From: a candidate division WOR-3 bacterium
GTDB lineage: Bacteria > Hydrothermota > 32-111
Assembly: GCA_039804105.1 (NCBI GenBank)
Contig: JBDRZU010000001.1
Location: 1,152,001 to 1,216,000 of the forward strand
Length of the DNA stretch: 64,000 nt
Direction: 5' to 3'
The translations under genes were made by a program, and so were the position numbers. The notes under the pieces are model-generated. The model was not told the DNA's origin and made no database searches. It saw only the letters and a program-made list of their open reading frames with translations. Shown piece after piece: positions 1 to 64,000 of this stretch. Position 1 is the stretch's first letter; the number at the start of each line of letters is the position of its first letter.

Positions 1-552
1 GATTTCATATTTTTCAAACAAATATAAATTTAAACTTCCAAGATAGGACGAAATATTTGCAATCGTTGCAACTGAAATCCATGCAAGATATATACTAACT
101 GGAGTTTTTACAAAAACCAAACTTTCACTAAAATCTTTTTTTCCGATTCCAAGTTTTATGTACAGAATTATCAAAGTTACAAGTAACAATATGATTACAA
201 TAACAGATAGTAACAATCTTTCGTAATGCCAGCAGAAAAGCCATAAAACATTGAAAACCGAGGAAAGAAAAAATAAAAATCCAATTTTTTCAATTAAAAA
301 TTTCCTTCTATCATCCTTTGAAAAAATAACAAAAAATTGGTTTAAAACAAACATGGTTAAAAGAATATATATTATAATCCATATCGAAAATGTTACATTG
401 TAGGGAACTATCAAAGCAGGATATTTGTCTGAAACATCTTGAGGTCTTTTTGAGTTCAATGGAAGATTAACAGAAATAAAATTGAAAAATATCATTAATA
501 TAAAAGATAAAAAATTTAAAATAGCAAGAAAAAAAATTTTAAAATTCTTCAT
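1..552 (-). CDS. Tryptophan-rich sensory protein (TspO/MBR-like) membrane protein, partial (runs off window)
   Basis: Not in ORF track. Manual translation from ATG at 552 (preceded by GGGGAAGGA) gives MKNFKIFFLAILNFLSFILMIFFNFISVNLPLN..DVSDKYPALIVPYNVTFSIWIIIY..PVSIYLAWISVATIANIS, motifs typical of this family. Confidence 0.7.
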   Translation of the reverse strand, partial: MKNFKIFFLAILNFLSFILMIFFNFISVNLPLNSKRPQDVSDKYPALIVPYNVTFSIWIIIYILLTMFVLNQFFVIFSKDDRRKFLIEKIGFLFFLSSVFNVLWLFCWHYERLLLSVIVIILLLVTLIILYIKLGIGKKDFSESLVFVKTPVSIYLAWISVATIANISSYLGSLNLYLFEKYEI

Positions 553-571
553 TCCTTCCCCCTATATTAAA

Positions 572-2131
572 TCATTGGTAAAGAGATCTATCAACTTTTA
601 AAAGCATATAATATGGCCTTTCTTCAACAGTATAGGCATAAGAAAAATATCCTTTATAAGTTTTTATAAAAACATTTATAGTTAAATTAGCATGTCTGTA
701 TGGATTTTCAGTATTTTCAAAAACAACATAGGAAACATTGTTTTTTCTCATATAGTTTATAACAGTTGAATCATCATAGGTGTATGGGAAAAGAACCGTT
801 TTTCGATCAGAATAAAGATAAAAAAGTTCAGGTTTTACAGTCATTATAACAGCATCCTCTTCAGTATTCTCACGTGCCCAGATCGCAAGGTCAAAAAATG
901 TCCTTATTCCAAGTTCTGGTCTGAATCTGTTATCATTTCTAAAATTGAAATCTGTTTCAGAAAGCATATACATCTTTCTTGGTATATCAGAAACAAGATA
1001 AGAAATGTTTAGTACGATAGATATTATCAAAAAAACATAGAAAAGATTCAAAACCAATTCCTTTTTGAATTTAATTTTTAAAACAACAACTGATATCAAT
1101 ATCAAGAAAATGGAAAAAAATGGAGCAAAGAATCTATCGGTTGAAAAATATTCCGGCCATATAAGAAGTAAAATGAAATTTAAAAGTAAAAATGAAACTT
1201 CAAAAATATATTTTTTTTCATAAAAGGAAACAAATATTGAACCTATAAACAAAGAAAAAGGAATAATCACAAATGGAACATAATACCATTTTAAATCGAT
1301 GTTTGCCGAAAATGTTCTTGGAATTATAGTTGTAAAATATGTTAGAAAATTAAGAAAAATTCGTTGAAAAAATATTTTTATTGAAATATAACCTTCCTGT
1401 GGAAGATAAATGTTTCTATAGAATACCTGCTGGAAATAAGAGGATGTATGTCCTGTTTTTAAATAAACATAAAAAGCCCATATCTGACTTATCAAAAGGA
1501 AAATCGTAGTTAACAAAAAAAGTTTTTTCTTTCTTTCGCACAAAACAAGATATAAAAAAATTGCTATAAAAACTATTGCTCCATTTCCTCTTGTAAAAGT
1601 TGAAAGTGTACAAAAAATAAGAAAAATAATGAAATCGGTTTCTCTTTGACTTTCTTGATATCTCGCAAAGAAATAGAATATAAGAAGAACAAGGAGTGTA
1701 AAAAATGATTCTGTTAGAATGAGTGATGACCACTCAACAATATTTCTTGCAAATAAAAAAAGTAGGATTATCAGGATATTTAAAAATTTATTTCTGATAT
1801 ATTTATTCAAAAGATGGAAAAATACAAAAACTGAAAGTAAATAAAAAAACAGAGAAAACATTTTCATCATAAAAATATTTTCTCTACCAAAAATGAGCAT
1901 AACAAAAGAAAGGACAAGAGGGAAAAGGGGAGGATACTGTTTATGTAGATCTTCTTCAACAGTGTTTATTTCTCTCATGAACTTCCCTTCCAAAATCGAC
2001 CGCCCAAGCATTATATATCTTGCATTATCTCCACCTTGATTAGGTAATATATCAAAATTTAACATTCCCCATATAAAAGCAAGAAAAATAACAATTATAA
2101 GTAAAATATTTTGCTTTAAAATTTTTACCAT
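572..2131 (-). CDS. GT-C fold polytopic membrane glycosyltransferase (ArnT/PMT/GT39-like)
   Basis: 519 aa with many TM segments, GGDNARY acidic loop after TM1, YPPLFPL motif, LTESFF, DRFFAP. Confidence 0.7.
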   Translation of the reverse strand: MVKILKQNILLIIVIFLAFIWGMLNFDILPNQGGDNARYIMLGRSILEGKFMREINTVEEDLHKQYPPLFPLVLSFVMLIFGRENIFMMKMFSLFFYLLSVFVFFHLLNKYIRNKFLNILIILLFLFARNIVEWSSLILTESFFTLLVLLIFYFFARYQESQRETDFIIFLIFCTLSTFTRGNGAIVFIAIFLYLVLCERKKKLFLLTTIFLLISQIWAFYVYLKTGHTSSYFQQVFYRNIYLPQEGYISIKIFFQRIFLNFLTYFTTIIPRTFSANIDLKWYYVPFVIIPFSLFIGSIFVSFYEKKYIFEVSFLLLNFILLLIWPEYFSTDRFFAPFFSIFLILISVVVLKIKFKKELVLNLFYVFLIISIVLNISYLVSDIPRKMYMLSETDFNFRNDNRFRPELGIRTFFDLAIWARENTEEDAVIMTVKPELFYLYSDRKTVLFPYTYDDSTVINYMRKNNVSYVVFENTENPYRHANLTINVFIKTYKGYFSYAYTVEERPYYMLLKVDRSLYQ

Positions 2132-2137
2132 TTTTAT

Positions 2138-2166
2138 ATTATCTTTTTAATCTTCAGAAATGTCAA
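2138..2166 (-). promoter_or_regulatory. Sigma70-type promoter, probably leaderless transcript
   Basis: Minus strand TTGACA-17bp-GATAAT, then 6 nt to ATG (2131); no SD. Confidence 0.55.
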
Positions 2167-2224
2167 GTATTTTTCTCTTTAAAACTATTTTTTTTCAATT
2201 ATAATTAATCGAAAAGGGGGATAT

Positions 2225-5200
2225 TTGGAAAAAAATTTTTTCATCGATATCTCAGGTTTTACAAAAACAACTGAAGAATTAATTCAAAATTCAAAATATG
2301 GTGCAGAAATAATTACAGACATTGTAAATGTTATATTTGGACAAACGATTGAAAAAATTTATCAGAATAATGGTTATGTTTTACTTTTTGCTGGTGATGC
2401 CATAATGATCAACATTGAAGAATCCTTGTTACCAAATATAGAAAATTCTTTAAAAGAAAATATCGAAAATTTAAATAAAAAGATTGGAATTAATCTTGGT
2501 TTTAAAACAGAAACACTCGATAAAATTTACAATCCACATTTGATAGAGTGTAAAAAAAGAAATTTTCTTTTCTTCCATCCTGACAATTCAAAAATCTTTT
2601 ATTCTGAGATAAAAGATACTATAAACCTTGAATATCCTGAGATAATAAAAGAACTCAAACTTAAAAATTTTCAAGGAGAATTAAGAGAGATTCCAGCATC
2701 TTTTATAAACATTTCAAAAAAATATACTGTTGAGAATTTAAAAATTTTTTTACGGGAGTTGATAAACGATGCAGATGAAAACAAAATCTATGTTAACAAA
2801 ATAGAATATGCTGATAAAGGATGGAACATTCTCGTTGTCTCGGGACTTCCAGAATCAATTGAAAACGCACATTACAAACTGATAGTTTTTTTGAAAAGGG
2901 TTTTGGATTTAGCAAAAAAATCGGGAATCGATATAAAAATTGGATGTACTTTAAATAAAGGTTTTGCAGGTTTTGTTGGTACAGACAGGAGATGGGAATA
3001 TACATTTATCGGAGGAAATATAAATCTCGCCGCAAGAATAGCTTTCAAGACAAAAGAAAATTCTATCTATACAGATGTAAATTTTTTCAAAGCTCTTTCA
3101 GAAAAATTTGATTTTCAATTTATTGATAAATTTGAATTCAAAGGTTTTAATGAAAAAATACAGGTTTTTAATCTGCTCGAAGAAAAAAAAGAAAAACACA
3201 TTTACATTTACATTGAGCGTGATGAAGAGCTGAAAAGTGCGTTAAAAATATTACAACATGATGGTATTATCCTTTTTTTGGAGGGGGGTGGTGGAGTAGG
3301 AAAAACAACTTTTCTTTTTGATCTTTTATCAAAATGTAATCAAAATTTTATCAGAATTATCTCTGATGATAAAAGACAACCTTATTCATTGATAATTTCA
3401 TTGATTGAAAAATTGAAAAATTTTAATTTTCAAAATATAAATGATCAAAAATTAATTTTTGGAATTGATAGGTTTTTAGATATTGAAAACAAATTCAAGT
3501 TTTTCGTTAAAAATATAGATGAGAGAATTTTACTTGTTTTTGATGACTCCCATCTTGTTGATGATGAATCATTAACCCTGCTAAAGTGGGCTTTTTACAA
3601 TAAAAATGAAAATCTTTCGTTTATATTCTCTGGAAGAGACATTTCGAAATTTGAATTCTCTAAATCAAAACTTTCAGGATATAAATTTGAAGTTATAAAA
3701 TTAAAAAATTTTAATGAAGATCAAACAAAAGAATTTGTAGAAAGATTTTTATCATTAAAAGTAAAAGATAAAGATGTTTTAAATTTTTATAAAATTTCTG
3801 AAGGAAATCCTTTATATTTGTATCAGTTTTTAACTTTTTTAAAAAATGAAGAGTATTTCAAAAATAAGGATGGAAATTTACTGTTAAATATAGATCTTGA
3901 AAAAGTTCCATATTCTTTAAAAGAACTTGTCCTTCTAAAATTTGATAAACTTCCTGAAAAAACAAAAGATTTTATTGAAACTGGAACACTTTTAGGAGAT
4001 GAATTTAAAAATAAAATAGTTTTAAATTCCATAAATGTTGACGAAAAAAATTTTTCAACAATATCGTATCCTGCATTACAAAACAAACTCATCACACAAA
4101 AAGATCAATTTGTTTCCAGATTTTATCATTCACTTGTAAAAGAAATAATTCAAGATAGAATGATAAAAAAAAGGATAGAACAGATTTCTAAAAAAATTGC
4201 TGATGAATTAAAGAAATTTACAGATGACCCATATTCTTTATTGCAATCTGCTGATTTTTATTTTCTTGCACTTGATATCAAAAACTCTTACGAATGTTAT
4301 ATCTGTTCATTCAACCTTTTTTATAAACAGAAAAACTATGAATATTGTGTTCATATATTAAAGAAATTGTTTTCATTAAGTGAAATCTCTTTAGATGAAA
4401 AATATAAACTTTTTTCGCTCTTCAGCAAAATCTCAAAAGTAAAAATGAACTTAGAATTGTTAAAAAATGTAACTCGAAGTTTTTGGGAAATTGTTGAAAA
4501 GAAAAATGATTTTGAAAAAGAGTATATTGAAGATATTATTGATTCTCTCTTATACTTCGCTCGCGATTTGAACAACTCTTCAAAAATTCTTGAAATCTAC
4601 AAAAGCAAATTTGGTCAAAATTTTTATTACTTAAAAACACTCCTTAAGCTTTATGAATTTAAAGGTGAAGAGATTCCAAAATCTAAAGAAATTTTAAAAA
4701 AAATAAGAAAATTACAGATGACAAAAAAAGAATTTTTTTTATATAAAATTCTTGTTGCTACCTATTATTTCTTTTATACTTTAAAGAAAAATATTGTTTA
4801 CAAAACTATAAAGGAACTTGATTTTTTAAAAAATGATATTAAAAACAAAGATCTACTAGTAAACTATTACTCTTTTTTAAAATCTTTTTATCTACATACA
4901 AACAGGTTGAATGAAGCGGAAAAGGTTATAAAAAAACTTTTAAAATACAATAAACTTATTGATAGAGCAGATATTTTTAATGATCTTGCAATAATCTATT
5001 CAAACAGATTTTATGTTACAAAAGATTTTAAAAACTTAAATATTGCAACAAAATATCAAAAAAAAGCATACAGTATCCTTAAATATGATATGAAACTAAA
5101 CGATTTACCTCTTATCACAACAAATCTGGCTGTTAACTATTCACATTCAGGAAATGTTCAAAAGATGTTAAAATATCTCTATGAGGGATTACTTTATGGA

Positions 5201-5953
5201 TTAGAAATTGATCATCCAGTAGAAACACCCTATAATTATGTCCTTTTAATGCTTTTCATTTATCAAAGAGGTTGTCATAATTTAGGATATAAACTCAACG
5301 ATTTTATTTTAAACTACAAATATCAAATTGATATCTCTGTTGATACTTTAATAATAAAATATTTTGAAACAGGGGATGTGTCATATTTAAAAAAAGCAAA
5401 TTATTATTTAAAAAGGTTGCTTTTAAGAGAAAATACTCCTCCCTACACGATCTATCTTGAACTTTATTTCAATAAATTCTATTTTGATGATAACAAAAAA
5501 GGAATGTTAAGATTGAAAAAAAAGATTGAAAATTTTGAAAAAACTTCAAGATTGAGAGAATCAACAATTTTTAAACTAAAATTAACCAAATGTGTTATCG
5601 ATATTGAAAATAAAATTATTGACGAAAAAAATATCGCAAAAATTTTAAAGGAAATTGAAAATCAAAAATATATCAGTTTAGTTTCTTCACAATTATACTT
5701 TTCCACTGCAAAATCGTTTTATGAAAAAAGTGATCCAAAGTTTTTAGATTACCTTTTAAAATCCCATAAAATTGCTAAAAAGTTATGTTATTTCAATATG
5801 TGTAGGTATATTGAGAATTATTGTATTCAGAATAATATTCTTAGAAGAAAATTTGCAAAAGAGAATTTAAAAACATTAAAAACGATAGATGAAATGAACA
5901 AGATTAATGAACTTGAAACTTTTGTTAACTGGTTTTTAAATCTAACATATTGA
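2225..5953 (+). CDS. Class III nucleotide cyclase (tandem domains) fused to STAND/AAA_16 NTPase and C-terminal helical/TPR-like region
   Basis: FFIDISGFT..FAGDA (cyclase metal ligands); second domain ADKG..FAGFVG..RWEYTFIGGNINLAARI; Walker A LEGGGGVGKT; Walker B LLVFDDSH; EGNPLY motif; TTG start with AAAAGGGGG SD. Confidence 0.8.
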   Translation: MEKNFFIDISGFTKTTEELIQNSKYGAEIITDIVNVIFGQTIEKIYQNNGYVLLFAGDAIMINIEESLLPNIENSLKENIENLNKKIGINLGFKTETLDKIYNPHLIECKKRNFLFFHPDNSKIFYSEIKDTINLEYPEIIKELKLKNFQGELREIPASFINISKKYTVENLKIFLRELINDADENKIYVNKIEYADKGWNILVVSGLPESIENAHYKLIVFLKRVLDLAKKSGIDIKIGCTLNKGFAGFVGTDRRWEYTFIGGNINLAARIAFKTKENSIYTDVNFFKALSEKFDFQFIDKFEFKGFNEKIQVFNLLEEKKEKHIYIYIERDEELKSALKILQHDGIILFLEGGGGVGKTTFLFDLLSKCNQNFIRIISDDKRQPYSLIISLIEKLKNFNFQNINDQKLIFGIDRFLDIENKFKFFVKNIDERILLVFDDSHLVDDESLTLLKWAFYNKNENLSFIFSGRDISKFEFSKSKLSGYKFEVIKLKNFNEDQTKEFVERFLSLKVKDKDVLNFYKISEGNPLYLYQFLTFLKNEEYFKNKDGNLLLNIDLEKVPYSLKELVLLKFDKLPEKTKDFIETGTLLGDEFKNKIVLNSINVDEKNFSTISYPALQNKLITQKDQFVSRFYHSLVKEIIQDRMIKKRIEQISKKIADELKKFTDDPYSLLQSADFYFLALDIKNSYECYICSFNLFYKQKNYEYCVHILKKLFSLSEISLDEKYKLFSLFSKISKVKMNLELLKNVTRSFWEIVEKKNDFEKEYIEDIIDSLLYFARDLNNSSKILEIYKSKFGQNFYYLKTLLKLYEFKGEEIPKSKEILKKIRKLQMTKKEFFLYKILVATYYFFYTLKKNIVYKTIKELDFLKNDIKNKDLLVNYYSFLKSFYLHTNRLNEAEKVIKKLLKYNKLIDRADIFNDLAIIYSNRFYVTKDFKNLNIATKYQKKAYSILKYDMKLNDLPLITTNLAVNYSHSGNVQKMLKYLYEGLLYGLEIDHPVETPYNYVLLMLFIYQRGCHNLGYKLNDFILNYKYQIDISVDTLIIKYFETGDVSYLKKANYYLKRLLLRENTPPYTIYLELYFNKFYFDDNKKGMLRLKKKIENFEKTSRLRESTIFKLKLTKCVIDIENKIIDEKNIAKILKEIENQKYISLVSSQLYFSTAKSFYEKSDPKFLDYLLKSHKIAKKLCYFNMCRYIENYCIQNNILRRKFAKENLKTLKTIDEMNKINELETFVNWFLNLTY

Positions 5954-6000
5954 CTTAAATTTCTGAAAAGTTAATATTGATTTATATTTCAGGAGGTTTG

Positions 6001-7680
6001 ATGGCAAAGAGAAAACTTTTGATAAGAGATTTAACATTAAGAGATGGACAGCAATCACAGTTTGCAACACGAATGAACCAGAATCAGGTTGATAGGGTAT
6101 TACCATATTTTAAGGAAGCATCTTTTTATGCAATGGAAGTGTGGGGGGGTGCTGTTCCCGACTCTGTGATGAGATTCTTAAATGAAAATCCATGGGAAAG
6201 GCTGGAAAAGATAAAAGAAGGAATTGGTCCCAAAACAAAATTGACTGCATTATCAAGAGGAAGAAATCTTTTTGGATACAATCCATATCCTGACAGTGTA
6301 ATCGAAGGTTTTTGCAGAAATGCTATCAAATCTGGTATAGATATAATGAGGGTTTTCGATGCATTAAACGATATAGATAATTACAAAGCAACTATAAAAT
6401 TTGTAAAAGAGAATAAAGGAATCGTTGATGGTGCTGTGTGTTATACGACTGATCCACAATTTTCATTTAAAGAAAAGTTAAAATCATTCTTCTCTTCTGA
6501 AAAATTACCTCCCAAAATATTTACAGTTGATTATTTTGTTAAAAAAGCAAAGGAACTCGAATCTCTGGGGGTTCATATGGTCACCATAAAGGATATGGCA
6601 GGATTGATTGACCCAGAGATGTCAGCAAAGATTATAAAGGGATTAAAGAAAGAATTGAATATACCTGTTGATTTACATACTCATTGCACGCCCGGTTATG
6701 GTCTCGCATCGATACTTATGGCTATAATAAATGGTGCAGATATGGTTGATACAGTAATATATAATTTTGCAGGTGGTCCTGCTGCTCCTGCTTTTGAACT
6801 TGTTAAAATTTTTGCAGATAAACTGGATATAGAGATTGATGTAAACCTCGAAGCTGTTGTAAAAATTGATAAAGAACTTAAAAAAATATGTGAAGAATTA
6901 AAACCTTTCAACACTGAATACATCTATCCAAGAGAGTTTGATATAACAAAAGATAAATTACCAGTTGAAATCGAAAAACATTTCGATAACGCTATAAACT
7001 ATGCTATTAAAAACAATTATACAAAACTTCTGGATGAAATACACAAAATTGAGGATTATTTTGGTTTTCCGAAACCAAACGAGATTGTAAAACATGCTCA
7101 AATCCCCGGTGGAATGTACACAAACATGAGATCACAACTCGAACAGGCAAAACTAATACATCTTATGGAGAGGGTTTTGCATGCAGTTCCAAAGGTTCGT
7201 CTCGATTCGGGACTTCCACCACTTGTCACTCCAACAAGTCAGATCGTTGGTGTTCAGGCAGTCAACTGTATCATAGATGAAAACAACGGAAAAGAATGGT
7301 ATACCACCAAATCAGCACAATTTGTTAATCTTGTAAAAGGATCTTATGGAAAAACACCTTATAAAATAAATCCTGAATTCAGATACAAAATTGCAGGAAC
7401 AAGAGAAGAAATACCTTATGATGTTTCAAAATATCAGAAACAGGAAAACCCTGTTCTTGAAGAGTTTGGTGGTGTTTTACTTGCCCAAAATGAAAAAGAA
7501 GAACTCTTACTTGAACTTTTCCCGAATGTTGCAAACAACTTTTTAAAGAAGGTGAGAGAAAAAGAGTTCAACGAAAAAGTACAGAAAGACCCAGATTATC
7601 TAAAAAAATTGAAAGAGAAAAACAAGGTTGATGATGGAATAGATGATGATCTATGGGATAATCTTTCATACAATATTTAA
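6001..7680 (+). CDS. Pyruvate/oxaloacetate carboxyltransferase (OadA/transcarboxylase 5S-like), no biotinyl domain
   Basis: RDLTLRDGQQS, EVWGGA, IKDMAG, HTH metal motif, QIPGGM, PPLVTPTSQIVG; start moved to ATG 6001 after AGGAGG; no EAMKM biotin motif. Confidence 0.85.
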   Translation: MAKRKLLIRDLTLRDGQQSQFATRMNQNQVDRVLPYFKEASFYAMEVWGGAVPDSVMRFLNENPWERLEKIKEGIGPKTKLTALSRGRNLFGYNPYPDSVIEGFCRNAIKSGIDIMRVFDALNDIDNYKATIKFVKENKGIVDGAVCYTTDPQFSFKEKLKSFFSSEKLPPKIFTVDYFVKKAKELESLGVHMVTIKDMAGLIDPEMSAKIIKGLKKELNIPVDLHTHCTPGYGLASILMAIINGADMVDTVIYNFAGGPAAPAFELVKIFADKLDIEIDVNLEAVVKIDKELKKICEELKPFNTEYIYPREFDITKDKLPVEIEKHFDNAINYAIKNNYTKLLDEIHKIEDYFGFPKPNEIVKHAQIPGGMYTNMRSQLEQAKLIHLMERVLHAVPKVRLDSGLPPLVTPTSQIVGVQAVNCIIDENNGKEWYTTKSAQFVNLVKGSYGKTPYKINPEFRYKIAGTREEIPYDVSKYQKQENPVLEEFGGVLLAQNEKEELLLELFPNVANNFLKKVREKEFNEKVQKDPDYLKKLKEKNKVDDGIDDDLWDNLSYNI

Positions 7681-8924
7681 TCCTTTGAAGAGGAAGATCC
7701 TGCAACGAATCCTGATGACCATGCCCATTGGAGGTTGAAACCTCCGCTTTTTCCATCAACATCGATTATTTCTCCAGAAAAGTAAAGATTTTTTATCCTT
7801 CTATGTTCAAGATCCGTTGTCAATTCGGAAAGATCAATTCCACCAGCCATAACCTGAGCATTTAAAAATCCATTATGATCTTTAATCTCAAAGGTAAATC
7901 TATGTATGTTTTTTGATATTTTCTTCACATCAAATTTTTGTAGATCTTTTATTTTACTTTTCAAATTATATCCAAGAGATTTTAAAAATATCATTCCTAT
8001 TCTTTTATTTATCCATCCTGAAAACAGTTGTTCAAGATCCCTTTCAGGAATATTTTTAATTCTAAAATTTAACTCTTCTTCGATTTCAGAATCGGTCATA
8101 TCAGGTAAAAGATCAATAAAAATTTTTACCTTTTTTCCCTCTACCAAATTTCTTACTGCTTCTCTACTGATATTCAAAATCCCATTTCCACTTATTCCAT
8201 AATCGGTAAATATTATATCATTTTTTTCACACAAAATGTTTTCACCATCAACATTCAAAATTATTCCCGCTTCCCATTTACATCCTTCCATACTTTTAAA
8301 CGGATATTCTGGATATATTTTCAGTTGTACAAGAGATGGAAAAGGTTTATTTATTTTTATCCCAAGATTTTTTAAAAACTGAAAAAACTTCTCCTCTTTT
8401 TCCTTTATTCCAGCAAGACCACCTATTGAAACAATAATTTTTTTGCAAAAAAATCTGTTTCTGTTATCCGACTCTATTAAAAATCCATCATCTCGAATTT
8501 TGATATTCTCAATCCTGTTCTCCGTAAAAAACTCTACTCCTTTCTCGTTCGAAGTAAATCTTAAAGAATCAACAACAGAAGATGCCTGTTTTGAATAGGG
8601 ATAAATTCTCCCATCATCATCTTCAAAAATTTTTATACCTATCGAAGAAAAAAACTCTAAAGTTTTTCTTTTAGGAAACTTTGATAATATTGTTCTAATA
8701 AAAAAGGGGTCACCATAATAATTTTCAAGACATTCGTTTCTATTTGTTAGATTACATTTACCATTTCCTGTTCTTAAAACCTTTTTTAAAACTCTATCCT
8801 CTTTTTCAAAAACTCCAACTTTCGTGTTTTGACTTTTAGCAAATATTGAAGCAATGACTCCAGATGCCCCTCCTCCAATTATTCCTATATCGAATTCTTT
8901 ATCAATATGATTTTTTATATCCAT
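7677..8924 (-). CDS. HI0933/BaiN-family FAD-dependent oxidoreductase
   Basis: GGGASG, TGNGKCNLTN, GRIYP, GEIIDVDGKSGGFNLQWAWSSG. Confidence 0.9.
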   Translation of the reverse strand: MDIKNHIDKEFDIGIIGGGASGVIASIFAKSQNTKVGVFEKEDRVLKKVLRTGNGKCNLTNRNECLENYYGDPFFIRTILSKFPKRKTLEFFSSIGIKIFEDDDGRIYPYSKQASSVVDSLRFTSNEKGVEFFTENRIENIKIRDDGFLIESDNRNRFFCKKIIVSIGGLAGIKEKEEKFFQFLKNLGIKINKPFPSLVQLKIYPEYPFKSMEGCKWEAGIILNVDGENILCEKNDIIFTDYGISGNGILNISREAVRNLVEGKKVKIFIDLLPDMTDSEIEEELNFRIKNIPERDLEQLFSGWINKRIGMIFLKSLGYNLKSKIKDLQKFDVKKISKNIHRFTFEIKDHNGFLNAQVMAGGIDLSELTTDLEHRRIKNLYFSGEIIDVDGKSGGFNLQWAWSSGFVAGSSSSKD

Positions 8925-8930
8925 AAATAA

Positions 8931-8956
8931 AAAAAGGGATCAAATGATCCCTTTTT
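8931..8956 (-). terminator. Intrinsic terminator after the V-ATPase/lipoprotein operon
   Basis: AAAAAGGGATC-aaat-GATCCCTTTTT hairpin with T tracts. Confidence 0.8.
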
Positions 8957-8972
8957 GATAAAAATAAAATTT

Positions 8973-9431
8973 TTATTTTGAAAGTGCTTCTTCAACTTTT
9001 TTCTGAACTTCACTGTTAACACTATCAGTTAAAGCAGCAGCGATCCACTCAAACTCTTCCGGTGTTATATTGTTCTTTTTGTAAATTTCACTTTCAATTT
9101 TTTCCCAATTACTTTTTATACTTTCAAACTCCTGTTTTATCTTATCACCTTTCTTGTCAAGATTTTCCATATCCTCATCTGAAAGATTATATTTCTTTTT
9201 AAACTCTTCAACTTTCTGACTCATCTTTTCTATTTCTAAAGTCAACTCTTTTGCAACTTTAATATATTTTTCCATTTGTTCTGGTGTTATCTTTCCATCT
9301 GCTGGTGGATTATAAACATTTTTTGCTGTTTCTTCTTTTTGAACTTTTTTCCCAATATCTTTTGCATTATCTGTTGGAGTGCAGGATATTATTAAAAAAA
9401 TTATCAATGTAAAAAACAATACTTTTTTCAT
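8973..9431 (-). CDS. Lipoprotein of unknown function (helical)
   Basis: MKKVLFFTLIIFLIISC lipobox; start at 9431 after GGAGG. Confidence 0.75.
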   Translation of the reverse strand: MKKVLFFTLIIFLIISCTPTDNAKDIGKKVQKEETAKNVYNPPADGKITPEQMEKYIKVAKELTLEIEKMSQKVEEFKKKYNLSDEDMENLDKKGDKIKQEFESIKSNWEKIESEIYKKNNITPEEFEWIAAALTDSVNSEVQKKVEEALSK

Positions 9432-9442
9432 TTTACCTCCTA

Positions 9443-10066
9443 TCAATGCTTTCTGACTATATCTTTTACTTTCATCAACCTTGTGAGATTCGATCTTTCG
9501 ATCTCAGCGAGTTTCATCGTTATATATCTTATCGTCTCTTCAAGTGAAGGTATCAATTTATACTCAAGCGCATTAACTCTTCTTCTTGTTTTATCTATCT
9601 CATCAGCAAGAAGTTGCACCTTCTTTTCCATCTGCGCAAGATGTATGAGTGTATCAAGAAACTTTTCAAACTTTAACAAAGCAAAATCCATCTCACCAGA
9701 GGTGTTTAAAAAGCCATAGCATATTATATCTCCTGATACTTCCTTTTTAAACTCAGGAACTTTAACTGACATTAAATTTTTTGTTTCAACGAGTATAGAT
9801 ACCTGTTTTGTTGGTAGTGCTAAAGATTCTTCCATCTGTTCTTTTCCAAGTTCACTTTGTGCAAGAACAAAAGATTGTAAAATCGATTGGAACTCTTTTT
9901 CTATTTCTATTCTACTTCTTTTCACCTCTTCTATCTGAGACAACATCTGTCTCATCAATTCATCCTGCTTGTCTTTTAAAAGTTTATGTCCTCTTCGTGC
10001 TATTTTTACTCTTTTTTTGAGTTTTTGCAACTCCATCCTTGTGGCATTAACATTCAGTATCATCAT
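9443..10066 (-). CDS. ntpD: V/A-type ATP synthase subunit D
   Basis: [32 protein letters not shown]. Confidence 0.95.
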
Positions 10067-11439
10067 TCAACCTTTTTATAATATTTTTCAATATTTTCGT
10101 CTCTAATTCTTTTTAACTCCTCTTTCGGGAATATTGAAAGGAGTTTCCATCCAAGATTTAAAGTTTGTTCAATCGTTCTATTTTCATAATCACCCTGTGA
10201 TATATACTGTTCTTCAAAATCCTGTGCAAACTTCAAGTAAACCTTGTCCATATCAGTCAAAGCACTCTCTCCAAGAATAACTGCAAGTTCTTCTGCCTCT
10301 TTTCCTCTTGCATAGGAAGCGTATAGTTGGTTGAAAAGATCAGCATGATCCTCTCTTGTTTTCCCTTTTCCAATACCTTTATCCTTTAACCTTGAAAGAG
10401 ATGGCAAAATATCAACTGGTGGTGAGATCTTTTTTCTGTTCAACGATCTTGAAAGAATTATCTGTCCTTCTGTGATATATCCAGTAAGATCAGGTATCGG
10501 ATGTGTTTTATCATCTTCAGGCATTGTTAAAATTGGAATCAGAGTTATTGAACCTTTTTTTCCTTTTATCCTACCAGCCCTTTCATATATGGTGGAAAGA
10601 TCTGTATAAAGGTAACCCGGATAACCTCTTCTTCCCGGAACCTCTTTTCTTGCTGCTGAAATTTCTCTCAACGCTTCGCAATAGTTCGTCATATCGGTTA
10701 AAATAACGAGAACATGCATATCATGTTTGAATGCCAAAAATTCTGCTGTTGTCAAAGCAACTCTTGGAGTTGCGATTCTTTCAATCGCAGGATCATCAGC
10801 AAGATTTAAAAATAAAACTGCTCTTGTAATAGCACCTGTTTTTTTAAAATCATCTATGAAAAATTGTGCTTCCTCAAAAGTTATTCCCATCGCTCCAAAA
10901 ACAACAGCGAACTGTTCATCTTTCCCAAGAACTGTTGCCTGTCTTGCGATCTGCGCTGCCATTTTGTTGTGTGGAAGTCCACTTCCAGAAAATATTGGGA
11001 GTTTCTGTCCTCTAACAAGAGTATTCAATCCATCAATCGTTGAAATTCCTGTTTGAATAAACTCGTTTGGATAATCTCTTGCATAAGGATTTATCGGTGC
11101 ACCGTTTATATCAAGATTTTCTTCTGGAATTATCCTGTCATTTTCAGTTTTTGGTCTTCCAAGACCATTGTAAACTTTTCCAAGCATATCCTTTGAAACA
11201 CCGATATTTATTCCGTGTCCTAAAAATCTTGTTCTTGTTTTATCAATATCGATTCCAGTTGTTCCTTCAAAAACCTGAACTAAAGCTTTATCCTGATTAA
11301 CTTCAAGAACTTTTCCATTTTTCTTGCTTCCATCAGGGAGTTCAATTTCAACAAGTTCTTCATACTTCACACCACTGACTCCTTCAACAAGAATCAATGG
11401 ACCCATTATGTTTACAAGACCTTTGTATTCCTTTATCAT
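10063..11439 (-). CDS. ntpB: V/A-type ATP synthase subunit B
   Basis: [46 protein letters not shown]. Confidence 0.97.
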
Positions 11440-11449
11440 TCAAACTCCT

Positions 11450-13210
11450 TTATACATTTTTCAAAAGATTCTCAAATTCTTCATCTATCTCTTTTTTGAT
11501 AAGATCGATAGTATCAATTTTTTCTACTGGAGTATATTTCATCCTCGCTATTCTATCTCTAACCTTCATATTTTCTATATCAACTATGTTAACCCCCTTT
11601 TGTAAATACTCCTTCCCTCTGTTATAAAAATACTGGATCACATCTATCATCTTATGTTGTTTATCGATTCTTGAATATGTATCTATTTCATGGAAAGCGT
11701 TCTGATGTAAAAAGTCCTCTCTGATCATCCTTGCTACAAGAAGAATCAGTCTATCTGAGCCACTTAGAGCATCAACTCCAACAAGTCGAACGATCTCTTC
11801 AAGTTCTGCTTCCTCTTCAAGCAATCTCATCGATTTTCCTTGAAGATCAAAATAATCTTCTGCAATATTTTTTACAATGTAATCTTTAATATTATCGATA
11901 TACAACGAATATGAATTTAACCAGGAAATTGCTGGGAAATGTCTTCTATAAGCAAGTTGTGCTTCAAGTGACCAGAAAACTTTTACAACTCTTAAAGTCG
12001 CCTGAACAACAGGATCTGAAAGATCACCACCTGGTGGTGAAACAGCTCCTATAACTGTTAAAGCACCCTCTCTTTCCTGTGTGGAAAGACATTTTACTCT
12101 TCCAGCTCTTTCATAGAATGATGCAATTTTTGCTGCAAGGTATGCAGGATAACCCTCCTCACCTGGCATCTCTTCCAACCTTCCAGATATTTCTCTCATT
12201 GCCTCTGCCCATCTTGAAGTTGAATCAGCCATTAAAGCAACAGAATAACCCATATCTCTAAAATATTCCGCGATTGTTATTCCTGTATAGACAGATGCTT
12301 CTCTTGCAGCAACTGGCATATTTGATGTATTTGCTATCAGTATGGTTCTTTTCATCAACGGCTCACCAGATTTGGGATCAACAAGTTCTGGAAATTCCAG
12401 AAGCACATCTGTCATCTCGTTTCCTCTCTCTCCACAACCAATATAAACTATAACCTCAGCATCAGCCCATTTTGCAAGTTGGTGTTGTATAACCGTCTTC
12501 CCTGATCCAAAAGGACCCGGAACACATGCTGTCCCACCTTTTGAAATCGGGAAAAACATATCAATAACTCTCTGACCTGTAAACATTGGAACCGTTGGGG
12601 AGAGTTTTTCAAGGTATGGTCTTGGTTTTCTAACAGGCCATTTTTGGATCATATTTATTTTGTATTCTTTATCCTTATTTTTCAAAACAACAACTGTATC
12701 CTCAACTTTAAACTCACCATCTTTGATTTCAACAACCTCACCTGAAAAATCTGGTGGGACCATTATATAATGTTTTATCAAACTTGTTTCCTGAACATAG
12801 CCGAGTTTATCACCTTCTGAAACTTTTTCACCTTTTTTCACAAGAGGATTGAATTTCCATTTCTTTTCTCTATCGAGTGCATTAGTTTGAACTCCTCTTG
12901 TTATAAAATCTCCTACTTTTGAATATATCTTATCCAAAGGTCTCTGTGTTCCATCATATATCGATTCTATTAGTCCCGGCCCTAATTCAACTGAAAGTGG
13001 TGCTCCAGTTGGATAAACAGGTTCTCCAACTCCTATACCTGAAGTTTCCTCGTAAACCTGAATGTATGCTGTTTCGCCATTTAGTTCGATTATCTCACCC
13101 ATTAATTTCATATCTGATACAAGCACCACATCATACATTTTTGCACCAAGCATATTATCAGCAACAACAAGTGGTCCAGCAACTTTTATTATTTTTCCTA
13201 TCTTTTCCAT
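11450..13210 (-). CDS. ntpA: V/A-type ATP synthase subunit A
   Basis: GPFGSGKT Walker [24 protein letters not shown]. Confidence 0.97.
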
Positions 13211-13220
13211 AACTACTCCA

Positions 13221-13544
13221 TTATTTTTCTTTCATTACATCAACACCAACTGCTTTTATTATCGACTTTCTCAAAAGTTCTATTGCATAATCGTTTCTTT
13301 CTTTAAGTCCTGGTAACACAACAATAGATGGTAGCGGTAGAGAAAGATATTTTTTTATCTGATTATCGAGTGATTTTGCAAGAGATTCTGTTATGAATAT
13401 TATTCCATATCCTGACTTAACGAGTTTATTCAGAATCTCACTCGCTTCTTCAGTTTTTTCAACTGGAAAAACGTCTACCCCTATCGCTTTAAATATCAGC
13501 ATAACATCGTTTTCACCTATCGCACCAATTTTTGCTTTATTCAT
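13221..13544 (-). CDS. V/A-type ATP synthase subunit F
   Basis: 107 aa KIGAIG..FKAIGVD..IIFITE..KAVGVD; position between C and A. Confidence 0.9.
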
Positions 13545-14560
13545 AATTGAGGTATCCTGTTTTTTATCTTTTCTTTTGGTATGTTATTCACAACACCTGT
13601 AAAAATGATATTTAAAGATCTTGTTTCAAATCTCTTTTTTATGAAAAAGAAGAGTATCCTTTCAAGTGTTGGTAAAAACTCTTCAGATTTCGATAGAAAA
13701 TCGAGAACAAACTTCTCTTCATTTTTTTCAAAAGATGTAAAAGTTTTTTCTGAAAATACAAGAAATGCTCCCTCCATTATCATTCTGACATAATCACTCT
13801 TTTCGAGTTCATTTGCAAAATAATCAAGGTTTTCATTTTCATATTTTTCAAAAAATCCGAGTGGTAAAAATCCTTCAGGGTATATAAAATCTTTGAATCT
13901 TAACTTCAACGAAGACACTTTCACTCTATAAACATTTTTGATATTCAGCATATCAACTCTATGCCTGAAAAGTTTTAAAAGAAGATCTGAACCTGATAAA
14001 CTGATATATTTTAAAAGTTTTTCAAAAAATAACTGCTCAAGTTTCAATTCGACAAGTTTTAAGTTTTCCCTTTCAGGTTTTAATGTGTAAGCATACTCTA
14101 AAACTTCTCTAATATTCCCCTCAAGTTTTTCAAAATTACCAGTTTCATACGATTCTTTTAAACTCTCATAAGAATATGTTGAGTGCAGAAAAATTTCTTT
14201 CAAATCTTTGTTCAGAATAACAGATTTTATGATAACTTTGACATTGTGTATATCTCTGTCAAGAACAAGAAAATTTATCAGTTTTTTATCTTTATCAAGA
14301 AGATTTTTTTGAAGATAATCGATTGTTAGATGATTTTCTTTTTCAAGAACTATCGAGAAGTCCCTGTGTTTTTTTAAATCTTCAGTGTAAACTGAATAGT
14401 ATGTTTCAGAAATATTTTTTATAAATTCATCAAAAGAGTTTGACATTATCAATCTTTCAAATTGTTCTTTTGTTAAAAATTCTTTTTCTCTCTGGACGAG
14501 TTCTCCAAAGTTAAAAAGGTAATCAGTTTTTTCTTTCAGTTTAACCTCAAAAGAGTTCAA
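13541..14560 (-). CDS. ntpC: V/A-type ATP synthase subunit C
   Basis: 339 aa, D.HNVK..IK and D.LNIK..YR repeats; operon position. Confidence 0.85.
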   Translation of the reverse strand: MNSFEVKLKEKTDYLFNFGELVQREKEFLTKEQFERLIMSNSFDEFIKNISETYYSVYTEDLKKHRDFSIVLEKENHLTIDYLQKNLLDKDKKLINFLVLDRDIHNVKVIIKSVILNKDLKEIFLHSTYSYESLKESYETGNFEKLEGNIREVLEYAYTLKPERENLKLVELKLEQLFFEKLLKYISLSGSDLLLKLFRHRVDMLNIKNVYRVKVSSLKLRFKDFIYPEGFLPLGFFEKYENENLDYFANELEKSDYVRMIMEGAFLVFSEKTFTSFEKNEEKFVLDFLSKSEEFLPTLERILFFFIKKRFETRSLNIIFTGVVNNIPKEKIKNRIPQL

Positions 14561-15138
14561 CTCTTCTCCTCTTCAAAAAGTTTCTTGTTCGTCTTCAAAT
14601 AAAGTTCATCATACAGAAAATCAAACTCATCTTCAGGAGATATTATGTATACTGTCTTGTTTGAAATTATCTTCAAACCCTTCTCAAAGTCTGGTTCAAT
14701 AGAAGATTTTTTGAGTTTTTTCGATAATTCCTTTGTAATAAATTTTTCATCTATTCGCTTCTCACTCTTCCCTATTATAAACTCTCCATCTTCTATCTTT
14801 TCTTTCTGTATGGACTTTTTCACAAATTCCTGAAAGGTTTTTTCATCAAGATTTTCAATTTCTTTTTTTAATTTTTTAAGAACATATTCAATATGCTCTT
14901 TTTTTCTTTTTAAAACTTCCTGTTTTAACAAAGATTCCTGAGTATAGAAAGAGTTTGAAAATGTTTCTTTATAAACCTGTTCTGATCTCATCTTATAATT
15001 GTCGATTATCTTTTTTGCTTTTTCTTTTGCTTCATTCAAAATTTTCTCTCTTTCCTGTTTTGCTTCAATAAGAATTTTTTCTTTTTCAGTCAAAGCATCA
15101 TCAAGAATCTTTTTGGAAAGATTATCTAACTGAACCAT
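14557..15138 (-). CDS. ntpE: V/A-type ATP synthase subunit E
   Basis: N-terminal coiled coil (KILDDA..EAK); size and operon position. Confidence 0.8.
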   Translation of the reverse strand: MVQLDNLSKKILDDALTEKEKILIEAKQEREKILNEAKEKAKKIIDNYKMRSEQVYKETFSNSFYTQESLLKQEVLKRKKEHIEYVLKKLKKEIENLDEKTFQEFVKKSIQKEKIEDGEFIIGKSEKRIDEKFITKELSKKLKKSSIEPDFEKGLKIISNKTVYIISPEDEFDFLYDELYLKTNKKLFEEEKS

Positions 15139-15146
15139 ATTTCCTC

Positions 15147-15689
15147 TTATAGTTTAACTGCGTTTATCAAGAAGAATGATACGAGAAGGCCCAAAACTGC
15201 ATAGGTTTCAATCAAAGCAGCGTTGATAACACCTTTCATAGATTGATCAGCTCTTTTCGAAACAAGTGCAACACCAGCAGCACATGTCTTTCCCTGATAT
15301 ATTGCTGAGATCAAGCCAGCAACTGCAACCGGGAGTGCTGCGATAAAGAGTGCAAGTCCCTGATTGAAAGTCGAAACCATTGTAAGTTTACCAAGAATCA
15401 AAAACGCTCCAACGAATCCATAAAATCCCTGTGTTCCAGGAAGCGCTACAAGCAAAAACAATGCACCAAACTTTTCAGGTGATTCTGAAAGAACACCATC
15501 TGCTGCTTTTGCTGGATAACTTATACCAAAAACTGATCCGATTCCTGCAAGTAATGCTGCAATCGCTGCACCAAGTAAAGCAAAAATGAATCCCCATGGG
15601 GAAGATTTTACAACTTCGGTTGTTGTGTTAACAACATTCGTTGTATCAACCTGAGTAAAAACTGTTTGAAGTAAAATAAGATTATCCAT
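15147..15689 (-). CDS. ntpK: V/A-type ATP synthase subunit K (4-TM proteolipid)
   Basis: LPGTQG, AIYQGK, IETYAV motifs. Confidence 0.93.
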   Translation of the reverse strand: MDNLILLQTVFTQVDTTNVVNTTTEVVKSSPWGFIFALLGAAIAALLAGIGSVFGISYPAKAADGVLSESPEKFGALFLLVALPGTQGFYGFVGAFLILGKLTMVSTFNQGLALFIAALPVAVAGLISAIYQGKTCAAGVALVSKRADQSMKGVINAALIETYAVLGLLVSFFLINAVKL

Positions 15690-15698
15690 TATTCCTCC

Positions 15699-17693
15699 TT
15701 AATCTTCGATTATAGTTATATATTTGTATTCCTCTTTAAACTCTCTGAAAGGAACTCCACCACCTGAATAGAACTTGTTGAAAAATTCAACAAAATGTAA
15801 TCTCAGTGTATGGACAAAACCTCCAAGAAGGTTGATCGCAAGATTGAAAAGATGTCCAAAAAGCAGAACCGTTATTGTTAAAATTGGTCCAAGAACTTTT
15901 ACTCCGGACATTGAAAATGCTATCTTATTTATCGCAACACCGATACCTGCACTTGTAAGTCCTAAAGCCATCAATCTTATGTAAGACAAAATATCTCCAA
16001 CATAGGATGAAAGCCCTCCAACAATTGTTGCATTTAAAATCCCCATAAAAATTCTCATAAACCAACTCTTTTCATTCCTGTTCGAAAAGATCACTATAAT
16101 TATCGCTGAAATAAGAGTAATAAATCCAAGTATTTTCACAATAAACATTGGAACAAGTGGTTTTGTAACAATATTCATACTTACAGCCATTTCTGTTCCA
16201 AGAAACATTAAAACAACAGAACCAATGTATGTTATCCAGACAAAACCATCAAAAAATGCTGTTTGATAATCCCTTCTAAAAAGGTTATCAAAAAATTTTA
16301 TAGCAAGACCAAAAAGAACATGTATAACTCCAAGTAGAAGTGATAATCTAAAAAAGTTCATCGCACCTTCAAAAGTGTTCACGGGATCACCGAGAAGTGC
16401 AACTTTTGAAGAGTATTTCCCAAGATTAATATAGTTAGGCAGATCTCCAAACCAGCCGGAGAACAATGCACCCATAATCAAAGTCCAGAACCCCCCATAA
16501 AACATAAGTTGTATCAAACCACCTCTTGTCTTTGGGATTTTTATCAAAAGGATCAGAGTTATGATCATCAAAATTAAACCGTACACAGCATCAGTAATAC
16601 ATAGTCCAAAAAATAATCCAAAGAAAACTCCGATGAATGGTGTTGGATCTATTTCATAGTATCGTGGAACACCAAACATTGAGGTAACAATTTCAAATGG
16701 TTTTATTGGTTTTCTGTTTTCAAGAATTATTGGTGGTTCCTCTCCCTCTTCTGGTTCAATTTCAAAAATCTCAATATATTGAAGGTTTTCTTTTAACTTT
16801 TTAACTTTTTCAAAATCTTCCTGTTTTATCCAGAGCGTATAGAAAGAAGTTTTGTCAGTTTTGAAACTATCAAAGAATATATCGTAAAGTTTTTCCTGTT
16901 CCAATGAATATTCCAGATAAACAGTTATATCTTTTTCATATTTTTCCATTAAAATTTTTATTTTTTCAGAAAGTTTTTTCTGATCTTCTTCAAGATGATG
17001 TATCTGATCTCTTTTTAGAAGTATATTTTCTTCTATCGTTCCTGTCAGATTTTCAAAAATTGCATTTTCAAATGCTGACTTCAAAAGGATTTCTTCAACA
17101 GAATCTTTTTCTGCGTTCAAATAACCAACTATATAGTATGCAAAATCGTTATCAGAATATATCTCTTCGATTGAAACATTTTTTCCTTCAAAACTTTTTT
17201 GAAAATCTTCTTTTTTTATATTTTTAAGATTTATCTTTCCAAGAAGAAATGTATAGTTATCAAAAACTCGTATATCCTCAAGTTTCCCCGAATAAACATT
17301 CCAGACCGCAAGATGGTTTATCTCACTTTTTAGATTTTTTATTTTTGAGTTTATATCCTCTATTTTTGAGTCGGTATCCACTATATCTTTTGCTACATTC
17401 AGGATATTATCGTTTTTCGAAATCTGAATGTATTCACTTCTTTTTACGACAATTTTTCCCTGTTTTACTAAATATTTAAAAATCCCTCTATATTTGTTGA
17501 TAACATCCAAACTCGTTTCAAGGATTTTAACATCATCATTGTATTTTTTTACTTTTACACTTAAATCTTTATCAAAATATTGATTAAATGGACGAACCTC
17601 TACAAAAAAATTTGTTTTCAGTTTTTCCAAAACATCCTTTTCACTATCTTTATGGGTGACAAGGAGTAATTTTTTTAGTTTTGCAACAGCCAT
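15699..17693 (-). CDS. ntpI: V/A-type ATP synthase subunit I
   Basis: EIDPTPF, DILSYIRLMALGL, HTLRLHFVEFFNKFY. Confidence 0.95.
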   Translation of the reverse strand: MAVAKLKKLLLVTHKDSEKDVLEKLKTNFFVEVRPFNQYFDKDLSVKVKKYNDDVKILETSLDVINKYRGIFKYLVKQGKIVVKRSEYIQISKNDNILNVAKDIVDTDSKIEDINSKIKNLKSEINHLAVWNVYSGKLEDIRVFDNYTFLLGKINLKNIKKEDFQKSFEGKNVSIEEIYSDNDFAYYIVGYLNAEKDSVEEILLKSAFENAIFENLTGTIEENILLKRDQIHHLEEDQKKLSEKIKILMEKYEKDITVYLEYSLEQEKLYDIFFDSFKTDKTSFYTLWIKQEDFEKVKKLKENLQYIEIFEIEPEEGEEPPIILENRKPIKPFEIVTSMFGVPRYYEIDPTPFIGVFFGLFFGLCITDAVYGLILMIITLILLIKIPKTRGGLIQLMFYGGFWTLIMGALFSGWFGDLPNYINLGKYSSKVALLGDPVNTFEGAMNFFRLSLLLGVIHVLFGLAIKFFDNLFRRDYQTAFFDGFVWITYIGSVVLMFLGTEMAVSMNIVTKPLVPMFIVKILGFITLISAIIIVIFSNRNEKSWFMRIFMGILNATIVGGLSSYVGDILSYIRLMALGLTSAGIGVAINKIAFSMSGVKVLGPILTITVLLFGHLFNLAINLLGGFVHTLRLHFVEFFNKFYSGGGVPFREFKEEYKYITIIED

Positions 17694-18004
17694 CAGTTCA
17701 AAAACTCCTTAACAAGTTCTTTTAACACTTTTTCTTTTTTTGCTTCTGCTTTTTTGTCTATATCTTTGATCATTTTTTCATAATCTTTCTTTATTTCTTC
17801 GATTTTTGTTTTTGAATCATTAAAAGCATCCTCTTTTGCTTTTTCAATAATCTTTTGCCCTTCTTTTTCTGCATCGATCAAGATCTTTTTTGCCTCAACC
17901 TCACTTTTGGAAATTATTTCTGTCTTCTCTTTCAAAGCGAGATTTATTATCTCTTTTGCCTTTTCTTCCGATTCTTTTATCGATTTAATGATGGACTCAA
18001 CCAC
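17693..18004 (-). CDS. V/A-type ATP synthase subunit G/H (peripheral stalk)
   Basis: Charged coiled coil; probable GTG start at 18004 after AAGGAG; first gene of operon. Confidence 0.8.
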   Translation of the reverse strand: MVESIIKSIKESEEKAKEIINLALKEKTEIISKSEVEAKKILIDAEKEGQKIIEKAKEDAFNDSKTKIEEIKKDYEKMIKDIDKKAEAKKEKVLKELVKEFLN

Positions 18005-18029
18005 AAAAAACTCCTTTTTAAAAATAAAA

Positions 18030-18057
18030 ATTATACCTGATAAGAATTTATTGTCAA
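18030..18057 (-). promoter_or_regulatory. Sigma70-type promoter of the V-ATPase operon
   Basis: Minus strand TTGACA-16bp-TATAAT. Confidence 0.7.
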
Positions 18058-18102
18058 GTTTATAACCTGATTGACAATTTTTCAAATCAAAAAAGAGTTT
18101 TA

Positions 18103-18130
18103 TTGAAAAATTTTTTAAGAGTGTTAAAAT
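18103..18130 (+). promoter_or_regulatory. Promoter of the DAG kinase-family gene, probably leaderless
   Basis: TTGAAA-16bp-(TGn)TAAAAT, 6 nt before ATG 18137; no SD. Confidence 0.55.
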
Positions 18131-18136
18131 TTTAAT

Positions 18137-19021
18137 ATGAAAAAATATCTTGTTATCATCAATCCACAGGCAGGGAAGGGAAGAGGACTAAAGATTTTAA
18201 AACAGGTCGAAAAGGTTTTAAAAGAACTTGAAATTAACTTCATCATAAAATATACAAAAGAAAAATTTGATGCTGAAAAAAATCTAAAGAAATGGGTTTC
18301 CGAAGATATTACAGACCTTGTTGTTATAGGTGGTGATGGAACTTTAAATGAGATAGTAAACGGAATGTTTCCTTTAAACTATCCTGTAAGATTTATAAGC
18401 ACTGGAACAGGTAATGATTTTATCAAATCGATTAATCTTGTAACTTTAAAAGAACTTTTTACTACAGAAAAATTTTCACACTTAAACCTATTTTCAATAA
18501 ACGATAAAATTGGTGTAAACGCAATCGGAATCGGTTTTGACGGTGAAGTTATTGAGGATATGGATAAAAAGAATCTAAAACTAAAAGGACTTTTCGCCTA
18601 TATGGTTTTCGTCCTTTTAAAACTCTTCACATATAAACCTCCAAAAGTAAAGATAAGTATTGATAAAGGAAAGGAAGTTTTAAAAGATAAATTTTATATA
18701 ACATGTATAAGTAATGGAAAAGCAGTTGGAGGAGGATTCTTTTTAACACCTGACGCAAAACCTGATGATGATAAACTTGATATATGTCTTATAAAACATG
18801 TTCCATTTTATTTGAAACCTTATTATCTTTTAAAAGTTCTTTTAAAAAAACATAAAGATGATAAACATGTAATTATGAAAAGAATCGAGGAAATAATTAT
18901 TGAAACAAAAAATGAATTAAAAGGTCAAATAGATGGACAATTTATTAAAAGTAAAAAATTTTATATAAGAATATTAAAAGAAAAACTGAGATTGGTAGCA
19001 CACCACCCTGAGATCAAATAA
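18137..19021 (+). CDS. Diacylglycerol/lipid kinase family protein (YegS/DagK-like)
   Basis: NPQAGKG, GGDGTLNE, GTGNDF, GIGFDG, QIDG. Confidence 0.9.
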   Translation: MKKYLVIINPQAGKGRGLKILKQVEKVLKELEINFIIKYTKEKFDAEKNLKKWVSEDITDLVVIGGDGTLNEIVNGMFPLNYPVRFISTGTGNDFIKSINLVTLKELFTTEKFSHLNLFSINDKIGVNAIGIGFDGEVIEDMDKKNLKLKGLFAYMVFVLLKLFTYKPPKVKISIDKGKEVLKDKFYITCISNGKAVGGGFFLTPDAKPDDDKLDICLIKHVPFYLKPYYLLKVLLKKHKDDKHVIMKRIEEIIIETKNELKGQIDGQFIKSKKFYIRILKEKLRLVAHHPEIK

Positions 19022-19022
19022 C

Positions 19023-19075
19023 TTGACTTTTTTAAAAAATAAATTATAATTATTCAAAAATTGTAATTGTTTTAA
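19023..19075 (+). promoter_or_regulatory. Promoter with putative PerR/Fur boxes
   Basis: TTGACT-16bp-TATAAT; TTATAATTATTCAAA (19044-19058, 2 mismatches to TTATAATnATTATAA) and TTGTAATTGTTTTAA (19061-19075, 3 mismatches). Confidence 0.55.
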
Positions 19076-19084
19076 ATTTGTAAT

Positions 19085-19723
19085 ATGAACAACAAAAATG
19101 AACTTATTAACATTTATAAAAAAATCAAAAATGATATTTTAAAAAGATTGGAGGAGTTTAAATTTAATGGAAAGAATATGTCAGATCAGGAACTTTTGTA
19201 TGAAATGTTTTTCTGTTTGTTGACACCTCAATCAAAGGCAACACTCTGTTGGGAATCTGTTGAAAATATTAAAAATAAAGGAAACAAGATTTTAAAAGAT
19301 CCTAACAAAATAAAAAATTGTCTTTATGGTGTCAGATTTCCAAACAATAAATCTTCATACATTCATAAATTTTATAATGAAAACTTTTTAAAAGATAATT
19401 TTTTTGAAAAATTAAAAAGTATCGAGTCAAATTTCGAAAAAAGAGAATTTTTAGTAAAAAATGTAAAAGGTATCGGATACAAAGAGGCAACACATTTTTT
19501 GAGGAATATTGGTTATGGAGAAGATCTTGCGATTCTTGATAGACATATATTGAAAAATTTAAAATCTTATTCTATAATTAAACAGATACCTTCTTCAATC
19601 TCTAAAAAAAGGTATCTTGAAATTGAGGAAAATATGAGAAACTTCTCGAAAAAGTTAAAAATTCCACTTGAACATCTTGATTTTGTGTTATGGTATAAGG
19701 AAAGAGGATTTATTTTCAAATGA
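19085..19723 (+). CDS. ogg: 8-oxoguanine DNA glycosylase/AP lyase (Ogg2-type N-glycosylase/DNA lyase)
   Basis: FCLLTPQSKA, VRFPNNK, VKGIGYKEATHFLRNIG (HhH with catalytic K), LAILDRHIL, LDFVLWY..G.IFK. Confidence 0.9.
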   Translation: MNNKNELINIYKKIKNDILKRLEEFKFNGKNMSDQELLYEMFFCLLTPQSKATLCWESVENIKNKGNKILKDPNKIKNCLYGVRFPNNKSSYIHKFYNENFLKDNFFEKLKSIESNFEKREFLVKNVKGIGYKEATHFLRNIGYGEDLAILDRHILKNLKSYSIIKQIPSSISKKRYLEIEENMRNFSKKLKIPLEHLDFVLWYKERGFIFK

Positions 19724-20136
19724 ATATAAAAAGAATTGATTATGATCAGATATTAAAAATACTTGAAGAAAAAGGAATATCTCCCTCTTTTCAAAGAATA
19801 AAAATTCTTGAATATCTTATTATAAACAGAACTCATCCATCAGTTGATGAAATTTTTAAAGATCTTGCACCTGAAATCCTTACTCTCTCTAAAACAACTG
19901 TTTATAATACACTAAAACTTTTTGCTGAAAAAGGTATTGTAAAAGTTTTGGGAATCGAAAAAGATTTTGCAAGATATGATATTGATATTTCTCCTCACTC
20001 ACATTTTAAATGTATCAAATGCGAAAAAATTTATGATATAAGAATAAACGACAATAAGGATTTGAAAATAGAAGATGGGTTTGAAAAACTTTATAGTGAA
20101 AACTATATTTATGGAATATGTAAAAATTGTAAATAG
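19720..20136 (+). CDS. perR: Fur-family regulator, PerR-like
   Basis: QRIKIL..HPSVDEI..TVYNTL; HSHFKC..C and C..C zinc site; context. Confidence 0.8.
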
Positions 20137-20144
20137 GAGGAAGA

Positions 20145-20846
20145 TTGGATACAAAAGCGCTTTTTAAACTTTCTTATGGAGTTTACCTTGTGTGTTCTTC
20201 TGATGGGGAAAAAGTTAATGGTCAAATTGCAAACACAATTTTTCAGATAACTTCAGAACCGATAACAGTTGCTGTGAGTATAAACAAAAATAACTATACA
20301 CATCAAATAATTGAAAAAGGAAAAAATTTTTCTGTATCAATACTTTCAGAACAAACACCTTTACAGTTTATCGGAAATTTTGGTTTTAAAACAGGAAGAG
20401 AGATAAATAAATTTGAAAATATAAAATATGAAACTGGAACAACAGGAGCACCAATAGTTAAAGATTTTTCAGTTGCGATACTTGAATTTAAGGTTGTTAA
20501 CAAATTTGATGTGAACACACATACACTTTTTATCGGTGAACTCGTTGATGCCTATATCATCGATAATAACCAGCAACCAATGACTTACGCTTTTTACCAT
20601 GAAGTTAAAAAAGGTAAAACCCAGAAGAATGCCCCTACTTATATTGAAGAGAAAAAGGAAAATCCTGAAAAAAAGGAGGAGAAGATGCAAAAGTATAAAT
20701 GTGAGGTTTGTGGTTATGTATATGATCCTGCTGCTGGTGATCCTGACAACGGAATAAAACCCGGTACACCTTTTGAACAACTTCCTGATGACTGGGTGTG
20801 TCCTGTTTGTGGTGCTTCAAAATCAGAGTTTATAAAGGAGAGTTGA
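20145..20846 (+). CDS. hrb: High-molecular-weight rubredoxin (flavin reductase + rubredoxin)
   Basis: Flavin reductase domain ([14 protein letters not shown]) plus C-terminal [21 protein letters not shown] start. Confidence 0.9.
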
Positions 20847-22009
20847 TGAAAAGTTTTAGGATTGATGAGAACATTTTTTGGGTTGGTGGAATAGATTGGT
20901 CTTTAAGAGATTTTCATGGGTATACAACAGAAAGAGGTTCAACTTATAACTCTTATCTGATCATAGATGATAAAATCACACTCATTGATACTGTAAAACA
21001 TTATCTTTTTGATGAGTTTTTATCAAGGATAAAAAATGTTATAGATCCATCAAAAATCGATTACATAATTATAAACCATGTTGAGATGGACCATTCTGGG
21101 TGTTTACCAAAAATTTTACAGTATGCGAAAAATGCTCAGATAATAACAAATCCACAGGGAGAGAAAGGATTAAAATTACATTATGGAAAAGATCTAAATG
21201 TTAAAATAGTAAAAACTGGTGACAAACTAAATATTGGTAAAGAAAATCTTGTTTTCGTTCAAACACCGATGGTTCATTGGCCTGACAATATGGTAACATA
21301 CCTTGAAAACAAAAAGATTCTCTTTTCAAACGATGCTTTTGGTCAACATTATGCTTCATTTTTTAGATTCGATTATGAAAATCCACTCGATGAGATATTG
21401 TATCAAGCAAAAAAATATTATGCTAATATAGTTTTACCATATTCACAACAGGTTCAAACAGCGTTAAATCAATTGAAAGATCTTGAAATAAAAATTATTG
21501 CTCCAAGTCATGGAATCATCTGGAAAGAAAACATATCAAACATTTTGAAAGAGTATCAGACATGGTCAACAAATCCTTTGAAAAAAAAGGTTGTTCTTGT
21601 TTATGATACGATGTGGGGTTCAACTGAAACAATGGCTAAAAAATATTATGAGTTCTTTGAAAATGAGGGTTTTGAGGCCTTACTTCTTTCATTAAAAACA
21701 AACCATATATCCGATATAATGACAGAGGTTCTCGATTCATCGATAATAGGAATTGGAACACCGACTCTAAACAGACAACCATTACCTTCAATTGCAGGAT
21801 TTTTGACATACCTTCTTGGACTCAGTCCGAAAAATAAAAAATTCTTTGTTTTCGGTTCTTACGGCTGGGGTGGTGAAGGCACAAAGATAATAAAAGAGTA
21901 TCTTGAAAAATTTTCGCATCAGGTCGTTTTAGAAGAAAAAATCCAATATATCCCAGACCAGGAAAAAATTGAAAATTTAAAAAACAATATAAAAAGGAGT
22001 ATAGTATGA
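20846..22009 (+). CDS. fprA: Flavodiiron protein (A-type flavoprotein)
   Basis: GSTYNSYLI, NHVEMDHSG, HWPD, SNDAFGQH, flavodoxin GSYGWGG; start ATG 20846 overlaps hrb stop. Confidence 0.93.
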   Translation: MKSFRIDENIFWVGGIDWSLRDFHGYTTERGSTYNSYLIIDDKITLIDTVKHYLFDEFLSRIKNVIDPSKIDYIIINHVEMDHSGCLPKILQYAKNAQIITNPQGEKGLKLHYGKDLNVKIVKTGDKLNIGKENLVFVQTPMVHWPDNMVTYLENKKILFSNDAFGQHYASFFRFDYENPLDEILYQAKKYYANIVLPYSQQVQTALNQLKDLEIKIIAPSHGIIWKENISNILKEYQTWSTNPLKKKVVLVYDTMWGSTETMAKKYYEFFENEGFEALLLSLKTNHISDIMTEVLDSSIIGIGTPTLNRQPLPSIAGFLTYLLGLSPKNKKFFVFGSYGWGGEGTKIIKEYLEKFSHQVVLEEKIQYIPDQEKIENLKNNIKRSIV

Positions 22010-22494
22010 TAAGTGAAAAAATGGTAAAAGAGATCAACGATCAGATTCAGAGAGAACTTTTCTCTGAATACCTTTACCTTCAGATGGCTGCATATTTTAA
22101 AGGGGAGAATCTTGATGGTTTTGCACATTGGATGGAAGTTCAGGCAAAAGAAGAGCATGGTCATGCGATGAAGTTTTTCAACCATCTATACGAAAGAAAC
22201 GCAAAAGTTATCCTTCAACCAATTCAGCAACCAAAAAACGATTTCAAATCTCCACTCGATGTTTTCAAATATGGTTACGAACATGAATTAACAGTTACAA
22301 AAAATATACATAACCTGATGGAACTTGCAAAGAAAGAGAACGATTACGCTTCTGAATCGTTTTTAAAATGGTATGTTGATGAACAGGTAGAAGAAGAGGA
22401 TTCGTTTTTAAAGATAGTAACAATTCTTGAAAAGATAAAGGATTCAGCAAATGCACTTTACATGCTTGATCATGAACTTGGAAAAAGAGAATAA
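22006..22494 (+). CDS. ftn: Non-heme ferritin
   Basis: NDQIQREL.SEYLY, EEHGHAMK, FLKWYVDEQVEEE. Confidence 0.93.
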   Translation: MISEKMVKEINDQIQRELFSEYLYLQMAAYFKGENLDGFAHWMEVQAKEEHGHAMKFFNHLYERNAKVILQPIQQPKNDFKSPLDVFKYGYEHELTVTKNIHNLMELAKKENDYASESFLKWYVDEQVEEEDSFLKIVTILEKIKDSANALYMLDHELGKRE

Positions 22495-22509
22495 AATAGG
22501 GGGTTTATT

Positions 22510-22896
22510 ATGAAAACACAACTCAGAGAACTTTACAGATGTGATGTGTGCGGTAATGTTGTTGAAATTGTCAATACAGGTATGGTAATGCTTGTGTGTT
22601 GCAACAAACCGATGACAAAACTTGAACCAAAAAAAGAGGATACTGGTGTTGAGAAACATCTCCCAGTTATTGAAGATCTTGGAGGAAAAATAAAAGTTAA
22701 AGTTGGTTCAGTTGAACATCCGATGGAAGAGAAACATTATATTGTCTTTGTTGAAGTTTTAACTGACAAAAAAGTTTTAAGACATGAGTTCAAACCAGGT
22801 GAAAAACCAGAAGCAATTTTTGATGTTTCATTATCAGAGGTAAAACATGTTAGAGAGTTCTGTAATATACATATGCTCTGGGCAAAGGAGGTATAA
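22510..22896 (+). CDS. dfx: Desulfoferrodoxin (2Fe superoxide reductase)
   Basis: CDVCGN..LVCC, EKHLP, HPMEEKHYI, FCNIH. Confidence 0.93.
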   Translation: MKTQLRELYRCDVCGNVVEIVNTGMVMLVCCNKPMTKLEPKKEDTGVEKHLPVIEDLGGKIKVKVGSVEHPMEEKHYIVFVEVLTDKKVLRHEFKPGEKPEAIFDVSLSEVKHVREFCNIHMLWAKEV

Positions 22897-22898
22897 GT

Positions 22899-23441
22899 AT
22901 GACAAAAAAGAGTTTAAAAGGAACAAAAACTGAAAAAAACCTGTGGGAAGCATTTGCTGGTGAATCAATGGCAAGAAACAAATACACATACTTTGCATCT
23001 GTTGCAAAAAAAGAGGGATATGAACAGATAGCAGCGATATTTCAAGAAACAGCAGATAATGAAAAAGAACATGCAAAACTCCATTTTAAAGCACTTTCAG
23101 GTATAGGAAATACAATAGAAAACCTAAAAGCAGCAGCAGAAGGTGAAAATTATGAGACAACAACAATGTATCCTGAAATGGCAAAAATCGCAAGAGAAGA
23201 GGGATTTGACGAGATAGCAGATATGTTTGAAAAGATTGGTTCAGTAGAAAAAGATCATGAAAAAAGATATAGAAAACTCCTTGAAAATATTGAAAAACAG
23301 GTTGTGTTCAAAAGAGCAAAAAAGGTCTACTGGAAATGCAGAAACTGTGGACATATCCACGAAGCATCAGAAGCACCTGATATCTGCCCCGTCTGCAAAC
23401 ATCCAAAAGCATATTTCGAACTTTTTGTTGAGAATTATTAA
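22899..23441 (+). CDS. rbr: Rubrerythrin
   Basis: AFAGESMARNKY, EKEHA, GENYE..MYP, WKCRNCG..CPVC.HP. Confidence 0.95.
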   Translation: MTKKSLKGTKTEKNLWEAFAGESMARNKYTYFASVAKKEGYEQIAAIFQETADNEKEHAKLHFKALSGIGNTIENLKAAAEGENYETTTMYPEMAKIAREEGFDEIADMFEKIGSVEKDHEKRYRKLLENIEKQVVFKRAKKVYWKCRNCGHIHEASEAPDICPVCKHPKAYFELFVENY

Positions 23442-23488
23442 AATTTATAAAATTACAAATTAAACTTAGTTTGATTTTCACATATTAC

Positions 23489-23514
23489 ACCCTGCCGTTA
23501 ACTGGCAGGGTTTT
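23489..23514 (+). terminator. Intrinsic terminator of the oxidative-stress operon
   Basis: ACCCTGCC-gttaact-GGCAGGGT followed by TTT. Confidence 0.8.
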
Positions 23515-23526
23515 ATATATTTACGG

Positions 23527-23559
23527 AAAAAATGTCAAAAAGTCAAGCACCGTCCCCGA
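23527..23559 (+). repeat. Dispersed 32-33 bp element, copy R1
   Basis: AAAAAATGTCAAAAAGTCAAGCACCGTCCCCGA; exact reverse complement at 31542-31574 and direct copy at 38949-38980. Confidence 0.95.
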
Positions 23560-23565
23560 GTATTC

Positions 23566-26500
23566 TTATTTTCCATGTGTCAAATCTTCAGCAATTAGTT
23601 CTGCTTGTTTTAGTACCGTTTCTGTAGCTAACATTTGCATATCCGGCGGGTAACCATACTGACGCAATATTCGTTTAACAATGACCTTTAATTTTGCTTT
23701 TACACTTTCCTTTATTGTCCAATCAATCGATGCGTTTTCGCGTACTTTATTGTATAGAACTACAGCTAATTCTCTCAGTTTTTCTTTTCCCATTAACTCA
23801 CGGGCACTTTCATTGTTTGCAACTGCGGTATAAAAAGCATATTCATAATCGGAAAGCCCCAACTCTTCTGGTTCTTTATCCATTGCTTTAATTTCTTTGC
23901 TGAGTTTGATTAACTCCTCAATAACTTCTGCAGCTGTTAATATTTTGTTATGGTATTTTTTTATTGAACTTTCAAGCATCTCCATCAAGGTTTTTCCCTG
24001 TACAAGATTTTTCTTTAACCTTGCTTTTATTTCATCGCTAAGAAGTTTTTTTAGAACCTCCATTGCAAGGTTTTTGTGTTGCATGTTTTTAACTTCCAGA
24101 AGAAAATCTTCCGAAAGAATTGAAATCTCTGGCTTTTTAATGCCAGCTGCATCAAATACATCAATTACCTTATCCGTTACCAGAGATTTATCGATTACCT
24201 GTTTGATCGCAGTTTCGATTTCCTCATCGGTTTTGCCAGAGCCGGTCTTGTCGAATTTGGCAAGCCGTGCCTTAACCGCCTGAAAGAAGGCAATTTCATC
24301 TTTAACCGCCATAGCTTGCTCATGCGGAATGGCAATGGAGAATGCTTTTGACAGGGCTGTTACCTCGTCGATGTAACGTTTTTTACCATCTTCGAGCCCG
24401 AGAATATGTTCTTCGGCTTCAAGAATAATTGAGAGTTTCCTGCTTGTGTCTGCTTTAAAATACTCTTCATAAGCAAAACCGTGAAACATTTGTCTTACCA
24501 CTTCCAGTTTTTCTTGCATCAGCGCTACGGCTTGTTCCTGAGCCACAGCGGGATCTCCCTTGCCGCCAGAACTTGAGTAGAACGAAAGAGCTTTTTTAAG
24601 GTCCGCTGCAATACCCAAGTAATCGACAATTAGCCCACCGGTTTTATCTTTATACACCCGGTTGACTCGTGCGATAGCCTGCATGAGATTATGTCCCTGC
24701 ATAGGCTTGTCAATGTACATAGTATGCAGACAAGGAACATCAAATCCAGTAAGCCACATATCGCAAACAATGACCAATTTTAGTTCATCGTCAGGGTTTT
24801 TCATGCGGTCAGCAAGGATACGTCTCTCTTCTTTGGTGGTATGATGTTTGGCAATTTCAGGTCCATCGGATGAGGCCGAAGTCATCACTACCTTGATAAC
24901 GCCTTTTTTCAGATCGTTGCTATGCCACTTAGGACGTATTTTGATGATTTCATCGTAAAGGGCAGCAGCAATCCATCGTGACATTGTTACAATCATGCCT
25001 TTACCTTCAAAAACTTCTTGCCGCTGTTCAAAATGAGCTACAATATCCTGAGCCAGATGTTTTAATCGGTCGGCACTACCAACAAGTGCTTCGAGTTGTG
25101 TCCATTTGGCTTTTGCTTTTTGGGTTTCCGAAAGATCTTCCTGTTTTAATTCTTCATCGAGTTCTCTTACCAGTTTTTTCCCTTCTTCGCTTAAGCTGAT
25201 TTTTGCCAGACGGCTTTCGTAATAAATCCTCACTGTTGCACCATCTTCCACTGCCTGGGCAATATCGTAGATGTCTATGTAATTTCCGAAAACAGCCGGG
25301 GTATTTTTGTCATCTTTCTCAATTGGAGTCCCGGTAAAACCCAGATATGTAGCATTGGGTAGAGCATCGCGCATATATTTGGCAAAACCATAGACTGTTT
25401 TTTTGCCAACAACATTACCGTTTTCATCTTTTGCATCTACGATCTTTGCCTTGAATCCATATTGGGTACGGTGAGCCTCATCAGCGATAACCACAATATT
25501 TTTTCTTTCAGAAAGGGTTTCATAGACATTGCCCTCGTCGGGCATGAACTTATGTATAGTGGTAAAAACAATACCGCCAGAAGCTACTTTAAGCAACTCT
25601 TTAAGATGCTCGCGGCTTTCAGCTTGCACAGGTTCCTGTCGCAAAAGCTGGCGACATGCAGCAAAGGTATCGAAAAGCTGGTCGTCGAGGTCGTTTCGGT
25701 CGGTGATAACCACGATGGTGGGGTTGTCCATAACAAGCACAATCTTACCTGTAAAGAACACCATAGAGAGCGATTTGCCCGACCCTTGCGTATGCCATAC
25801 CACACCACCTTTTCGGTCGCCAATAGGTTGTGTAGCTGTTGCCGGTAAGCCATAACTCTCGGGCGATTCCATAACCATATTATCTCCGCCATGATTAGCT
25901 ACCAGAGATTTTCGGGGCAATGTGATTATAGAAGAGCTCGGGCGAATATACCCAGCCGCCCGTAGCGTTGATTCAACGGCACGATTCACCGCGTAGTACT
26001 GGTGATATGCTGCCATTTTCTTGACAGTTTCGTATGTAATCTGGCCGGTTTGTTTATCTTCTTTTTTCGATTTTTCGAATACGATGAAATGGCGTATCAT
26101 GTCAAGCAGCGTATATTTTTGAAGCATTCCTTTAATGAGCGTTTCGAGTTGGCATATAAGCGCTGATGCCTCAACCTTGCCATCAGCGGTTTTCCAGGCA
26201 GAAAAACGGCTGATATTTGCCGATATGGTACCGGCTTTTGCCTCAAGACCATCGGATATTACCACAAAACCATTGTAGGTGAACAGTCGTGGTATAGTTT
26301 CCTTGTAGGTCTGTATCTGCCTGAATGCTGAATGGATGGTGGCGTTTTCGTCAGCAGGATTTTTAAGCTCTAAGACAACCAGAGGAAGACCATTTACAAA
26401 TAAAACAAGGTCAGGACGTTTGTTTATATTGTTTTCAATAACGGTAAACTGATTTACTACCAGAAATTCGTTGTTCTCAATATTGTTGAAATCCACCAGC

Positions 26501-26841
26501 CATACCAGATCGCCACGGCTGTGGCCATTTTTTTTATAGTTTACCGTGATTCCTTCAGTAAGCATGCGATGGAAGTTTTCGTTGTTGACAATTAGCTCTG
26601 GAGAATTGAGGCGGAGAATCTGTTTGATGGCATCCTCGCGAGCATCGGCTGGTATACTGGGATTTATACGATCTACAGCCTGTTGCAAACGATCTATCAA
26701 AATCACATCTTCAAATGATTGGCGTTCTGGTTTAATGCCATCGGGGGCAATGTCAGGGCCATAGACATATTTGAAACCCTGTTTTTGCAGTAGTTCTATG
26801 GCTAATTTTTCGATATCCGATTCTGTAATGTTAATAGGCAT
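23566..26841 (-). CDS. hsdR: Type I restriction endonuclease subunit R
   Basis: RPDLVLFVNGLPLVVLELK nuclease motif, WHTQGSGKS, DEAHR, FTGTP, MWLTGFD, QAIARVNR. Confidence 0.96.
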   Translation of the reverse strand: MPINITESDIEKLAIELLQKQGFKYVYGPDIAPDGIKPERQSFEDVILIDRLQQAVDRINPSIPADAREDAIKQILRLNSPELIVNNENFHRMLTEGITVNYKKNGHSRGDLVWLVDFNNIENNEFLVVNQFTVIENNINKRPDLVLFVNGLPLVVLELKNPADENATIHSAFRQIQTYKETIPRLFTYNGFVVISDGLEAKAGTISANISRFSAWKTADGKVEASALICQLETLIKGMLQKYTLLDMIRHFIVFEKSKKEDKQTGQITYETVKKMAAYHQYYAVNRAVESTLRAAGYIRPSSSIITLPRKSLVANHGGDNMVMESPESYGLPATATQPIGDRKGGVVWHTQGSGKSLSMVFFTGKIVLVMDNPTIVVITDRNDLDDQLFDTFAACRQLLRQEPVQAESREHLKELLKVASGGIVFTTIHKFMPDEGNVYETLSERKNIVVIADEAHRTQYGFKAKIVDAKDENGNVVGKKTVYGFAKYMRDALPNATYLGFTGTPIEKDDKNTPAVFGNYIDIYDIAQAVEDGATVRIYYESRLAKISLSEEGKKLVRELDEELKQEDLSETQKAKAKWTQLEALVGSADRLKHLAQDIVAHFEQRQEVFEGKGMIVTMSRWIAAALYDEIIKIRPKWHSNDLKKGVIKVVMTSASSDGPEIAKHHTTKEERRILADRMKNPDDELKLVIVCDMWLTGFDVPCLHTMYIDKPMQGHNLMQAIARVNRVYKDKTGGLIVDYLGIAADLKKALSFYSSSGGKGDPAVAQEQAVALMQEKLEVVRQMFHGFAYEEYFKADTSRKLSIILEAEEHILGLEDGKKRYIDEVTALSKAFSIAIPHEQAMAVKDEIAFFQAVKARLAKFDKTGSGKTDEEIETAIKQVIDKSLVTDKVIDVFDAAGIKKPEISILSEDFLLEVKNMQHKNLAMEVLKKLLSDEIKARLKKNLVQGKTLMEMLESSIKKYHNKILTAAEVIEELIKLSKEIKAMDKEPEELGLSDYEYAFYTAVANNESARELMGKEKLRELAVVLYNKVRENASIDWTIKESVKAKLKVIVKRILRQYGYPPDMQMLATETVLKQAELIAEDLTHGK

Positions 26842-27403
26842 AATAATCGTCTTTTCTCCAGTTTTGGGGATTATTTTTTATGTATTCTGAAATTTGGATG
26901 TATGATTCATCATTACGGATGATGTGTTCATAATAATTGCGTTGCCATGCAAACGCAGGGTTTATGAAACGGGCACGTTTGGTAACGGCCGATTTAAAAC
27001 CACGAACAATGGATGCCAAATTTTTCGATTGCGGACCGAATTTGTTTTGATTTGTAGAGACGCAATGCATTGCGTCTCTACGATAACGGTCGTCATCACG
27101 GTTATCGATACGTTGCGTATTATATTGATTTTCGCCAATAATAATGGCGTGAAAATGATTGGGCATAATTACAAATTCGCCCATCGTTAAATTCATATCA
27201 CGACGCATTTCAAATGTTTTCAACCATTCCTGTCGGACAATTTCCCCAATTTCCGACAATACCATTTGTCCATCCAATATTTCGCCAAAAAAATTTTGCC
27301 GGTCGTGGGTACAAATGGTAACAAAATATGCCCCATTCCAGCCATAATCCCAATGTGGCAATCGCGTCGATGGTATGCGGTATGTATTTTTGTATTTATT
27401 CAT
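26831..27403 (-). CDS. REP-associated tyrosine transposase-like HUH endonuclease (Y1_Tnp/RAYT)
   Basis: RLPHWDY..GAYFVTICT, MPNHFHAII (HUH), SIVRGFKS, WQRNYYEHIIR, YIKNNP (catalytic Y); probable ATG at 27403. Confidence 0.88.
   Translation of the reverse strand: MNKYKNTYRIPSTRLPHWDYGWNGAYFVTICTHDRQNFFGEILDGQMVLSEIGEIVRQEWLKTFEMRRDMNLTMGEFVIMPNHFHAIIIGENQYNTQRIDNRDDDRYRRDAMHCVSTNQNKFGPQSKNLASIVRGFKSAVTKRARFINPAFAWQRNYYEHIIRNDESYIQISEYIKNNPQNWRKDDYYAY
27054..27081. repeat. Perfect 28-bp GTAG-tagged palindrome (REP-like) within the RAYT gene
   Basis: GTAGAGACGCAATGCATTGCGTCTCTAC equals its own reverse complement. Confidence 0.92.
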
Positions 27404-28535
27404 ATTGTATCCGTATTTCACCTGAAATCAATTTTGGCAACAAAAGATCGCGGAGTTTTTCCAGCGTGTGGATTTGATATCTATTTAATTCAATTTTTGA
27501 AAATAGTGATTCTGCTATTTGTTCAAACTTATTCAATAAATCCAAGGGTGGTACAAGAATTTTATAATCATAAAAAACTCCTTTTTGGAAAAATTCTCTA
27601 GCGCTTCCAGATGCACTATGTAATAATTCACTAATTATTTGACGCAATGCATAATTCAAATAATGTTGAGAAAAATCTTCTTTTGCTCGAAACCGCCACA
27701 TATTTTGATTTTGTAATGCAGGTAAAATATCTTGAGTGACAATCGCAAAATTCCCTAAGCTTGCCCCTACCATTACTAATAGGAAGTCATTACGTTTTAA
27801 ATAAAATTGACTATATTCAGTTGCTAATTCTTCGGAGATATACACTAAATCATTTAATTCAATCCAATGATTTGAAAAGTTTAAGGTTCTGATAATTTTT
27901 TGTCCATATTCTTTATAACTAGAACTTTGAAAAGCATATCCATTAAAAATTACACAAATATCCTTTAGTGGTTTTTCCTCCCACCCCTTTGGCAAACCGT
28001 TTTTGCAGGGTTCGATGAACCATTGGCGGAAGAGAGTTTCTGCCATGGCTTCGAGGGTTTTGTTTTGGCGGTGGAGCAGGTCTATTTTATCGTCAAGGCT
28101 GGAGAGAACCGAGGCTATGGCTCGCTGCTCAGGGAGAGGGGGGAGGAGGAGGTCTTGATTATATGCAGCGTTACGATTTAATCCAGGTACAGCACTATCA
28201 CTATTTAAATCCTCAAGACCTAATGTTTGCAAACAATAATATAAATAATCAAAGTCGTATTCTTCATCATTTGGAAGAATATAATATGCTGTATCAATAC
28301 AAAAAAAAGGTTTTTCACTTTTATAGATTTTTCCTATCGTACCTTTTCTACCCACAATAATACCTTTAGAATTTACTAAAGGTTCGTTATGCCATCCGCT
28401 CAAGCCTGATGAACTGTAAACAGGAACATCACCATTAACGCGAACTTCTTCTTTAAGTCCTTTACCATAGTTTAGTACAACAACATCCCCCAGTTTACAT
28501 TCCCTCCACCCCTTCGAATTATTACCTTCATTCAT
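27396..28535 (-). CDS. hsdS: Type I restriction-modification specificity subunit S
   Basis: Two TRDs separated by PPLPEQRAIASVLSSLDDKIDL..TLEAMAETLFRQWF; C-terminal LRDLLLPKLISGEI; start 28535 (alternative 28553). Confidence 0.93.
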   Translation of the reverse strand: MNEGNNSKGWRECKLGDVVVLNYGKGLKEEVRVNGDVPVYSSSGLSGWHNEPLVNSKGIIVGRKGTIGKIYKSEKPFFCIDTAYYILPNDEEYDFDYLYYCLQTLGLEDLNSDSAVPGLNRNAAYNQDLLLPPLPEQRAIASVLSSLDDKIDLLHRQNKTLEAMAETLFRQWFIEPCKNGLPKGWEEKPLKDICVIFNGYAFQSSSYKEYGQKIIRTLNFSNHWIELNDLVYISEELATEYSQFYLKRNDFLLVMVGASLGNFAIVTQDILPALQNQNMWRFRAKEDFSQHYLNYALRQIISELLHSASGSAREFFQKGVFYDYKILVPPLDLLNKFEQIAESLFSKIELNRYQIHTLEKLRDLLLPKLISGEIRIQYE

Positions 28536-28545
28536 AATAAATTCC

Positions 28546-29682
28546 TTAATCATTAAACAATTTCATATATTCATGAAAAACAAAAACTCTATTGCGTTTG
28601 TAACCTGTAATTTCGTGCAATATGTTTTGTTTAGTAAAAATTCGAATCAATTCGTTGGCTGCTTTAGGCGAAAGGCCTGTTACGGATTGGGTTTCGGCTA
28701 CCGTGATGACCGGTTTCCTGAACAGTTGATGAAAAAGATCGAGTGCCTGTTTTGATCGCCTGCCCATTGGCAGGATATGTTCTTTTTCAATTCGGGATTT
28801 AAGTTTTATAATATTTTGCAATGTATTGACCGAATTTTCTGCAGTGTTTGCAATTCCCACAAGAAAATACTTAATCCATTGTAGTAAATCGTTTTTAGTC
28901 CTCACAAAAGTCAGGTTATCATAGTAAAGCGATTTGTTTTTTTCGAAATATTCCGAAAGGTATAACAAAGGTTTGTCCAGAACTCCGTTGGCTACAAGAT
29001 ACAGGGTAATCAAGAGCCGTCCTATCCTTCCATTACCATCCAAAAAAGGGTGAATGGTTTCAAATTGATAATGGGCAATGGCTATTTTTATCAGGTGTGG
29101 AATCTTAATATCAGAATTATTCAGAAAAAATTCAAAGTCTGAAAGCAACTCAGGAAGCTCCGTATGAGCCGGAGGAATAAAAACGGCATCGGCAAGGGTA
29201 GCTCCGCCAATCCAGTTTTGCGTTGTGCGAAATTCACCGGGATTTTTGTGTTCACCTCGCACACTAGAAAGTAAAATACGATGGGTGTTTTTAATAAGCC
29301 TATTCGATAAAGGAAGCTTTTTCAGCTCTTCGATAGCATAATTGAGGGCTTTAACATAGTTGTTAACCTCTTGCCAGTCATCTCGCTTTTCCGGATCAAT
29401 ATCTCTTTCATCAATAAGTGCTTCCTCAATATTTGTTCGTGTTCCCTCTATTCGGCTTGATACGACGGCTTCTTTAAGTACATGCATAATAATGAACATG
29501 TCAACGTCGGGTATCAATCTGGAAAAGGAGTTTAATTCTCCCAGACGCAAACTGGCACGTTCCAAGAGTTCATTGATAGATGAATCGGTCCAATAGAACG
29601 GATGATTTATCTTTTCGGGTAAAAAATACTCGTACTGCAGCCCCTTTTTATAGCTTCCTGATATAAAATTTTTTATGTCCAT
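28546..29682 (-). CDS. Fic-family protein (N-terminal inhibitory helix, C-terminal HTH-like region)
   Basis: HPFLDGNGRIGR catalytic motif; SSRIEG inhibitory motif; probable ATG at 29682. Confidence 0.92.
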   Translation of the reverse strand: MDIKNFISGSYKKGLQYEYFLPEKINHPFYWTDSSINELLERASLRLGELNSFSRLIPDVDMFIIMHVLKEAVVSSRIEGTRTNIEEALIDERDIDPEKRDDWQEVNNYVKALNYAIEELKKLPLSNRLIKNTHRILLSSVRGEHKNPGEFRTTQNWIGGATLADAVFIPPAHTELPELLSDFEFFLNNSDIKIPHLIKIAIAHYQFETIHPFLDGNGRIGRLLITLYLVANGVLDKPLLYLSEYFEKNKSLYYDNLTFVRTKNDLLQWIKYFLVGIANTAENSVNTLQNIIKLKSRIEKEHILPMGRRSKQALDLFHQLFRKPVITVAETQSVTGLSPKAANELIRIFTKQNILHEITGYKRNRVFVFHEYMKLFND

Positions 29683-29692
29683 ATATCGTTCC

Positions 29693-29764
29693 AAAGTAAA
29701 TTATAAAAATACATATTTTACTTTATTGTATGAAAGTAAAATATAGAAATTTTAATTTTAGTTT
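29693..29764. promoter_or_regulatory. Nested inverted repeats upstream of fic (candidate operator)
   Basis: ATATTTTACTTT-8nt-AAAGTAAAATAT (29713-29744), with outer AAAGTAAA and TTTTAGTTT half-sites. Confidence 0.5.
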
Positions 29765-31308
29765 CATATTAATTTCACCTTTTTTAAATTCTCCAGTATC
29801 GCCTTATTCAGTCGCTCTTCTTCTTTTAACTGTTCTTCAAACTCTTTTTTAAGTTGTGTAAATCGCTCATTAAAATCGAAGTCGTCTTCTTCGTCGGGAA
29901 GACCTACGTATCGCCCGGGAGTAAGCACATAGTCGAGTTCCCGCACACGTTCAATGTTTGCCGAACAGCAAAAACCTTTGATGTCCTCGTATTTTCTGTT
30001 GGGATTTCGCCATTCGTGGTAGGTACGGGCTATTTTCTGAATATCCTCGGTGGTGAGTACACGGTTTCGCCGATTGATTAGTTGTCCCATATTGCGGGCA
30101 TCGATAAAAAGAATTTCATCAATGCGGTTGCGGTATTTTCCGTTTGCCTTGTTTCTGCTCAGAAACCACAGGCAAGCCGGGATCTGAGTATTCAAAAAGA
30201 GCTTAGCTGGTAGGTTTACAATACAATCCACAAGCCGTGCCTCGATAATTTCTTTTCGTATTTCACCTTCGCCGCCAGTTTTTGATGTAAGAGAACCCTT
30301 AGCCAGCACAAAACCAGCCATTCCGCCGGGGCTTAAATGGTATAAGAAGTGTTGTATCCAAGCGTAGTTGGCATTACTTGCCGGTGGAACACCATATTTC
30401 CAGCGGGCATCGTTGCGTAAAAGTTCGCCTCCCCAGTCGCTGTCGTTGAACGGCGGATTGGCTATCACAAAATCAGCTTTGAGGTCCTTGTGGGCATCGT
30501 TAAGAAACGAGCCTTCACTGTTCCACTTTACCTGCGAGCTGTCGATACCACGGATGGCAAGGTTCATTTTGCACAGTCGCCAGGTGGTTTGGTTGCTTTC
30601 CTGTCCGTAAATGGATATGTCGTTGATTTTTCCCTGATGGCTCTCTACAAACTTTTCGGATTGCACGAACATACCGCCAGAGCCGCAGCAGGGGTCGAAC
30701 ACCCGTCCTTTATATGGCTCAAGCATTTCAACCAGCAGTTCTACCACACATCTTGGGGTATAGAATTGTCCACCTTTTTTACCTTCTGCCAATGCAAACT
30801 CGCCCAGAAAATACTCGAACACATGACCTAAAATGTCGGCACTACGTGCTTTTGCCTCACCAAGCGCGATATTGGAAATAAGGTCAATGAGGCCTCCTAA
30901 ACTCGTTGGGTCAATGTTACCACGGGCATATACTTTTGGAAGCACATCTTTGAGCGATGGATTTTCCTTCTCGATGGCATCCATCGCTTCGTCAATCTCT
31001 TTACCAATGGTAGGCAGCTTTGCCCTCGATTGCAAGTACGACCAGCGGGCTTTTTCGGGTACATAGAACACATTTTCTGCCTTGTATTCATCTTTATCTT
31101 CAGGATCTGCTCCGGCATATTCGCCTTTGCCGCTCTTTAGTTTTGCGTGAAGTTCTTCAAATGCATCGGAGATGTATTTCAGGAAAATTAATCCCAGAAC
31201 AACATGCTTGTATTCCGCTGCGTCAATGTTTTTGCGAAGCTTATCTGCAGCTTTCCAGAGTTGTTTTTCTAATGGTTCGTTGGTGTTATTCTTTTTTTTC
31301 TTTACCAT
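29764..31308 (-). CDS. hsdM: Type I restriction-modification m6A methyltransferase subunit M
   Basis: [30 protein letters not shown]. Confidence 0.96.
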
Positions 31309-31541
31309 ACTTTCTCCTTTTTAACTATTCATTTCTTTCATACCGCACGAAAAGACACTCTTGGAGCAAAAAATATTTTTCGCAAAATTTTCTTTTCACA
31401 ATACATTGACGCTCTGCATTTCGCACAATTTTCAATATCTGTAATTTCCTATAATTAACCTATTTTAATTATATAAATAACAAAAAAATTTTAAACAAAA
31501 AACTCATTATCTATCACTATTTTCAATGTTTTTCAACTCTT

Positions 31542-31574
31542 TCGGGGACGGTGCTTGACTTTTTGACATTTTTT
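31542..31574 (-). repeat. Dispersed 32-33 bp element, copy R2 (inverted)
   Basis: TCGGGGACGGTGCTTGACTTTTTGACATTTTTT is the reverse complement of 23527-23559. Confidence 0.95.
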
Positions 31575-31706
31575 TGTAAACCTTTATTCTTATTATAGTT
31601 ACATTATCTTCAAAAATCTTTTTTCTAATAGATTTTTTATTTGCCATACAATTATAAAATTTAAGATTTAAAATCATAGTTTAACATATAAAACAATCTA
31701 AAATTT

Positions 31707-32510
31707 TTACTCCATCAACAATGTATCTTCCAGAAAGTTTGTACTTTTTATTGTATATTTGCCTCTTTTTAGATTCAAAAAATTCACCGTTCCCGTTTCA
31801 TCAGAAATGTTTTCTCTCACAATATTTCCATCAACATCAAGCAGTAAAAATTTTTCGTTTTTTATTTCAGTATTCAATTTTAAAGAAAACTTTTCTTGCA
31901 ATGTTTCAGTAAAAAAATAATTCTCCCATCTTTTTCTGTTGATATTACCTGAAAAATCAACAACACTATCAACAATAACTTGAACTAAAAATTTTTCATT
32001 CAAAAAAATAGAAATTTTATCATCATCAATCTTTTCAGTATATTTAACATTTTCGGGATAAACTTTAAAAAATATTTTTTCGATATTCTCTGAAAAATAG
32101 AGTGTTATAACACTATCCAGGGAAGAACTTCTTGTAATTTCAGGAGGAATGTTATCTTTTATTTTTTGACCTTTTACCTTTAGATTCAAAAAGTCCTTTT
32201 TGTTATTGTTCAAATCTGTTAGAGAAAAGATGTAAACTCCCGAAATTTTTCTGTTAAAATCGTAATCAACAAGAATCGAATTTTTGTTTAAATAAAATTT
32301 TTGTTTTAAAATTGTATCTTCATATTTTATCTGAATTGAATCAACTTTTGAAACCTCTTCTGAAAGATCTATTCTGATTTTACCACCTTCAAAAAAGTAG
32401 ATGTTTTTAACCTCAGGTTTAATTCTATCAGGTGAAGGTGGTGGAAGCTTTTTTCCACATGAAACGAAAACAAAAAAAATTGTGAAAAAAAGAAAAAAAA
32501 TTTTTTTCAC
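31707..32510 (-). CDS. Lipoprotein with Ig-like repeats
   Basis: Lipobox FVSC then GKKLPPPSPD; D..PP.I..LYFSE motifs resembling Big_5 domains. Confidence 0.65.
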   Translation of the reverse strand: MKKIFFLFFTIFFVFVSCGKKLPPPSPDRIKPEVKNIYFFEGGKIRIDLSEEVSKVDSIQIKYEDTILKQKFYLNKNSILVDYDFNRKISGVYIFSLTDLNNNKKDFLNLKVKGQKIKDNIPPEITRSSSLDSVITLYFSENIEKIFFKVYPENVKYTEKIDDDKISIFLNEKFLVQVIVDSVVDFSGNINRKRWENYFFTETLQEKFSLKLNTEIKNEKFLLLDVDGNIVRENISDETGTVNFLNLKRGKYTIKSTNFLEDTLLME

Positions 32511-32516
32511 TTAAAA

Positions 32517-32888
32517 TTATTCTGTTTTTCCCTTTGCGTTTTTATCAAAAAGTTCCTGTTTTGACATTGAACAGGTTCCATCAAATATCACACCTTCTTC
32601 AACTATAAGATATTTACAAACAAGATCTATTTTGACCCTTGCTGTTTTCTGAAGTTCAACTCGATTTTTAACGATTAGTTTTCCTTCAACTATACCACCT
32701 ATAACAGCATCCTTTGTGTTTATCGTTCCATTCAAATTACCTGTTTTTCCAACTGTCAACATCTCAGAAACTGTTATCTCTCCATCAATATGTCCATCAA
32801 CCCTGACAGAGCCCGGAACAAAAACTTTTCCTGAAATGTGTGTTCCCTCTCCTATAATGTTGTTTATTCCTGCACTGTTTTTCTCCAT
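32517..32888 (-). CDS. Bactofilin (polymer-forming cytoskeletal protein)
   Basis: IIGEGTHISG..VRVDGHIDGEI..LIVEEGVIFDGTCSM. Confidence 0.92.
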   Translation of the reverse strand: MEKNSAGINNIIGEGTHISGKVFVPGSVRVDGHIDGEITVSEMLTVGKTGNLNGTINTKDAVIGGIVEGKLIVKNRVELQKTARVKIDLVCKYLIVEEGVIFDGTCSMSKQELFDKNAKGKTE

Positions 32889-32902
32889 AAAAACTCCTTT
32901 AT

Positions 32903-33661
32903 TTAGTTATTTAGATTTACAAATTGAATCGGATCATAGTAAACAGAATCCATCAAGATCTCATAATGCAGATGTGGTGCTGAAGATTTTCCAGTGTTTC
33001 CAACGGTTCCAACGATTTCACCTTTTTTTATCGTTTGTCCTTTTTTTACAAGTACCTTCTGAAGGTGTCCATAAAAGATTGAAAATTTATTGTTTTTTAT
33101 CTGAACAAAATTTCCAAAAACATCATCCCATCCTGTTCTTTCAACTGTTCCATTTATCGTTGAAACAACCATCGTTCCAAGATTGCATGCGATATCTATC
33201 GCAGGGTGATCCTTTGTAAAACTCCTTGAAACAACTCCTTCAACAGGATTTATATCAGGTTTCAACTCATCATATTCTCTCAATGAATCAACATTCACTA
33301 TTGTACTTTCAACTTTTGCTACAGAAATTTCTTTTGTGTGTGATTTTAAAATTTTGTTTTGAATATCTATACCTAAAAGTTCTCTGATCTTTTCATTCTT
33401 TTCATATAACTCTTTTATGTCAGATTTTAACTCCTCTACTTTTTTCATTTCATTTTCCATATATCTCATCTTCTTCTCAAAATTCCTTTTCTGCATAGCA
33501 TCATAGTATACTGTTGAAATAAAAGCAAATCCTGCAATTATACAAATTACAATGAATATCAAGACACCGGTTAAAATCTTGAACAGAGTTGTTGAAATCA
33601 AAAATTCTTTTTTGTCTTTTCCATCAGGACTTATGTAGATTAAGGTTATCTTTCTTTTCAA
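32903..33661 (-). CDS. Membrane-anchored M23 peptidoglycan endopeptidase
   Basis: TM plus coiled coil, HPAID, YGHL, GNTGKSSAPHLHYEI. Confidence 0.92.
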   Translation of the reverse strand: MKRKITLIYISPDGKDKKEFLISTTLFKILTGVLIFIVICIIAGFAFISTVYYDAMQKRNFEKKMRYMENEMKKVEELKSDIKELYEKNEKIRELLGIDIQNKILKSHTKEISVAKVESTIVNVDSLREYDELKPDINPVEGVVSRSFTKDHPAIDIACNLGTMVVSTINGTVERTGWDDVFGNFVQIKNNKFSIFYGHLQKVLVKKGQTIKKGEIVGTVGNTGKSSAPHLHYEILMDSVYYDPIQFVNLNN

Positions 33662-33664
33662 TTT

Positions 33665-34672
33665 CTAAAAGCCCCTTTTTGATAAATCTGTTTTCAAAAT
33701 CTCTCTTATAAGTTTTACACTGTTTTCAACATCATCCATATCACACATTTCCGCTTGAGAGTGAATATATCTTGTTGGCACAGAGACAATTCCTGTTAAT
33801 ACACCCTCTTTGTTCGTCTGGATCATCATTCCATCTGTTGTTCCACCTTTCAAAATTTCAAGTTGATATGGAATCTTATTTTTCTTTGCAACATCAACCA
33901 TAAAATCGATAACAAGTTTTCTAACAACCATTCCACTATCAAGAACTTTTATCGCAGGGCCCTCTCCAAGTTTAACATCCATAATGTATGATTCAGGGGT
34001 ATCACCTGTGCCCGTGACATCAACTGCTATAGCAAAATCTGGTGAAACAGAGAACGCTGATGTTTTAGCACCTCTTAAACCAACCTCTTCCTGTGTTGTG
34101 AAAACATAATAAATATCGTTATCGGTTTCAAAATCATCGAGTGCAAGTTGGAGTAAAATTGCACATCCAATTCTATCATCGAGTGCCTTTGTTGAAACTC
34201 GTTTCCCAAGATCAACAAATGTTGGTTTCATTGCACCAAGAAGTCCAACCTGAACTTTCTTTTCTGCATCCTTTTTATCCTTTGCACCTATATCTATATA
34301 CATTTCATCGATCTTTGGAATATTCTGCCAGTTGAAGTTTTTGTTTTCATATCCGATAACACCTTCAACTCCGTTCACAAAAACAACATGGTTTTCAATT
34401 ATATTGTGAGGAAAAAGTCCACCAACAACAGCAAATCTCAAGAATCCATTTTTGTCTATATGTTTCACTATAAAACCGATTTCATCCATATGTGCAGCAA
34501 GCATTATTTTTTTACCTTTTCCTTTTTTTCTGACGATCAGGTTTCCTAAAGCATCCTTCTTTATCTCAAGATTCTTTTTTCCTTTTAAACTTTTTTCAAT
34601 GTAATCAACAACCGGTTCCTCATACGAGGATGGACCAATAATGCTTGTTAATTCTTTCACCAAATTTTTCAT
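33665..34672 (-). CDS. M42 (TET) metalloaminopeptidase
   Basis: AHMDEIG, KALDDRIG, QEEVGLRG, VDVT, YIHS. Confidence 0.93.
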   Translation of the reverse strand: MKNLVKELTSIIGPSSYEEPVVDYIEKSLKGKKNLEIKKDALGNLIVRKKGKGKKIMLAAHMDEIGFIVKHIDKNGFLRFAVVGGLFPHNIIENHVVFVNGVEGVIGYENKNFNWQNIPKIDEMYIDIGAKDKKDAEKKVQVGLLGAMKPTFVDLGKRVSTKALDDRIGCAILLQLALDDFETDNDIYYVFTTQEEVGLRGAKTSAFSVSPDFAIAVDVTGTGDTPESYIMDVKLGEGPAIKVLDSGMVVRKLVIDFMVDVAKKNKIPYQLEILKGGTTDGMMIQTNKEGVLTGIVSVPTRYIHSQAEMCDMDDVENSVKLIREILKTDLSKRGF

Positions 34673-34680
34673 TTTTACCC

Positions 34681-35685
34681 CTATTTTAATTTGTTTAAAA
34701 GTATTTTTGTTAAATCTATCATCGATTGATAATCCCTTAAATCAGCAAAAGAAACTGGAGAATGTATGTATCTTGAGGGAACAGCAAAAACTATCGTTCT
34801 CACTCCTTCTTTTGATCTGTGTATTTCTCCTCCGTCTGTCTTGCCGATCATTGGTTGTTTGAATTGATATTTGATCTTGTTCTCTTTTGCATACTCAACA
34901 CTCTTTTTTAAAAGATCTTTATCAACAAAAAGAGATCTATCAGAAATCGTTATAACAACACCATCTCCCATTTTTGGAAAATCAGGTTCATCCTTTGAGT
35001 GCGGCATATCAGCAGCGGATGTTCCTTCAAGCACTATCGCATAATCAGAAGGAATGTTGTATGCTGCAACTTTTGATCCTCTCAATCCAACCTCTTCTTG
35101 AACAAAGAAACATCCATAAAGATCGTTTTCATATCTATCTTTTAAAATTTCAATGAGTGCTCCACAGCCCAATCTATCATCAAAAGATTTTCCTTTGATA
35201 ATATTTCCTCTTTTTTCAAATTTTGTGTCAAAAACAGCATAATCACCAACAGAAACATATTTTTCTGCATCCTTTTTATCAAGCGCTCCAATATCAATAA
35301 AAAGAGAATCAACATCGGGTATGTTGTTGTAATCTTTCCTTTGAAGATGTATTGGTTTATAACAAATTATGCCTTTTATTTTGTCCTTTCCAATCAAAAA
35401 ATTTTTTCCTATCAAAACTCTTTTATCTATACTTCCAGCAGGTAAAAATCTTAACATTCCATTTTCCTCTATCGATTTTATCATAAAACCGACTTCATCC
35501 ATATGTGCACCGATCAGAATCTTTTTGCCATTATTATTTTTACCTTTTTTATAAGCAACGATGTTTCCCATCTTATCGATCTTCAAAGAATCAACATAAT
35601 CTTTTATAGTTTCAACTATAAAATCTCTAATCTCATTTTCGTTTCCAGAGGGTCCAAAACCTTCACTTAAATTTTTTAAAATCAT
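34681..35685 (-). CDS. M42 (TET) metalloaminopeptidase
   Basis: AHMDEVG, KSFDDRLG, QEEVGLRG, LEGT, YIHS. Confidence 0.92.
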   Translation of the reverse strand: MILKNLSEGFGPSGNENEIRDFIVETIKDYVDSLKIDKMGNIVAYKKGKNNNGKKILIGAHMDEVGFMIKSIEENGMLRFLPAGSIDKRVLIGKNFLIGKDKIKGIICYKPIHLQRKDYNNIPDVDSLFIDIGALDKKDAEKYVSVGDYAVFDTKFEKRGNIIKGKSFDDRLGCGALIEILKDRYENDLYGCFFVQEEVGLRGSKVAAYNIPSDYAIVLEGTSAADMPHSKDEPDFPKMGDGVVITISDRSLFVDKDLLKKSVEYAKENKIKYQFKQPMIGKTDGGEIHRSKEGVRTIVFAVPSRYIHSPVSFADLRDYQSMIDLTKILLNKLK

Positions 35686-35695
35686 AATATCTCCC

Positions 35696-36736
35696 TCATT
35701 TAATTATTTTTTCACCATACTTTTCAAAATCAACTTCAGAAACAAATATTGAAAGCAGTTTTGAAATTTTATCTATGGTTTTTAGGTTAACAATTTCCCT
35801 TGGAGAATGCATATTTTTAATAGGCAGAGAAAGCAGTATCGTTTTTATGCCACCTCTTGCTGTTTGAACCATATAAGCATCAGTTCCAGAATGTTGTGGA
35901 ACTGGTTCGATTTCATATTTAATATTTTCACGCTTTACAAGTTCTATAATATAATCACAAAGTTGAGAACATATATGAGCACCTCTGGCAATTCCTATCG
36001 CATCATAAGATGCTCCAGTTTCAACTCCTGGCTGCTTTGCAAAAGTCACATCAACAACAACAGCAATATCTGGCTGGATCGAATAAGCAGCAGTCAAGCT
36101 TCCAGCCATAGTTGTCTCTTCTTGGGCATTCAACACAAAATATAGGTCGGGAATATTTTTTAAATTTTTAATGTGGTTTAAAAGGTTAATAATTGCTGCA
36201 GCAGAACCCCTGTTATCTATAGATTTACAACAAACAAAATCATTCTTCAATTCTGTGAATTCACTTTTAATCAAAACTCTATCCCCAATCTTAAAATATT
36301 TTTTTAGTTCTGCATTTTTCATCGCAAGATCGACATATAAGTCATCATATTTCAACAACTTATCACTTTCACCACTTTTTTGAAGATGTGGTGGAGTTGC
36401 TCCGATAATACCAGATACAACTTTTTCTCCAAAAACTGTTACCTCCTGTCCCAACAAAACTTTCTCATCATATCCACCAACAGAGGTAAATCTTAAATAA
36501 TCTCCATCAATTTTTGTAACTATAAGACCTATTTCGTCGTTATGTGTAAAAAATCCAATTTTTCCAGTTCGATCACCTTTTCTGAAAATTATTATGTTTC
36601 CCATCTTATCAAGTGAAATTGAAAGATTTTTTTCATCTTCAAAAATCTTTTTCACATTTTCAAAACTTTTCTCTTCCATTCCAGAAGGTCCAAATGATTC
36701 TGTTAAAATTTTCAAAACTTCTTTTAAATCTTTCAT
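35696..36736 (-). CDS. M42 (TET) metalloaminopeptidase, divergent
   Basis: THNDEIG, KSIDNRG, QEET, VDVT, NMHS. Confidence 0.88.
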   Translation of the reverse strand: MKDLKEVLKILTESFGPSGMEEKSFENVKKIFEDEKNLSISLDKMGNIIIFRKGDRTGKIGFFTHNDEIGLIVTKIDGDYLRFTSVGGYDEKVLLGQEVTVFGEKVVSGIIGATPPHLQKSGESDKLLKYDDLYVDLAMKNAELKKYFKIGDRVLIKSEFTELKNDFVCCKSIDNRGSAAAIINLLNHIKNLKNIPDLYFVLNAQEETTMAGSLTAAYSIQPDIAVVVDVTFAKQPGVETGASYDAIGIARGAHICSQLCDYIIELVKRENIKYEIEPVPQHSGTDAYMVQTARGGIKTILLSLPIKNMHSPREIVNLKTIDKISKLLSIFVSEVDFEKYGEKIIK

Positions 36737-36744
36737 TATTTCTC

Positions 36745-37581
36745 CTAATCAAAATTTTTCAAACCCAATAAATTTAGAAGTTTTCTGAAATCCTCATCGT
36801 TGTAAAATTCTAAATTTATACTACCTTTGCCCTTTCTATATTTAACAATAACCTTTCTTGATAATTTTTCCGAAAGTTTATTTTCAAGATCCTTTAGATG
36901 AACAGATTTCTTCTTTTCATGTGTTTTTATATGTTTCTCTTCACCAGAAGATAAAAGTTTTTCAAGATCTCGAACCGAAAGATCCTCTCTATAAACTCTT
37001 TCAGCAAGATGTTTTCTTCTTAATGGTTCCTTTATTGACAACAAAACTTTTGCATGTCCAAAACTTATTTTGTTTTCTTTTAAAAGTTCCTTTATACTAT
37101 CCTCAAGTTCAAGAACTCTCAAAATATTTGTGATATGTGCTCTCGACTTACCAACTTTTTTTGAGATCTCTTCGTGTGTAAGGTTAAACTTTTCAGCAAG
37201 TTCCTTGTATGCCTCTGCTTCTTCAACGACATTCAAATCTTCTCTCTGAACATTTTCGATCAAAGCCCATTCAACCATTTTGTCATTTGATAATTCTTTT
37301 ACTATGGCGGGTATATCCTTCATCCCCAAAAGTTTACATGCTCTAAACCTTCTTTCTCCAGTAACTATTTCATAATGATCACCAACCCTTCTGACAGTGA
37401 TCGGTTGCAGAACTCCATTTTCCTTTATAGATTCTGCAAGTTCTTTTAATTCTTCATCTTTAAAAACTTTTCTTGGTTGAAACGGGTTTGGTTTAATATT
37501 TACTATCGGTATGTTTCGAACTTCCCTCTGTTCTGTTCCCGCAATTATCGATTCAAGACCTCGACCTAACGCTTTTTTCAT
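36745..37581 (-). CDS. parB: Chromosome partitioning CTPase ParB/Spo0J
   Basis: [40 protein letters not shown]. Confidence 0.96.
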
Positions 37582-38341
37582 CTTTCTCTATTATCTCCTT
37601 TGCAAGTTCAAGATATGCTTTTGAACCAGTTGAAACCGGATCAAATAGGATTATTGGTTTTCCAAAAGATGGTGCCTCTGCAAGTTTAACATTTCTTGGA
37701 ATATATGTTTTATATACAGCACTTTTAAAATAGTTCAAAACTTCATCCGCAACCTGACGAGCAAGAGTTAATCTATTGTCATACATCGTTATCAGAACCC
37801 CCTCGATTTCAAGAGCAGGGTTTAAAGATTGTCTGATGCTGTTTATGGTGTTAAGGAGTTTCGCAAGACCTTCAACAGCATAAAATTCCGCCTGAACCGG
37901 AATCAAAATAGATTTTGAGGCAACAAGAGCGTTTACAGTCAACATCTGTAAAGATGGAGGACAATCGATAAGAATATATTCATATCTGTTTTTTATCTTT
38001 TCAAGAACCTTCTTCAACATACTCTCTCTTTCCTCTATATCAACAAACTCAACATCTGTTGCTGCAAGAGATATATCTGAAGGAATGAGATCTAAAAACT
38101 CAAGATCCGTTTTTACTATTATATCTTCAACTGGAACTTTGTTTAAAAGCGAATCATAAATACTTTTTCCTAAAAAATTTTTATCATAATAACCTAAAGA
38201 CGATGTTGCGTTTGCCTGAGGATCTATATCAACAAGCAAAGTTTTTTTCTCAGCAACAGCAAGTGCTGCTCCTAAATTCACAGCAGTTGTCGTCTTTCCA
38301 ACACCACCTTTTTGATTCGCTATAGAAATAATCTTTGTCAT
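37553..38341 (-). CDS. parA: Chromosome partitioning ATPase ParA/Soj
   Basis: [37 protein letters not shown]. Confidence 0.96.
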
Positions 38342-38395
38342 AGTTTGAAACTATAACACAATTTTTAAATTTTTCAATAGGTTTTTACAACAAAA

Positions 38396-38411
38396 TGTTC
38401 CACGTGGAACA
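38396..38411. promoter_or_regulatory. parS: parS centromere site
   Basis: TGTTCCACGTGGAACA, a perfect match to the bacterial parS consensus, extended to a 24-bp palindrome (38392-38415), directly upstream of parA. Confidence 0.95.
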
Positions 38412-38414
38412 TTT

Positions 38415-38948
38415 TTAAAGTTTTATAAGAACTGGTTTATTTATTTTTTTCCAGTAAACGATATCGCCTTTAAAATTTTTATCTTTCATAAAAGTTTTAA
38501 GTTCTTCCTCTTTTAAAAACGCTCTTGATAAAACAAGATCAAAATCAGAAAAATTTATACTGTTAACATCGTCATTTTTTATCATAACATTTTTTAAACC
38601 AAGGGATTCTTTCACCTCTTTTAAAAAATAGCATTTTTTTTCTTTTATCTCAATAAGTGTAAAATTTTTTTCTTTAAAAACAATTGCAAGCGGTATTGCT
38701 GGAAATCCGTTTCCACTACCAATATCAACAATATTTTTATATTTGGGTTCACAAACAAAATTCAACGCTAAAAGAGAGTCCCTGAAATGTCTTTCAACGA
38801 TAATATCTATATCATTTTTTGAAATCAGGTTAACAGATTCGTTCCATTTCAACAGAAGGTCTAAATAAATGGCCATCTCTTGAAAATTTTTTTCAACTTT
38901 TAGTTCTCTTAAAAGTTTTTCTAACTGATTTAAAATAATAACTTGCAT
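38415..38948 (-). CDS. rsmG: 16S rRNA m7G527 methyltransferase (short form)
   Basis: LLKWNESVNLIS, RHFRDSL, DIGSGNGFPAIPLA, SRA. Confidence 0.9.
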   Translation of the reverse strand: MQVIILNQLEKLLRELKVEKNFQEMAIYLDLLLKWNESVNLISKNDIDIIVERHFRDSLLALNFVCEPKYKNIVDIGSGNGFPAIPLAIVFKEKNFTLIEIKEKKCYFLKEVKESLGLKNVMIKNDDVNSINFSDFDLVLSRAFLKEEELKTFMKDKNFKGDIVYWKKINKPVLIKL

Positions 38949-38980
38949 AAAAATGTCAAAAAGTCAAGCACCGTCCCCGA
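38949..38980 (+). repeat. Dispersed 32-33 bp element, copy R3
   Basis: AAAAATGTCAAAAAGTCAAGCACCGTCCCCGA, identical to 32 nt of R1; abuts the rsmG ATG and contains the TGA of the upstream gene. Confidence 0.95.
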
Positions 38981-39890
38981 CATTAATTTCCTTTATCAGA
39001 TTGAGGGAGGTTTCGGTTCGTTTGGAGTAGAAAACCATCTTTTTTAAAAATTCTTGAAAATCTCTTTCATCATCTCCGAGAAATATTCCAACTGGTCCTT
39101 TTTTATCCTCTATCTGATAAATTCTTTCTTTCTTTGAAAGTTCTAAAAGTTTTTTGTTATCCTCTTTATCTCTTCCGATAAATCCAAGAGATTTTTCAAA
39201 TTTTATCAACCTGCAATGTTTTACCATTTTAAAATATCTTTCTTCCTTTACATCAAACTCTAATAGAATTTTTATCTTTTGAGAATATTCTTTATAAGTC
39301 AAAAGACATCCTCCAGAAGGAGATGAAAAATATTTTATGTTGTATTTCTTTGCAAGATCGAGTTGTATATCTCTTTTTCTTCCTTCAATTGAAAAAAATT
39401 TTTTATCTTTAAAAAATTCGTTCGTTTCAAATTTATCTTTTAAAATCTCTTCTGAAAGGGGTCTTACTAGAAGATCTTTTCTTTTCAAAAGTTTTTCTAT
39501 CTTTTTCAACCCTTGAAATGTTTGTGACATTGGCCTCTGATTTAAAACTTCTCCTGTTGAAACATATTTAAAATCATTTTCAATAGCAATATCTGTTGCT
39601 TTGTTTATCATAAACGCCTTACAATCTATGCATGGGTTCAAATTTTTTCCATAACCATAAATTGGTCTTTTCAAAATTTTTAAATACTCATCGAAAACAT
39701 TTTCGATAACAAGTTCTATATTGTTTTTATCTGCAATCTCTTTTGCTTTCTCAGATGAAAAAAATGGTGTTTCAAAATAAATAGTGAGAGGGTTGTGTCC
39801 CAATTCTTTTAAAATAAAATATGATATTATTGAATCAAGACCACCAGAAAAAAGGTGTACTCCATCGAAATTTTTATTGAGTTTCTTCAA
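38964..39890 (-). CDS. PP-loop tRNA thiolation-type enzyme (ThiI/MnmA-like)
   Basis: FSGGLDS PP-loop, NPCIDC, TGEVLNQRPMSQ, GGCLLT. Confidence 0.75.
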   Translation of the reverse strand: MKKLNKNFDGVHLFSGGLDSIISYFILKELGHNPLTIYFETPFFSSEKAKEIADKNNIELVIENVFDEYLKILKRPIYGYGKNLNPCIDCKAFMINKATDIAIENDFKYVSTGEVLNQRPMSQTFQGLKKIEKLLKRKDLLVRPLSEEILKDKFETNEFFKDKKFFSIEGRKRDIQLDLAKKYNIKYFSSPSGGCLLTYKEYSQKIKILLEFDVKEERYFKMVKHCRLIKFEKSLGFIGRDKEDNKKLLELSKKERIYQIEDKKGPVGIFLGDDERDFQEFLKKMVFYSKRTETSLNLIKEINVGDGA

Positions 39891-40506
39891 TATCTATCGT
39901 TTTTTTTATAACAAGTTCAATTCTTCTGTTCTGCTTTTTTCCCTCTGCAGTTGAATTATCCGCAACAGGTCTTGAAGACCCATAAGCAACAGCGGAAAGT
40001 TTTTCATCTTTAACATTCAACGAATCTCGTAAAAATTTCAAAACATTTATCGCTCTGAAAGCAGAAAGTTCCCAATTTGTTGGAATAAGATTTTTCATTT
40101 TTGAACCTATTTTATCGTTATCAGTATGACCCTCAACTATAATTTCAACATCACCATCTTTCAAAAGAACTTCGGAAAATTTTTTCAAAAGTCCTCTTCC
40201 ATTTTTAGTCAATTCAAAACCACCAGGATTGAAAAGGTCATCCGAAAGGATTGGAATTCTTGTTTCTGTTTCTTTTTGTTCAGTGGATTTATTTTCAGCT
40301 TTTGGAGTGTTTATTGCAAGGATTAAACTATCCTTCTTAATATTTTCTTCTCTCAATTTGTTTAAATATTCTGTTAAGGTTTTATTTTCTTTTACAATTT
40401 CATCATATCTATCAACCGCAGGTTTAAACTTCTGGTTATAATAATAAAAAAATGAGAAAGAGAGAAAAATAATCACAAGTATAAGTAAAAAAACTAAAAA
40501 CCTCAT
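39874..40506 (-). CDS. OmpA/MotB C-terminal peptidoglycan-binding domain protein
   Basis: N-terminal TM and coiled coil; VEGHTD, NWELSAFRA, NRRIEL. Confidence 0.85.
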   Translation of the reverse strand: MRFLVFLLILVIIFLSFSFFYYYNQKFKPAVDRYDEIVKENKTLTEYLNKLREENIKKDSLILAINTPKAENKSTEQKETETRIPILSDDLFNPGGFELTKNGRGLLKKFSEVLLKDGDVEIIVEGHTDNDKIGSKMKNLIPTNWELSAFRAINVLKFLRDSLNVKDEKLSAVAYGSSRPVADNSTAEGKKQNRRIELVIKKTIDIEETQ

Positions 40507-40514
40507 CTTTCCTC

Positions 40515-42638
40515 CTAAAATTCTGTTTGTTCCAGATCTTTGTAAACATCAAAGTCCTGTAATGGTTTGTATTCTGTAGAATGTTTTTCACAATATTTTG
40601 TTGGTTCTTTTCCCTTTTTATATATTTCCATTCGTGTATACTTACAATATTTTGCAGCTCTCATTCCCGTTTCTTTACAAACATTAACATATACAATATT
40701 TTTTGGTATATCAAATGCAGTCGAATCTTTATAAGAAACAAAAGGTTTCATAATTTCAGCCCAGATCGGTAAAGCAACAACTGCACCCGTAACCTTATTC
40801 GCTATAGTTTTCGGTTTGTCATATCCAACATAAACTCCTGCAGTATAGTCCTTTGTAAAACCTATAAACCATGCATTTGAATAATCATCCGTTGTTCCAG
40901 TTTTTCCTCCAACATGAACATTCATTTTGTAATATTTCAATCCAGCAGCGGTTCCCTCTCTAACAACACTTTCTAGCATATCCGTTATTATATAAGCATC
41001 ATCCTCTTCCATAACTTTTTTTTCAGGATGATCGTTTGTATAAATTATATTACCCTGTGCATCTTCAATATACCTAATAAGCGAAACTTCTCTATATATC
41101 CCTTTGTTTGGAAAAACAGAAAATGCTCGAACCATTTCAAGAAGTGTTACATCGTTACTTCCAAGAGCGATAGAAAGAACTGGTATCAAAGGAGATGTTA
41201 CTCCAAGTTTTCTTGCATGTTTTATAACTGTTTCAGGGCCAATATTCTTTATCAACCTTATTGCAGTAACATTTCTTGACAATGCAAGCGCTGTTCTTAA
41301 AGGAATGGGTCCCAAAAAATTTCCATCATAATTTCTTGGTTTATATTTTTGATCCGAACCATCATCAAGAACAACCGGAGTATCCATTATAATATCTCCA
41401 GGAAACATCCCATTTTCAACAGCAGCAGAGAACAGAAAGATTTTGAATATCGATCCCGGCTGTCTTCTTGCTTGATAAGCCCTGTTGAACTGAGAATGGT
41501 AAAAATCTCTTCCACCTATTAAAACTTTTACTTCTCCAGTTTTATTGTCCAACAACAAAAATCCACCCTGAAGATAATCTGTTTCTCGGTTTGCTGATGT
41601 ATCTTTTATTTGTGAAAGATTTTTTTCATACTTTTCTTTTGTATTTCTTAAATAATACATTTTTTCATAAGATTTCATCTTACTTTCAAAAACTTCTTCT
41701 GCATGCCTTTGCATATCACTGTTCAAAGAGGTATATATCTTTAAACCACCTTTATAAAGAGTGTTCATTCCAAACCTCTTGATAACCTCTTTTCTGACCT
41801 CTTCAATAAAATATCTTGCAAATTTACTTTTGTTGTTATTTGTGACTACAACGATCGATTCTGCAATTGCCTCTTCATACTCTTCTTTTGAGATCATCTT
41901 CTCTTTTAACATATTTTTTAAACATACAAGTTGCCTTACTTTTGCTCTATTATAATTATCCTTTGGATTATTAGCTTCAGGTCTCTGAGGAATTCCCGCA
42001 AGAAGAGCAGATTCAGCAAGAGTCAATTCTCTTGATGATTTCCCAAAATAATAATTTGAAGCAGCTTCGATACCATAATTTCCATTTCCATAGTTTATCT
42101 GATTGAAATACATTTCTAAAATTTCATCTTTTGAAAAATTCTTTTCAATCTTCAAAGTGATCAGAGCTTCCTTTATCTTCCTTGACCATGTTTTTTCCAT
42201 TCCAAGAAACATGTTTCTTGCAAGTTGTTGGGTTATGGTTGAAGCACCTGCAGCCTTCTTCATCATAAATAAATCTTTCAATAAAACAACCAATGTTCTT
42301 CCAACATTTATTCCCCAGTGTTTTCTAAACTGTTGATCTTCTAATGCAATAACTGCGTTAATCGTATATGGGTGTAACTCTCTTAACTTTATTGGAATTC
42401 TTCTCTCTATAAAAAATTCATCTACTATATTATTATTGTCATCATACACAATTGTAGCACTCGGAACATTGTAAAGCATCAAGTCAGTCATTGACGGCAA
42501 CTCTTTTTGAAGGTTTATAAAAATTGAGATTATCACACCAGTGAGTATAAATGTGAATGAAAAAACAATAAGACCTATAATAAAAATAATTCTGTTTATA
42601 TGTTTCTTTTTACTATTTTTACGATACAGTTCATTCAT
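40515..42638 (-). CDS. mrcA: Class A penicillin-binding protein (PBP1A)
   Basis: EDQQFRKHWG, GASTITQQLARN, RKIKE, PGSIFK (SxxK), SRN, KTGT. Confidence 0.92.
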   Translation of the reverse strand: MNELYRKNSKKKHINRIIFIIGLIVFSFTFILTGVIISIFINLQKELPSMTDLMLYNVPSATIVYDDNNNIVDEFFIERRIPIKLRELHPYTINAVIALEDQQFRKHWGINVGRTLVVLLKDLFMMKKAAGASTITQQLARNMFLGMEKTWSRKIKEALITLKIEKNFSKDEILEMYFNQINYGNGNYGIEAASNYYFGKSSRELTLAESALLAGIPQRPEANNPKDNYNRAKVRQLVCLKNMLKEKMISKEEYEEAIAESIVVVTNNNKSKFARYFIEEVRKEVIKRFGMNTLYKGGLKIYTSLNSDMQRHAEEVFESKMKSYEKMYYLRNTKEKYEKNLSQIKDTSANRETDYLQGGFLLLDNKTGEVKVLIGGRDFYHSQFNRAYQARRQPGSIFKIFLFSAAVENGMFPGDIIMDTPVVLDDGSDQKYKPRNYDGNFLGPIPLRTALALSRNVTAIRLIKNIGPETVIKHARKLGVTSPLIPVLSIALGSNDVTLLEMVRAFSVFPNKGIYREVSLIRYIEDAQGNIIYTNDHPEKKVMEEDDAYIITDMLESVVREGTAAGLKYYKMNVHVGGKTGTTDDYSNAWFIGFTKDYTAGVYVGYDKPKTIANKVTGAVVALPIWAEIMKPFVSYKDSTAFDIPKNIVYVNVCKETGMRAAKYCKYTRMEIYKKGKEPTKYCEKHSTEYKPLQDFDVYKDLEQTEF

Positions 42639-42666
42639 CTGGAATTCTTCTTAAAAATTTGTTAAT

Positions 42667-43776
42667 CTATTTTAACCTTAATGGCATTATTATATAGAAA
42701 GATTCTTCTCCTATTTTACTTTCCTCATTTTCTATCAAAACAGCAAACATTTCTCCTTTCATTTTAAATTTCACATTTTCACTTTCAACTCTTTTCAAAA
42801 TTTCTATCAGATAGTTGATATTAAAGCCTATATTGATCACTTCTTCATCATTATACTTAACTTCCAACTCTTCTTTTCCTTCACCCTGTTGATTCTGGTA
42901 TGCTAAAATGACCAACCTATTTTTCGAAATTTCAAATTTCACAAGTTTTGTATTAACATTCACAAAAACATTTACAGCATTTAAAGCTGTTAGAAGTTCA
43001 TTTTTATTAACGATCATGATTTTGTTGTTGTCGTAAGGAATTACCCTTTTGTAATCAGGATATGTGCCGTCTATCAATTTTGCCCACATTTCGATCTTAC
43101 CTATCTTAAACATTATCTTTTTATCATCAAACCCCATATATAACTGTTCTTTATCATCTAAAAGATCTCTGATTATTTGCAAGACTTTAGGTGGAACGAT
43201 AATATTTCCCGAAACATTGTCTTCAAAAAATTCACCTATAGTATTCAATGCTAATCTATGACTATCAGTTGCTACCATAGTTAAAGATTTTTTGTTCATC
43301 TCAAAAAGAACACCTGTAATTGCAACCTTTACAGTATCCTTTGATGTTGCAAAAATAGTGTTATCTATAGCAGATTTTAAAGGAAGAGAATCAACGGGAA
43401 ACAATCTTTCTTTTTCTATTCGTATGATTTCAACATATTCTTCCTTTTTTAAAGTTGGAATTCTATATTCTCCTGTTTTTGTCTTAATAGTGACATTATC
43501 GTTTTGATAGTTAAAATTGATTTCTCCATCAGGTAACCTTCTAATAAGATCTACCAATGTTTTTGCATTCAAAACAAAAATTCCTTCTCCAGATGAAGAA
43601 CATTCAACTTCAGAAAATAAAGATATTTCAAAATCTGTAGAGAATAACATGAGTTTATCTTTTTTAACATCTATCATTATATTTGAAATTATTGTCAGAA
43701 CAGGTTTGACAGGAACAATGGAAGACACGATTTCAAGATTTTTTAAAAATTCATTTCTATCAACTTTAAATTTCAT
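42667..43776 (-). CDS. dnaN: DNA polymerase III beta sliding clamp
   Basis: STDFEI, VATDSHRLA, LIDGTYPDY, IGFN..YL, IMPLRL. Confidence 0.96.
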   Translation of the reverse strand: MKFKVDRNEFLKNLEIVSSIVPVKPVLTIISNIMIDVKKDKLMLFSTDFEISLFSEVECSSSGEGIFVLNAKTLVDLIRRLPDGEINFNYQNDNVTIKTKTGEYRIPTLKKEEYVEIIRIEKERLFPVDSLPLKSAIDNTIFATSKDTVKVAITGVLFEMNKKSLTMVATDSHRLALNTIGEFFEDNVSGNIIVPPKVLQIIRDLLDDKEQLYMGFDDKKIMFKIGKIEMWAKLIDGTYPDYKRVIPYDNNKIMIVNKNELLTALNAVNVFVNVNTKLVKFEISKNRLVILAYQNQQGEGKEELEVKYNDEEVINIGFNINYLIEILKRVESENVKFKMKGEMFAVLIENEESKIGEESFYIIMPLRLK

Positions 43777-43968
43777 TCATCCTCCTGATTTAGATAATTT
43801 TCTTATACTAACACTATTATCAAGGACAACCAATATTGTTGATAACATTTTTAAATTATACAAAAAAAATAAGTTAAAATCAACATTTTTGTTTATATCT
43901 TGTTGAAATTTTTTTCACACTCTTAAAAAAATGTTTATATAAAAAAAATGTTGATAAGTTATCCACAA
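43777..43968. other. oriC: Replication origin oriC (dnaA-dnaN intergenic region)
   Basis: Perfect DnaA box TTATCCACA at 43959-43967; TGTTGATAA at 43949-43957 and 43837-43845; several weaker boxes; AT-rich; gene orientation switches nearby. Confidence 0.8.
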
Positions 43969-45312
43969 TTAATCAATATTTAATAAACTGATTATACTAT
44001 CAATATCTTCTTTAATTTTAGAATCCTTTTTTTCAAGTTCAGATTCTATTTTTTTTATTGCGTGGATGATTGTAGAATGATCTTTTTTTCCTAATTCGTA
44101 AGCGGTCTCTTTTAAAGATAGATTACCATATTTTTTTAATATATATGCAGCGACCTGACGAGGAATGACAAGAGAAGATGTTCTTCTTTTTCCTGCAAGT
44201 TGTGATTCAGAAATTTTATAGTAGTCAGCAACAATTTTCTTTATCTCTTTTGGACTGAATTTTTTATTAAATGAAACGAACTGGTTTTCTGGTTTTACCA
44301 GATTAGAAACTACAAGTTTTGCAAGATTAATATCTATTTTAGATTTATTCAATGATGCTCTCGCAAGAATTCCCAAAATTGCGCTGTTGAGTTCTCTAAC
44401 TGAATGTTTTATATTTAAAGCTATGTAATTTAAAATTTCATCTGGTATTTCTATTTCATCTTTTTCCAATTTTCTTCTCAATATTGCAAGACGTGTTTCA
44501 AAATCTGGTGGTTGGATATCTACTACAAGGCCGGATTGAAATCTTGTTACCAACCTTTGTTCTAGGTTGGGTATTTCGTGTGGAGGTCTATCAGATGTTA
44601 AAACTATCTGGTTGTTTGATTCATACAAAGCGTTAAAAGTATGGAAAATCTCCTCTTGAGTCCCTTCCCTTTTGTTGAGAAATTGCACATCATCGATTAA
44701 AAGAACATCTGCATCCCTGTATTTATTTCTGAATTCAAGTACCTTTTTTTCTTGTATAGCAAAAATATATTCATTCAAAAACCTTTCTGTGGAAAGATAA
44801 CATACCCTTTTTTTAAAATCATTTTTTTTAATATAGTTTCCGATCGCATTTAAAAGATGTGTTTTTCCAAGACCGCTTTTACCATAAATAAAGAGGGGAT
44901 TGTATTGGTTTCCTGGATTTTTTGCAACAGAAAGAGATGCTGTATAGGAAAGTTCGTTCGATTTTCCCACAACGAATTCTTCGAATGTGTATCTTGGGTT
45001 TAAAGATGAATTATCATATGTATCAATATTCTCAATTTTGAAAGGATTCAACTCTTTAGGAATAGTTTCGACTCGTTTTTCAGGGATCAACATTATCTGG
45101 AGATCCTTTCCAAAAAGGTTTCTTGTGACCTCAACTATATCATAGAAAAATTTATCCTCTATATAATCTCTTGCAACATCTGTTGGGACTGAAAAAGTCA
45201 CAGATTTTTCATCAAGTTTTATGATTTTTATGTTTGAAATCCAGAGTTCATAGTCCTGAGGAGAAACTTTTTCAGCAATCAGTTTGTGAAAATTTTCATT
45301 AATACTCTTCAT
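43969..45312 (-). CDS. dnaA: Chromosomal replication initiator DnaA
   Basis: YNPLFIYGKSGLGKTHL, LLIDDVQF, QEEIFHTFN, KDHSTIIHA. Confidence 0.97.
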   Translation of the reverse strand: MKSINENFHKLIAEKVSPQDYELWISNIKIIKLDEKSVTFSVPTDVARDYIEDKFFYDIVEVTRNLFGKDLQIMLIPEKRVETIPKELNPFKIENIDTYDNSSLNPRYTFEEFVVGKSNELSYTASLSVAKNPGNQYNPLFIYGKSGLGKTHLLNAIGNYIKKNDFKKRVCYLSTERFLNEYIFAIQEKKVLEFRNKYRDADVLLIDDVQFLNKREGTQEEIFHTFNALYESNNQIVLTSDRPPHEIPNLEQRLVTRFQSGLVVDIQPPDFETRLAILRRKLEKDEIEIPDEILNYIALNIKHSVRELNSAILGILARASLNKSKIDINLAKLVVSNLVKPENQFVSFNKKFSPKEIKKIVADYYKISESQLAGKRRTSSLVIPRQVAAYILKKYGNLSLKETAYELGKKDHSTIIHAIKKIESELEKKDSKIKEDIDSIISLLNID

Positions 45313-45395
45313 ATTCCAATTCTTGGATTTTTTAAGAATTTATTGTATACTTTTATAAATCGATGTCAAGAAAATTTTATGAGGAGGAACAGATT

Positions 45396-45908
45396 ATGGA
45401 AAGATTGATAAATTTTTTAAGAACAAGGAGAAGTATCAGAGAATATAAGGACAAAAAGATTCCAAAAGAGATCATTATCGAAATTTTAAAAACAGCGATG
45501 TATTCTCCATCTGCTCATGACAAACAGCCATGGGAGTTTTTTGTTGTGGATGAAAGAGAAATTTTAAATGAAATTTCTAACAATCATCCTTATGCTAAAA
45601 TGCTAAAAAAATCTCCCACTGCAATTGTTGTTCTCGCTGATACAAAAAAACAACCAGATAAAGGATATTTTTCCCAGGATTGTTCTGCTGCTACAATGAA
45701 TATTCTCCTTTCTGCATGGGCTTATGGTATAGGTAGTTGCTGGATCGGAGTGTTTCCAAAAGAAGAACGGATCGAGTTGATGAAAAAGATTTTAAAAATT
45801 CCCGAAAGGTATGTTCCTTTTTCTATAGTTTCTCTCGGTTATCCGGTAAAGCCACCAGAAGAGATTGAAAGGTTTGATGAAAAAAGAATACATATCAATG
45901 TTTGGTGA
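45396..45908 (+). CDS. Nitroreductase family protein
   Basis: RRSIREY, SPSA..QPWEF, GIGSCWIG, LGYP; start 45396 after GAGGAGG. Confidence 0.92.
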   Translation: MERLINFLRTRRSIREYKDKKIPKEIIIEILKTAMYSPSAHDKQPWEFFVVDEREILNEISNNHPYAKMLKKSPTAIVVLADTKKQPDKGYFSQDCSAATMNILLSAWAYGIGSCWIGVFPKEERIELMKKILKIPERYVPFSIVSLGYPVKPPEEIERFDEKRIHINVW

Positions 45909-45915
45909 TATTTTA

Positions 45916-45944
45916 TTGACTTAAAGGATTTCAGATAATATAAT
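45916..45944 (+). promoter_or_regulatory. Sigma70-type promoter of the polysaccharide cluster, near-leaderless
   Basis: TTGACT-17bp-TATAAT, 8 nt before ATG 45953; no SD. Confidence 0.7.
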
Positions 45945-45952
45945 AAAAATCT

Positions 45953-46984
45953 ATGTTTTTATATTTTTTTGTTTTTTTGTTTTCTTTTATTATCTCTCTT
46001 ATTTTGACAAATGGCATTAAAAGGTTTTCTTTGAATTATGGTTTTCATGATGTTCCAGATAATGAAAGAAAAATACATGTTGAAAAGATTCCAACACTTG
46101 GTGGACTTGCTTTTTTTGCAAGTGTTTGGGGAACTTTTATCCTTTTGGATGCAACAGGAATTACCCCTCTTGAAAAGATTGTTCTTAGGATGATTTCTAT
46201 ATCTTTATTTTTTATTTTTGTTGGAATACTTGATGATATAAAAGGTGTTTCAGCAAAGTTAAAACTTTTTATACAGGTTTTTGCTGGATCTTTGTTCTTT
46301 TTGTGGAACAAAAACGATCTTGCAATAATATACGGAAATCTGTTGTTGACAAATACGGTTCTGACTTTTGTTTCAGCATTCTTTTTTGCATTGCTTACGA
46401 ACAGTATAAATTTTGTGGATGGACTTGATGGACTTTGTGCAGGTGTATCAATAATTTTATCTATTCCGCTTTTGATCTTTTCAATCGTGATCGGGAAAAC
46501 CTATATCTCTTATATAATCCTTTCATGTATTGGAGCATTATTTGCCTTTCTTTTTTTTAATTTTTATCCTGCAAAAATTTTTATGGGTGATACTGGAAGT
46601 CTATTTCTCGGATCACTTTTTTCAATGATTGTAATGCTTTTAATGTATCATATTCCAGAGAACTGGACTCCATTCATAATACTTTTTACCTACCCATTTT
46701 TGGATCTTTTTCTTTCAGTTATAAGAAGATTTTTTGGTAAAAGAAACATTTTTGCACCGGATAGATTACATATACATCATATCATAAAAGGAGATGATGG
46801 AAACCATACTAAAAGTGTAATCGTAATTTATTCCATAAACCTATTTTTTGCAATTTTATCTGTATTACTCTTTTTCTTAAAGTTGAAAAGTTTGTACATT
46901 TTGTATTTTGTTTCAATCATCGTCGTTTCCTATTATTTTTTAAAACGAATGTTGAAAAGAATGAAAGAAAAAAGTGTGGAGTAA
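45953..46984 (+). CDS. wecA: WecA/TagO-like polyprenyl-phosphate HexNAc-1-P transferase (MraY family)
   Basis: RKIH..IPTLGG, GILDD, NFVDGLDGL, IFMGDTGS, PDRLHIHH. Confidence 0.88.
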   Translation: MFLYFFVFLFSFIISLILTNGIKRFSLNYGFHDVPDNERKIHVEKIPTLGGLAFFASVWGTFILLDATGITPLEKIVLRMISISLFFIFVGILDDIKGVSAKLKLFIQVFAGSLFFLWNKNDLAIIYGNLLLTNTVLTFVSAFFFALLTNSINFVDGLDGLCAGVSIILSIPLLIFSIVIGKTYISYIILSCIGALFAFLFFNFYPAKIFMGDTGSLFLGSLFSMIVMLLMYHIPENWTPFIILFTYPFLDLFLSVIRRFFGKRNIFAPDRLHIHHIIKGDDGNHTKSVIVIYSINLFFAILSVLLFFLKLKSLYILYFVSIIVVSYYFLKRMLKRMKEKSVE

Positions 46985-46987
46985 AAT

Positions 46988-48370
46988 TTGTTTTATAAGA
47001 AAAATCTTGGTTCAGAAAGAATCTATAAAATTTTGTTCGATCTTATAGTAACAATTATAGCTTTCTGGATCTCTTTTTATTTGAGAAGTTTGATCATCTG
47101 GAAGGGAGAAGAGTTTCATTATAACACACAATATTACAATATTCTTTTTGCATTTGTGGTTTTTGTCTGGTTTTTCCTGTTTTCAAAATCAAACGAAGAA
47201 GAGATTTTCAAAGATATCTATTTTAGATATGAGTTTTTTGAAATCATTGTAAACATTTTTTACGGAACACTTCTTACTTTTGCTTTCATCTTTTTGATAA
47301 AAGGTTTTATAATCTCAAGGGTCTTTATAGTTATCTTTATTTTTTTGAATACAGTTTTACTTATAATTGAAAGAAGGATTTTTTACAACCTTAGATTAAA
47401 AAATATAAGAAAAGGAAAAAATCTTTTCAAGGTTGTTATTATAGGAGATGGTAAATATTATGAAAAAATGAAAGATTTGATAGAAAAAAATATTGATTGG
47501 GGTATTAAGATTGTGGAATCATTCAAACTAGAAGATTTAAAAAAAGATATAATCAAAGAATTAAAAAATATTCATATCGATGGAATTTTGATTTCAACTG
47601 AAAAAAATAGAATAGAAAATTATAATGAAGAACTAACCAATATCGTAGAAAGTGGAATAAAGGTCTTTTTAAATCTTGATCCATTTTTTAACCTTGGGAA
47701 ATTTTTTATTTATCTTGAAAAATATAAAGATTTCAAATTCATTGAGATGACAACAATAAAAAATGAGATCAGTAAAAAATTACAGTTAAAATATTTTTTA
47801 GACAAAGTTTTTGCGATTCTCTTTTTAATAATTTTATCTCCACTGTTTTTGATAGTTTCAATTCTTATATTCATGTTGAATGGAAGACCTATCTTTTTTG
47901 TTCAGGAAAGAGTTGGAATGAATGGAGAGATTTTCAAAATGATAAAATTCAGAACGATGGAAAAAGATGCAGAGGAAAAAAAGATACTACTTATACAGAA
48001 AAATCAGATGAATGGCCCTGTTTTTAAAATCGAAAATGATCCAAGGATTACAACTTTTGGAAAATTTTTAAGAAAATACAGTATCGATGAACTCCCTCAA
48101 CTGATAAACATTCTGAAGGGGGAAATGAGTTTTGTGGGTCCAAGACCTCCACTTCCATCAGAAGTTAAAGAATATGATTTCTGGCATAGAAGAAGATTAT
48201 CTTTTAAACCAGGTTTAACATGTTTATGGCAGATTTCCGGAAGGAACAATGTAGATTTTACAGAATGGATGAAAAAAGATCTTGAGTATATCGACAACTG
48301 GTCTTTACTTTACGATTTTATAATAATAATAAGGACAATACCAGAGGTTTTAAAAGGAAATGGTTGGTAA
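46988..48370 (+). CDS. Polyprenyl glycosylphosphotransferase (WcaJ/CpsE-like sugar transferase)
   Basis: N-terminal TMs; KFRTM, DPRIT, SIDELPQL, MSFVGPRP, KPGLTCLWQISGR. Confidence 0.9.
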   Translation: MFYKKNLGSERIYKILFDLIVTIIAFWISFYLRSLIIWKGEEFHYNTQYYNILFAFVVFVWFFLFSKSNEEEIFKDIYFRYEFFEIIVNIFYGTLLTFAFIFLIKGFIISRVFIVIFIFLNTVLLIIERRIFYNLRLKNIRKGKNLFKVVIIGDGKYYEKMKDLIEKNIDWGIKIVESFKLEDLKKDIIKELKNIHIDGILISTEKNRIENYNEELTNIVESGIKVFLNLDPFFNLGKFFIYLEKYKDFKFIEMTTIKNEISKKLQLKYFLDKVFAILFLIILSPLFLIVSILIFMLNGRPIFFVQERVGMNGEIFKMIKFRTMEKDAEEKKILLIQKNQMNGPVFKIENDPRITTFGKFLRKYSIDELPQLINILKGEMSFVGPRPPLPSEVKEYDFWHRRRLSFKPGLTCLWQISGRNNVDFTEWMKKDLEYIDNWSLLYDFIIIIRTIPEVLKGNGW

Positions 48371-49826
48371 AAAATTTTTTTTGTTTTTATGTTTAAGTTG
48401 TTCCTTTTTATTTATCTTTAATTTTGAGTTGATATTCGATAATGAATATGAAAGTAGAATAATTGAAGAATTGTACCAGAGAAAAATCATAAGTGTTGAA
48501 GCGAGAACATATCCAATTAGAACAGAAAACCTGTTAAGAGAACTGAAAGAATCGAGAAAAAGAAAAAATCTTTCAAAAGAGGAAATCTTTTTGATCGAAA
48601 AATTGATTTCAAGATTTGAGAAGAAAAAAGAAATTTTTAAATACCATTTTGATTTCAACAACATATTTGATACAAAAAATTTTTCAGATTCAAGTGTAAT
48701 AAAAGATTCTGTTATAACTTATAACAATCTCTTGATAAAAAATAGTAAAAGCAATCTATTTTATCATATATCTTTTGACCTCTTCTTTCCTTTTGTTGAA
48801 AGGGACTCTTTTTATTATAGGATGAAAGATTGGAAAAAAACGGGCTCAGATTTTAACAATACTTTTTTTGGTGTCTATTCAAGAGATTATTTTTTAATCT
48901 TTGGAAGGATAAAGCCATCATGGGGTGGTGGCTTTTATGACAATATCTATTTTTCAAAAAACCTTCTACCACTGGATGGAATACTTTTAGAGTACGATTT
49001 TAAAAAAATGAAATTTTTTTATTTCACAGCATATATGACACCTTATTACTTGAAAGATAAAAAAAGAACTGATAATACATATATGTCAACACATAGATTG
49101 CAATTCTTTCCCAATAGAAATATAAATTTTTCCTTTAAAGAGATGATCATATATCAATCAAATCTTCCACAACCACCATATTTGAATCCTTTGATTTTTT
49201 ATTACATCATCCAGAACAATTCTTTTTCTGATGATAACATAATATGGAGTTTTGATCTTTCTTTTGAAAATCTTTATGGATTTAAAATCTACAATGAACT
49301 TTTTATAGATGATTATCAGTATGATCCAGAATTTATCTATGTTCCAAACAAACTCGGATATCTTTTTTCTACCACTTATTCTCGAAGCAAATTTGTTACC
49401 GGTATAGAATATTGTAGAATCAACACATATACTGGAACACATGAGTTTGATAGATTGAACTATTCGTATTACAGAAGACCGATATCATACTTTTTTGGAA
49501 CTGATGGGGATTTTTTTATTTTTAAATTTGATTACAGGATAAATGAAATAATGAAATGGGGTTACAATCTTTCTCTTTTAAGAAAAGGTTCAAGGGATCT
49601 TTTTGATTCTTGGGAAGAGGAAATGCCTCTAACTCAACCACCTTTTCCATCAGGTAAAGTTGAAATGACTTTTCAAAATGGAATAAGTTTTTATGGAGAA
49701 TTTTTTAAAGAAAAAATGTTTTTGAATTTTGATATAAGTCATCTTTATATAAAAAATTATAAAAACATTCTTGATGTTAACATGAACAGTTTTGAGATCA
49801 AATTTAAACTCGGAGCAAATCTATGA
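48360..49826 (+). CDS. Capsule assembly Wzi-like outer membrane protein
   Basis: Signal-like N-terminus, beta-rich, FGR..PSWG, HRL, YLNP..FY, Y.ELFIDD motifs; context. Confidence 0.6.
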   Translation: MVGKKFFLFLCLSCSFLFIFNFELIFDNEYESRIIEELYQRKIISVEARTYPIRTENLLRELKESRKRKNLSKEEIFLIEKLISRFEKKKEIFKYHFDFNNIFDTKNFSDSSVIKDSVITYNNLLIKNSKSNLFYHISFDLFFPFVERDSFYYRMKDWKKTGSDFNNTFFGVYSRDYFLIFGRIKPSWGGGFYDNIYFSKNLLPLDGILLEYDFKKMKFFYFTAYMTPYYLKDKKRTDNTYMSTHRLQFFPNRNINFSFKEMIIYQSNLPQPPYLNPLIFYYIIQNNSFSDDNIIWSFDLSFENLYGFKIYNELFIDDYQYDPEFIYVPNKLGYLFSTTYSRSKFVTGIEYCRINTYTGTHEFDRLNYSYYRRPISYFFGTDGDFFIFKFDYRINEIMKWGYNLSLLRKGSRDLFDSWEEEMPLTQPPFPSGKVEMTFQNGISFYGEFFKEKMFLNFDISHLYIKNYKNILDVNMNSFEIKFKLGANL

Positions 49827-50752
49827 AAATCCTTGTTACAGGTGGAGCAGGTTTTATAGGGTCAAATCTTGTAGATAGCTTGGTTGAGAAGGGAGAAGAA
49901 GTTTTTATAGTTGATGATCTATCGAGTGGTGAAGAAATAAATATTAACAAAGAAGCAAAATTCTTTAAATGTGATATCTCCAACAAAGATGATCTAAAAA
50001 AAGTGTTTAAAGAAACTCGACCGGAAATTGTTTTTCATCTTGCAGCACAAATAGATGTGAGAATATCAACAGAGGAACCAGAAAGGGATGCAAAAATTAA
50101 CATTATTGGAACGATAAATATCCTTGATCTTATGAAAAATTTTAACACACGAAAAATAATTTTCTCTTCTTCAGGTGGTGCGATCTATGGAGAGGTTGAT
50201 AAACCTGCGACCGAGGAATATGAGAAAAATCCAGAATCTTGTTATGGAATCTCAAAATATGCTGGAGAGTTCTATATAAAATTTTTCAGTAAAAATTATG
50301 GTTTTGAATATACAATTTTAAGATACGGAAACGTTTATGGTGAAAGACAATCTGTAAAAGGTGAGGCAGGTGTTGTTGCTATATTTATAAACAAGATGTT
50401 GAATAATCAAGAATGCACACTTTATGGATATGGAAAAATGTATAGAGATTATGTTTATGTAAAGGATATAGTGAAATCAAATGTTCTATCTATAGAAAAT
50501 GGTAAAAATAAAATTTATAATGTTGGAACGGGAAAGAGTAAATCTGTTTTGGATGTTTTTGAATCGATTAAAAAACATTTTCCAGACTATAAATTTCAAC
50601 CAAGATTTGAGGAAAAGAGGAGGGGAGAGATAGTAAAAAGTATTTTAGATAATTCTTTGATTAAAAAGGATTATGGTATTAACTTTACAGATTTTGATGT
50701 TGGTATAGAAAATACTGTAAAATATTTTAAGGAGACATTAAAAAATGGATGA
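49823..50752 (+). CDS. NAD-dependent epimerase/dehydratase (UDP-glucose 4-epimerase-like)
   Basis: TGGAGFIGS, HLAAQ, SSSGGAIYG, YGISK, RYGNVYG. Confidence 0.92.
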   Translation: MKILVTGGAGFIGSNLVDSLVEKGEEVFIVDDLSSGEEININKEAKFFKCDISNKDDLKKVFKETRPEIVFHLAAQIDVRISTEEPERDAKINIIGTINILDLMKNFNTRKIIFSSSGGAIYGEVDKPATEEYEKNPESCYGISKYAGEFYIKFFSKNYGFEYTILRYGNVYGERQSVKGEAGVVAIFINKMLNNQECTLYGYGKMYRDYVYVKDIVKSNVLSIENGKNKIYNVGTGKSKSVLDVFESIKKHFPDYKFQPRFEEKRRGEIVKSILDNSLIKKDYGINFTDFDVGIENTVKYFKETLKNG

Positions 50753-51344
50753 AAAAAAATATTTTGTTCATGAATCGTCTTATGTTGACGAAGGGGCTCA
50801 GATTGGAGAAGGAACAAAAATTTGGCACTTTTCCCATATAATGTCTGGAGCAAAAATTGGAAAAGATTGTACGATTGGTCAATCTGTTACAGTGGAAAAT
50901 AGAGCGATTGTCGGAAACAGGGTAAAGATACAGAACAATGTTTCAGTTTATGGAATGGTCGAAATCGAAGATGATGTTTTTCTTGGACCATCTATGGTTT
51001 TCACGAACGATCTTAATCCAAGAGCACCATACCCAAAACATGGAAACTGGATTCCTACTAAAGTTAAAAGGGGTGCATCAATCGGTGCAAATGCTACTAT
51101 AGTTTGTGGTGTTACAATAGGAAGATGGGCTTTTGTTGGAGCTGGAGCGGTTGTAACAAGAGATGTGCCTGACTATGCTATAGTTGTTGGAAATCCTGCA
51201 AAAATAATTGGCTATATGTGTGAATGTGGTTTTAAGATGAGAGGTGTTAAATATCCGATAGAAAAAGAAAGTGAATATGTTTGCTCAAACTGTGGAAAAA
51301 AATATGTAATAAAAAAAGAAGGAGTTTTTCTGAATGAAAGTTAA
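50745..51344 (+). CDS. Hexapeptide N-acetyltransferase, WbpD/WlbB-like
   Basis: IGEGTKIWHFSH, KIQNNVSVY, GPSMVFTND.NPR, C-terminal CECG..CSNCG. Confidence 0.88.
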   Translation: MDEKKYFVHESSYVDEGAQIGEGTKIWHFSHIMSGAKIGKDCTIGQSVTVENRAIVGNRVKIQNNVSVYGMVEIEDDVFLGPSMVFTNDLNPRAPYPKHGNWIPTKVKRGASIGANATIVCGVTIGRWAFVGAGAVVTRDVPDYAIVVGNPAKIIGYMCECGFKMRGVKYPIEKESEYVCSNCGKKYVIKKEGVFLNES

Positions 51345-52437
51345 AATGCTTGATCTTACAAGGGAATACAAAAAATACAGAAAAGAATATATTGATGCTA
51401 TAAATATAATTTTTGACAAAGGAAATTTTATTCTTGGAGAAGAGGTCTCGCTTCTTGAAAAAAATGTTGCAGAATATATTGGTGTGAAATATGGTGTTGG
51501 TGTTGCAAATGGAACTGATGCCCTTTTACTTTCTTTAAAAGCAGCAGGAATAAAGGAAGATGATGAAATTATAACAACACCATTCACTTTTTTTGCTACA
51601 GTTGAAACAGTTCTTCAATTGAAAGCGACACCTGTTTTTGTTGATATAAATTATGATGATTTCACGATAGATGTTTCTCAGATCGAGAAAAAGATAACAA
51701 AAAAAACAAAAGCTATTTTACCTGTCCATATCTTTGGTCATCCTGCTGATATGGTGGAGATAGAGAAAATTGCAAAAAAATATGGACTTATGATCATTGA
51801 AGATTGTGCACAAGCAATAGGGTCAAAAATAGGTGAGAAAAAATGTGGAAGTTTTGGAATAGCAGGAACGATTAGTTTTTTTCCGACAAAAAATATTGGA
51901 TGTGCTGGTGATGGAGGACTTGTTGTGACCGATTCTGAAGATGTTTATAAAAAAATAAAAACATTAAGAGTTCATGGATCGAGTGAAAAATATATCCACG
52001 AAGAACTTGGATACAATTCAAGATTGGATACTTTACAGGCATCTTTACTTCTTTTGAAGATGAAAAGAATAGAAGATATAAATTATAGAAGGAGAGAAAT
52101 AGCAAAAAATTATAATCTAAAACTTACCGAAAAAATAAAAAAACCATTTGAAAAAAAGAGCTGTTATCACATATACCATCAATATTCAATCCTTGTTGAA
52201 AAAAGAGAGAATTTAAAAAAATATCTTAAAGAGAATGGTATAGATACAACAATATACTACCCTCTTCCCCTTCATAAACAAAAAGCGGTTTTGAATTTGA
52301 TAAAAAAAGAATATTCTCTTCCTGTTGCTGAAGATGTTTCAAACAAAATTATTTCTTTACCGATATATCCTGAACTTGAGGATCGGGAAGTTGAATATGT
52401 TATAGAAAAGATTAACCGTTTCTATGATAGATTATAA
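51334..52437 (+). CDS. DegT/DnrJ/EryC1/StrS aminotransferase, WbpE/WlbC-like
   Basis: ANGTDAL, EDCAQAIG, SFFPTKNIG, GYNSRLD. Confidence 0.9.
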   Translation: MKVKMLDLTREYKKYRKEYIDAINIIFDKGNFILGEEVSLLEKNVAEYIGVKYGVGVANGTDALLLSLKAAGIKEDDEIITTPFTFFATVETVLQLKATPVFVDINYDDFTIDVSQIEKKITKKTKAILPVHIFGHPADMVEIEKIAKKYGLMIIEDCAQAIGSKIGEKKCGSFGIAGTISFFPTKNIGCAGDGGLVVTDSEDVYKKIKTLRVHGSSEKYIHEELGYNSRLDTLQASLLLLKMKRIEDINYRRREIAKNYNLKLTEKIKKPFEKKSCYHIYHQYSILVEKRENLKKYLKENGIDTTIYYPLPLHKQKAVLNLIKKEYSLPVAEDVSNKIISLPIYPELEDREVEYVIEKINRFYDRL

Positions 52438-54013
52438 AAATCTCCCGGACGAAACAGGTGTTTATATTTTCAAAGATAAAAATGGAAACATTTTATATAT
52501 AGGAAAAGCTTCCTCAATAAAAAATCGAGTTAAACAGTATCTTTTAGAGCAAGATAAGAGAGTTCAGGTTCCGTTCATACTTTCTGAAGCAGAGAAGGTT
52601 GAATACATTCTTACAAAAGATCAGAAAAATGCTTTGTTTCTTGAATTTAAACTCATAAACAAGTTTAAACCAAAATATAATGTAAAACTCAAGGATTCAA
52701 ATTCATATCCATATATAAAAATTTCTGGTGATAAATATCCTGTTTTATCTTTAACCTATAAAATAGATGATGGAACCTTTTTTGGTCCATTTTCAAAAGT
52801 TTCGTATGTAAAAACAATAATTGAGACTTTGAATAAAATCTTTTTGCTAAAAAGATGTAATCAAAAAAATCCCAAAAAAATTTGTATTGAGTATCAGATT
52901 GGAAATTGTGGAGGGGTATGTCAATTCGAAGAGGAAAAAAATATTTACAAACAAAAGATAAAAAAGGTTGAAGAAATTTTAAATGGTGGAACAAAAGAAT
53001 TGATAAAATTTTTAAAAAGTTACATGGAAGAACTTGTACAGAAAGAAGAATTTGAAAAAGCAGCTTTTGTTAGAGATAGCATAGAATTTATTAAGAAAGA
53101 GATCAAAAAAGGGAAAAGATTAACTTTTAAATATCAAAACAGAGATATCGTCTCTTTTTCGTTTGATAAAAGAAATGGAAGTTTTTCTGTATTAAAAATA
53201 AGGGAAAATTATATATCCGACATAATTACAAAAACATTTGTTTTTAATGAAAAGATGCCAAAAGATGAGATATGTAAAGAAATTTTATTAAAGTATTATA
53301 TTTCAACATCTGACTTCGATTTTTCTACCCTTGTTATAGATTTTAATTTTTTAGATGAAAGTTTTATAGAATTTTTTAAAGAAAAGGGAATCAATGTTGT
53401 AAAACTGGAAAAGAGTTTGATAGATCAGGAACCTTATAGAATTGCCAGAGAAAATTCTGATAACGAACTCTATAAATTTATAAAAAAAGAGTTTGTTCCT
53501 TCATCTATAATTGAATTAAAGAAGAATTTAAATCTGAAAGAGATTCCAAAAAACATTGTTGGAGTCGATATATCACATTTTTCTGGTGATTGGAATAGTG
53601 GCTCGGTTGTATTTTTTGAATATGGGAAACCAAAAAAATCTTTTTATAGGTATTATAACCTTGACGAAATAGGTAATGATGATTATCTTTCAATAAAAGA
53701 GATTTTTAAAAGATATCTTGAAAAATATGATGTAAACCTTGCAATAATAGATGGTGGTATAGGGCAGTTGATGATAGCAAAACAGGTGTTGAATGAATTG
53801 AATAAGGATATAGATTTGATTTCTGTTGCAAAAAAAACAAATACGATTTTTTTTCCAGAAGGAAAAAATGTTCAACTTGATATCAGATCGGGATCTTTTT
53901 ATATCATAAAAAAAGTTATAGATGAAGCGCACAGATTTGCTAACAAGTTGCGAAAGATAAAGATGAAAAATAAGATTGGAGTAAAAAAGAATGCAAAAAG
54001 AAATAACTCTTGA
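52424..54013 (+). CDS. uvrC: Excinuclease ABC subunit C (no C-terminal HhH)
   Basis: GVY..YIGKA GIY-YIG domain, PKYN, 4-Cys cluster, FEKAA..RD, DISH, IDGG.GQ, DEAHRFA. Confidence 0.88.
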   Translation: MIDYKNLPDETGVYIFKDKNGNILYIGKASSIKNRVKQYLLEQDKRVQVPFILSEAEKVEYILTKDQKNALFLEFKLINKFKPKYNVKLKDSNSYPYIKISGDKYPVLSLTYKIDDGTFFGPFSKVSYVKTIIETLNKIFLLKRCNQKNPKKICIEYQIGNCGGVCQFEEEKNIYKQKIKKVEEILNGGTKELIKFLKSYMEELVQKEEFEKAAFVRDSIEFIKKEIKKGKRLTFKYQNRDIVSFSFDKRNGSFSVLKIRENYISDIITKTFVFNEKMPKDEICKEILLKYYISTSDFDFSTLVIDFNFLDESFIEFFKEKGINVVKLEKSLIDQEPYRIARENSDNELYKFIKKEFVPSSIIELKKNLNLKEIPKNIVGVDISHFSGDWNSGSVVFFEYGKPKKSFYRYYNLDEIGNDDYLSIKEIFKRYLEKYDVNLAIIDGGIGQLMIAKQVLNELNKDIDLISVAKKTNTIFFPEGKNVQLDIRSGSFYIIKKVIDEAHRFANKLRKIKMKNKIGVKKNAKRNNS

Positions 54014-54728
54014 AGTTAAAAATTTGACTAAAAAGTATGGAAGAAAAATAGCGGTTAATGATATAAGTTTTAAACTCAAAGGTGGAGATATTTTTGGTTT
54101 TATCGGCCCGAACGGTGCTGGAAAAACAACAACAATAAAGTGTATTGGAGGTCTTCTTGAATATGAAAACGGTGATATTTTAATAAATGGAACAAGCAAT
54201 AAGATTTTTGATCAAAATTTAAAAAGAAGTTTGGGTTATGTTCCTGATACTCCTTTTTTATATGACAAGTTAACAGGCCGAGAGTTTTTATATTTTGTTG
54301 GAAGGTTGTATGGAATGGAAAGGAAAAAGATAGAAGAAAAGATAGATGAATATTCAAAAAAACTTGAATTTTATGATTATATGGATTTAAGAACGGAAGA
54401 ATATTCGCATGGAATGAAACAGAGAATAATAATTGCAAGTAGTTTTATTCATTCTCCAGATATTTTTTTGATCGATGAACCGATGGTTGGACTTGATCCA
54501 AAGAGTTCGAAAATAGTGAAAGATCTTTTTAAAGAGTTTTCTTATTCAAACAGGATCCTTTTTATTTCAACCCACACGCTTTCACTTGCAGAAGAGATCT
54601 GTAATAAAATCGGGATAATGGATAAAGGTAATCTTGTATATTTTGGTTCGATAGAAAATTTGAAGGAAAGTTTGAAAAAGTCAAACCTTGAAGAACTATT
54701 TTTGGAAATTACAAAAGATGATAACTGA
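53991..54728 (+). CDS. ABC transporter ATP-binding protein
   Basis: GPNGAGKTT, YSHGMKQR, IDEPMVGLDP, STH. Confidence 0.95.
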   Translation: MQKEITLEVKNLTKKYGRKIAVNDISFKLKGGDIFGFIGPNGAGKTTTIKCIGGLLEYENGDILINGTSNKIFDQNLKRSLGYVPDTPFLYDKLTGREFLYFVGRLYGMERKKIEEKIDEYSKKLEFYDYMDLRTEEYSHGMKQRIIIASSFIHSPDIFLIDEPMVGLDPKSSKIVKDLFKEFSYSNRILFISTHTLSLAEEICNKIGIMDKGNLVYFGSIENLKESLKKSNLEELFLEITKDDN

Positions 54729-56373
54729 AATATTTACTTTAAAAAGTAAAATTGTTTTGAGATCTCTGATGATAAAAGATTTTAAATCATTTGTAAAATT
54801 TTTGACTTTTTTATTTGTTATAACAACATTTCTTTCTGGAACATATTTTGTTTTCTTTAAAGTGTTTAACTATCTTTTGAATCTTGAAGATATAGGACGT
54901 GGATTTATTTATAGAATAAGTTCTTTACTTTTTACAATAATATTTTTTCTTCTTTTTACAAGTTCAATCATAACCTCGCTTTCAACATTTTTCAGAACAC
55001 CTGAACTTGAATTTCTTTTTTCAACGCCATTGAAAACAGAACACATATTCTTTTCAAAGATTGTTGAAAATGGTTTTTATGCTTCATGGGCTTCTTTGGT
55101 AATATCTCTTCCTTTGATCTTTTCGATAGCAAAAGTTTTTAATATTGAATCAATCTATCTTGTAAAATGGTTGATTTTGTTTATTGGGATGCTTTTTGTG
55201 TCAACATCTTTTGGGATTTTTATTGTTTTTTTGATTTCAGATCTTTTTAAAAGATTTTCTTTAAATTTTTTAATCTCTCTGATTTTTATAATATTGATTT
55301 CTTTTTTTGTGTTTTTCTTTATTTTTGTGAAACCTGATATATTCAATCTTCCAAAAAATGCAACTCTTGAAGAGGTTACAAAATATCTAAATTCTCTTGA
55401 AGTTGAACAGTTTAAATATTTACCAAGTGGTCTTGTTCTTCAAATAATATTCAATGATATAAATGCGAAAAGTTCTTCTGTTCAATATTTTTATCTCTCG
55501 GTCTATATTGTGTTCACGGTAATTTTTCTTCTGTTTATTATAAAAATTTATAGAAAAAAATATCTCGGGTTTTCCCTTTTAAATCTTTCAATTAAAAAGA
55601 AAAGGAGCAAAGTTCTTGAAAATAAGATCTTTTCTAAAAATCTTGAAATTTTTTTAATTGTAAAAGATATGGTGATTTTTTTCAGAGATCCTTCACAATG
55701 GGGTCAATCTTTGATATTTATGATTTTGCTTTTCATCTATTCGTTTAGTATAATAAGAAGTCCAATTTATTTTAAAACACCATTTTATACTTACATTTTG
55801 TCCTTTGCAAACCTTGGTTTTTCATCTTATATTATGGCAACACTCTCAGTTAGATTTATATACCCTTTGATTTCTCTTGAAGGTAAAACTTTTTCCATCA
55901 TAAAAAGCTCGATCAAAATCGAAAGATACTTTAACTCTAAACTGATTTTCAATTTTTTGATAATTTTTTTTCTTGGAGAATTTCTTATTGTTATGACAAA
56001 TATTTTTTTGAAGATGGATCTTTTAATAATTGTGTTATCAACGATAATAACTTTTATATTCTCTTTTGGAATAACTATAATCAACACAGGTCTTGGAGCG
56101 ATTTTACCTGATTTTAGCGAAAAAAATCCTTCCAAAATTGCAAGTGGTTTTGGAGGAATAGTTTCCGCTGTAATTTCTCTTTTTTATGTTGGATTATCCC
56201 TTTCTATTCTTTCGAATCCTGTAAAAAATTATTTTGAAAGTAGTTTCAGAAATCTTCCTTTTGATATAAAAGAATTTTATTTTTCAGTATTTTTTATAAT
56301 TGTATTTACTTTGTTAATGTTTATAATAATTTACATTTTTGCTTTGAAAAGATTGAAAAATTTTAACTTTTAA
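54718..56373 (+). CDS. Putative ABC exporter permease
   Basis: Highly hydrophobic with many TMs, FFRDPSQW, ISLEG; adjacent to the ATPase gene. Confidence 0.8.
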   Translation: MITEIFTLKSKIVLRSLMIKDFKSFVKFLTFLFVITTFLSGTYFVFFKVFNYLLNLEDIGRGFIYRISSLLFTIIFFLLFTSSIITSLSTFFRTPELEFLFSTPLKTEHIFFSKIVENGFYASWASLVISLPLIFSIAKVFNIESIYLVKWLILFIGMLFVSTSFGIFIVFLISDLFKRFSLNFLISLIFIILISFFVFFFIFVKPDIFNLPKNATLEEVTKYLNSLEVEQFKYLPSGLVLQIIFNDINAKSSSVQYFYLSVYIVFTVIFLLFIIKIYRKKYLGFSLLNLSIKKKRSKVLENKIFSKNLEIFLIVKDMVIFFRDPSQWGQSLIFMILLFIYSFSIIRSPIYFKTPFYTYILSFANLGFSSYIMATLSVRFIYPLISLEGKTFSIIKSSIKIERYFNSKLIFNFLIIFFLGEFLIVMTNIFLKMDLLIIVLSTIITFIFSFGITIINTGLGAILPDFSEKNPSKIASGFGGIVSAVISLFYVGLSLSILSNPVKNYFESSFRNLPFDIKEFYFSVFFIIVFTLLMFIIIYIFALKRLKNFNF

Positions 56374-56391
56374 ATATAAAAGGAGTAAAAA

Positions 56392-59163
56392 ATGAAAAAA
56401 TTATTTTTCTTTCTTTTAACACTTCTATTTTTTCTTTTCTCTTTTTCTGAATATCTTGTTGTAAGTGATAAAATGATATCTAAAGTTGATATCTATTACA
56501 ATTTTGATGGGCTTTATATTGGAAAAACAGAAAAATTTTTGAATGGAGAAGGTGAACTTTTTATAAAAGAGTTTAGAAAAGATAAAAACTATTTTGTTCT
56601 TTCTGGAAGAGATCTTAAAAATATTCCAAAAAATGTTATCTATTTTAATTTTGAAAAAAGTATTTTTCTTATAGAAAGTGAAAGTGAAATTTATGAAAAA
56701 GAAACAAACTTTGAAATGGTAAAACTGAATTTTAGAAAAAAAATGGATTTTGATCCTTTTGAAAATTATCTTTCCTTTCCTCATATAAACCTGAAAAATT
56801 TAAGAAGAAAAGATCAACTTTCTGGTATACTATCAAACATCTCTTCCGATTCTTTGTATAATACTGTGGCAACACTTTCAGGTGCATATCCCTATCCACA
56901 GGGAACGTATAGTAAATCAAGAGTCATGGTTACAACATGGCTTGATACTGCTTCTGTTTATCTTTTCAATAGGATGAATTCTTGTAGTCTTGACACAGTT
57001 TATTATCAGGATTTTTATGTTGGTTCTTACCATGTAAAAAATGTTGTAGGACTTAAAAAAGGTATTTTATCTTCAGATACATGTATAGTTGTTGGTGCCC
57101 ATTATGATGACTATTCAAACAATTTTAATATAGCGCCTGGTGCTGATGATAATGCTTCTGGGTCTGCTGCTGTTTTGGAACTTGCAAGAAACTTTTCTTC
57201 GACAACTTCTGATTATGATATATATTTTGTTCTTTTTACAGCAGAAGAATATGGACTTTATGGTTCAGAATATTTTGTTTATAACTATATTTTACCCGAA
57301 AGTATGTTTGTTCTTGGAATGTTAAATTTTGATATGATAGGATACAATCCGAGTTTAAATTATCAATTAACTTTATATGGACTATCACATTCCGATCCTT
57401 TAAAAAATCTCTATAAACAGATGTGTGATAGTTTTACAACAGTAAATTGTGTTATTGGAGGAGGAAGTTCTGGAAGCGACCATTATTTCTTTGATATCGA
57501 AGGATTTAAAGTCACATTTGCTATAGAGTATACTTTTTCACCTGTTTACCACTCAACAAAAGATTCAATATCTTATCTGAATTTTGACTACATGAAAGAG
57601 GTTGTAAAAGGTGGTGCTGCAACTTTATATATACTTAGTAAAATTCCTGCATCAATTAATTCACTAACACTGAATGATAAGGGTGATTCAACGGTTCTTG
57701 TCAATTGGAGTAAATCGATAAGTCCAGATGTTTCAGGTTATAAAATTTATTATAGAAAAGAAGGAGATTTGAATGAAAATTTTATTATGACGCCTGATAC
57801 GAATTCATATACCACACCATCTTTGATTCCAGGTTCTCTTTATTATTTCAGAGTTGTTCCTGTTGATAATGATGGTATTGAAGGTTTTTCAGAGATTATT
57901 GATACGATAACTCCATCTTTCGTTCCAAACAGGATCAGTTTGAACAAGATATATTCTGATAAAGAAAACGTTTACATATACATTCAAAAAAATAACGCAC
58001 TCGATTTTTCACATTACAATGTTTACAGAAAGAGAAAAGGTGATTTAAGTTTTTCTTTAATAAAAAGTATAACAGATACATTTTTTATTGATTCAACATT
58101 AAATGATAGTTCAATATATATATACTGTTTTACAACAGTTGATAAATCTTTATATGAAAGTGAACCTTCCAACACTGACAGTGTTCGTCTGTTTAAAATG
58201 GAAAAAGAATTTTTGGTAATAGATGAGACAAACAACAGTACAACTGTTACAGATTTAAAAACAGATTCCTATTATGATTCTATCTTTGGTAAATTTATAT
58301 ATGATAAAGTGGATATGGATTCAATAACGAAAGGAAACAATATAATTTTTGGTAATTACAAAAAAATTTTCTATATAGATGATGATCTTTCAACCAACAA
58401 ACTTGATTATGAAGATCTAGTAAGATATGTAGAAAATGGGGGAAAAGTTATTCTGGCGGGATGGAATATCGGACGATCGATAACAGGCTACCCTTCAACA
58501 TACCCTGTTTATCCTGAAACGAGTTCTGTTGCGTATAAAGTTTTTAATATTTCAAAGTATAATAGAAAACAATCAGCAGATCTTGTAAAAATTGATTATA
58601 ACATAGTTGGTAGAAATGATAGTGTTAAGTTTGTTGAATCAAAACTTCCTGTTGGTTCAAACGGTAATCTAATCTATGGTGGAATATTTGAACTTGTTGG
58701 ATTAAACCAGATTTTTGGACATTTTGTTTCAGCATCAATGGATACAGTTTTTAATGAAAAAACTATTCTCTACTCAAAGAAGGATACTTCTATTATAGTT
58801 CTTGGTGCACCACTTTATTATATGGAAACACAGAGTGCAAAACGACTCATTAACGATATCTTATCGTTGTGGGATATTCAGATGGGTATTGAAGAAAAAG
58901 ATCTTTTCATAAAAGGTAACGATTACATAAATCTCAAATACTCTAAAGGAAAAATCTTATTACATTATGAAAACATACCTTTTGAAAGTTATAGTTTAAA
59001 AATTATAGATGTTTCGGGAAGAATTATAAGGAATATCAATTTTGATATAAAAGAATCAAAGGGTGTTTTCAGTTTTGATGAAAAACTTAAAAAAGGAATT
59101 TATTTTATAAATCTTACTTCAGAAAATTTAAGATTTAACAAAAAGATGTTTATTGTTGAATAA
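56392..59163 (+). CDS. Secreted M28 peptidase with FN3 domains and T9SS-like C-terminal sorting domain
   Basis: Signal peptide, GAHYD, PGADDNASG, AEEYGLYGS, NFDMIG, SDH, YHS; FN3 (W..S..DVSGYKIYY); IIDVSGRII..LKKGIYFI tail. Confidence 0.85.
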   Translation: MKKLFFFLLTLLFFLFSFSEYLVVSDKMISKVDIYYNFDGLYIGKTEKFLNGEGELFIKEFRKDKNYFVLSGRDLKNIPKNVIYFNFEKSIFLIESESEIYEKETNFEMVKLNFRKKMDFDPFENYLSFPHINLKNLRRKDQLSGILSNISSDSLYNTVATLSGAYPYPQGTYSKSRVMVTTWLDTASVYLFNRMNSCSLDTVYYQDFYVGSYHVKNVVGLKKGILSSDTCIVVGAHYDDYSNNFNIAPGADDNASGSAAVLELARNFSSTTSDYDIYFVLFTAEEYGLYGSEYFVYNYILPESMFVLGMLNFDMIGYNPSLNYQLTLYGLSHSDPLKNLYKQMCDSFTTVNCVIGGGSSGSDHYFFDIEGFKVTFAIEYTFSPVYHSTKDSISYLNFDYMKEVVKGGAATLYILSKIPASINSLTLNDKGDSTVLVNWSKSISPDVSGYKIYYRKEGDLNENFIMTPDTNSYTTPSLIPGSLYYFRVVPVDNDGIEGFSEIIDTITPSFVPNRISLNKIYSDKENVYIYIQKNNALDFSHYNVYRKRKGDLSFSLIKSITDTFFIDSTLNDSSIYIYCFTTVDKSLYESEPSNTDSVRLFKMEKEFLVIDETNNSTTVTDLKTDSYYDSIFGKFIYDKVDMDSITKGNNIIFGNYKKIFYIDDDLSTNKLDYEDLVRYVENGGKVILAGWNIGRSITGYPSTYPVYPETSSVAYKVFNISKYNRKQSADLVKIDYNIVGRNDSVKFVESKLPVGSNGNLIYGGIFELVGLNQIFGHFVSASMDTVFNEKTILYSKKDTSIIVLGAPLYYMETQSAKRLINDILSLWDIQMGIEEKDLFIKGNDYINLKYSKGKILLHYENIPFESYSLKIIDVSGRIIRNINFDIKESKGVFSFDEKLKKGIYFINLTSENLRFNKKMFIVE

Positions 59164-59193
59164 AAAAGGGGCTTTAAAAAAGCCCCTTTTTTT
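59162..59193. terminator. Bidirectional intrinsic terminator
   Basis: AAAAAAGGGGCTTT-aaa-AAAGCCCCTTTTTT between convergent genes. Confidence 0.88.
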
Positions 59194-59208
59194 AAAACCA
59201 AAAGTTTG

Positions 59209-60501
59209 TTACCAAACTCTCTTATAATAATCATCAGAATCAGTATAATCATCCCACATAGTTTGTCTTGTTGGATCATATACTTCACCACCAATTCCGT
59301 TTGCATTTGTATCCAATCTCCATTTTTTGTCTGAATTATCCGTGACTTCTTTTGAAACATAGAGGTAAACAGCAGAAGTGTTATTCCAATCAAGATTTAT
59401 CAGTGAATATTCTACCTGTGTTGTATCAGGTGAAATTGATAAAGCACCAGGTATATAGGTATAACTTCCATTAACTGATGCAAAAACTTTTATGTTGTTG
59501 TTTGTTAATTTTGTTATATCCATGTTGTCATTGAAATGTATTGTTAATATTGGTGAACCATAACCGATGTTGACCCAGTTTACTCTTGGTGGTGTGTCGT
59601 CATCTCCACCTGAACCTTGTGTTAAAAATCTTGTTTTGTAATTTTTGATTGAAGAAGTGTAAGTATCATCAAAATATGGTAGGGACTTATTTCCAGCAGA
59701 GTCAGTTATTGTTGAACAGACAACTTCAATTTCATAGAGTTTTCTTTCTGCCAATGGATCTCCATTTTTTACCTGGAATTCCGCTTCCCATATTCCCCAC
59801 CACCATAAGTAAGAATAATCTACAAGTTCAATGTTTATTTCACTTCTTGAACCATCATCATTAATTTTATAAAGTTTTGTACTGTTTACAACTTTTGATG
59901 ATTCAACAAGTTCATCAAATTCAACAAAGAAATGTGCATTAACATTCACATTTCCAGTATTTGGGAAAATTCCTAAAATTACTGGATTTTCATAATCAAC
60001 AAAGTCAGTTCCAGCACCAGTTCTGAACTGGTAGATCACATCATCATAAGGTGATCCATCATCTTTTTCGTTACCATTTCCATCAAGGAAACTGTTTGAG
60101 GTTGATTTAACACCATTTTTTATTCTCAAAGTATATGTTGCATTATCGGCAAAAGTTGCTGTAATTTTTACTCGTTTAAATTCTGGTTCATAAACTATTG
60201 TTATATTTGAAATATCGCCTGATGGACCATTTTCCGATAAAGCAAAATTTGTTGCATTAACTGTTGAGTTCAAAAGATAATCATTAAAATACACATATAT
60301 AACACCTTCTACATCACCTGTTGATGGATCAACATCCTGAATGTTCCCCATATTACCTGGGTTTGTATTAATGATGTTCAAAATGTTTTTTCCAGAAGTT
60401 GCCAGTTCCAGATCGTTTTTTATATCAGCAGATTCGTAAGGTTTAAATGTACAACCTGCCAGAATCAGAATAAATATAATTAAAGGAATAAACTTTTTCA
60501 T
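59209..60501 (-). CDS. Lipoprotein with tandem Ig-like (Big_5-like) domains
   Basis: Lipobox LAGC; three repeats with P..G.V..I...F.(D/E) pattern; LDGNGN and LDTNANG motifs. Confidence 0.7.
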   Translation of the reverse strand: MKKFIPLIIFILILAGCTFKPYESADIKNDLELATSGKNILNIINTNPGNMGNIQDVDPSTGDVEGVIYVYFNDYLLNSTVNATNFALSENGPSGDISNITIVYEPEFKRVKITATFADNATYTLRIKNGVKSTSNSFLDGNGNEKDDGSPYDDVIYQFRTGAGTDFVDYENPVILGIFPNTGNVNVNAHFFVEFDELVESSKVVNSTKLYKINDDGSRSEINIELVDYSYLWWWGIWEAEFQVKNGDPLAERKLYEIEVVCSTITDSAGNKSLPYFDDTYTSSIKNYKTRFLTQGSGGDDDTPPRVNWVNIGYGSPILTIHFNDNMDITKLTNNNIKVFASVNGSYTYIPGALSISPDTTQVEYSLINLDWNNTSAVYLYVSKEVTDNSDKKWRLDTNANGIGGEVYDPTRQTMWDDYTDSDDYYKRVW

Positions 60502-60516
60502 TTTATCCTCCTATCC

Positions 60517-62136
60517 TTAAAACTTCACATTGACTGAAACTGACCATGTTGAAAGATCTGTTAAATTTGAAAAGCCCATAAAGTCAATTTTAACATTCTT
60601 TGAAATTTCCCAACCAAGTCCATAGTAGTAATATGTTGATATTGAACTACCCTTTCCTGTTGCTTCGTAATCGTATCTATATGATGGATTTTCAACTATG
60701 AACTGGTATGTTGAACCATCACCATAAAGATATTCTCCAATAACTGGTGAGTATGAAAGATATTTTGAACTCTGATAACTGTTATTCCATGAGAAATATG
60801 TTCTTGCACCCAATCTTCCAAACAGATTTGTTAAGAAATTGTATTCTATTCCAACAGGAATTGCTAATGTTGAAGTTAGATAATTTTGCACAAATTCCTG
60901 TGTAAAACTACCTGTTTCTGTGTATGTATAATCATTAACATCATTGATTCCGTTTCCATCATCGTATGTTTCTCTGTAATACTCAATGTAATTTAATGTA
61001 TCTATTTCTGAATTTTTATACTGTGAGAACTCTATCCCAATTCCAAACAATGCCTTATCAAGTTTTTTCACATACTTTCCACCTATTGCCCAGTTTATAT
61101 TTGCCATATGTATAACTGTTTGAGAATCAAGAAGTGATAGTGAATCAAGATATGTGTAAATTTCATCTGTTGCAATACCTGGATAGACATCTTCTTCATA
61201 TGTGTATTCGTCGTAGAAATAATAAACAGGTTTGTATGAATTGTTTTGTAGACCTGTGAAAAATTCGATTGAATCTTCGTTCAATCTGTAATAACCCTTT
61301 AAGTTGAAGCCAATGTTTGTACCAGGTGCATTGTAATAGTTGTTGTAGTAATCATCGTATTTATAATAGTTGTTGATTGTTTGATCCTGTGGAGCATAAT
61401 CTTCATAAAGTGTGTCCCTGTAAAAATCTGAATAATCATTTTTCAAAAATCCAAAATTGATTGCTCCAACAAACTCCATATTTATCGTTGCAAAACCACC
61501 AGCAATGTTGATCAGATCAACCTGGTATTTGTTATCATAGTTTGCTTTATAATCTTCATAACCGGTGAACAGTATGTCGTTGGAAACTATGTTTGAATCA
61601 ATTGTTTCAAAAATAGCGTTTGTGTTTGAATTGTAGTTGTTAACATATTTTGTATACGAAAAACCAACTTTCACCCCTTCCTTTTTGCCAAAAAGAAAAC
61701 CAAAGTAATTTGCAGAATTTTCATCTAAAATACTCTGTGTTTGATTAATTGATAATTTACTCATATAATCATAGATCTGGTCACCATTTGTATCCATAAA
61801 GTTTCTTTCTTCACTTATTCCTGAATCATTGTATGAATATTTTGTAGAAGCAGAAAGAATTCCAAGATGGAGCATTTCCATCATTGAACCTTTTAGTCCG
61901 ATAAGATAGTTTGGTGAAGAACCATCAATAAGTTGTTCACTTAATGTGAAGTTTGAAAGGTTTGTGTAAAGGTTAAAGCCCTCGATGTTTGTCATTTCTG
62001 TTAAACCTAAAATCGCTTCAATCTCATCATCAATTATTCTGCCTGTTGAAATTGTTCTAAAAGATGAGAATTGAGCGGAAATTGTTAGAGAGAGAATCAG
62101 AATGAGAAAAAGAGAAAATAGCGTTTTGACCTTCAT
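60517..62136 (-). CDS. Putative outer-membrane beta-barrel protein
   Basis: Signal peptide, Tyr/Gly/Asn-rich amphipathic strands, C-terminal VNVKF. Confidence 0.6.
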   Translation of the reverse strand: MKVKTLFSLFLILILSLTISAQFSSFRTISTGRIIDDEIEAILGLTEMTNIEGFNLYTNLSNFTLSEQLIDGSSPNYLIGLKGSMMEMLHLGILSASTKYSYNDSGISEERNFMDTNGDQIYDYMSKLSINQTQSILDENSANYFGFLFGKKEGVKVGFSYTKYVNNYNSNTNAIFETIDSNIVSNDILFTGYEDYKANYDNKYQVDLINIAGGFATINMEFVGAINFGFLKNDYSDFYRDTLYEDYAPQDQTINNYYKYDDYYNNYYNAPGTNIGFNLKGYYRLNEDSIEFFTGLQNNSYKPVYYFYDEYTYEEDVYPGIATDEIYTYLDSLSLLDSQTVIHMANINWAIGGKYVKKLDKALFGIGIEFSQYKNSEIDTLNYIEYYRETYDDGNGINDVNDYTYTETGSFTQEFVQNYLTSTLAIPVGIEYNFLTNLFGRLGARTYFSWNNSYQSSKYLSYSPVIGEYLYGDGSTYQFIVENPSYRYDYEATGKGSSISTYYYYGLGWEISKNVKIDFMGFSNLTDLSTWSVSVNVKF

Positions 62137-62190
62137 CTTTCCTCCTTTTTGAAAGATTTATATAAAGTGAAATTTTATTCCCATAATACG

Positions 62191-62219
62191 ATTTTAAACT
62201 TTCTTTTTTATAAAGTCAA
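62191..62219 (-). promoter_or_regulatory. Sigma70-type promoter of the barrel/lipoprotein operon
   Basis: Minus strand TTGACT-17bp-TAAAAT; AAAGGAGG SD before ATG 62136. Confidence 0.65.
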
Positions 62220-62235
62220 GAGATTTTATTTTAAG

Positions 62236-62264
62236 AAAAACAGAGGGAATTAAATCCCTCTGTT
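62236..62264 (-). terminator. Intrinsic terminator after tldD
   Basis: AACAGAGGGA-attaaa-TCCCTCTGTT with T tract on the minus strand. Confidence 0.8.
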
Positions 62265-63708
62265 ATTTATTCCCTATTCCAACATGAACTTTTCTAAATC
62301 TTGTCGGTGCAGCACCATGTGACATTTCAGCCCTCTGCCCTGGTTGTCCTTTTCCACAGTTTATAACTCCCCAAAGATCCCAGTAATTTTCATTACAGAT
62401 TGCATCACATTTATTCCAGAATTCGGGAGTTATATCCTGATATGAACAATTTTTCAGCATTCTTCCAAGTTTTCCATCCTTTATCTCATATCCTATTTCA
62501 CAACCGAACTGAAAATTCAACCTTCTTTGATCAATTGACCATGATTTGTTAACATCCATATATATTCCATCTTTAGTATCTTTTATCAAATCCTCAAGTT
62601 CCCATTCTCCAGGAGCAAGAGAAAGATTTGATATTCTTATAATTGGTATTGAATAGAAACCCTGGGATCTATTACATCCTTTTGATCTTGTATCACCTAT
62701 TTTATGGGCTAATTCTCTATTTGTCATATATCCAACGAGTATTCCTTCCTTCACAATATCCCATCTTTGACTTCTTACACCATCATCATCATAGCCCTGG
62801 GTTGCAAGTCCCATTGGAATTGTGGCGTCGGCAAAAAGGTTAACTATTTTTGAACCATATCTAAATTTTTTGTATTTTTCGAGTGTAGCAAAGGAACTTC
62901 CAGCATAGTTTTCTTCATACCCTAACACTCTGTCAAGTTCTGTTGCATGTCCAACCGATTCGTGAATTTGTAAAACCATTTGTGCACCACCAATAATAAT
63001 ATCTTTCACTGCATCAGGACATTGTGGTGCTGTTAAGAGTGCAATCGCTTCGTCTCTGATTCTTTCAGCATTCTGTAATAGTTCCATCTGTTCGATTATT
63101 TCATAACCACCAGAGTAATATTGACCTCCAAAAGATGCAGGGTACGATCTTGTTTGCATATCCTCATTACCAACAGCAGTTGCCGAATATCCAGCACCAC
63201 TTCTTAAAAGATCTTGTAGAATTTCACTTCCCTCGCTGTTTACAAACCATTTTCTTATATTCTGGAAAGACATTTCACTTGTGGCTACTTTTATTTCACT
63301 TTTTTTTCTTAAAATCTCATCTATTTTAAACAATAAATCTGCCTTTTTTTCAAGTGGTATTCTAAAAGGATTTTTTAAAACTGGTGTAAACCAGTGATCC
63401 TTGTACACATCCTCTTTTGCAAGTCGAACCTTTTCTTTCTGTAAAGAACTACTCGCTTTTGCTATCAAGACAGCTTCTTTCGCAACCCTTTTGATTTCAC
63501 CTGTTGAAAGGTTATCACTTGAAGAAAAACCCCATGAACCTTTATATAAAACTCTTATTCCAAAACCAAGAGTGTTTGTGTAATCAACATTCAATTTCCC
63601 ATTTTTTACAACGATCTCCTCATTCTTTGTATCTATTATCCTTATGTCAGCATAATCTGCACCATAATGTTTTGCAACTTCGATAGCCAATTTTCCAAGT
63701 TTAAACAT
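62263..63708 (-). CDS. tldD: TldD metalloprotease
   Basis: YADIR, GFGIRV, HESVGHATELD (HExxGH), CGKGQPGQ, SHGAAP. Confidence 0.92.
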   Translation of the reverse strand: MFKLGKLAIEVAKHYGADYADIRIIDTKNEEIVVKNGKLNVDYTNTLGFGIRVLYKGSWGFSSSDNLSTGEIKRVAKEAVLIAKASSSLQKEKVRLAKEDVYKDHWFTPVLKNPFRIPLEKKADLLFKIDEILRKKSEIKVATSEMSFQNIRKWFVNSEGSEILQDLLRSGAGYSATAVGNEDMQTRSYPASFGGQYYSGGYEIIEQMELLQNAERIRDEAIALLTAPQCPDAVKDIIIGGAQMVLQIHESVGHATELDRVLGYEENYAGSSFATLEKYKKFRYGSKIVNLFADATIPMGLATQGYDDDGVRSQRWDIVKEGILVGYMTNRELAHKIGDTRSKGCNRSQGFYSIPIIRISNLSLAPGEWELEDLIKDTKDGIYMDVNKSWSIDQRRLNFQFGCEIGYEIKDGKLGRMLKNCSYQDITPEFWNKCDAICNENYWDLWGVINCGKGQPGQRAEMSHGAAPTRFRKVHVGIGNK

Positions 63709-63721
63709 TTTTCCTCCTATA

Positions 63722-64000
63722 TTAAAATTCAGTTTTACTTGTGAATGTAAAATCTTTGATTTTCATCGCTGGAACAGCAAAACCACCACCAAATCCTCCA
63801 CTCTGAACAATACATTTATCACCAATCATCACGACATTTGACAGCGCTTCCATGATCGATTGTGTGAATCTCATATTTTTTAAACCATCTTTAACTTTTC
63901 CATCCTCAACGAGGAATATACCGTTTCTTGTCATTCCGGTTATCGTTGTTGTCATTGGATTTAACATGTTGACATAATGGAATTGTGTAACAAGTATTCC
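63722..64000 (-). CDS. TldE/PmbA family protein, C-terminal part (partial)
   Basis: GILVTQFHYVN..TGMTRNGIFLVEDG..NMRFTQS..PAMKIKDFTFTS; adjacent to tldD. Confidence 0.8.
   Translation of the reverse strand, partial: GILVTQFHYVNMLNPMTTTITGMTRNGIFLVEDGKVKDGLKNMRFTQSIMEALSNVVMIGDKCIVQSGGFGGGFAVPAMKIKDFTFTSKTEF

Follow-up and report, generated by a model that had tools for sequence, protein, structure and literature searches.

The three identical 32-bp sites described here, R1, R2 and R3, are very probably solo copies of the terminal inverted repeat (TIR) of a TIRtron, and exchange at the GGGG ends of such copies, driven by the little-studied TIR-associated tyrosine transposase (TIRYT), is the best explanation of the observations. 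The sites lie in a stretch of 64,000 nucleotides, hereafter the window, from the 1.8 Mb genome of a candidate division WOR-3 bacterium (G000), and they belong to a family that extends through this genome. For comparison, we used its closest relative G001 and, at the R1-R3 locus, the congeners G002, G003 and G004.

Three identical sites at gene junctions

The first-pass annotation had reported three identical sites at gene junctions, and this was confirmed: AAAAATGTCAAAAAGTCAAGCACCGTCCCCGA occurs with 0 mismatches at 23528-23559 (+), 31542-31573 (-) and 38949-38980 (+), while its chance expectation is 0.00 and any match was obtained in 0/100 shuffles. No further copies with up to 3 mismatches were found in the rest of the window. 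The 32-mer is asymmetric, comprises GTCAA twice with an 8-bp period, and is G/C-rich at one end. Neither dyad symmetry nor hairpin potential was found in it (DNA-fold z of 0.65, 0.87, 1.17, 1.44, -0.30 and -0.57 for R1-R3 on both strands). Two convergent genes end on either side of R1, which stops 6 bp from the hsdR stop (ORF 23566-26841, -). R2 is located between the start of hsdM (31308) and the end of a 267-aa SpaA-like gene (31707-32510, -). R3 directly abuts the ATG of rsmG (ORF 38415-38948, -) and provides the last codons and the stop of a ThiI-like ORF (38964-39890, -). The features of the region are as follows.

23443..31706, no strand: variable island of 8.3 kb (arms, R1, cargo, R2), absent from G002, G003 and G004
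23528..23559, + strand: R1, probable solo 32-bp TIRYT TIR, exact match; GGGG/CCCC end (23559) towards the RM cargo
23566..26841, - strand: hsdR, type I restriction subunit, cargo; Pfam HSDR_N, SWI2_SNF2, T1RH-like_C; PADLOC REase_I, E = 0
26831..27421, - strand: 196-aa ORF within the RM operon, cargo; no Pfam or PADLOC match at 1e-5
27396..28553, - strand: hsdS, specificity subunit, cargo; Pfam Methylase_S; PADLOC Specificity_I, 2e-88
28546..29694, - strand: Fic-domain gene of the SoFic defence family, cargo; Pfam Fic_N and Fic; PADLOC SoFic, 3e-120
29764..31308, - strand: hsdM, type I methyltransferase, cargo; Pfam HsdM_N and N6_Mtase; PADLOC MTase_I, 1.5e-199
31542..31573, - strand: R2, probable solo TIR, inverted relative to R1, exact match; GGGG end (31542) towards the RM cargo
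31707..38948, - strand: R2-R3 core block (Pfam): SpaA-like, bactofilin, M23 peptidase, three M42 peptidases, parB, parA, rsmG
38949..38980, + strand: R3, probable solo TIR between the rsmG ATG and the ThiI-like ORF end, exact match; old orthologous copy

A genome-wide repeat family and its Y1 transposase gene

Three sites had been thought to partition the chromosome, a view that finds no support, as the family has about 40 (39-40) copies. Employing a 26-mer with up to 3 mismatches, we detected 39 copies in G000 (14 exact, 15 with one and 10 with two mismatches), while the reversed-pattern control gave 0 matches. The repeat unit is 32 bp long with sharp edges at -13 and +18 around the core, and information content beyond it is at most 0.4 bit; a 23-mer is exact in 38/39 copies. 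It consists of two parts, namely a conserved, G-rich outer end (GGGGACGG) and, next to it, two direct repeats of 7-8 bp in tandem (CTTGACTT / TTTGACAT) that include TTGACT/TTGACA. By crude ORF calls, 4/40 copies fall within an ORF, which in these cases is probably spurious, and the remainder lie between ORFs; the edge of several copies extends into the end of the adjacent gene. Only 28/40 copies have a co-oriented gene on their GGGG side. The family is clustered around the TIRtron and island-rich regions, with 25/40 copies inside the 15% of the genome spanned by C1:1016-1291 kb. It includes an outward-facing dimer at C1:1386958/1387228 and same-strand arrays of 4 and of 7 copies. A separate GTAG-hairpin family of 8 copies adjoins some TIR copies in G000.

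Only one Y1_Tnp gene is present in G000 (C1:1070311-1071225), outside the window and 104 kb from R1. It is bounded by two perfect inverted 32-mers (32/32) at C1:1070315 and 1071284 whose GGGG ends point outward; the gene reads into the TIR at its 3' end. The first-pass annotation had tentatively proposed a link between GGGGAC-type termini and RAYT-related HUH Y1 enzymes, which this arrangement bears out. The TIRYT protein (P0001) has 305 aa and matches Pfam Y1_Tnp at 3.5e-12. Its top NCBIfam match is REP_Tyr_transpos (2.9e-16), although its 59.7 bits fall short of the curated cut-off of 80; transpos_IS200 reached 23.2 bits against a cut-off of 55. Among 51 homologs, H59-F-H61 (HUH), Y118 and N122 are invariant or at least 90% conserved. 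In the structure model (pLDDT 89), residues 2-180 resemble the E. coli RAYT 4er8 (Z 15.8, Foldseek E 4.7e-7), and residues 221-300 resemble four DnaA domain IV entries (1l8q, Z 8.1; 8btg, 7.9; 3pvp, 7.5; 1j1v, 7.4). No C-terminal Pfam family was found in P0001 at 1e-4, while the homolog P0121 has PF08299. Judged by the model, TIRYT is a fusion of a RAYT-like nuclease with an HTH similar to DnaA domain IV, the latter assignment being based on moderate Z values of 7.4-8.1 for a small helical domain.

Repeat and gene co-vary among relatives; the first-pass annotation had suggested checking the sites for co-occurrence with a Y1_Tnp gene. Twelve among 40 related genomes (G000 counted) carry the 23-mer with up to 2 mismatches, and a TIRYT homolog is present in 12/12. 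The 23-mer was found in 0/11 genomes without a TIRYT homolog, and the congener G004 lacks both repeat and gene. Controls with the reversed pattern had 0 matches in every genome. In other genomes, 17/18 orthologous loci possess their own TIRs of 20-32 bp, of which 14/17 comprise two tandem 7-8-bp direct repeats of lineage-specific sequence and 12/17 keep a GGGACGG-type end. The TIRYT gene is single-copy in the 4 genomes of the genus having it, in G001 as two pieces on two contigs.

Comparison with relatives

At R1 in G001 (contig C13), homology with G000 stops right after CCCCGA and different cargo lies beyond. At R2 (contig C8) it stops at the GGGG end, again after CCCCGA, with a ResIII-type ORF beyond; these contigs measure 699 and 750 bp and might be assembly chimeras at the repeat. 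R1 and R2 are absent from G002-G004, and the block of R1, type I RM, SoFic and R2 is missing in 3/3 of these congeners, which instead have rubrerythrin and SpaA-like genes with one common terminator hairpin at this locus. The indel reaches ~85 bp past R1 and ~135 bp past R2, and consequently the repeats are not the edges of the island insertion. R3 is found at this rsmG/ThiI-like junction in G001 as an identical copy and in G002 and G003 as their own variant TGTCACACTGTCAAGCACCGTCCCC, and is absent from G004. It is an old orthologous copy, fixed between two core genes in four species, and marks no mobile block. Likewise, G002, G003 and G004 keep the core block between R2 and R3 collinear, and it is not mobile cargo. 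The proposal that the sites define modules is thus partly supported: R1 and R2 bound a variable module, although the island edges lie outside them, while R3 bounds no module. Inversion by R2xR3 and excision by R1xR3, which had also been envisioned, find no support, because R3 is such an old copy at one junction and the R2-R3 block is collinear.

Beyond this locus, the copy sets differ between sister species. At 7 TIR positions of G000 (3 with both flanks homologous), G002 has its own TIR variant in which the same 3 bases differ, and the G000-type copies of G002 lie in segments unusually similar to G000 (84.5-99.9% identity). The 35 G001 copies mapped to G000 comprise 17 that are collinear without rearrangement, 9 at homology breaks and 9 in a reshuffled array; foreign DNA begins on the GGGG side in 8/9 breaks. 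In four cases, a TIR-cargo-TIR arrangement in one genome corresponds to a single TIR in another, and the order of cassettes separated by TIRs is permuted between sister species. Four inverted pairs with GGGG inward enclose defence cargo: type I RM with SoFic; a ResIII-type gene; type III RM with DarTG; and HKD-Snf2 with type IIG RM and Kiwa. Non-defence cargo such as GATase_4 or LVIVD/T9SS surface proteins is enclosed by TIRs as well. The expectation that copies mark synteny breaks and defence cargo is supported, and TIR copies in this bacterial group are often found exactly where defence-gene blocks differ between related species by gain, swap or reshuffling. One island in G001 has its edges 65 and 117 bp outside the TIRs. 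Furthermore, three independent tandem partial duplications start at one internal TIR base (between GT and CAAGCACC) and end 2-10 bp past GGGG, which looks site-specific.

Comparison with known systems

TIRtrons and their TIRYTs were described by Di Nocera, De Gregorio & Rocco (2013; PMC3733652), and the view that the system in G000 is undescribed therefore finds no support. According to the TIRtron passages of that paper and of Quentin et al. (2018; PMC6006769), they comprise a GGGGWSAS motif in many, not all, TIRs, dispersed TIR families and C-terminal HTH domains; the latter authors put TIRYTs in TnpA_REP subclass 2.1, with HTH types Bac_DnaA_C, HTH_23 or HTH_28. The TIR and Y1 gene of G000 match the class so described. 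A RAYT-like Y1 HUH gene lies between long non-hairpin inverted repeats that overlap its 3' end, the TIRs also form a moderately abundant dispersed family of singles, dimers and clusters, and the enzyme is predicted to carry a DnaA_C-like HTH at its C-terminus. GGGGACGG fits GGGGWSAS at 7/8 positions, and GGGGTCAG at the G014 locus fits exactly. The host differs, as WOR-3 is a phylum unmentioned in those TIRtron passages, which are likewise silent on co-varying direct repeats, a link to defence cargo, reshuffling at GGGG ends and species-specific renewal.

The occurrence of the Y1 HUH gene in a single copy, with its own extragenic repeat on both flanks and dispersed elsewhere, the co-evolution of repeat and enzyme with a 'master sequence' dominating the population, and a catalytic domain structurally nearest to 4er8 are also reminiscent of REP/REPIN-RAYT systems, reportedly the subject of work by Nunvar in 2010 and by Bertels and Rainey in 2011 and 2017. 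However, the system does not fit a classical REP-RAYT (REPtron): instead of a 20-40-bp imperfect palindrome with a GTAG/CGTC tag, the 32-mer is non-palindromic, comprises direct repeats and lacks a GTAG tag or stable fold. Its copies are mostly singles rather than hairpin-forming doublets, and the enzyme is twice as long, has an extra HTH and scores below the equivalog cut-off.

Integrons and pdif modules likewise have short specific sites around modules of one operon each, frequently with defence or accessory genes, and these modules vary in order and content between close relatives; same-orientation arrays resemble the former and inverted pairs bracketing a module the latter, as the first-pass annotation had suggested. 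In contrast, the enzyme here is an HUH nuclease, and the sites lack the folded imperfect palindrome of attC as well as the inverted arms and 6-bp spacer of the 28-bp pdif/Xer site. No Phage_integrase-family gene is found near the arrays at C1:1266-1291 kb, in contrast to the adjacent intI of integrons. None is encoded in the window either, in agreement with the first-pass annotation, and the only two matches in the genome are at C1:656 kb and C1:1328 kb. IS200/IS605 elements share the Y1 HUH chemistry, and seamless 'peel-and-paste' excision and insertion by short target would explain absent duplications and re-occupied identical positions. Such elements are multi-copy with subterminal hairpins, distinct left and right ends and a TnpA of ~130-150 aa, while G000 has a single Y1 gene of 305 aa between inverted-repeat ends, no hairpins and no tnpB.

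Discussion

In our preferred reading, a single-copy TIRYT gene between two inverted, GGGG-outward TIRs would constitute the TIRtron. The C-terminal HTH would read the direct repeats of the TIR on duplex DNA, and the HUH/Tyr domain would introduce a nick into one strand, at the GGGG end or close to it, and rejoin that strand to another GGGG end. Solo copies would thereby be dispersed and renewed, and the GGGG end would become a preferred junction for adding, exchanging and reordering DNA blocks, mostly defence genes; R1 and R2 would be the junctions bounding a swappable type I RM and SoFic module. The data show the identity and number of the copies, their link to the TIRYT gene, the co-variation, the domain architecture and the breakpoints at GGGG ends, whereas the assignment of domains to targets, the cleavage position and TIRYT, instead of host recombination, as the agent are what we infer. 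A simple 'transposon with cargo' model fails to explain the cargo pairs, because their GGGG ends point inward and those of the TIRtron outward.

It is quite possible, though we lean against it, that the 32-mers are passive repeats derived from TIRYT, with the enzyme uninvolved in module turnover. Modules would then be exchanged by homologous recombination via flanking core genes or identical copies, and repeats would pile up in islands through tolerated insertion or local hops. The clustering of copies and the island edges outside the TIRs, both at R1/R2 and in G001, agree with this, as do the high-identity segments of G002, which are expected of transfer and homologous recombination. Recombination between identical repeats also yields the same junction sequences as site-specific exchange, and all rearrangements seen could equally come from RecA acting on 32-bp copies or flanking core genes. 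However, 32 bp is short for efficient RecA recombination, the shared start base of the three partial duplications has a site-specific look, and the species-specific 3-base variant at orthologous copies requires replacement of the copies themselves, beyond recombination around them.

We regard it as improbable that TIRYT is a domesticated DNA-binding protein that is no longer mobile, with the 32-mers as host protein-binding sites that bracket foreign DNA and act in boundary formation or silencing, or as portable -35-like (TTGACA) elements. The single-copy gene, the predicted duplex-binding HTH, the TTGACT/TTGACA motifs, the inverted pairs around defence operons and the kept position of R3 would suit this idea. 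Yet neither a conserved -10 element nor a fixed gene distance is apparent outside the 32 bp, the inconsistent orientation of GGGG-side genes and the position of R1 between convergent gene ends speak against it, HUH and Tyr as the catalytic residues show strict conservation, and copy sets differ between sister species. Less probable still is that the three sites form a local switch, with a site-specific recombinase causing inversion of the RM cassette by R1xR2, inversion of the parAB block by R2xR3 or excision of 15.4 kb by R1xR3. Three identical copies in alternating orientation, two of them bounding a variable RM module, might suggest it, but the family has ~40 members, R2-R3 is collinear in G002-G004 and R3 is fixed in four species. 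Furthermore, tyrosine and serine recombinase core sites are unlike a 32-mer with direct sub-repeats and no dyad symmetry, and hundreds of kb separate the sites from the only two integrase-family genes.

Going beyond TIRYT-driven exchange at GGGG ends, we tentatively put forward a bolder and rather doubtful extension: TIRYT and its 32-bp TIRs might constitute a cassette system driven by an HUH nuclease, functionally analogous to integrons and pdif modules and working by single-strand nick-and-rejoin. Two GGGG ends would delimit the excised unit of cargo and one TIR, and any other GGGG end could receive it. If so, precise excision and re-insertion would steadily overwrite old TIR copies, which would be why the TIR variant at orthologous sites is the one current in each species, and defence genes would be assembled and reshuffled near the replication origin.

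Identity of the repeat and its enzyme

The 32-bp sequence that occurs three times in the window belongs, and this identity is secure, to a family of terminal inverted repeats (TIRs) associated with a RAYT-like tyrosine transposase (TIRYT). All three exact copies were found where the first-pass annotation had placed them, far beyond chance, and the ORF positions agree with the neighborhood that it had claimed for each:

R1, 23528-23559, + strand: AAAAATGTCAAAAAGTCAAGCACCGTCCCCGA, 0 mismatches, 6 bp from the hsdR stop
R2, 31542-31573, - strand: AAAAATGTCAAAAAGTCAAGCACCGTCCCCGA, 0 mismatches, between hsdM and a SpaA-like gene
R3, 38949-38980, + strand: AAAAATGTCAAAAAGTCAAGCACCGTCCCCGA, 0 mismatches, directly against the rsmG ATG

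By chance, no occurrence of this asymmetric 32-mer would be expected in the window, which holds no fourth copy with up to 3 mismatches. A hairpin or REP-like fold was rejected, since DNA folding of R1-R3 on both strands gave no fold (z against shuffles -0.57 to +1.44), and Rfam, searched over 22500-40000, returned no family at the repeats and one sub-threshold chance match only. The final codons and the stop of the ThiI-like ORF upstream (38964-39890) lie within R3; the RAYT-like gene and a gene of the same-genus genome G002 (locus L123) also end inside a TIR. The rsmG ORF (38415-38948) is short, its 177 aa spanning positions 3-144 of the 184 of the GidB model.

The window spans C1:1152001-1216000 of the source genome, G000 (1.81 Mb, 30% G+C, two contigs, C1 and C2); a protein of 98% identity bears the label candidate division WOR-3. 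In G000, perfect inverted copies of the 32-mer (32/32; C1:1070315, -, and 1071284, +) bound a unit of ~1 kb, with their G-rich GGGG ends pointing outward. The unit codes for a 305-aa protein, and the 3' end of the gene runs into the TIR. This protein carries a Y1_Tnp domain (Pfam, 3.5e-12), the only such match in the genome; the co-occurrence of a Y1_Tnp gene with the repeat, proposed as a check in the first-pass annotation, was thus found, and its statement on GGGGAC-type termini around some HUH Y1 genes proved correct. Among NCBIfam models, 'REP-associated tyrosine transposase' scores best (2.9e-16; 59.7 bits, under the cut-off of 80). Aligned with one another, all 51 homologs have H59 and Y118, and H61 and N122 each recur in at least 90% of them. 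Residues 2-180 of an AlphaFold model of the protein (pLDDT 89) resemble 4er8, the E. coli RAYT in complex with a REP hairpin (Foldseek E 4.7e-7; superposition Z 15.8, rmsd 2.6, 154 aligned residues), and residues 221-300 resemble four DnaA domain IV entries, with Z values (8.1, 7.9, 7.5 and 7.4) that are moderate for a small helical domain. The DnaA-like C-terminus agrees with the UniRef label 'DnaA domain protein' of a 65%-identical homolog and with PF08299 in a distant one. A Tn3-type inverted repeat, 38 bp of the form GGGG...TAAG, was dropped as a candidate once the Y1 gene had been found between inverted copies.

Di Nocera et al. (2013; PMC3733652) described genes of RAYT type that have long TIRs on either side, with no relation to REP hairpins, and named the units TIRtrons and the enzymes TIRYTs; GGGGWSAS is given as a common motif, and 'moderately abundant families of TIRs' are mentioned that occur singly, as dimers or in clusters. 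The outer end in G000, GGGGACGG, matches 7 of the 8 positions of this motif. Consequently, the term 'undescribed' had to be given up: the WOR-3 element is a new member of the described, though barely studied, TIRtron/TIRYT class. According to Quentin et al. (2018; PMC6006769), 20 of 26 TIRYTs fall into TnpA_REP subclass 2.1, all 20 with Bac_DnaA_C/HTH_23/HTH_28-like C-termini, as do 291 of the 292 members of the RAYT group 1 of Bertels; our placement in subclass 2.1 or group 1 was made by described features and not by a tree.

Genomic distribution and possible spread

With up to 3 mismatches, the 26-mer core of the repeat occurs 39 times in G000 (14 copies exact, 15 with one and 10 with two mismatches) and its reversed control 0 times; the 16-mer core with up to one mismatch yields 40 copies. 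Since the information content over these 40 falls to background level outside -13 to +18, the unit is 32 bp long with sharp edges. Most copies are intergenic, several with an edge that overlaps the end of the adjacent gene, and 4 of 40 lie inside a called ORF (probably spurious; calls outside the window came from a crude longest-ORF caller). The interval C1:1016-1291 kb, 15% of the genome around the GC-skew minimum at ~1.19 Mb, holds 25 of the 40 copies. Eight lie in C1:1054-1085 kb, and the 12 in C1:1266-1291 kb form a run of four (+), a run of seven (-) and one degenerate copy. The cumulative skew minimum of C1 (10-kb bins) stands beside dnaN (42667-43776) and dnaA (43969-45312) of the window, and the R1-R3 interval probably adjoins the replication origin; the skew maximum, at about 270 kb, adjoins another group of four copies. 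No strand bias relative to replication was found (C1 left arm 9+/10-, right arm 7+/10-).

Both contigs end in TIR-associated repeats (C1:1386958-1389684, C2:419700-422116). The A-rich-side flanks at C1:1387228 and C2:421997 are identical across the 60 bp compared, and within C2:419.7-422 kb lies a gene for a protein with a very regular internal repeat of 66-bp period. A second repeat family comprises eight GTAG-tagged hairpins of the type GTAGCCGCACCC-TTT-AGGGTGCG, at positions outside the window that include C1:470665-470770, 1267634 and 1289212-1289485, with compensatory changes in the stems (GCACCC/GGGTGC, GCAACC/GGTTGC, GCAATC/GATTGC, GCAGGC/GCCTGC). All eight lie within 133 bp of a TIR copy, and the motif is also found beside TIRs on C15 and C18 of the relative G001. 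As these hairpins adjoin TIR copies, classical REP-like elements coexist with the TIRs in a genome with one Y1 gene only.

Of 40 related genomes, a set that includes G000, 29 have a TIRYT homolog. Twelve of the 40 carry the 23-mer (up to 2 mismatches), and each of these 12 has a homolog; it is found in 0 of the 11 genomes that lack one, and reversed controls gave 0 everywhere. Of 18 orthologous loci, 17 have TIRs of their own, 20-32 bp long, on both sides of the gene. A GGGACGG-type outer end is kept in 12 of these 17 TIR sets, and two tandem direct repeats of 7-8 bp are found in 14, their sequence varying by lineage (TTGACA-, TTGGAT-, TTGGAAT-, TGTAAAC- and TTGTAAA-types); the sets of G007, G010 and G014 have none. 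Such a bipartite TIR would present a conserved end to the catalytic domain and variable direct repeats to the HTH domain.

Beyond this group, the exact 23-mer was found at L031, L032, L034, L038 (Wallbacteria-labelled MAG, 48-51% G+C) and L135-L148. The genomes and metagenome contigs concerned have 36-51% G+C and include a TIRtron-like unit with doubled TIRs (L138), a distribution that suggests horizontal spread of the TIR/TIRYT lineage across phyla. A phage origin was rejected: the 8 exact 16-mer matches in viral contigs are compatible with chance, five being one conserved coding context and two missing the upstream part of the TIR. Only L103, a predicted viral contig of 28.8 kb and 39% G+C, is tandem-repeat-like, with GTCAAGCACCGTCCCC and a second GTCAAGC 9 bp upstream in a TIR-like context.

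The window locus in related genomes

Four same-genus genomes, G001-G004, were compared at the window locus. In G002, G003 and G004 the interval 23443-31706 is absent, and a shared terminator hairpin alone separates the rubrerythrin and SpaA-like genes; the empty site carries no repeat. The missing island comprises R1, a type I restriction-modification (RM) system, a SoFic-type Fic gene, a 196-aa ORF without known family and R2. Because the indel reaches ~85 bp past R1 and ~135 bp past R2, both repeats are located near the island edges but do not form them. The 196-aa ORF (26831-27421, -), between hsdR and hsdS, has no Pfam or PADLOC match; its few-codon overlap with both neighbors suggests that it is part of the RM operon.

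R1 and R2 are both present in the closest relative, G001 (aligned pieces about 86-93% identical), and homology to G000 ends exactly after CCCCGA at both. Past R2 a ResIII-type ORF stands where G000 has the hsdM promoter; the contigs in question measure 699 and 750 bp, the G001 assembly is broken up at TIR repeats, and a chimeric join at the repeat is possible. Among the 15 stretches returned by a metagenome scan, 0 joined R1 or R2 arms to other cargo; of the public sequencing runs, all stored as contigs, the best match covered 0.34 of the words sampled.

R3 behaves differently. G001 has the identical sequence at exactly the same rsmG-ATG/ThiI-stop junction, G002 and G003 have their own variant TGTCACACTGTCAAGCACCGTCCCC there, and the copy is missing from G004, a genome with neither a TIRYT match nor any TIR copy. 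The proposal that the repeats delimit modules holds for R1, R2 and many other copies but not for R3, which marks the same core junction in G001-G003. Nothing supports the proposed R2xR3 inversion or R1xR3 excision, as the R2-R3 block forms a single collinear alignment in G002, G003 and G004, and the three-site switch is not supported. Three tandem M42 glutamyl-aminopeptidase paralogs (33665-36736, -; 335, 334 and 346 aa) lie between an M23 peptidase gene and parB.

Junctions and cargo

Of the 35 G001 copies (34 plus one degenerate) mapped onto G000, 17 have a collinear counterpart there. At nine others homology breaks off, with non-homologous DNA starting on the GGGG side in eight, and the remaining nine form an array by a TauE gene, orthologous to G000 C1:1281710-1290787. 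In this array the cassettes are permuted, truncated or replaced between both genomes, and 5 of 6 homology blocks begin or finish at a TIR. Four times, TIR-cargo-TIR in one genome corresponds to a single TIR in another:

G000 261190/263699 vs G001: cargo a 722-aa LVIVD/T9SS protein
G002 C29 vs G000 599284
G002 C13, and also a metagenome contig, vs G000 709649
G001 C18/C15 vs G000 1067688: G000 retains a full and a partial TIR

Inverted pairs with the GGGG ends inward surround defence genes in four cases:

The window, R1/R2: type I RM and SoFic
G001, R1/R2 locus: ResIII-type gene
G001 C1:43.8-50.3 kb: type III RM and DarT/DarG; the G000 counterpart has three T9SS proteins and no TIR
G000 C1:1272-1281 kb: HKD-Snf2 helicase, type IIG RM and KwaA/KwaB

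The compact island last named (C1:1272246-1280518) encodes a DrmD/BrxH-like HKD(PLD)-Snf2 helicase and the Kiwa proteins KwaA (4e-46) and KwaB (7e-54). PADLOC families were assigned at 1e-5 to 15 of the 23 submitted proteins from TIR-bounded or TIR-adjacent units, and non-defence cargo such as GATase_4 and LVIVD surface proteins is present as well. Among the papers listed, titles and abstract openings gave no link from RAYTs to defence islands or RM systems.

Renewal of copies and mode of exchange

Over the 23-mer, 38 of the 39 G000 copies show no mismatch. G002 (24 copies) and G003 (30) mostly have a three-base variant, CACT for AAAA between two GTCA cores, which is the one flanking their own TIRYT genes. 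G002 shows its own variant at seven G000 positions, with flank homology on both sides at three (R3, 279484 and 599284). Independent mutation cannot account for the same three substitutions at many orthologous sites; the TIR copies must have been overwritten or re-inserted in place. For classical REPINs, repeat-enzyme co-evolution and a dominant 'master sequence' are established, according to an excerpt of a preprint (bioRxiv 10.1101/2021.07.10.451892).

Five G002 copies are of G000-type or intermediate. Since their segments are 77.6-99.94% identical to G000 (four at 84.5% or more) and typical identity is 73-81%, transfer or a binning artefact is suggested as their source. At L133 (G002:C25:52600-54200), 1601 bp are 99.94% identical to G000:C1:495396-496996, with other aligned segments at 73-88%, which indicates a recent inter-lineage transfer or a mis-binned contig (G002 has 3% contamination).

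Three independent tandem partial duplications, each comprising 16-18 bp from the outer part of the TIR and 2-10 bp of flanking sequence beyond the GGGG end, share the internal start base GT|CAAGCACC:

G000 C1:1067665
G000 C1:1267603
Locus L114, G001:C2:~430010

They may be the footprint of staggered or abortive cleavage. Between two tRNA genes, G002 C13:55001 and G000 710406/710411 form a clean filled/empty pair: the insertion measures 43-46 bp, is bordered by CCCCAA on either side and shows no further duplication. Another such pair was not clean, and the cases were too few for a target-site rule, which was dropped.

In the best-supported reading the HUH enzyme would nick at the GGGG end, and TIRYT would drive the exchange of modules. 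The main rival is exchange by ordinary homologous recombination, which could use the identical 32-bp copies or the flanking genes; this would produce the same junction sequences, and it is favored by the G002 segments of high identity and by island edges that lie outside R1/R2. The partial duplications, which start at a fixed position, and the replacement of copies at orthologous sites point to an action of the enzyme. A recombinase system of the dif or integron type is unlikely, because the 32-mer lacks dyad symmetry and G000 has just two integrase-family genes, both distant (C1:656 kb and 1328 kb). TTGACT/TTGACA on the reverse strand of the TIR recalls a promoter or operator, a reading that was rejected: a conserved -10 or spacing is missing, R1 lies between convergent gene ends, and orientation relative to the GGGG-side gene is consistent in just 28 of 40 copies.

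Significance

RAYT/TIRYT enzymes are widespread. The part worth pursuing is the behavior of R1, R2 and many other copies as module boundaries. The WOR-3 lineage offers a clean natural experiment on what RAYT/TIRYT enzymes do to hosts or for them: a single enzyme gene, ~40 near-identical non-hairpin sites, a sister species whose orthologous sites show a 3-base variant, and a congener without enzyme and sites. For recognition of a non-palindromic duplex site by a Y1 HUH enzyme, the HTH domain together with the tandem direct repeats is a candidate. A second question becomes testable as well, namely whether defence islands turn over through the action of TIRYT-type enzymes. Should the cassette reading prove true, it would add a third chemistry for exchangeable gene-cassette arrays, besides the known tyrosine-recombinase integrons and Xer modules.
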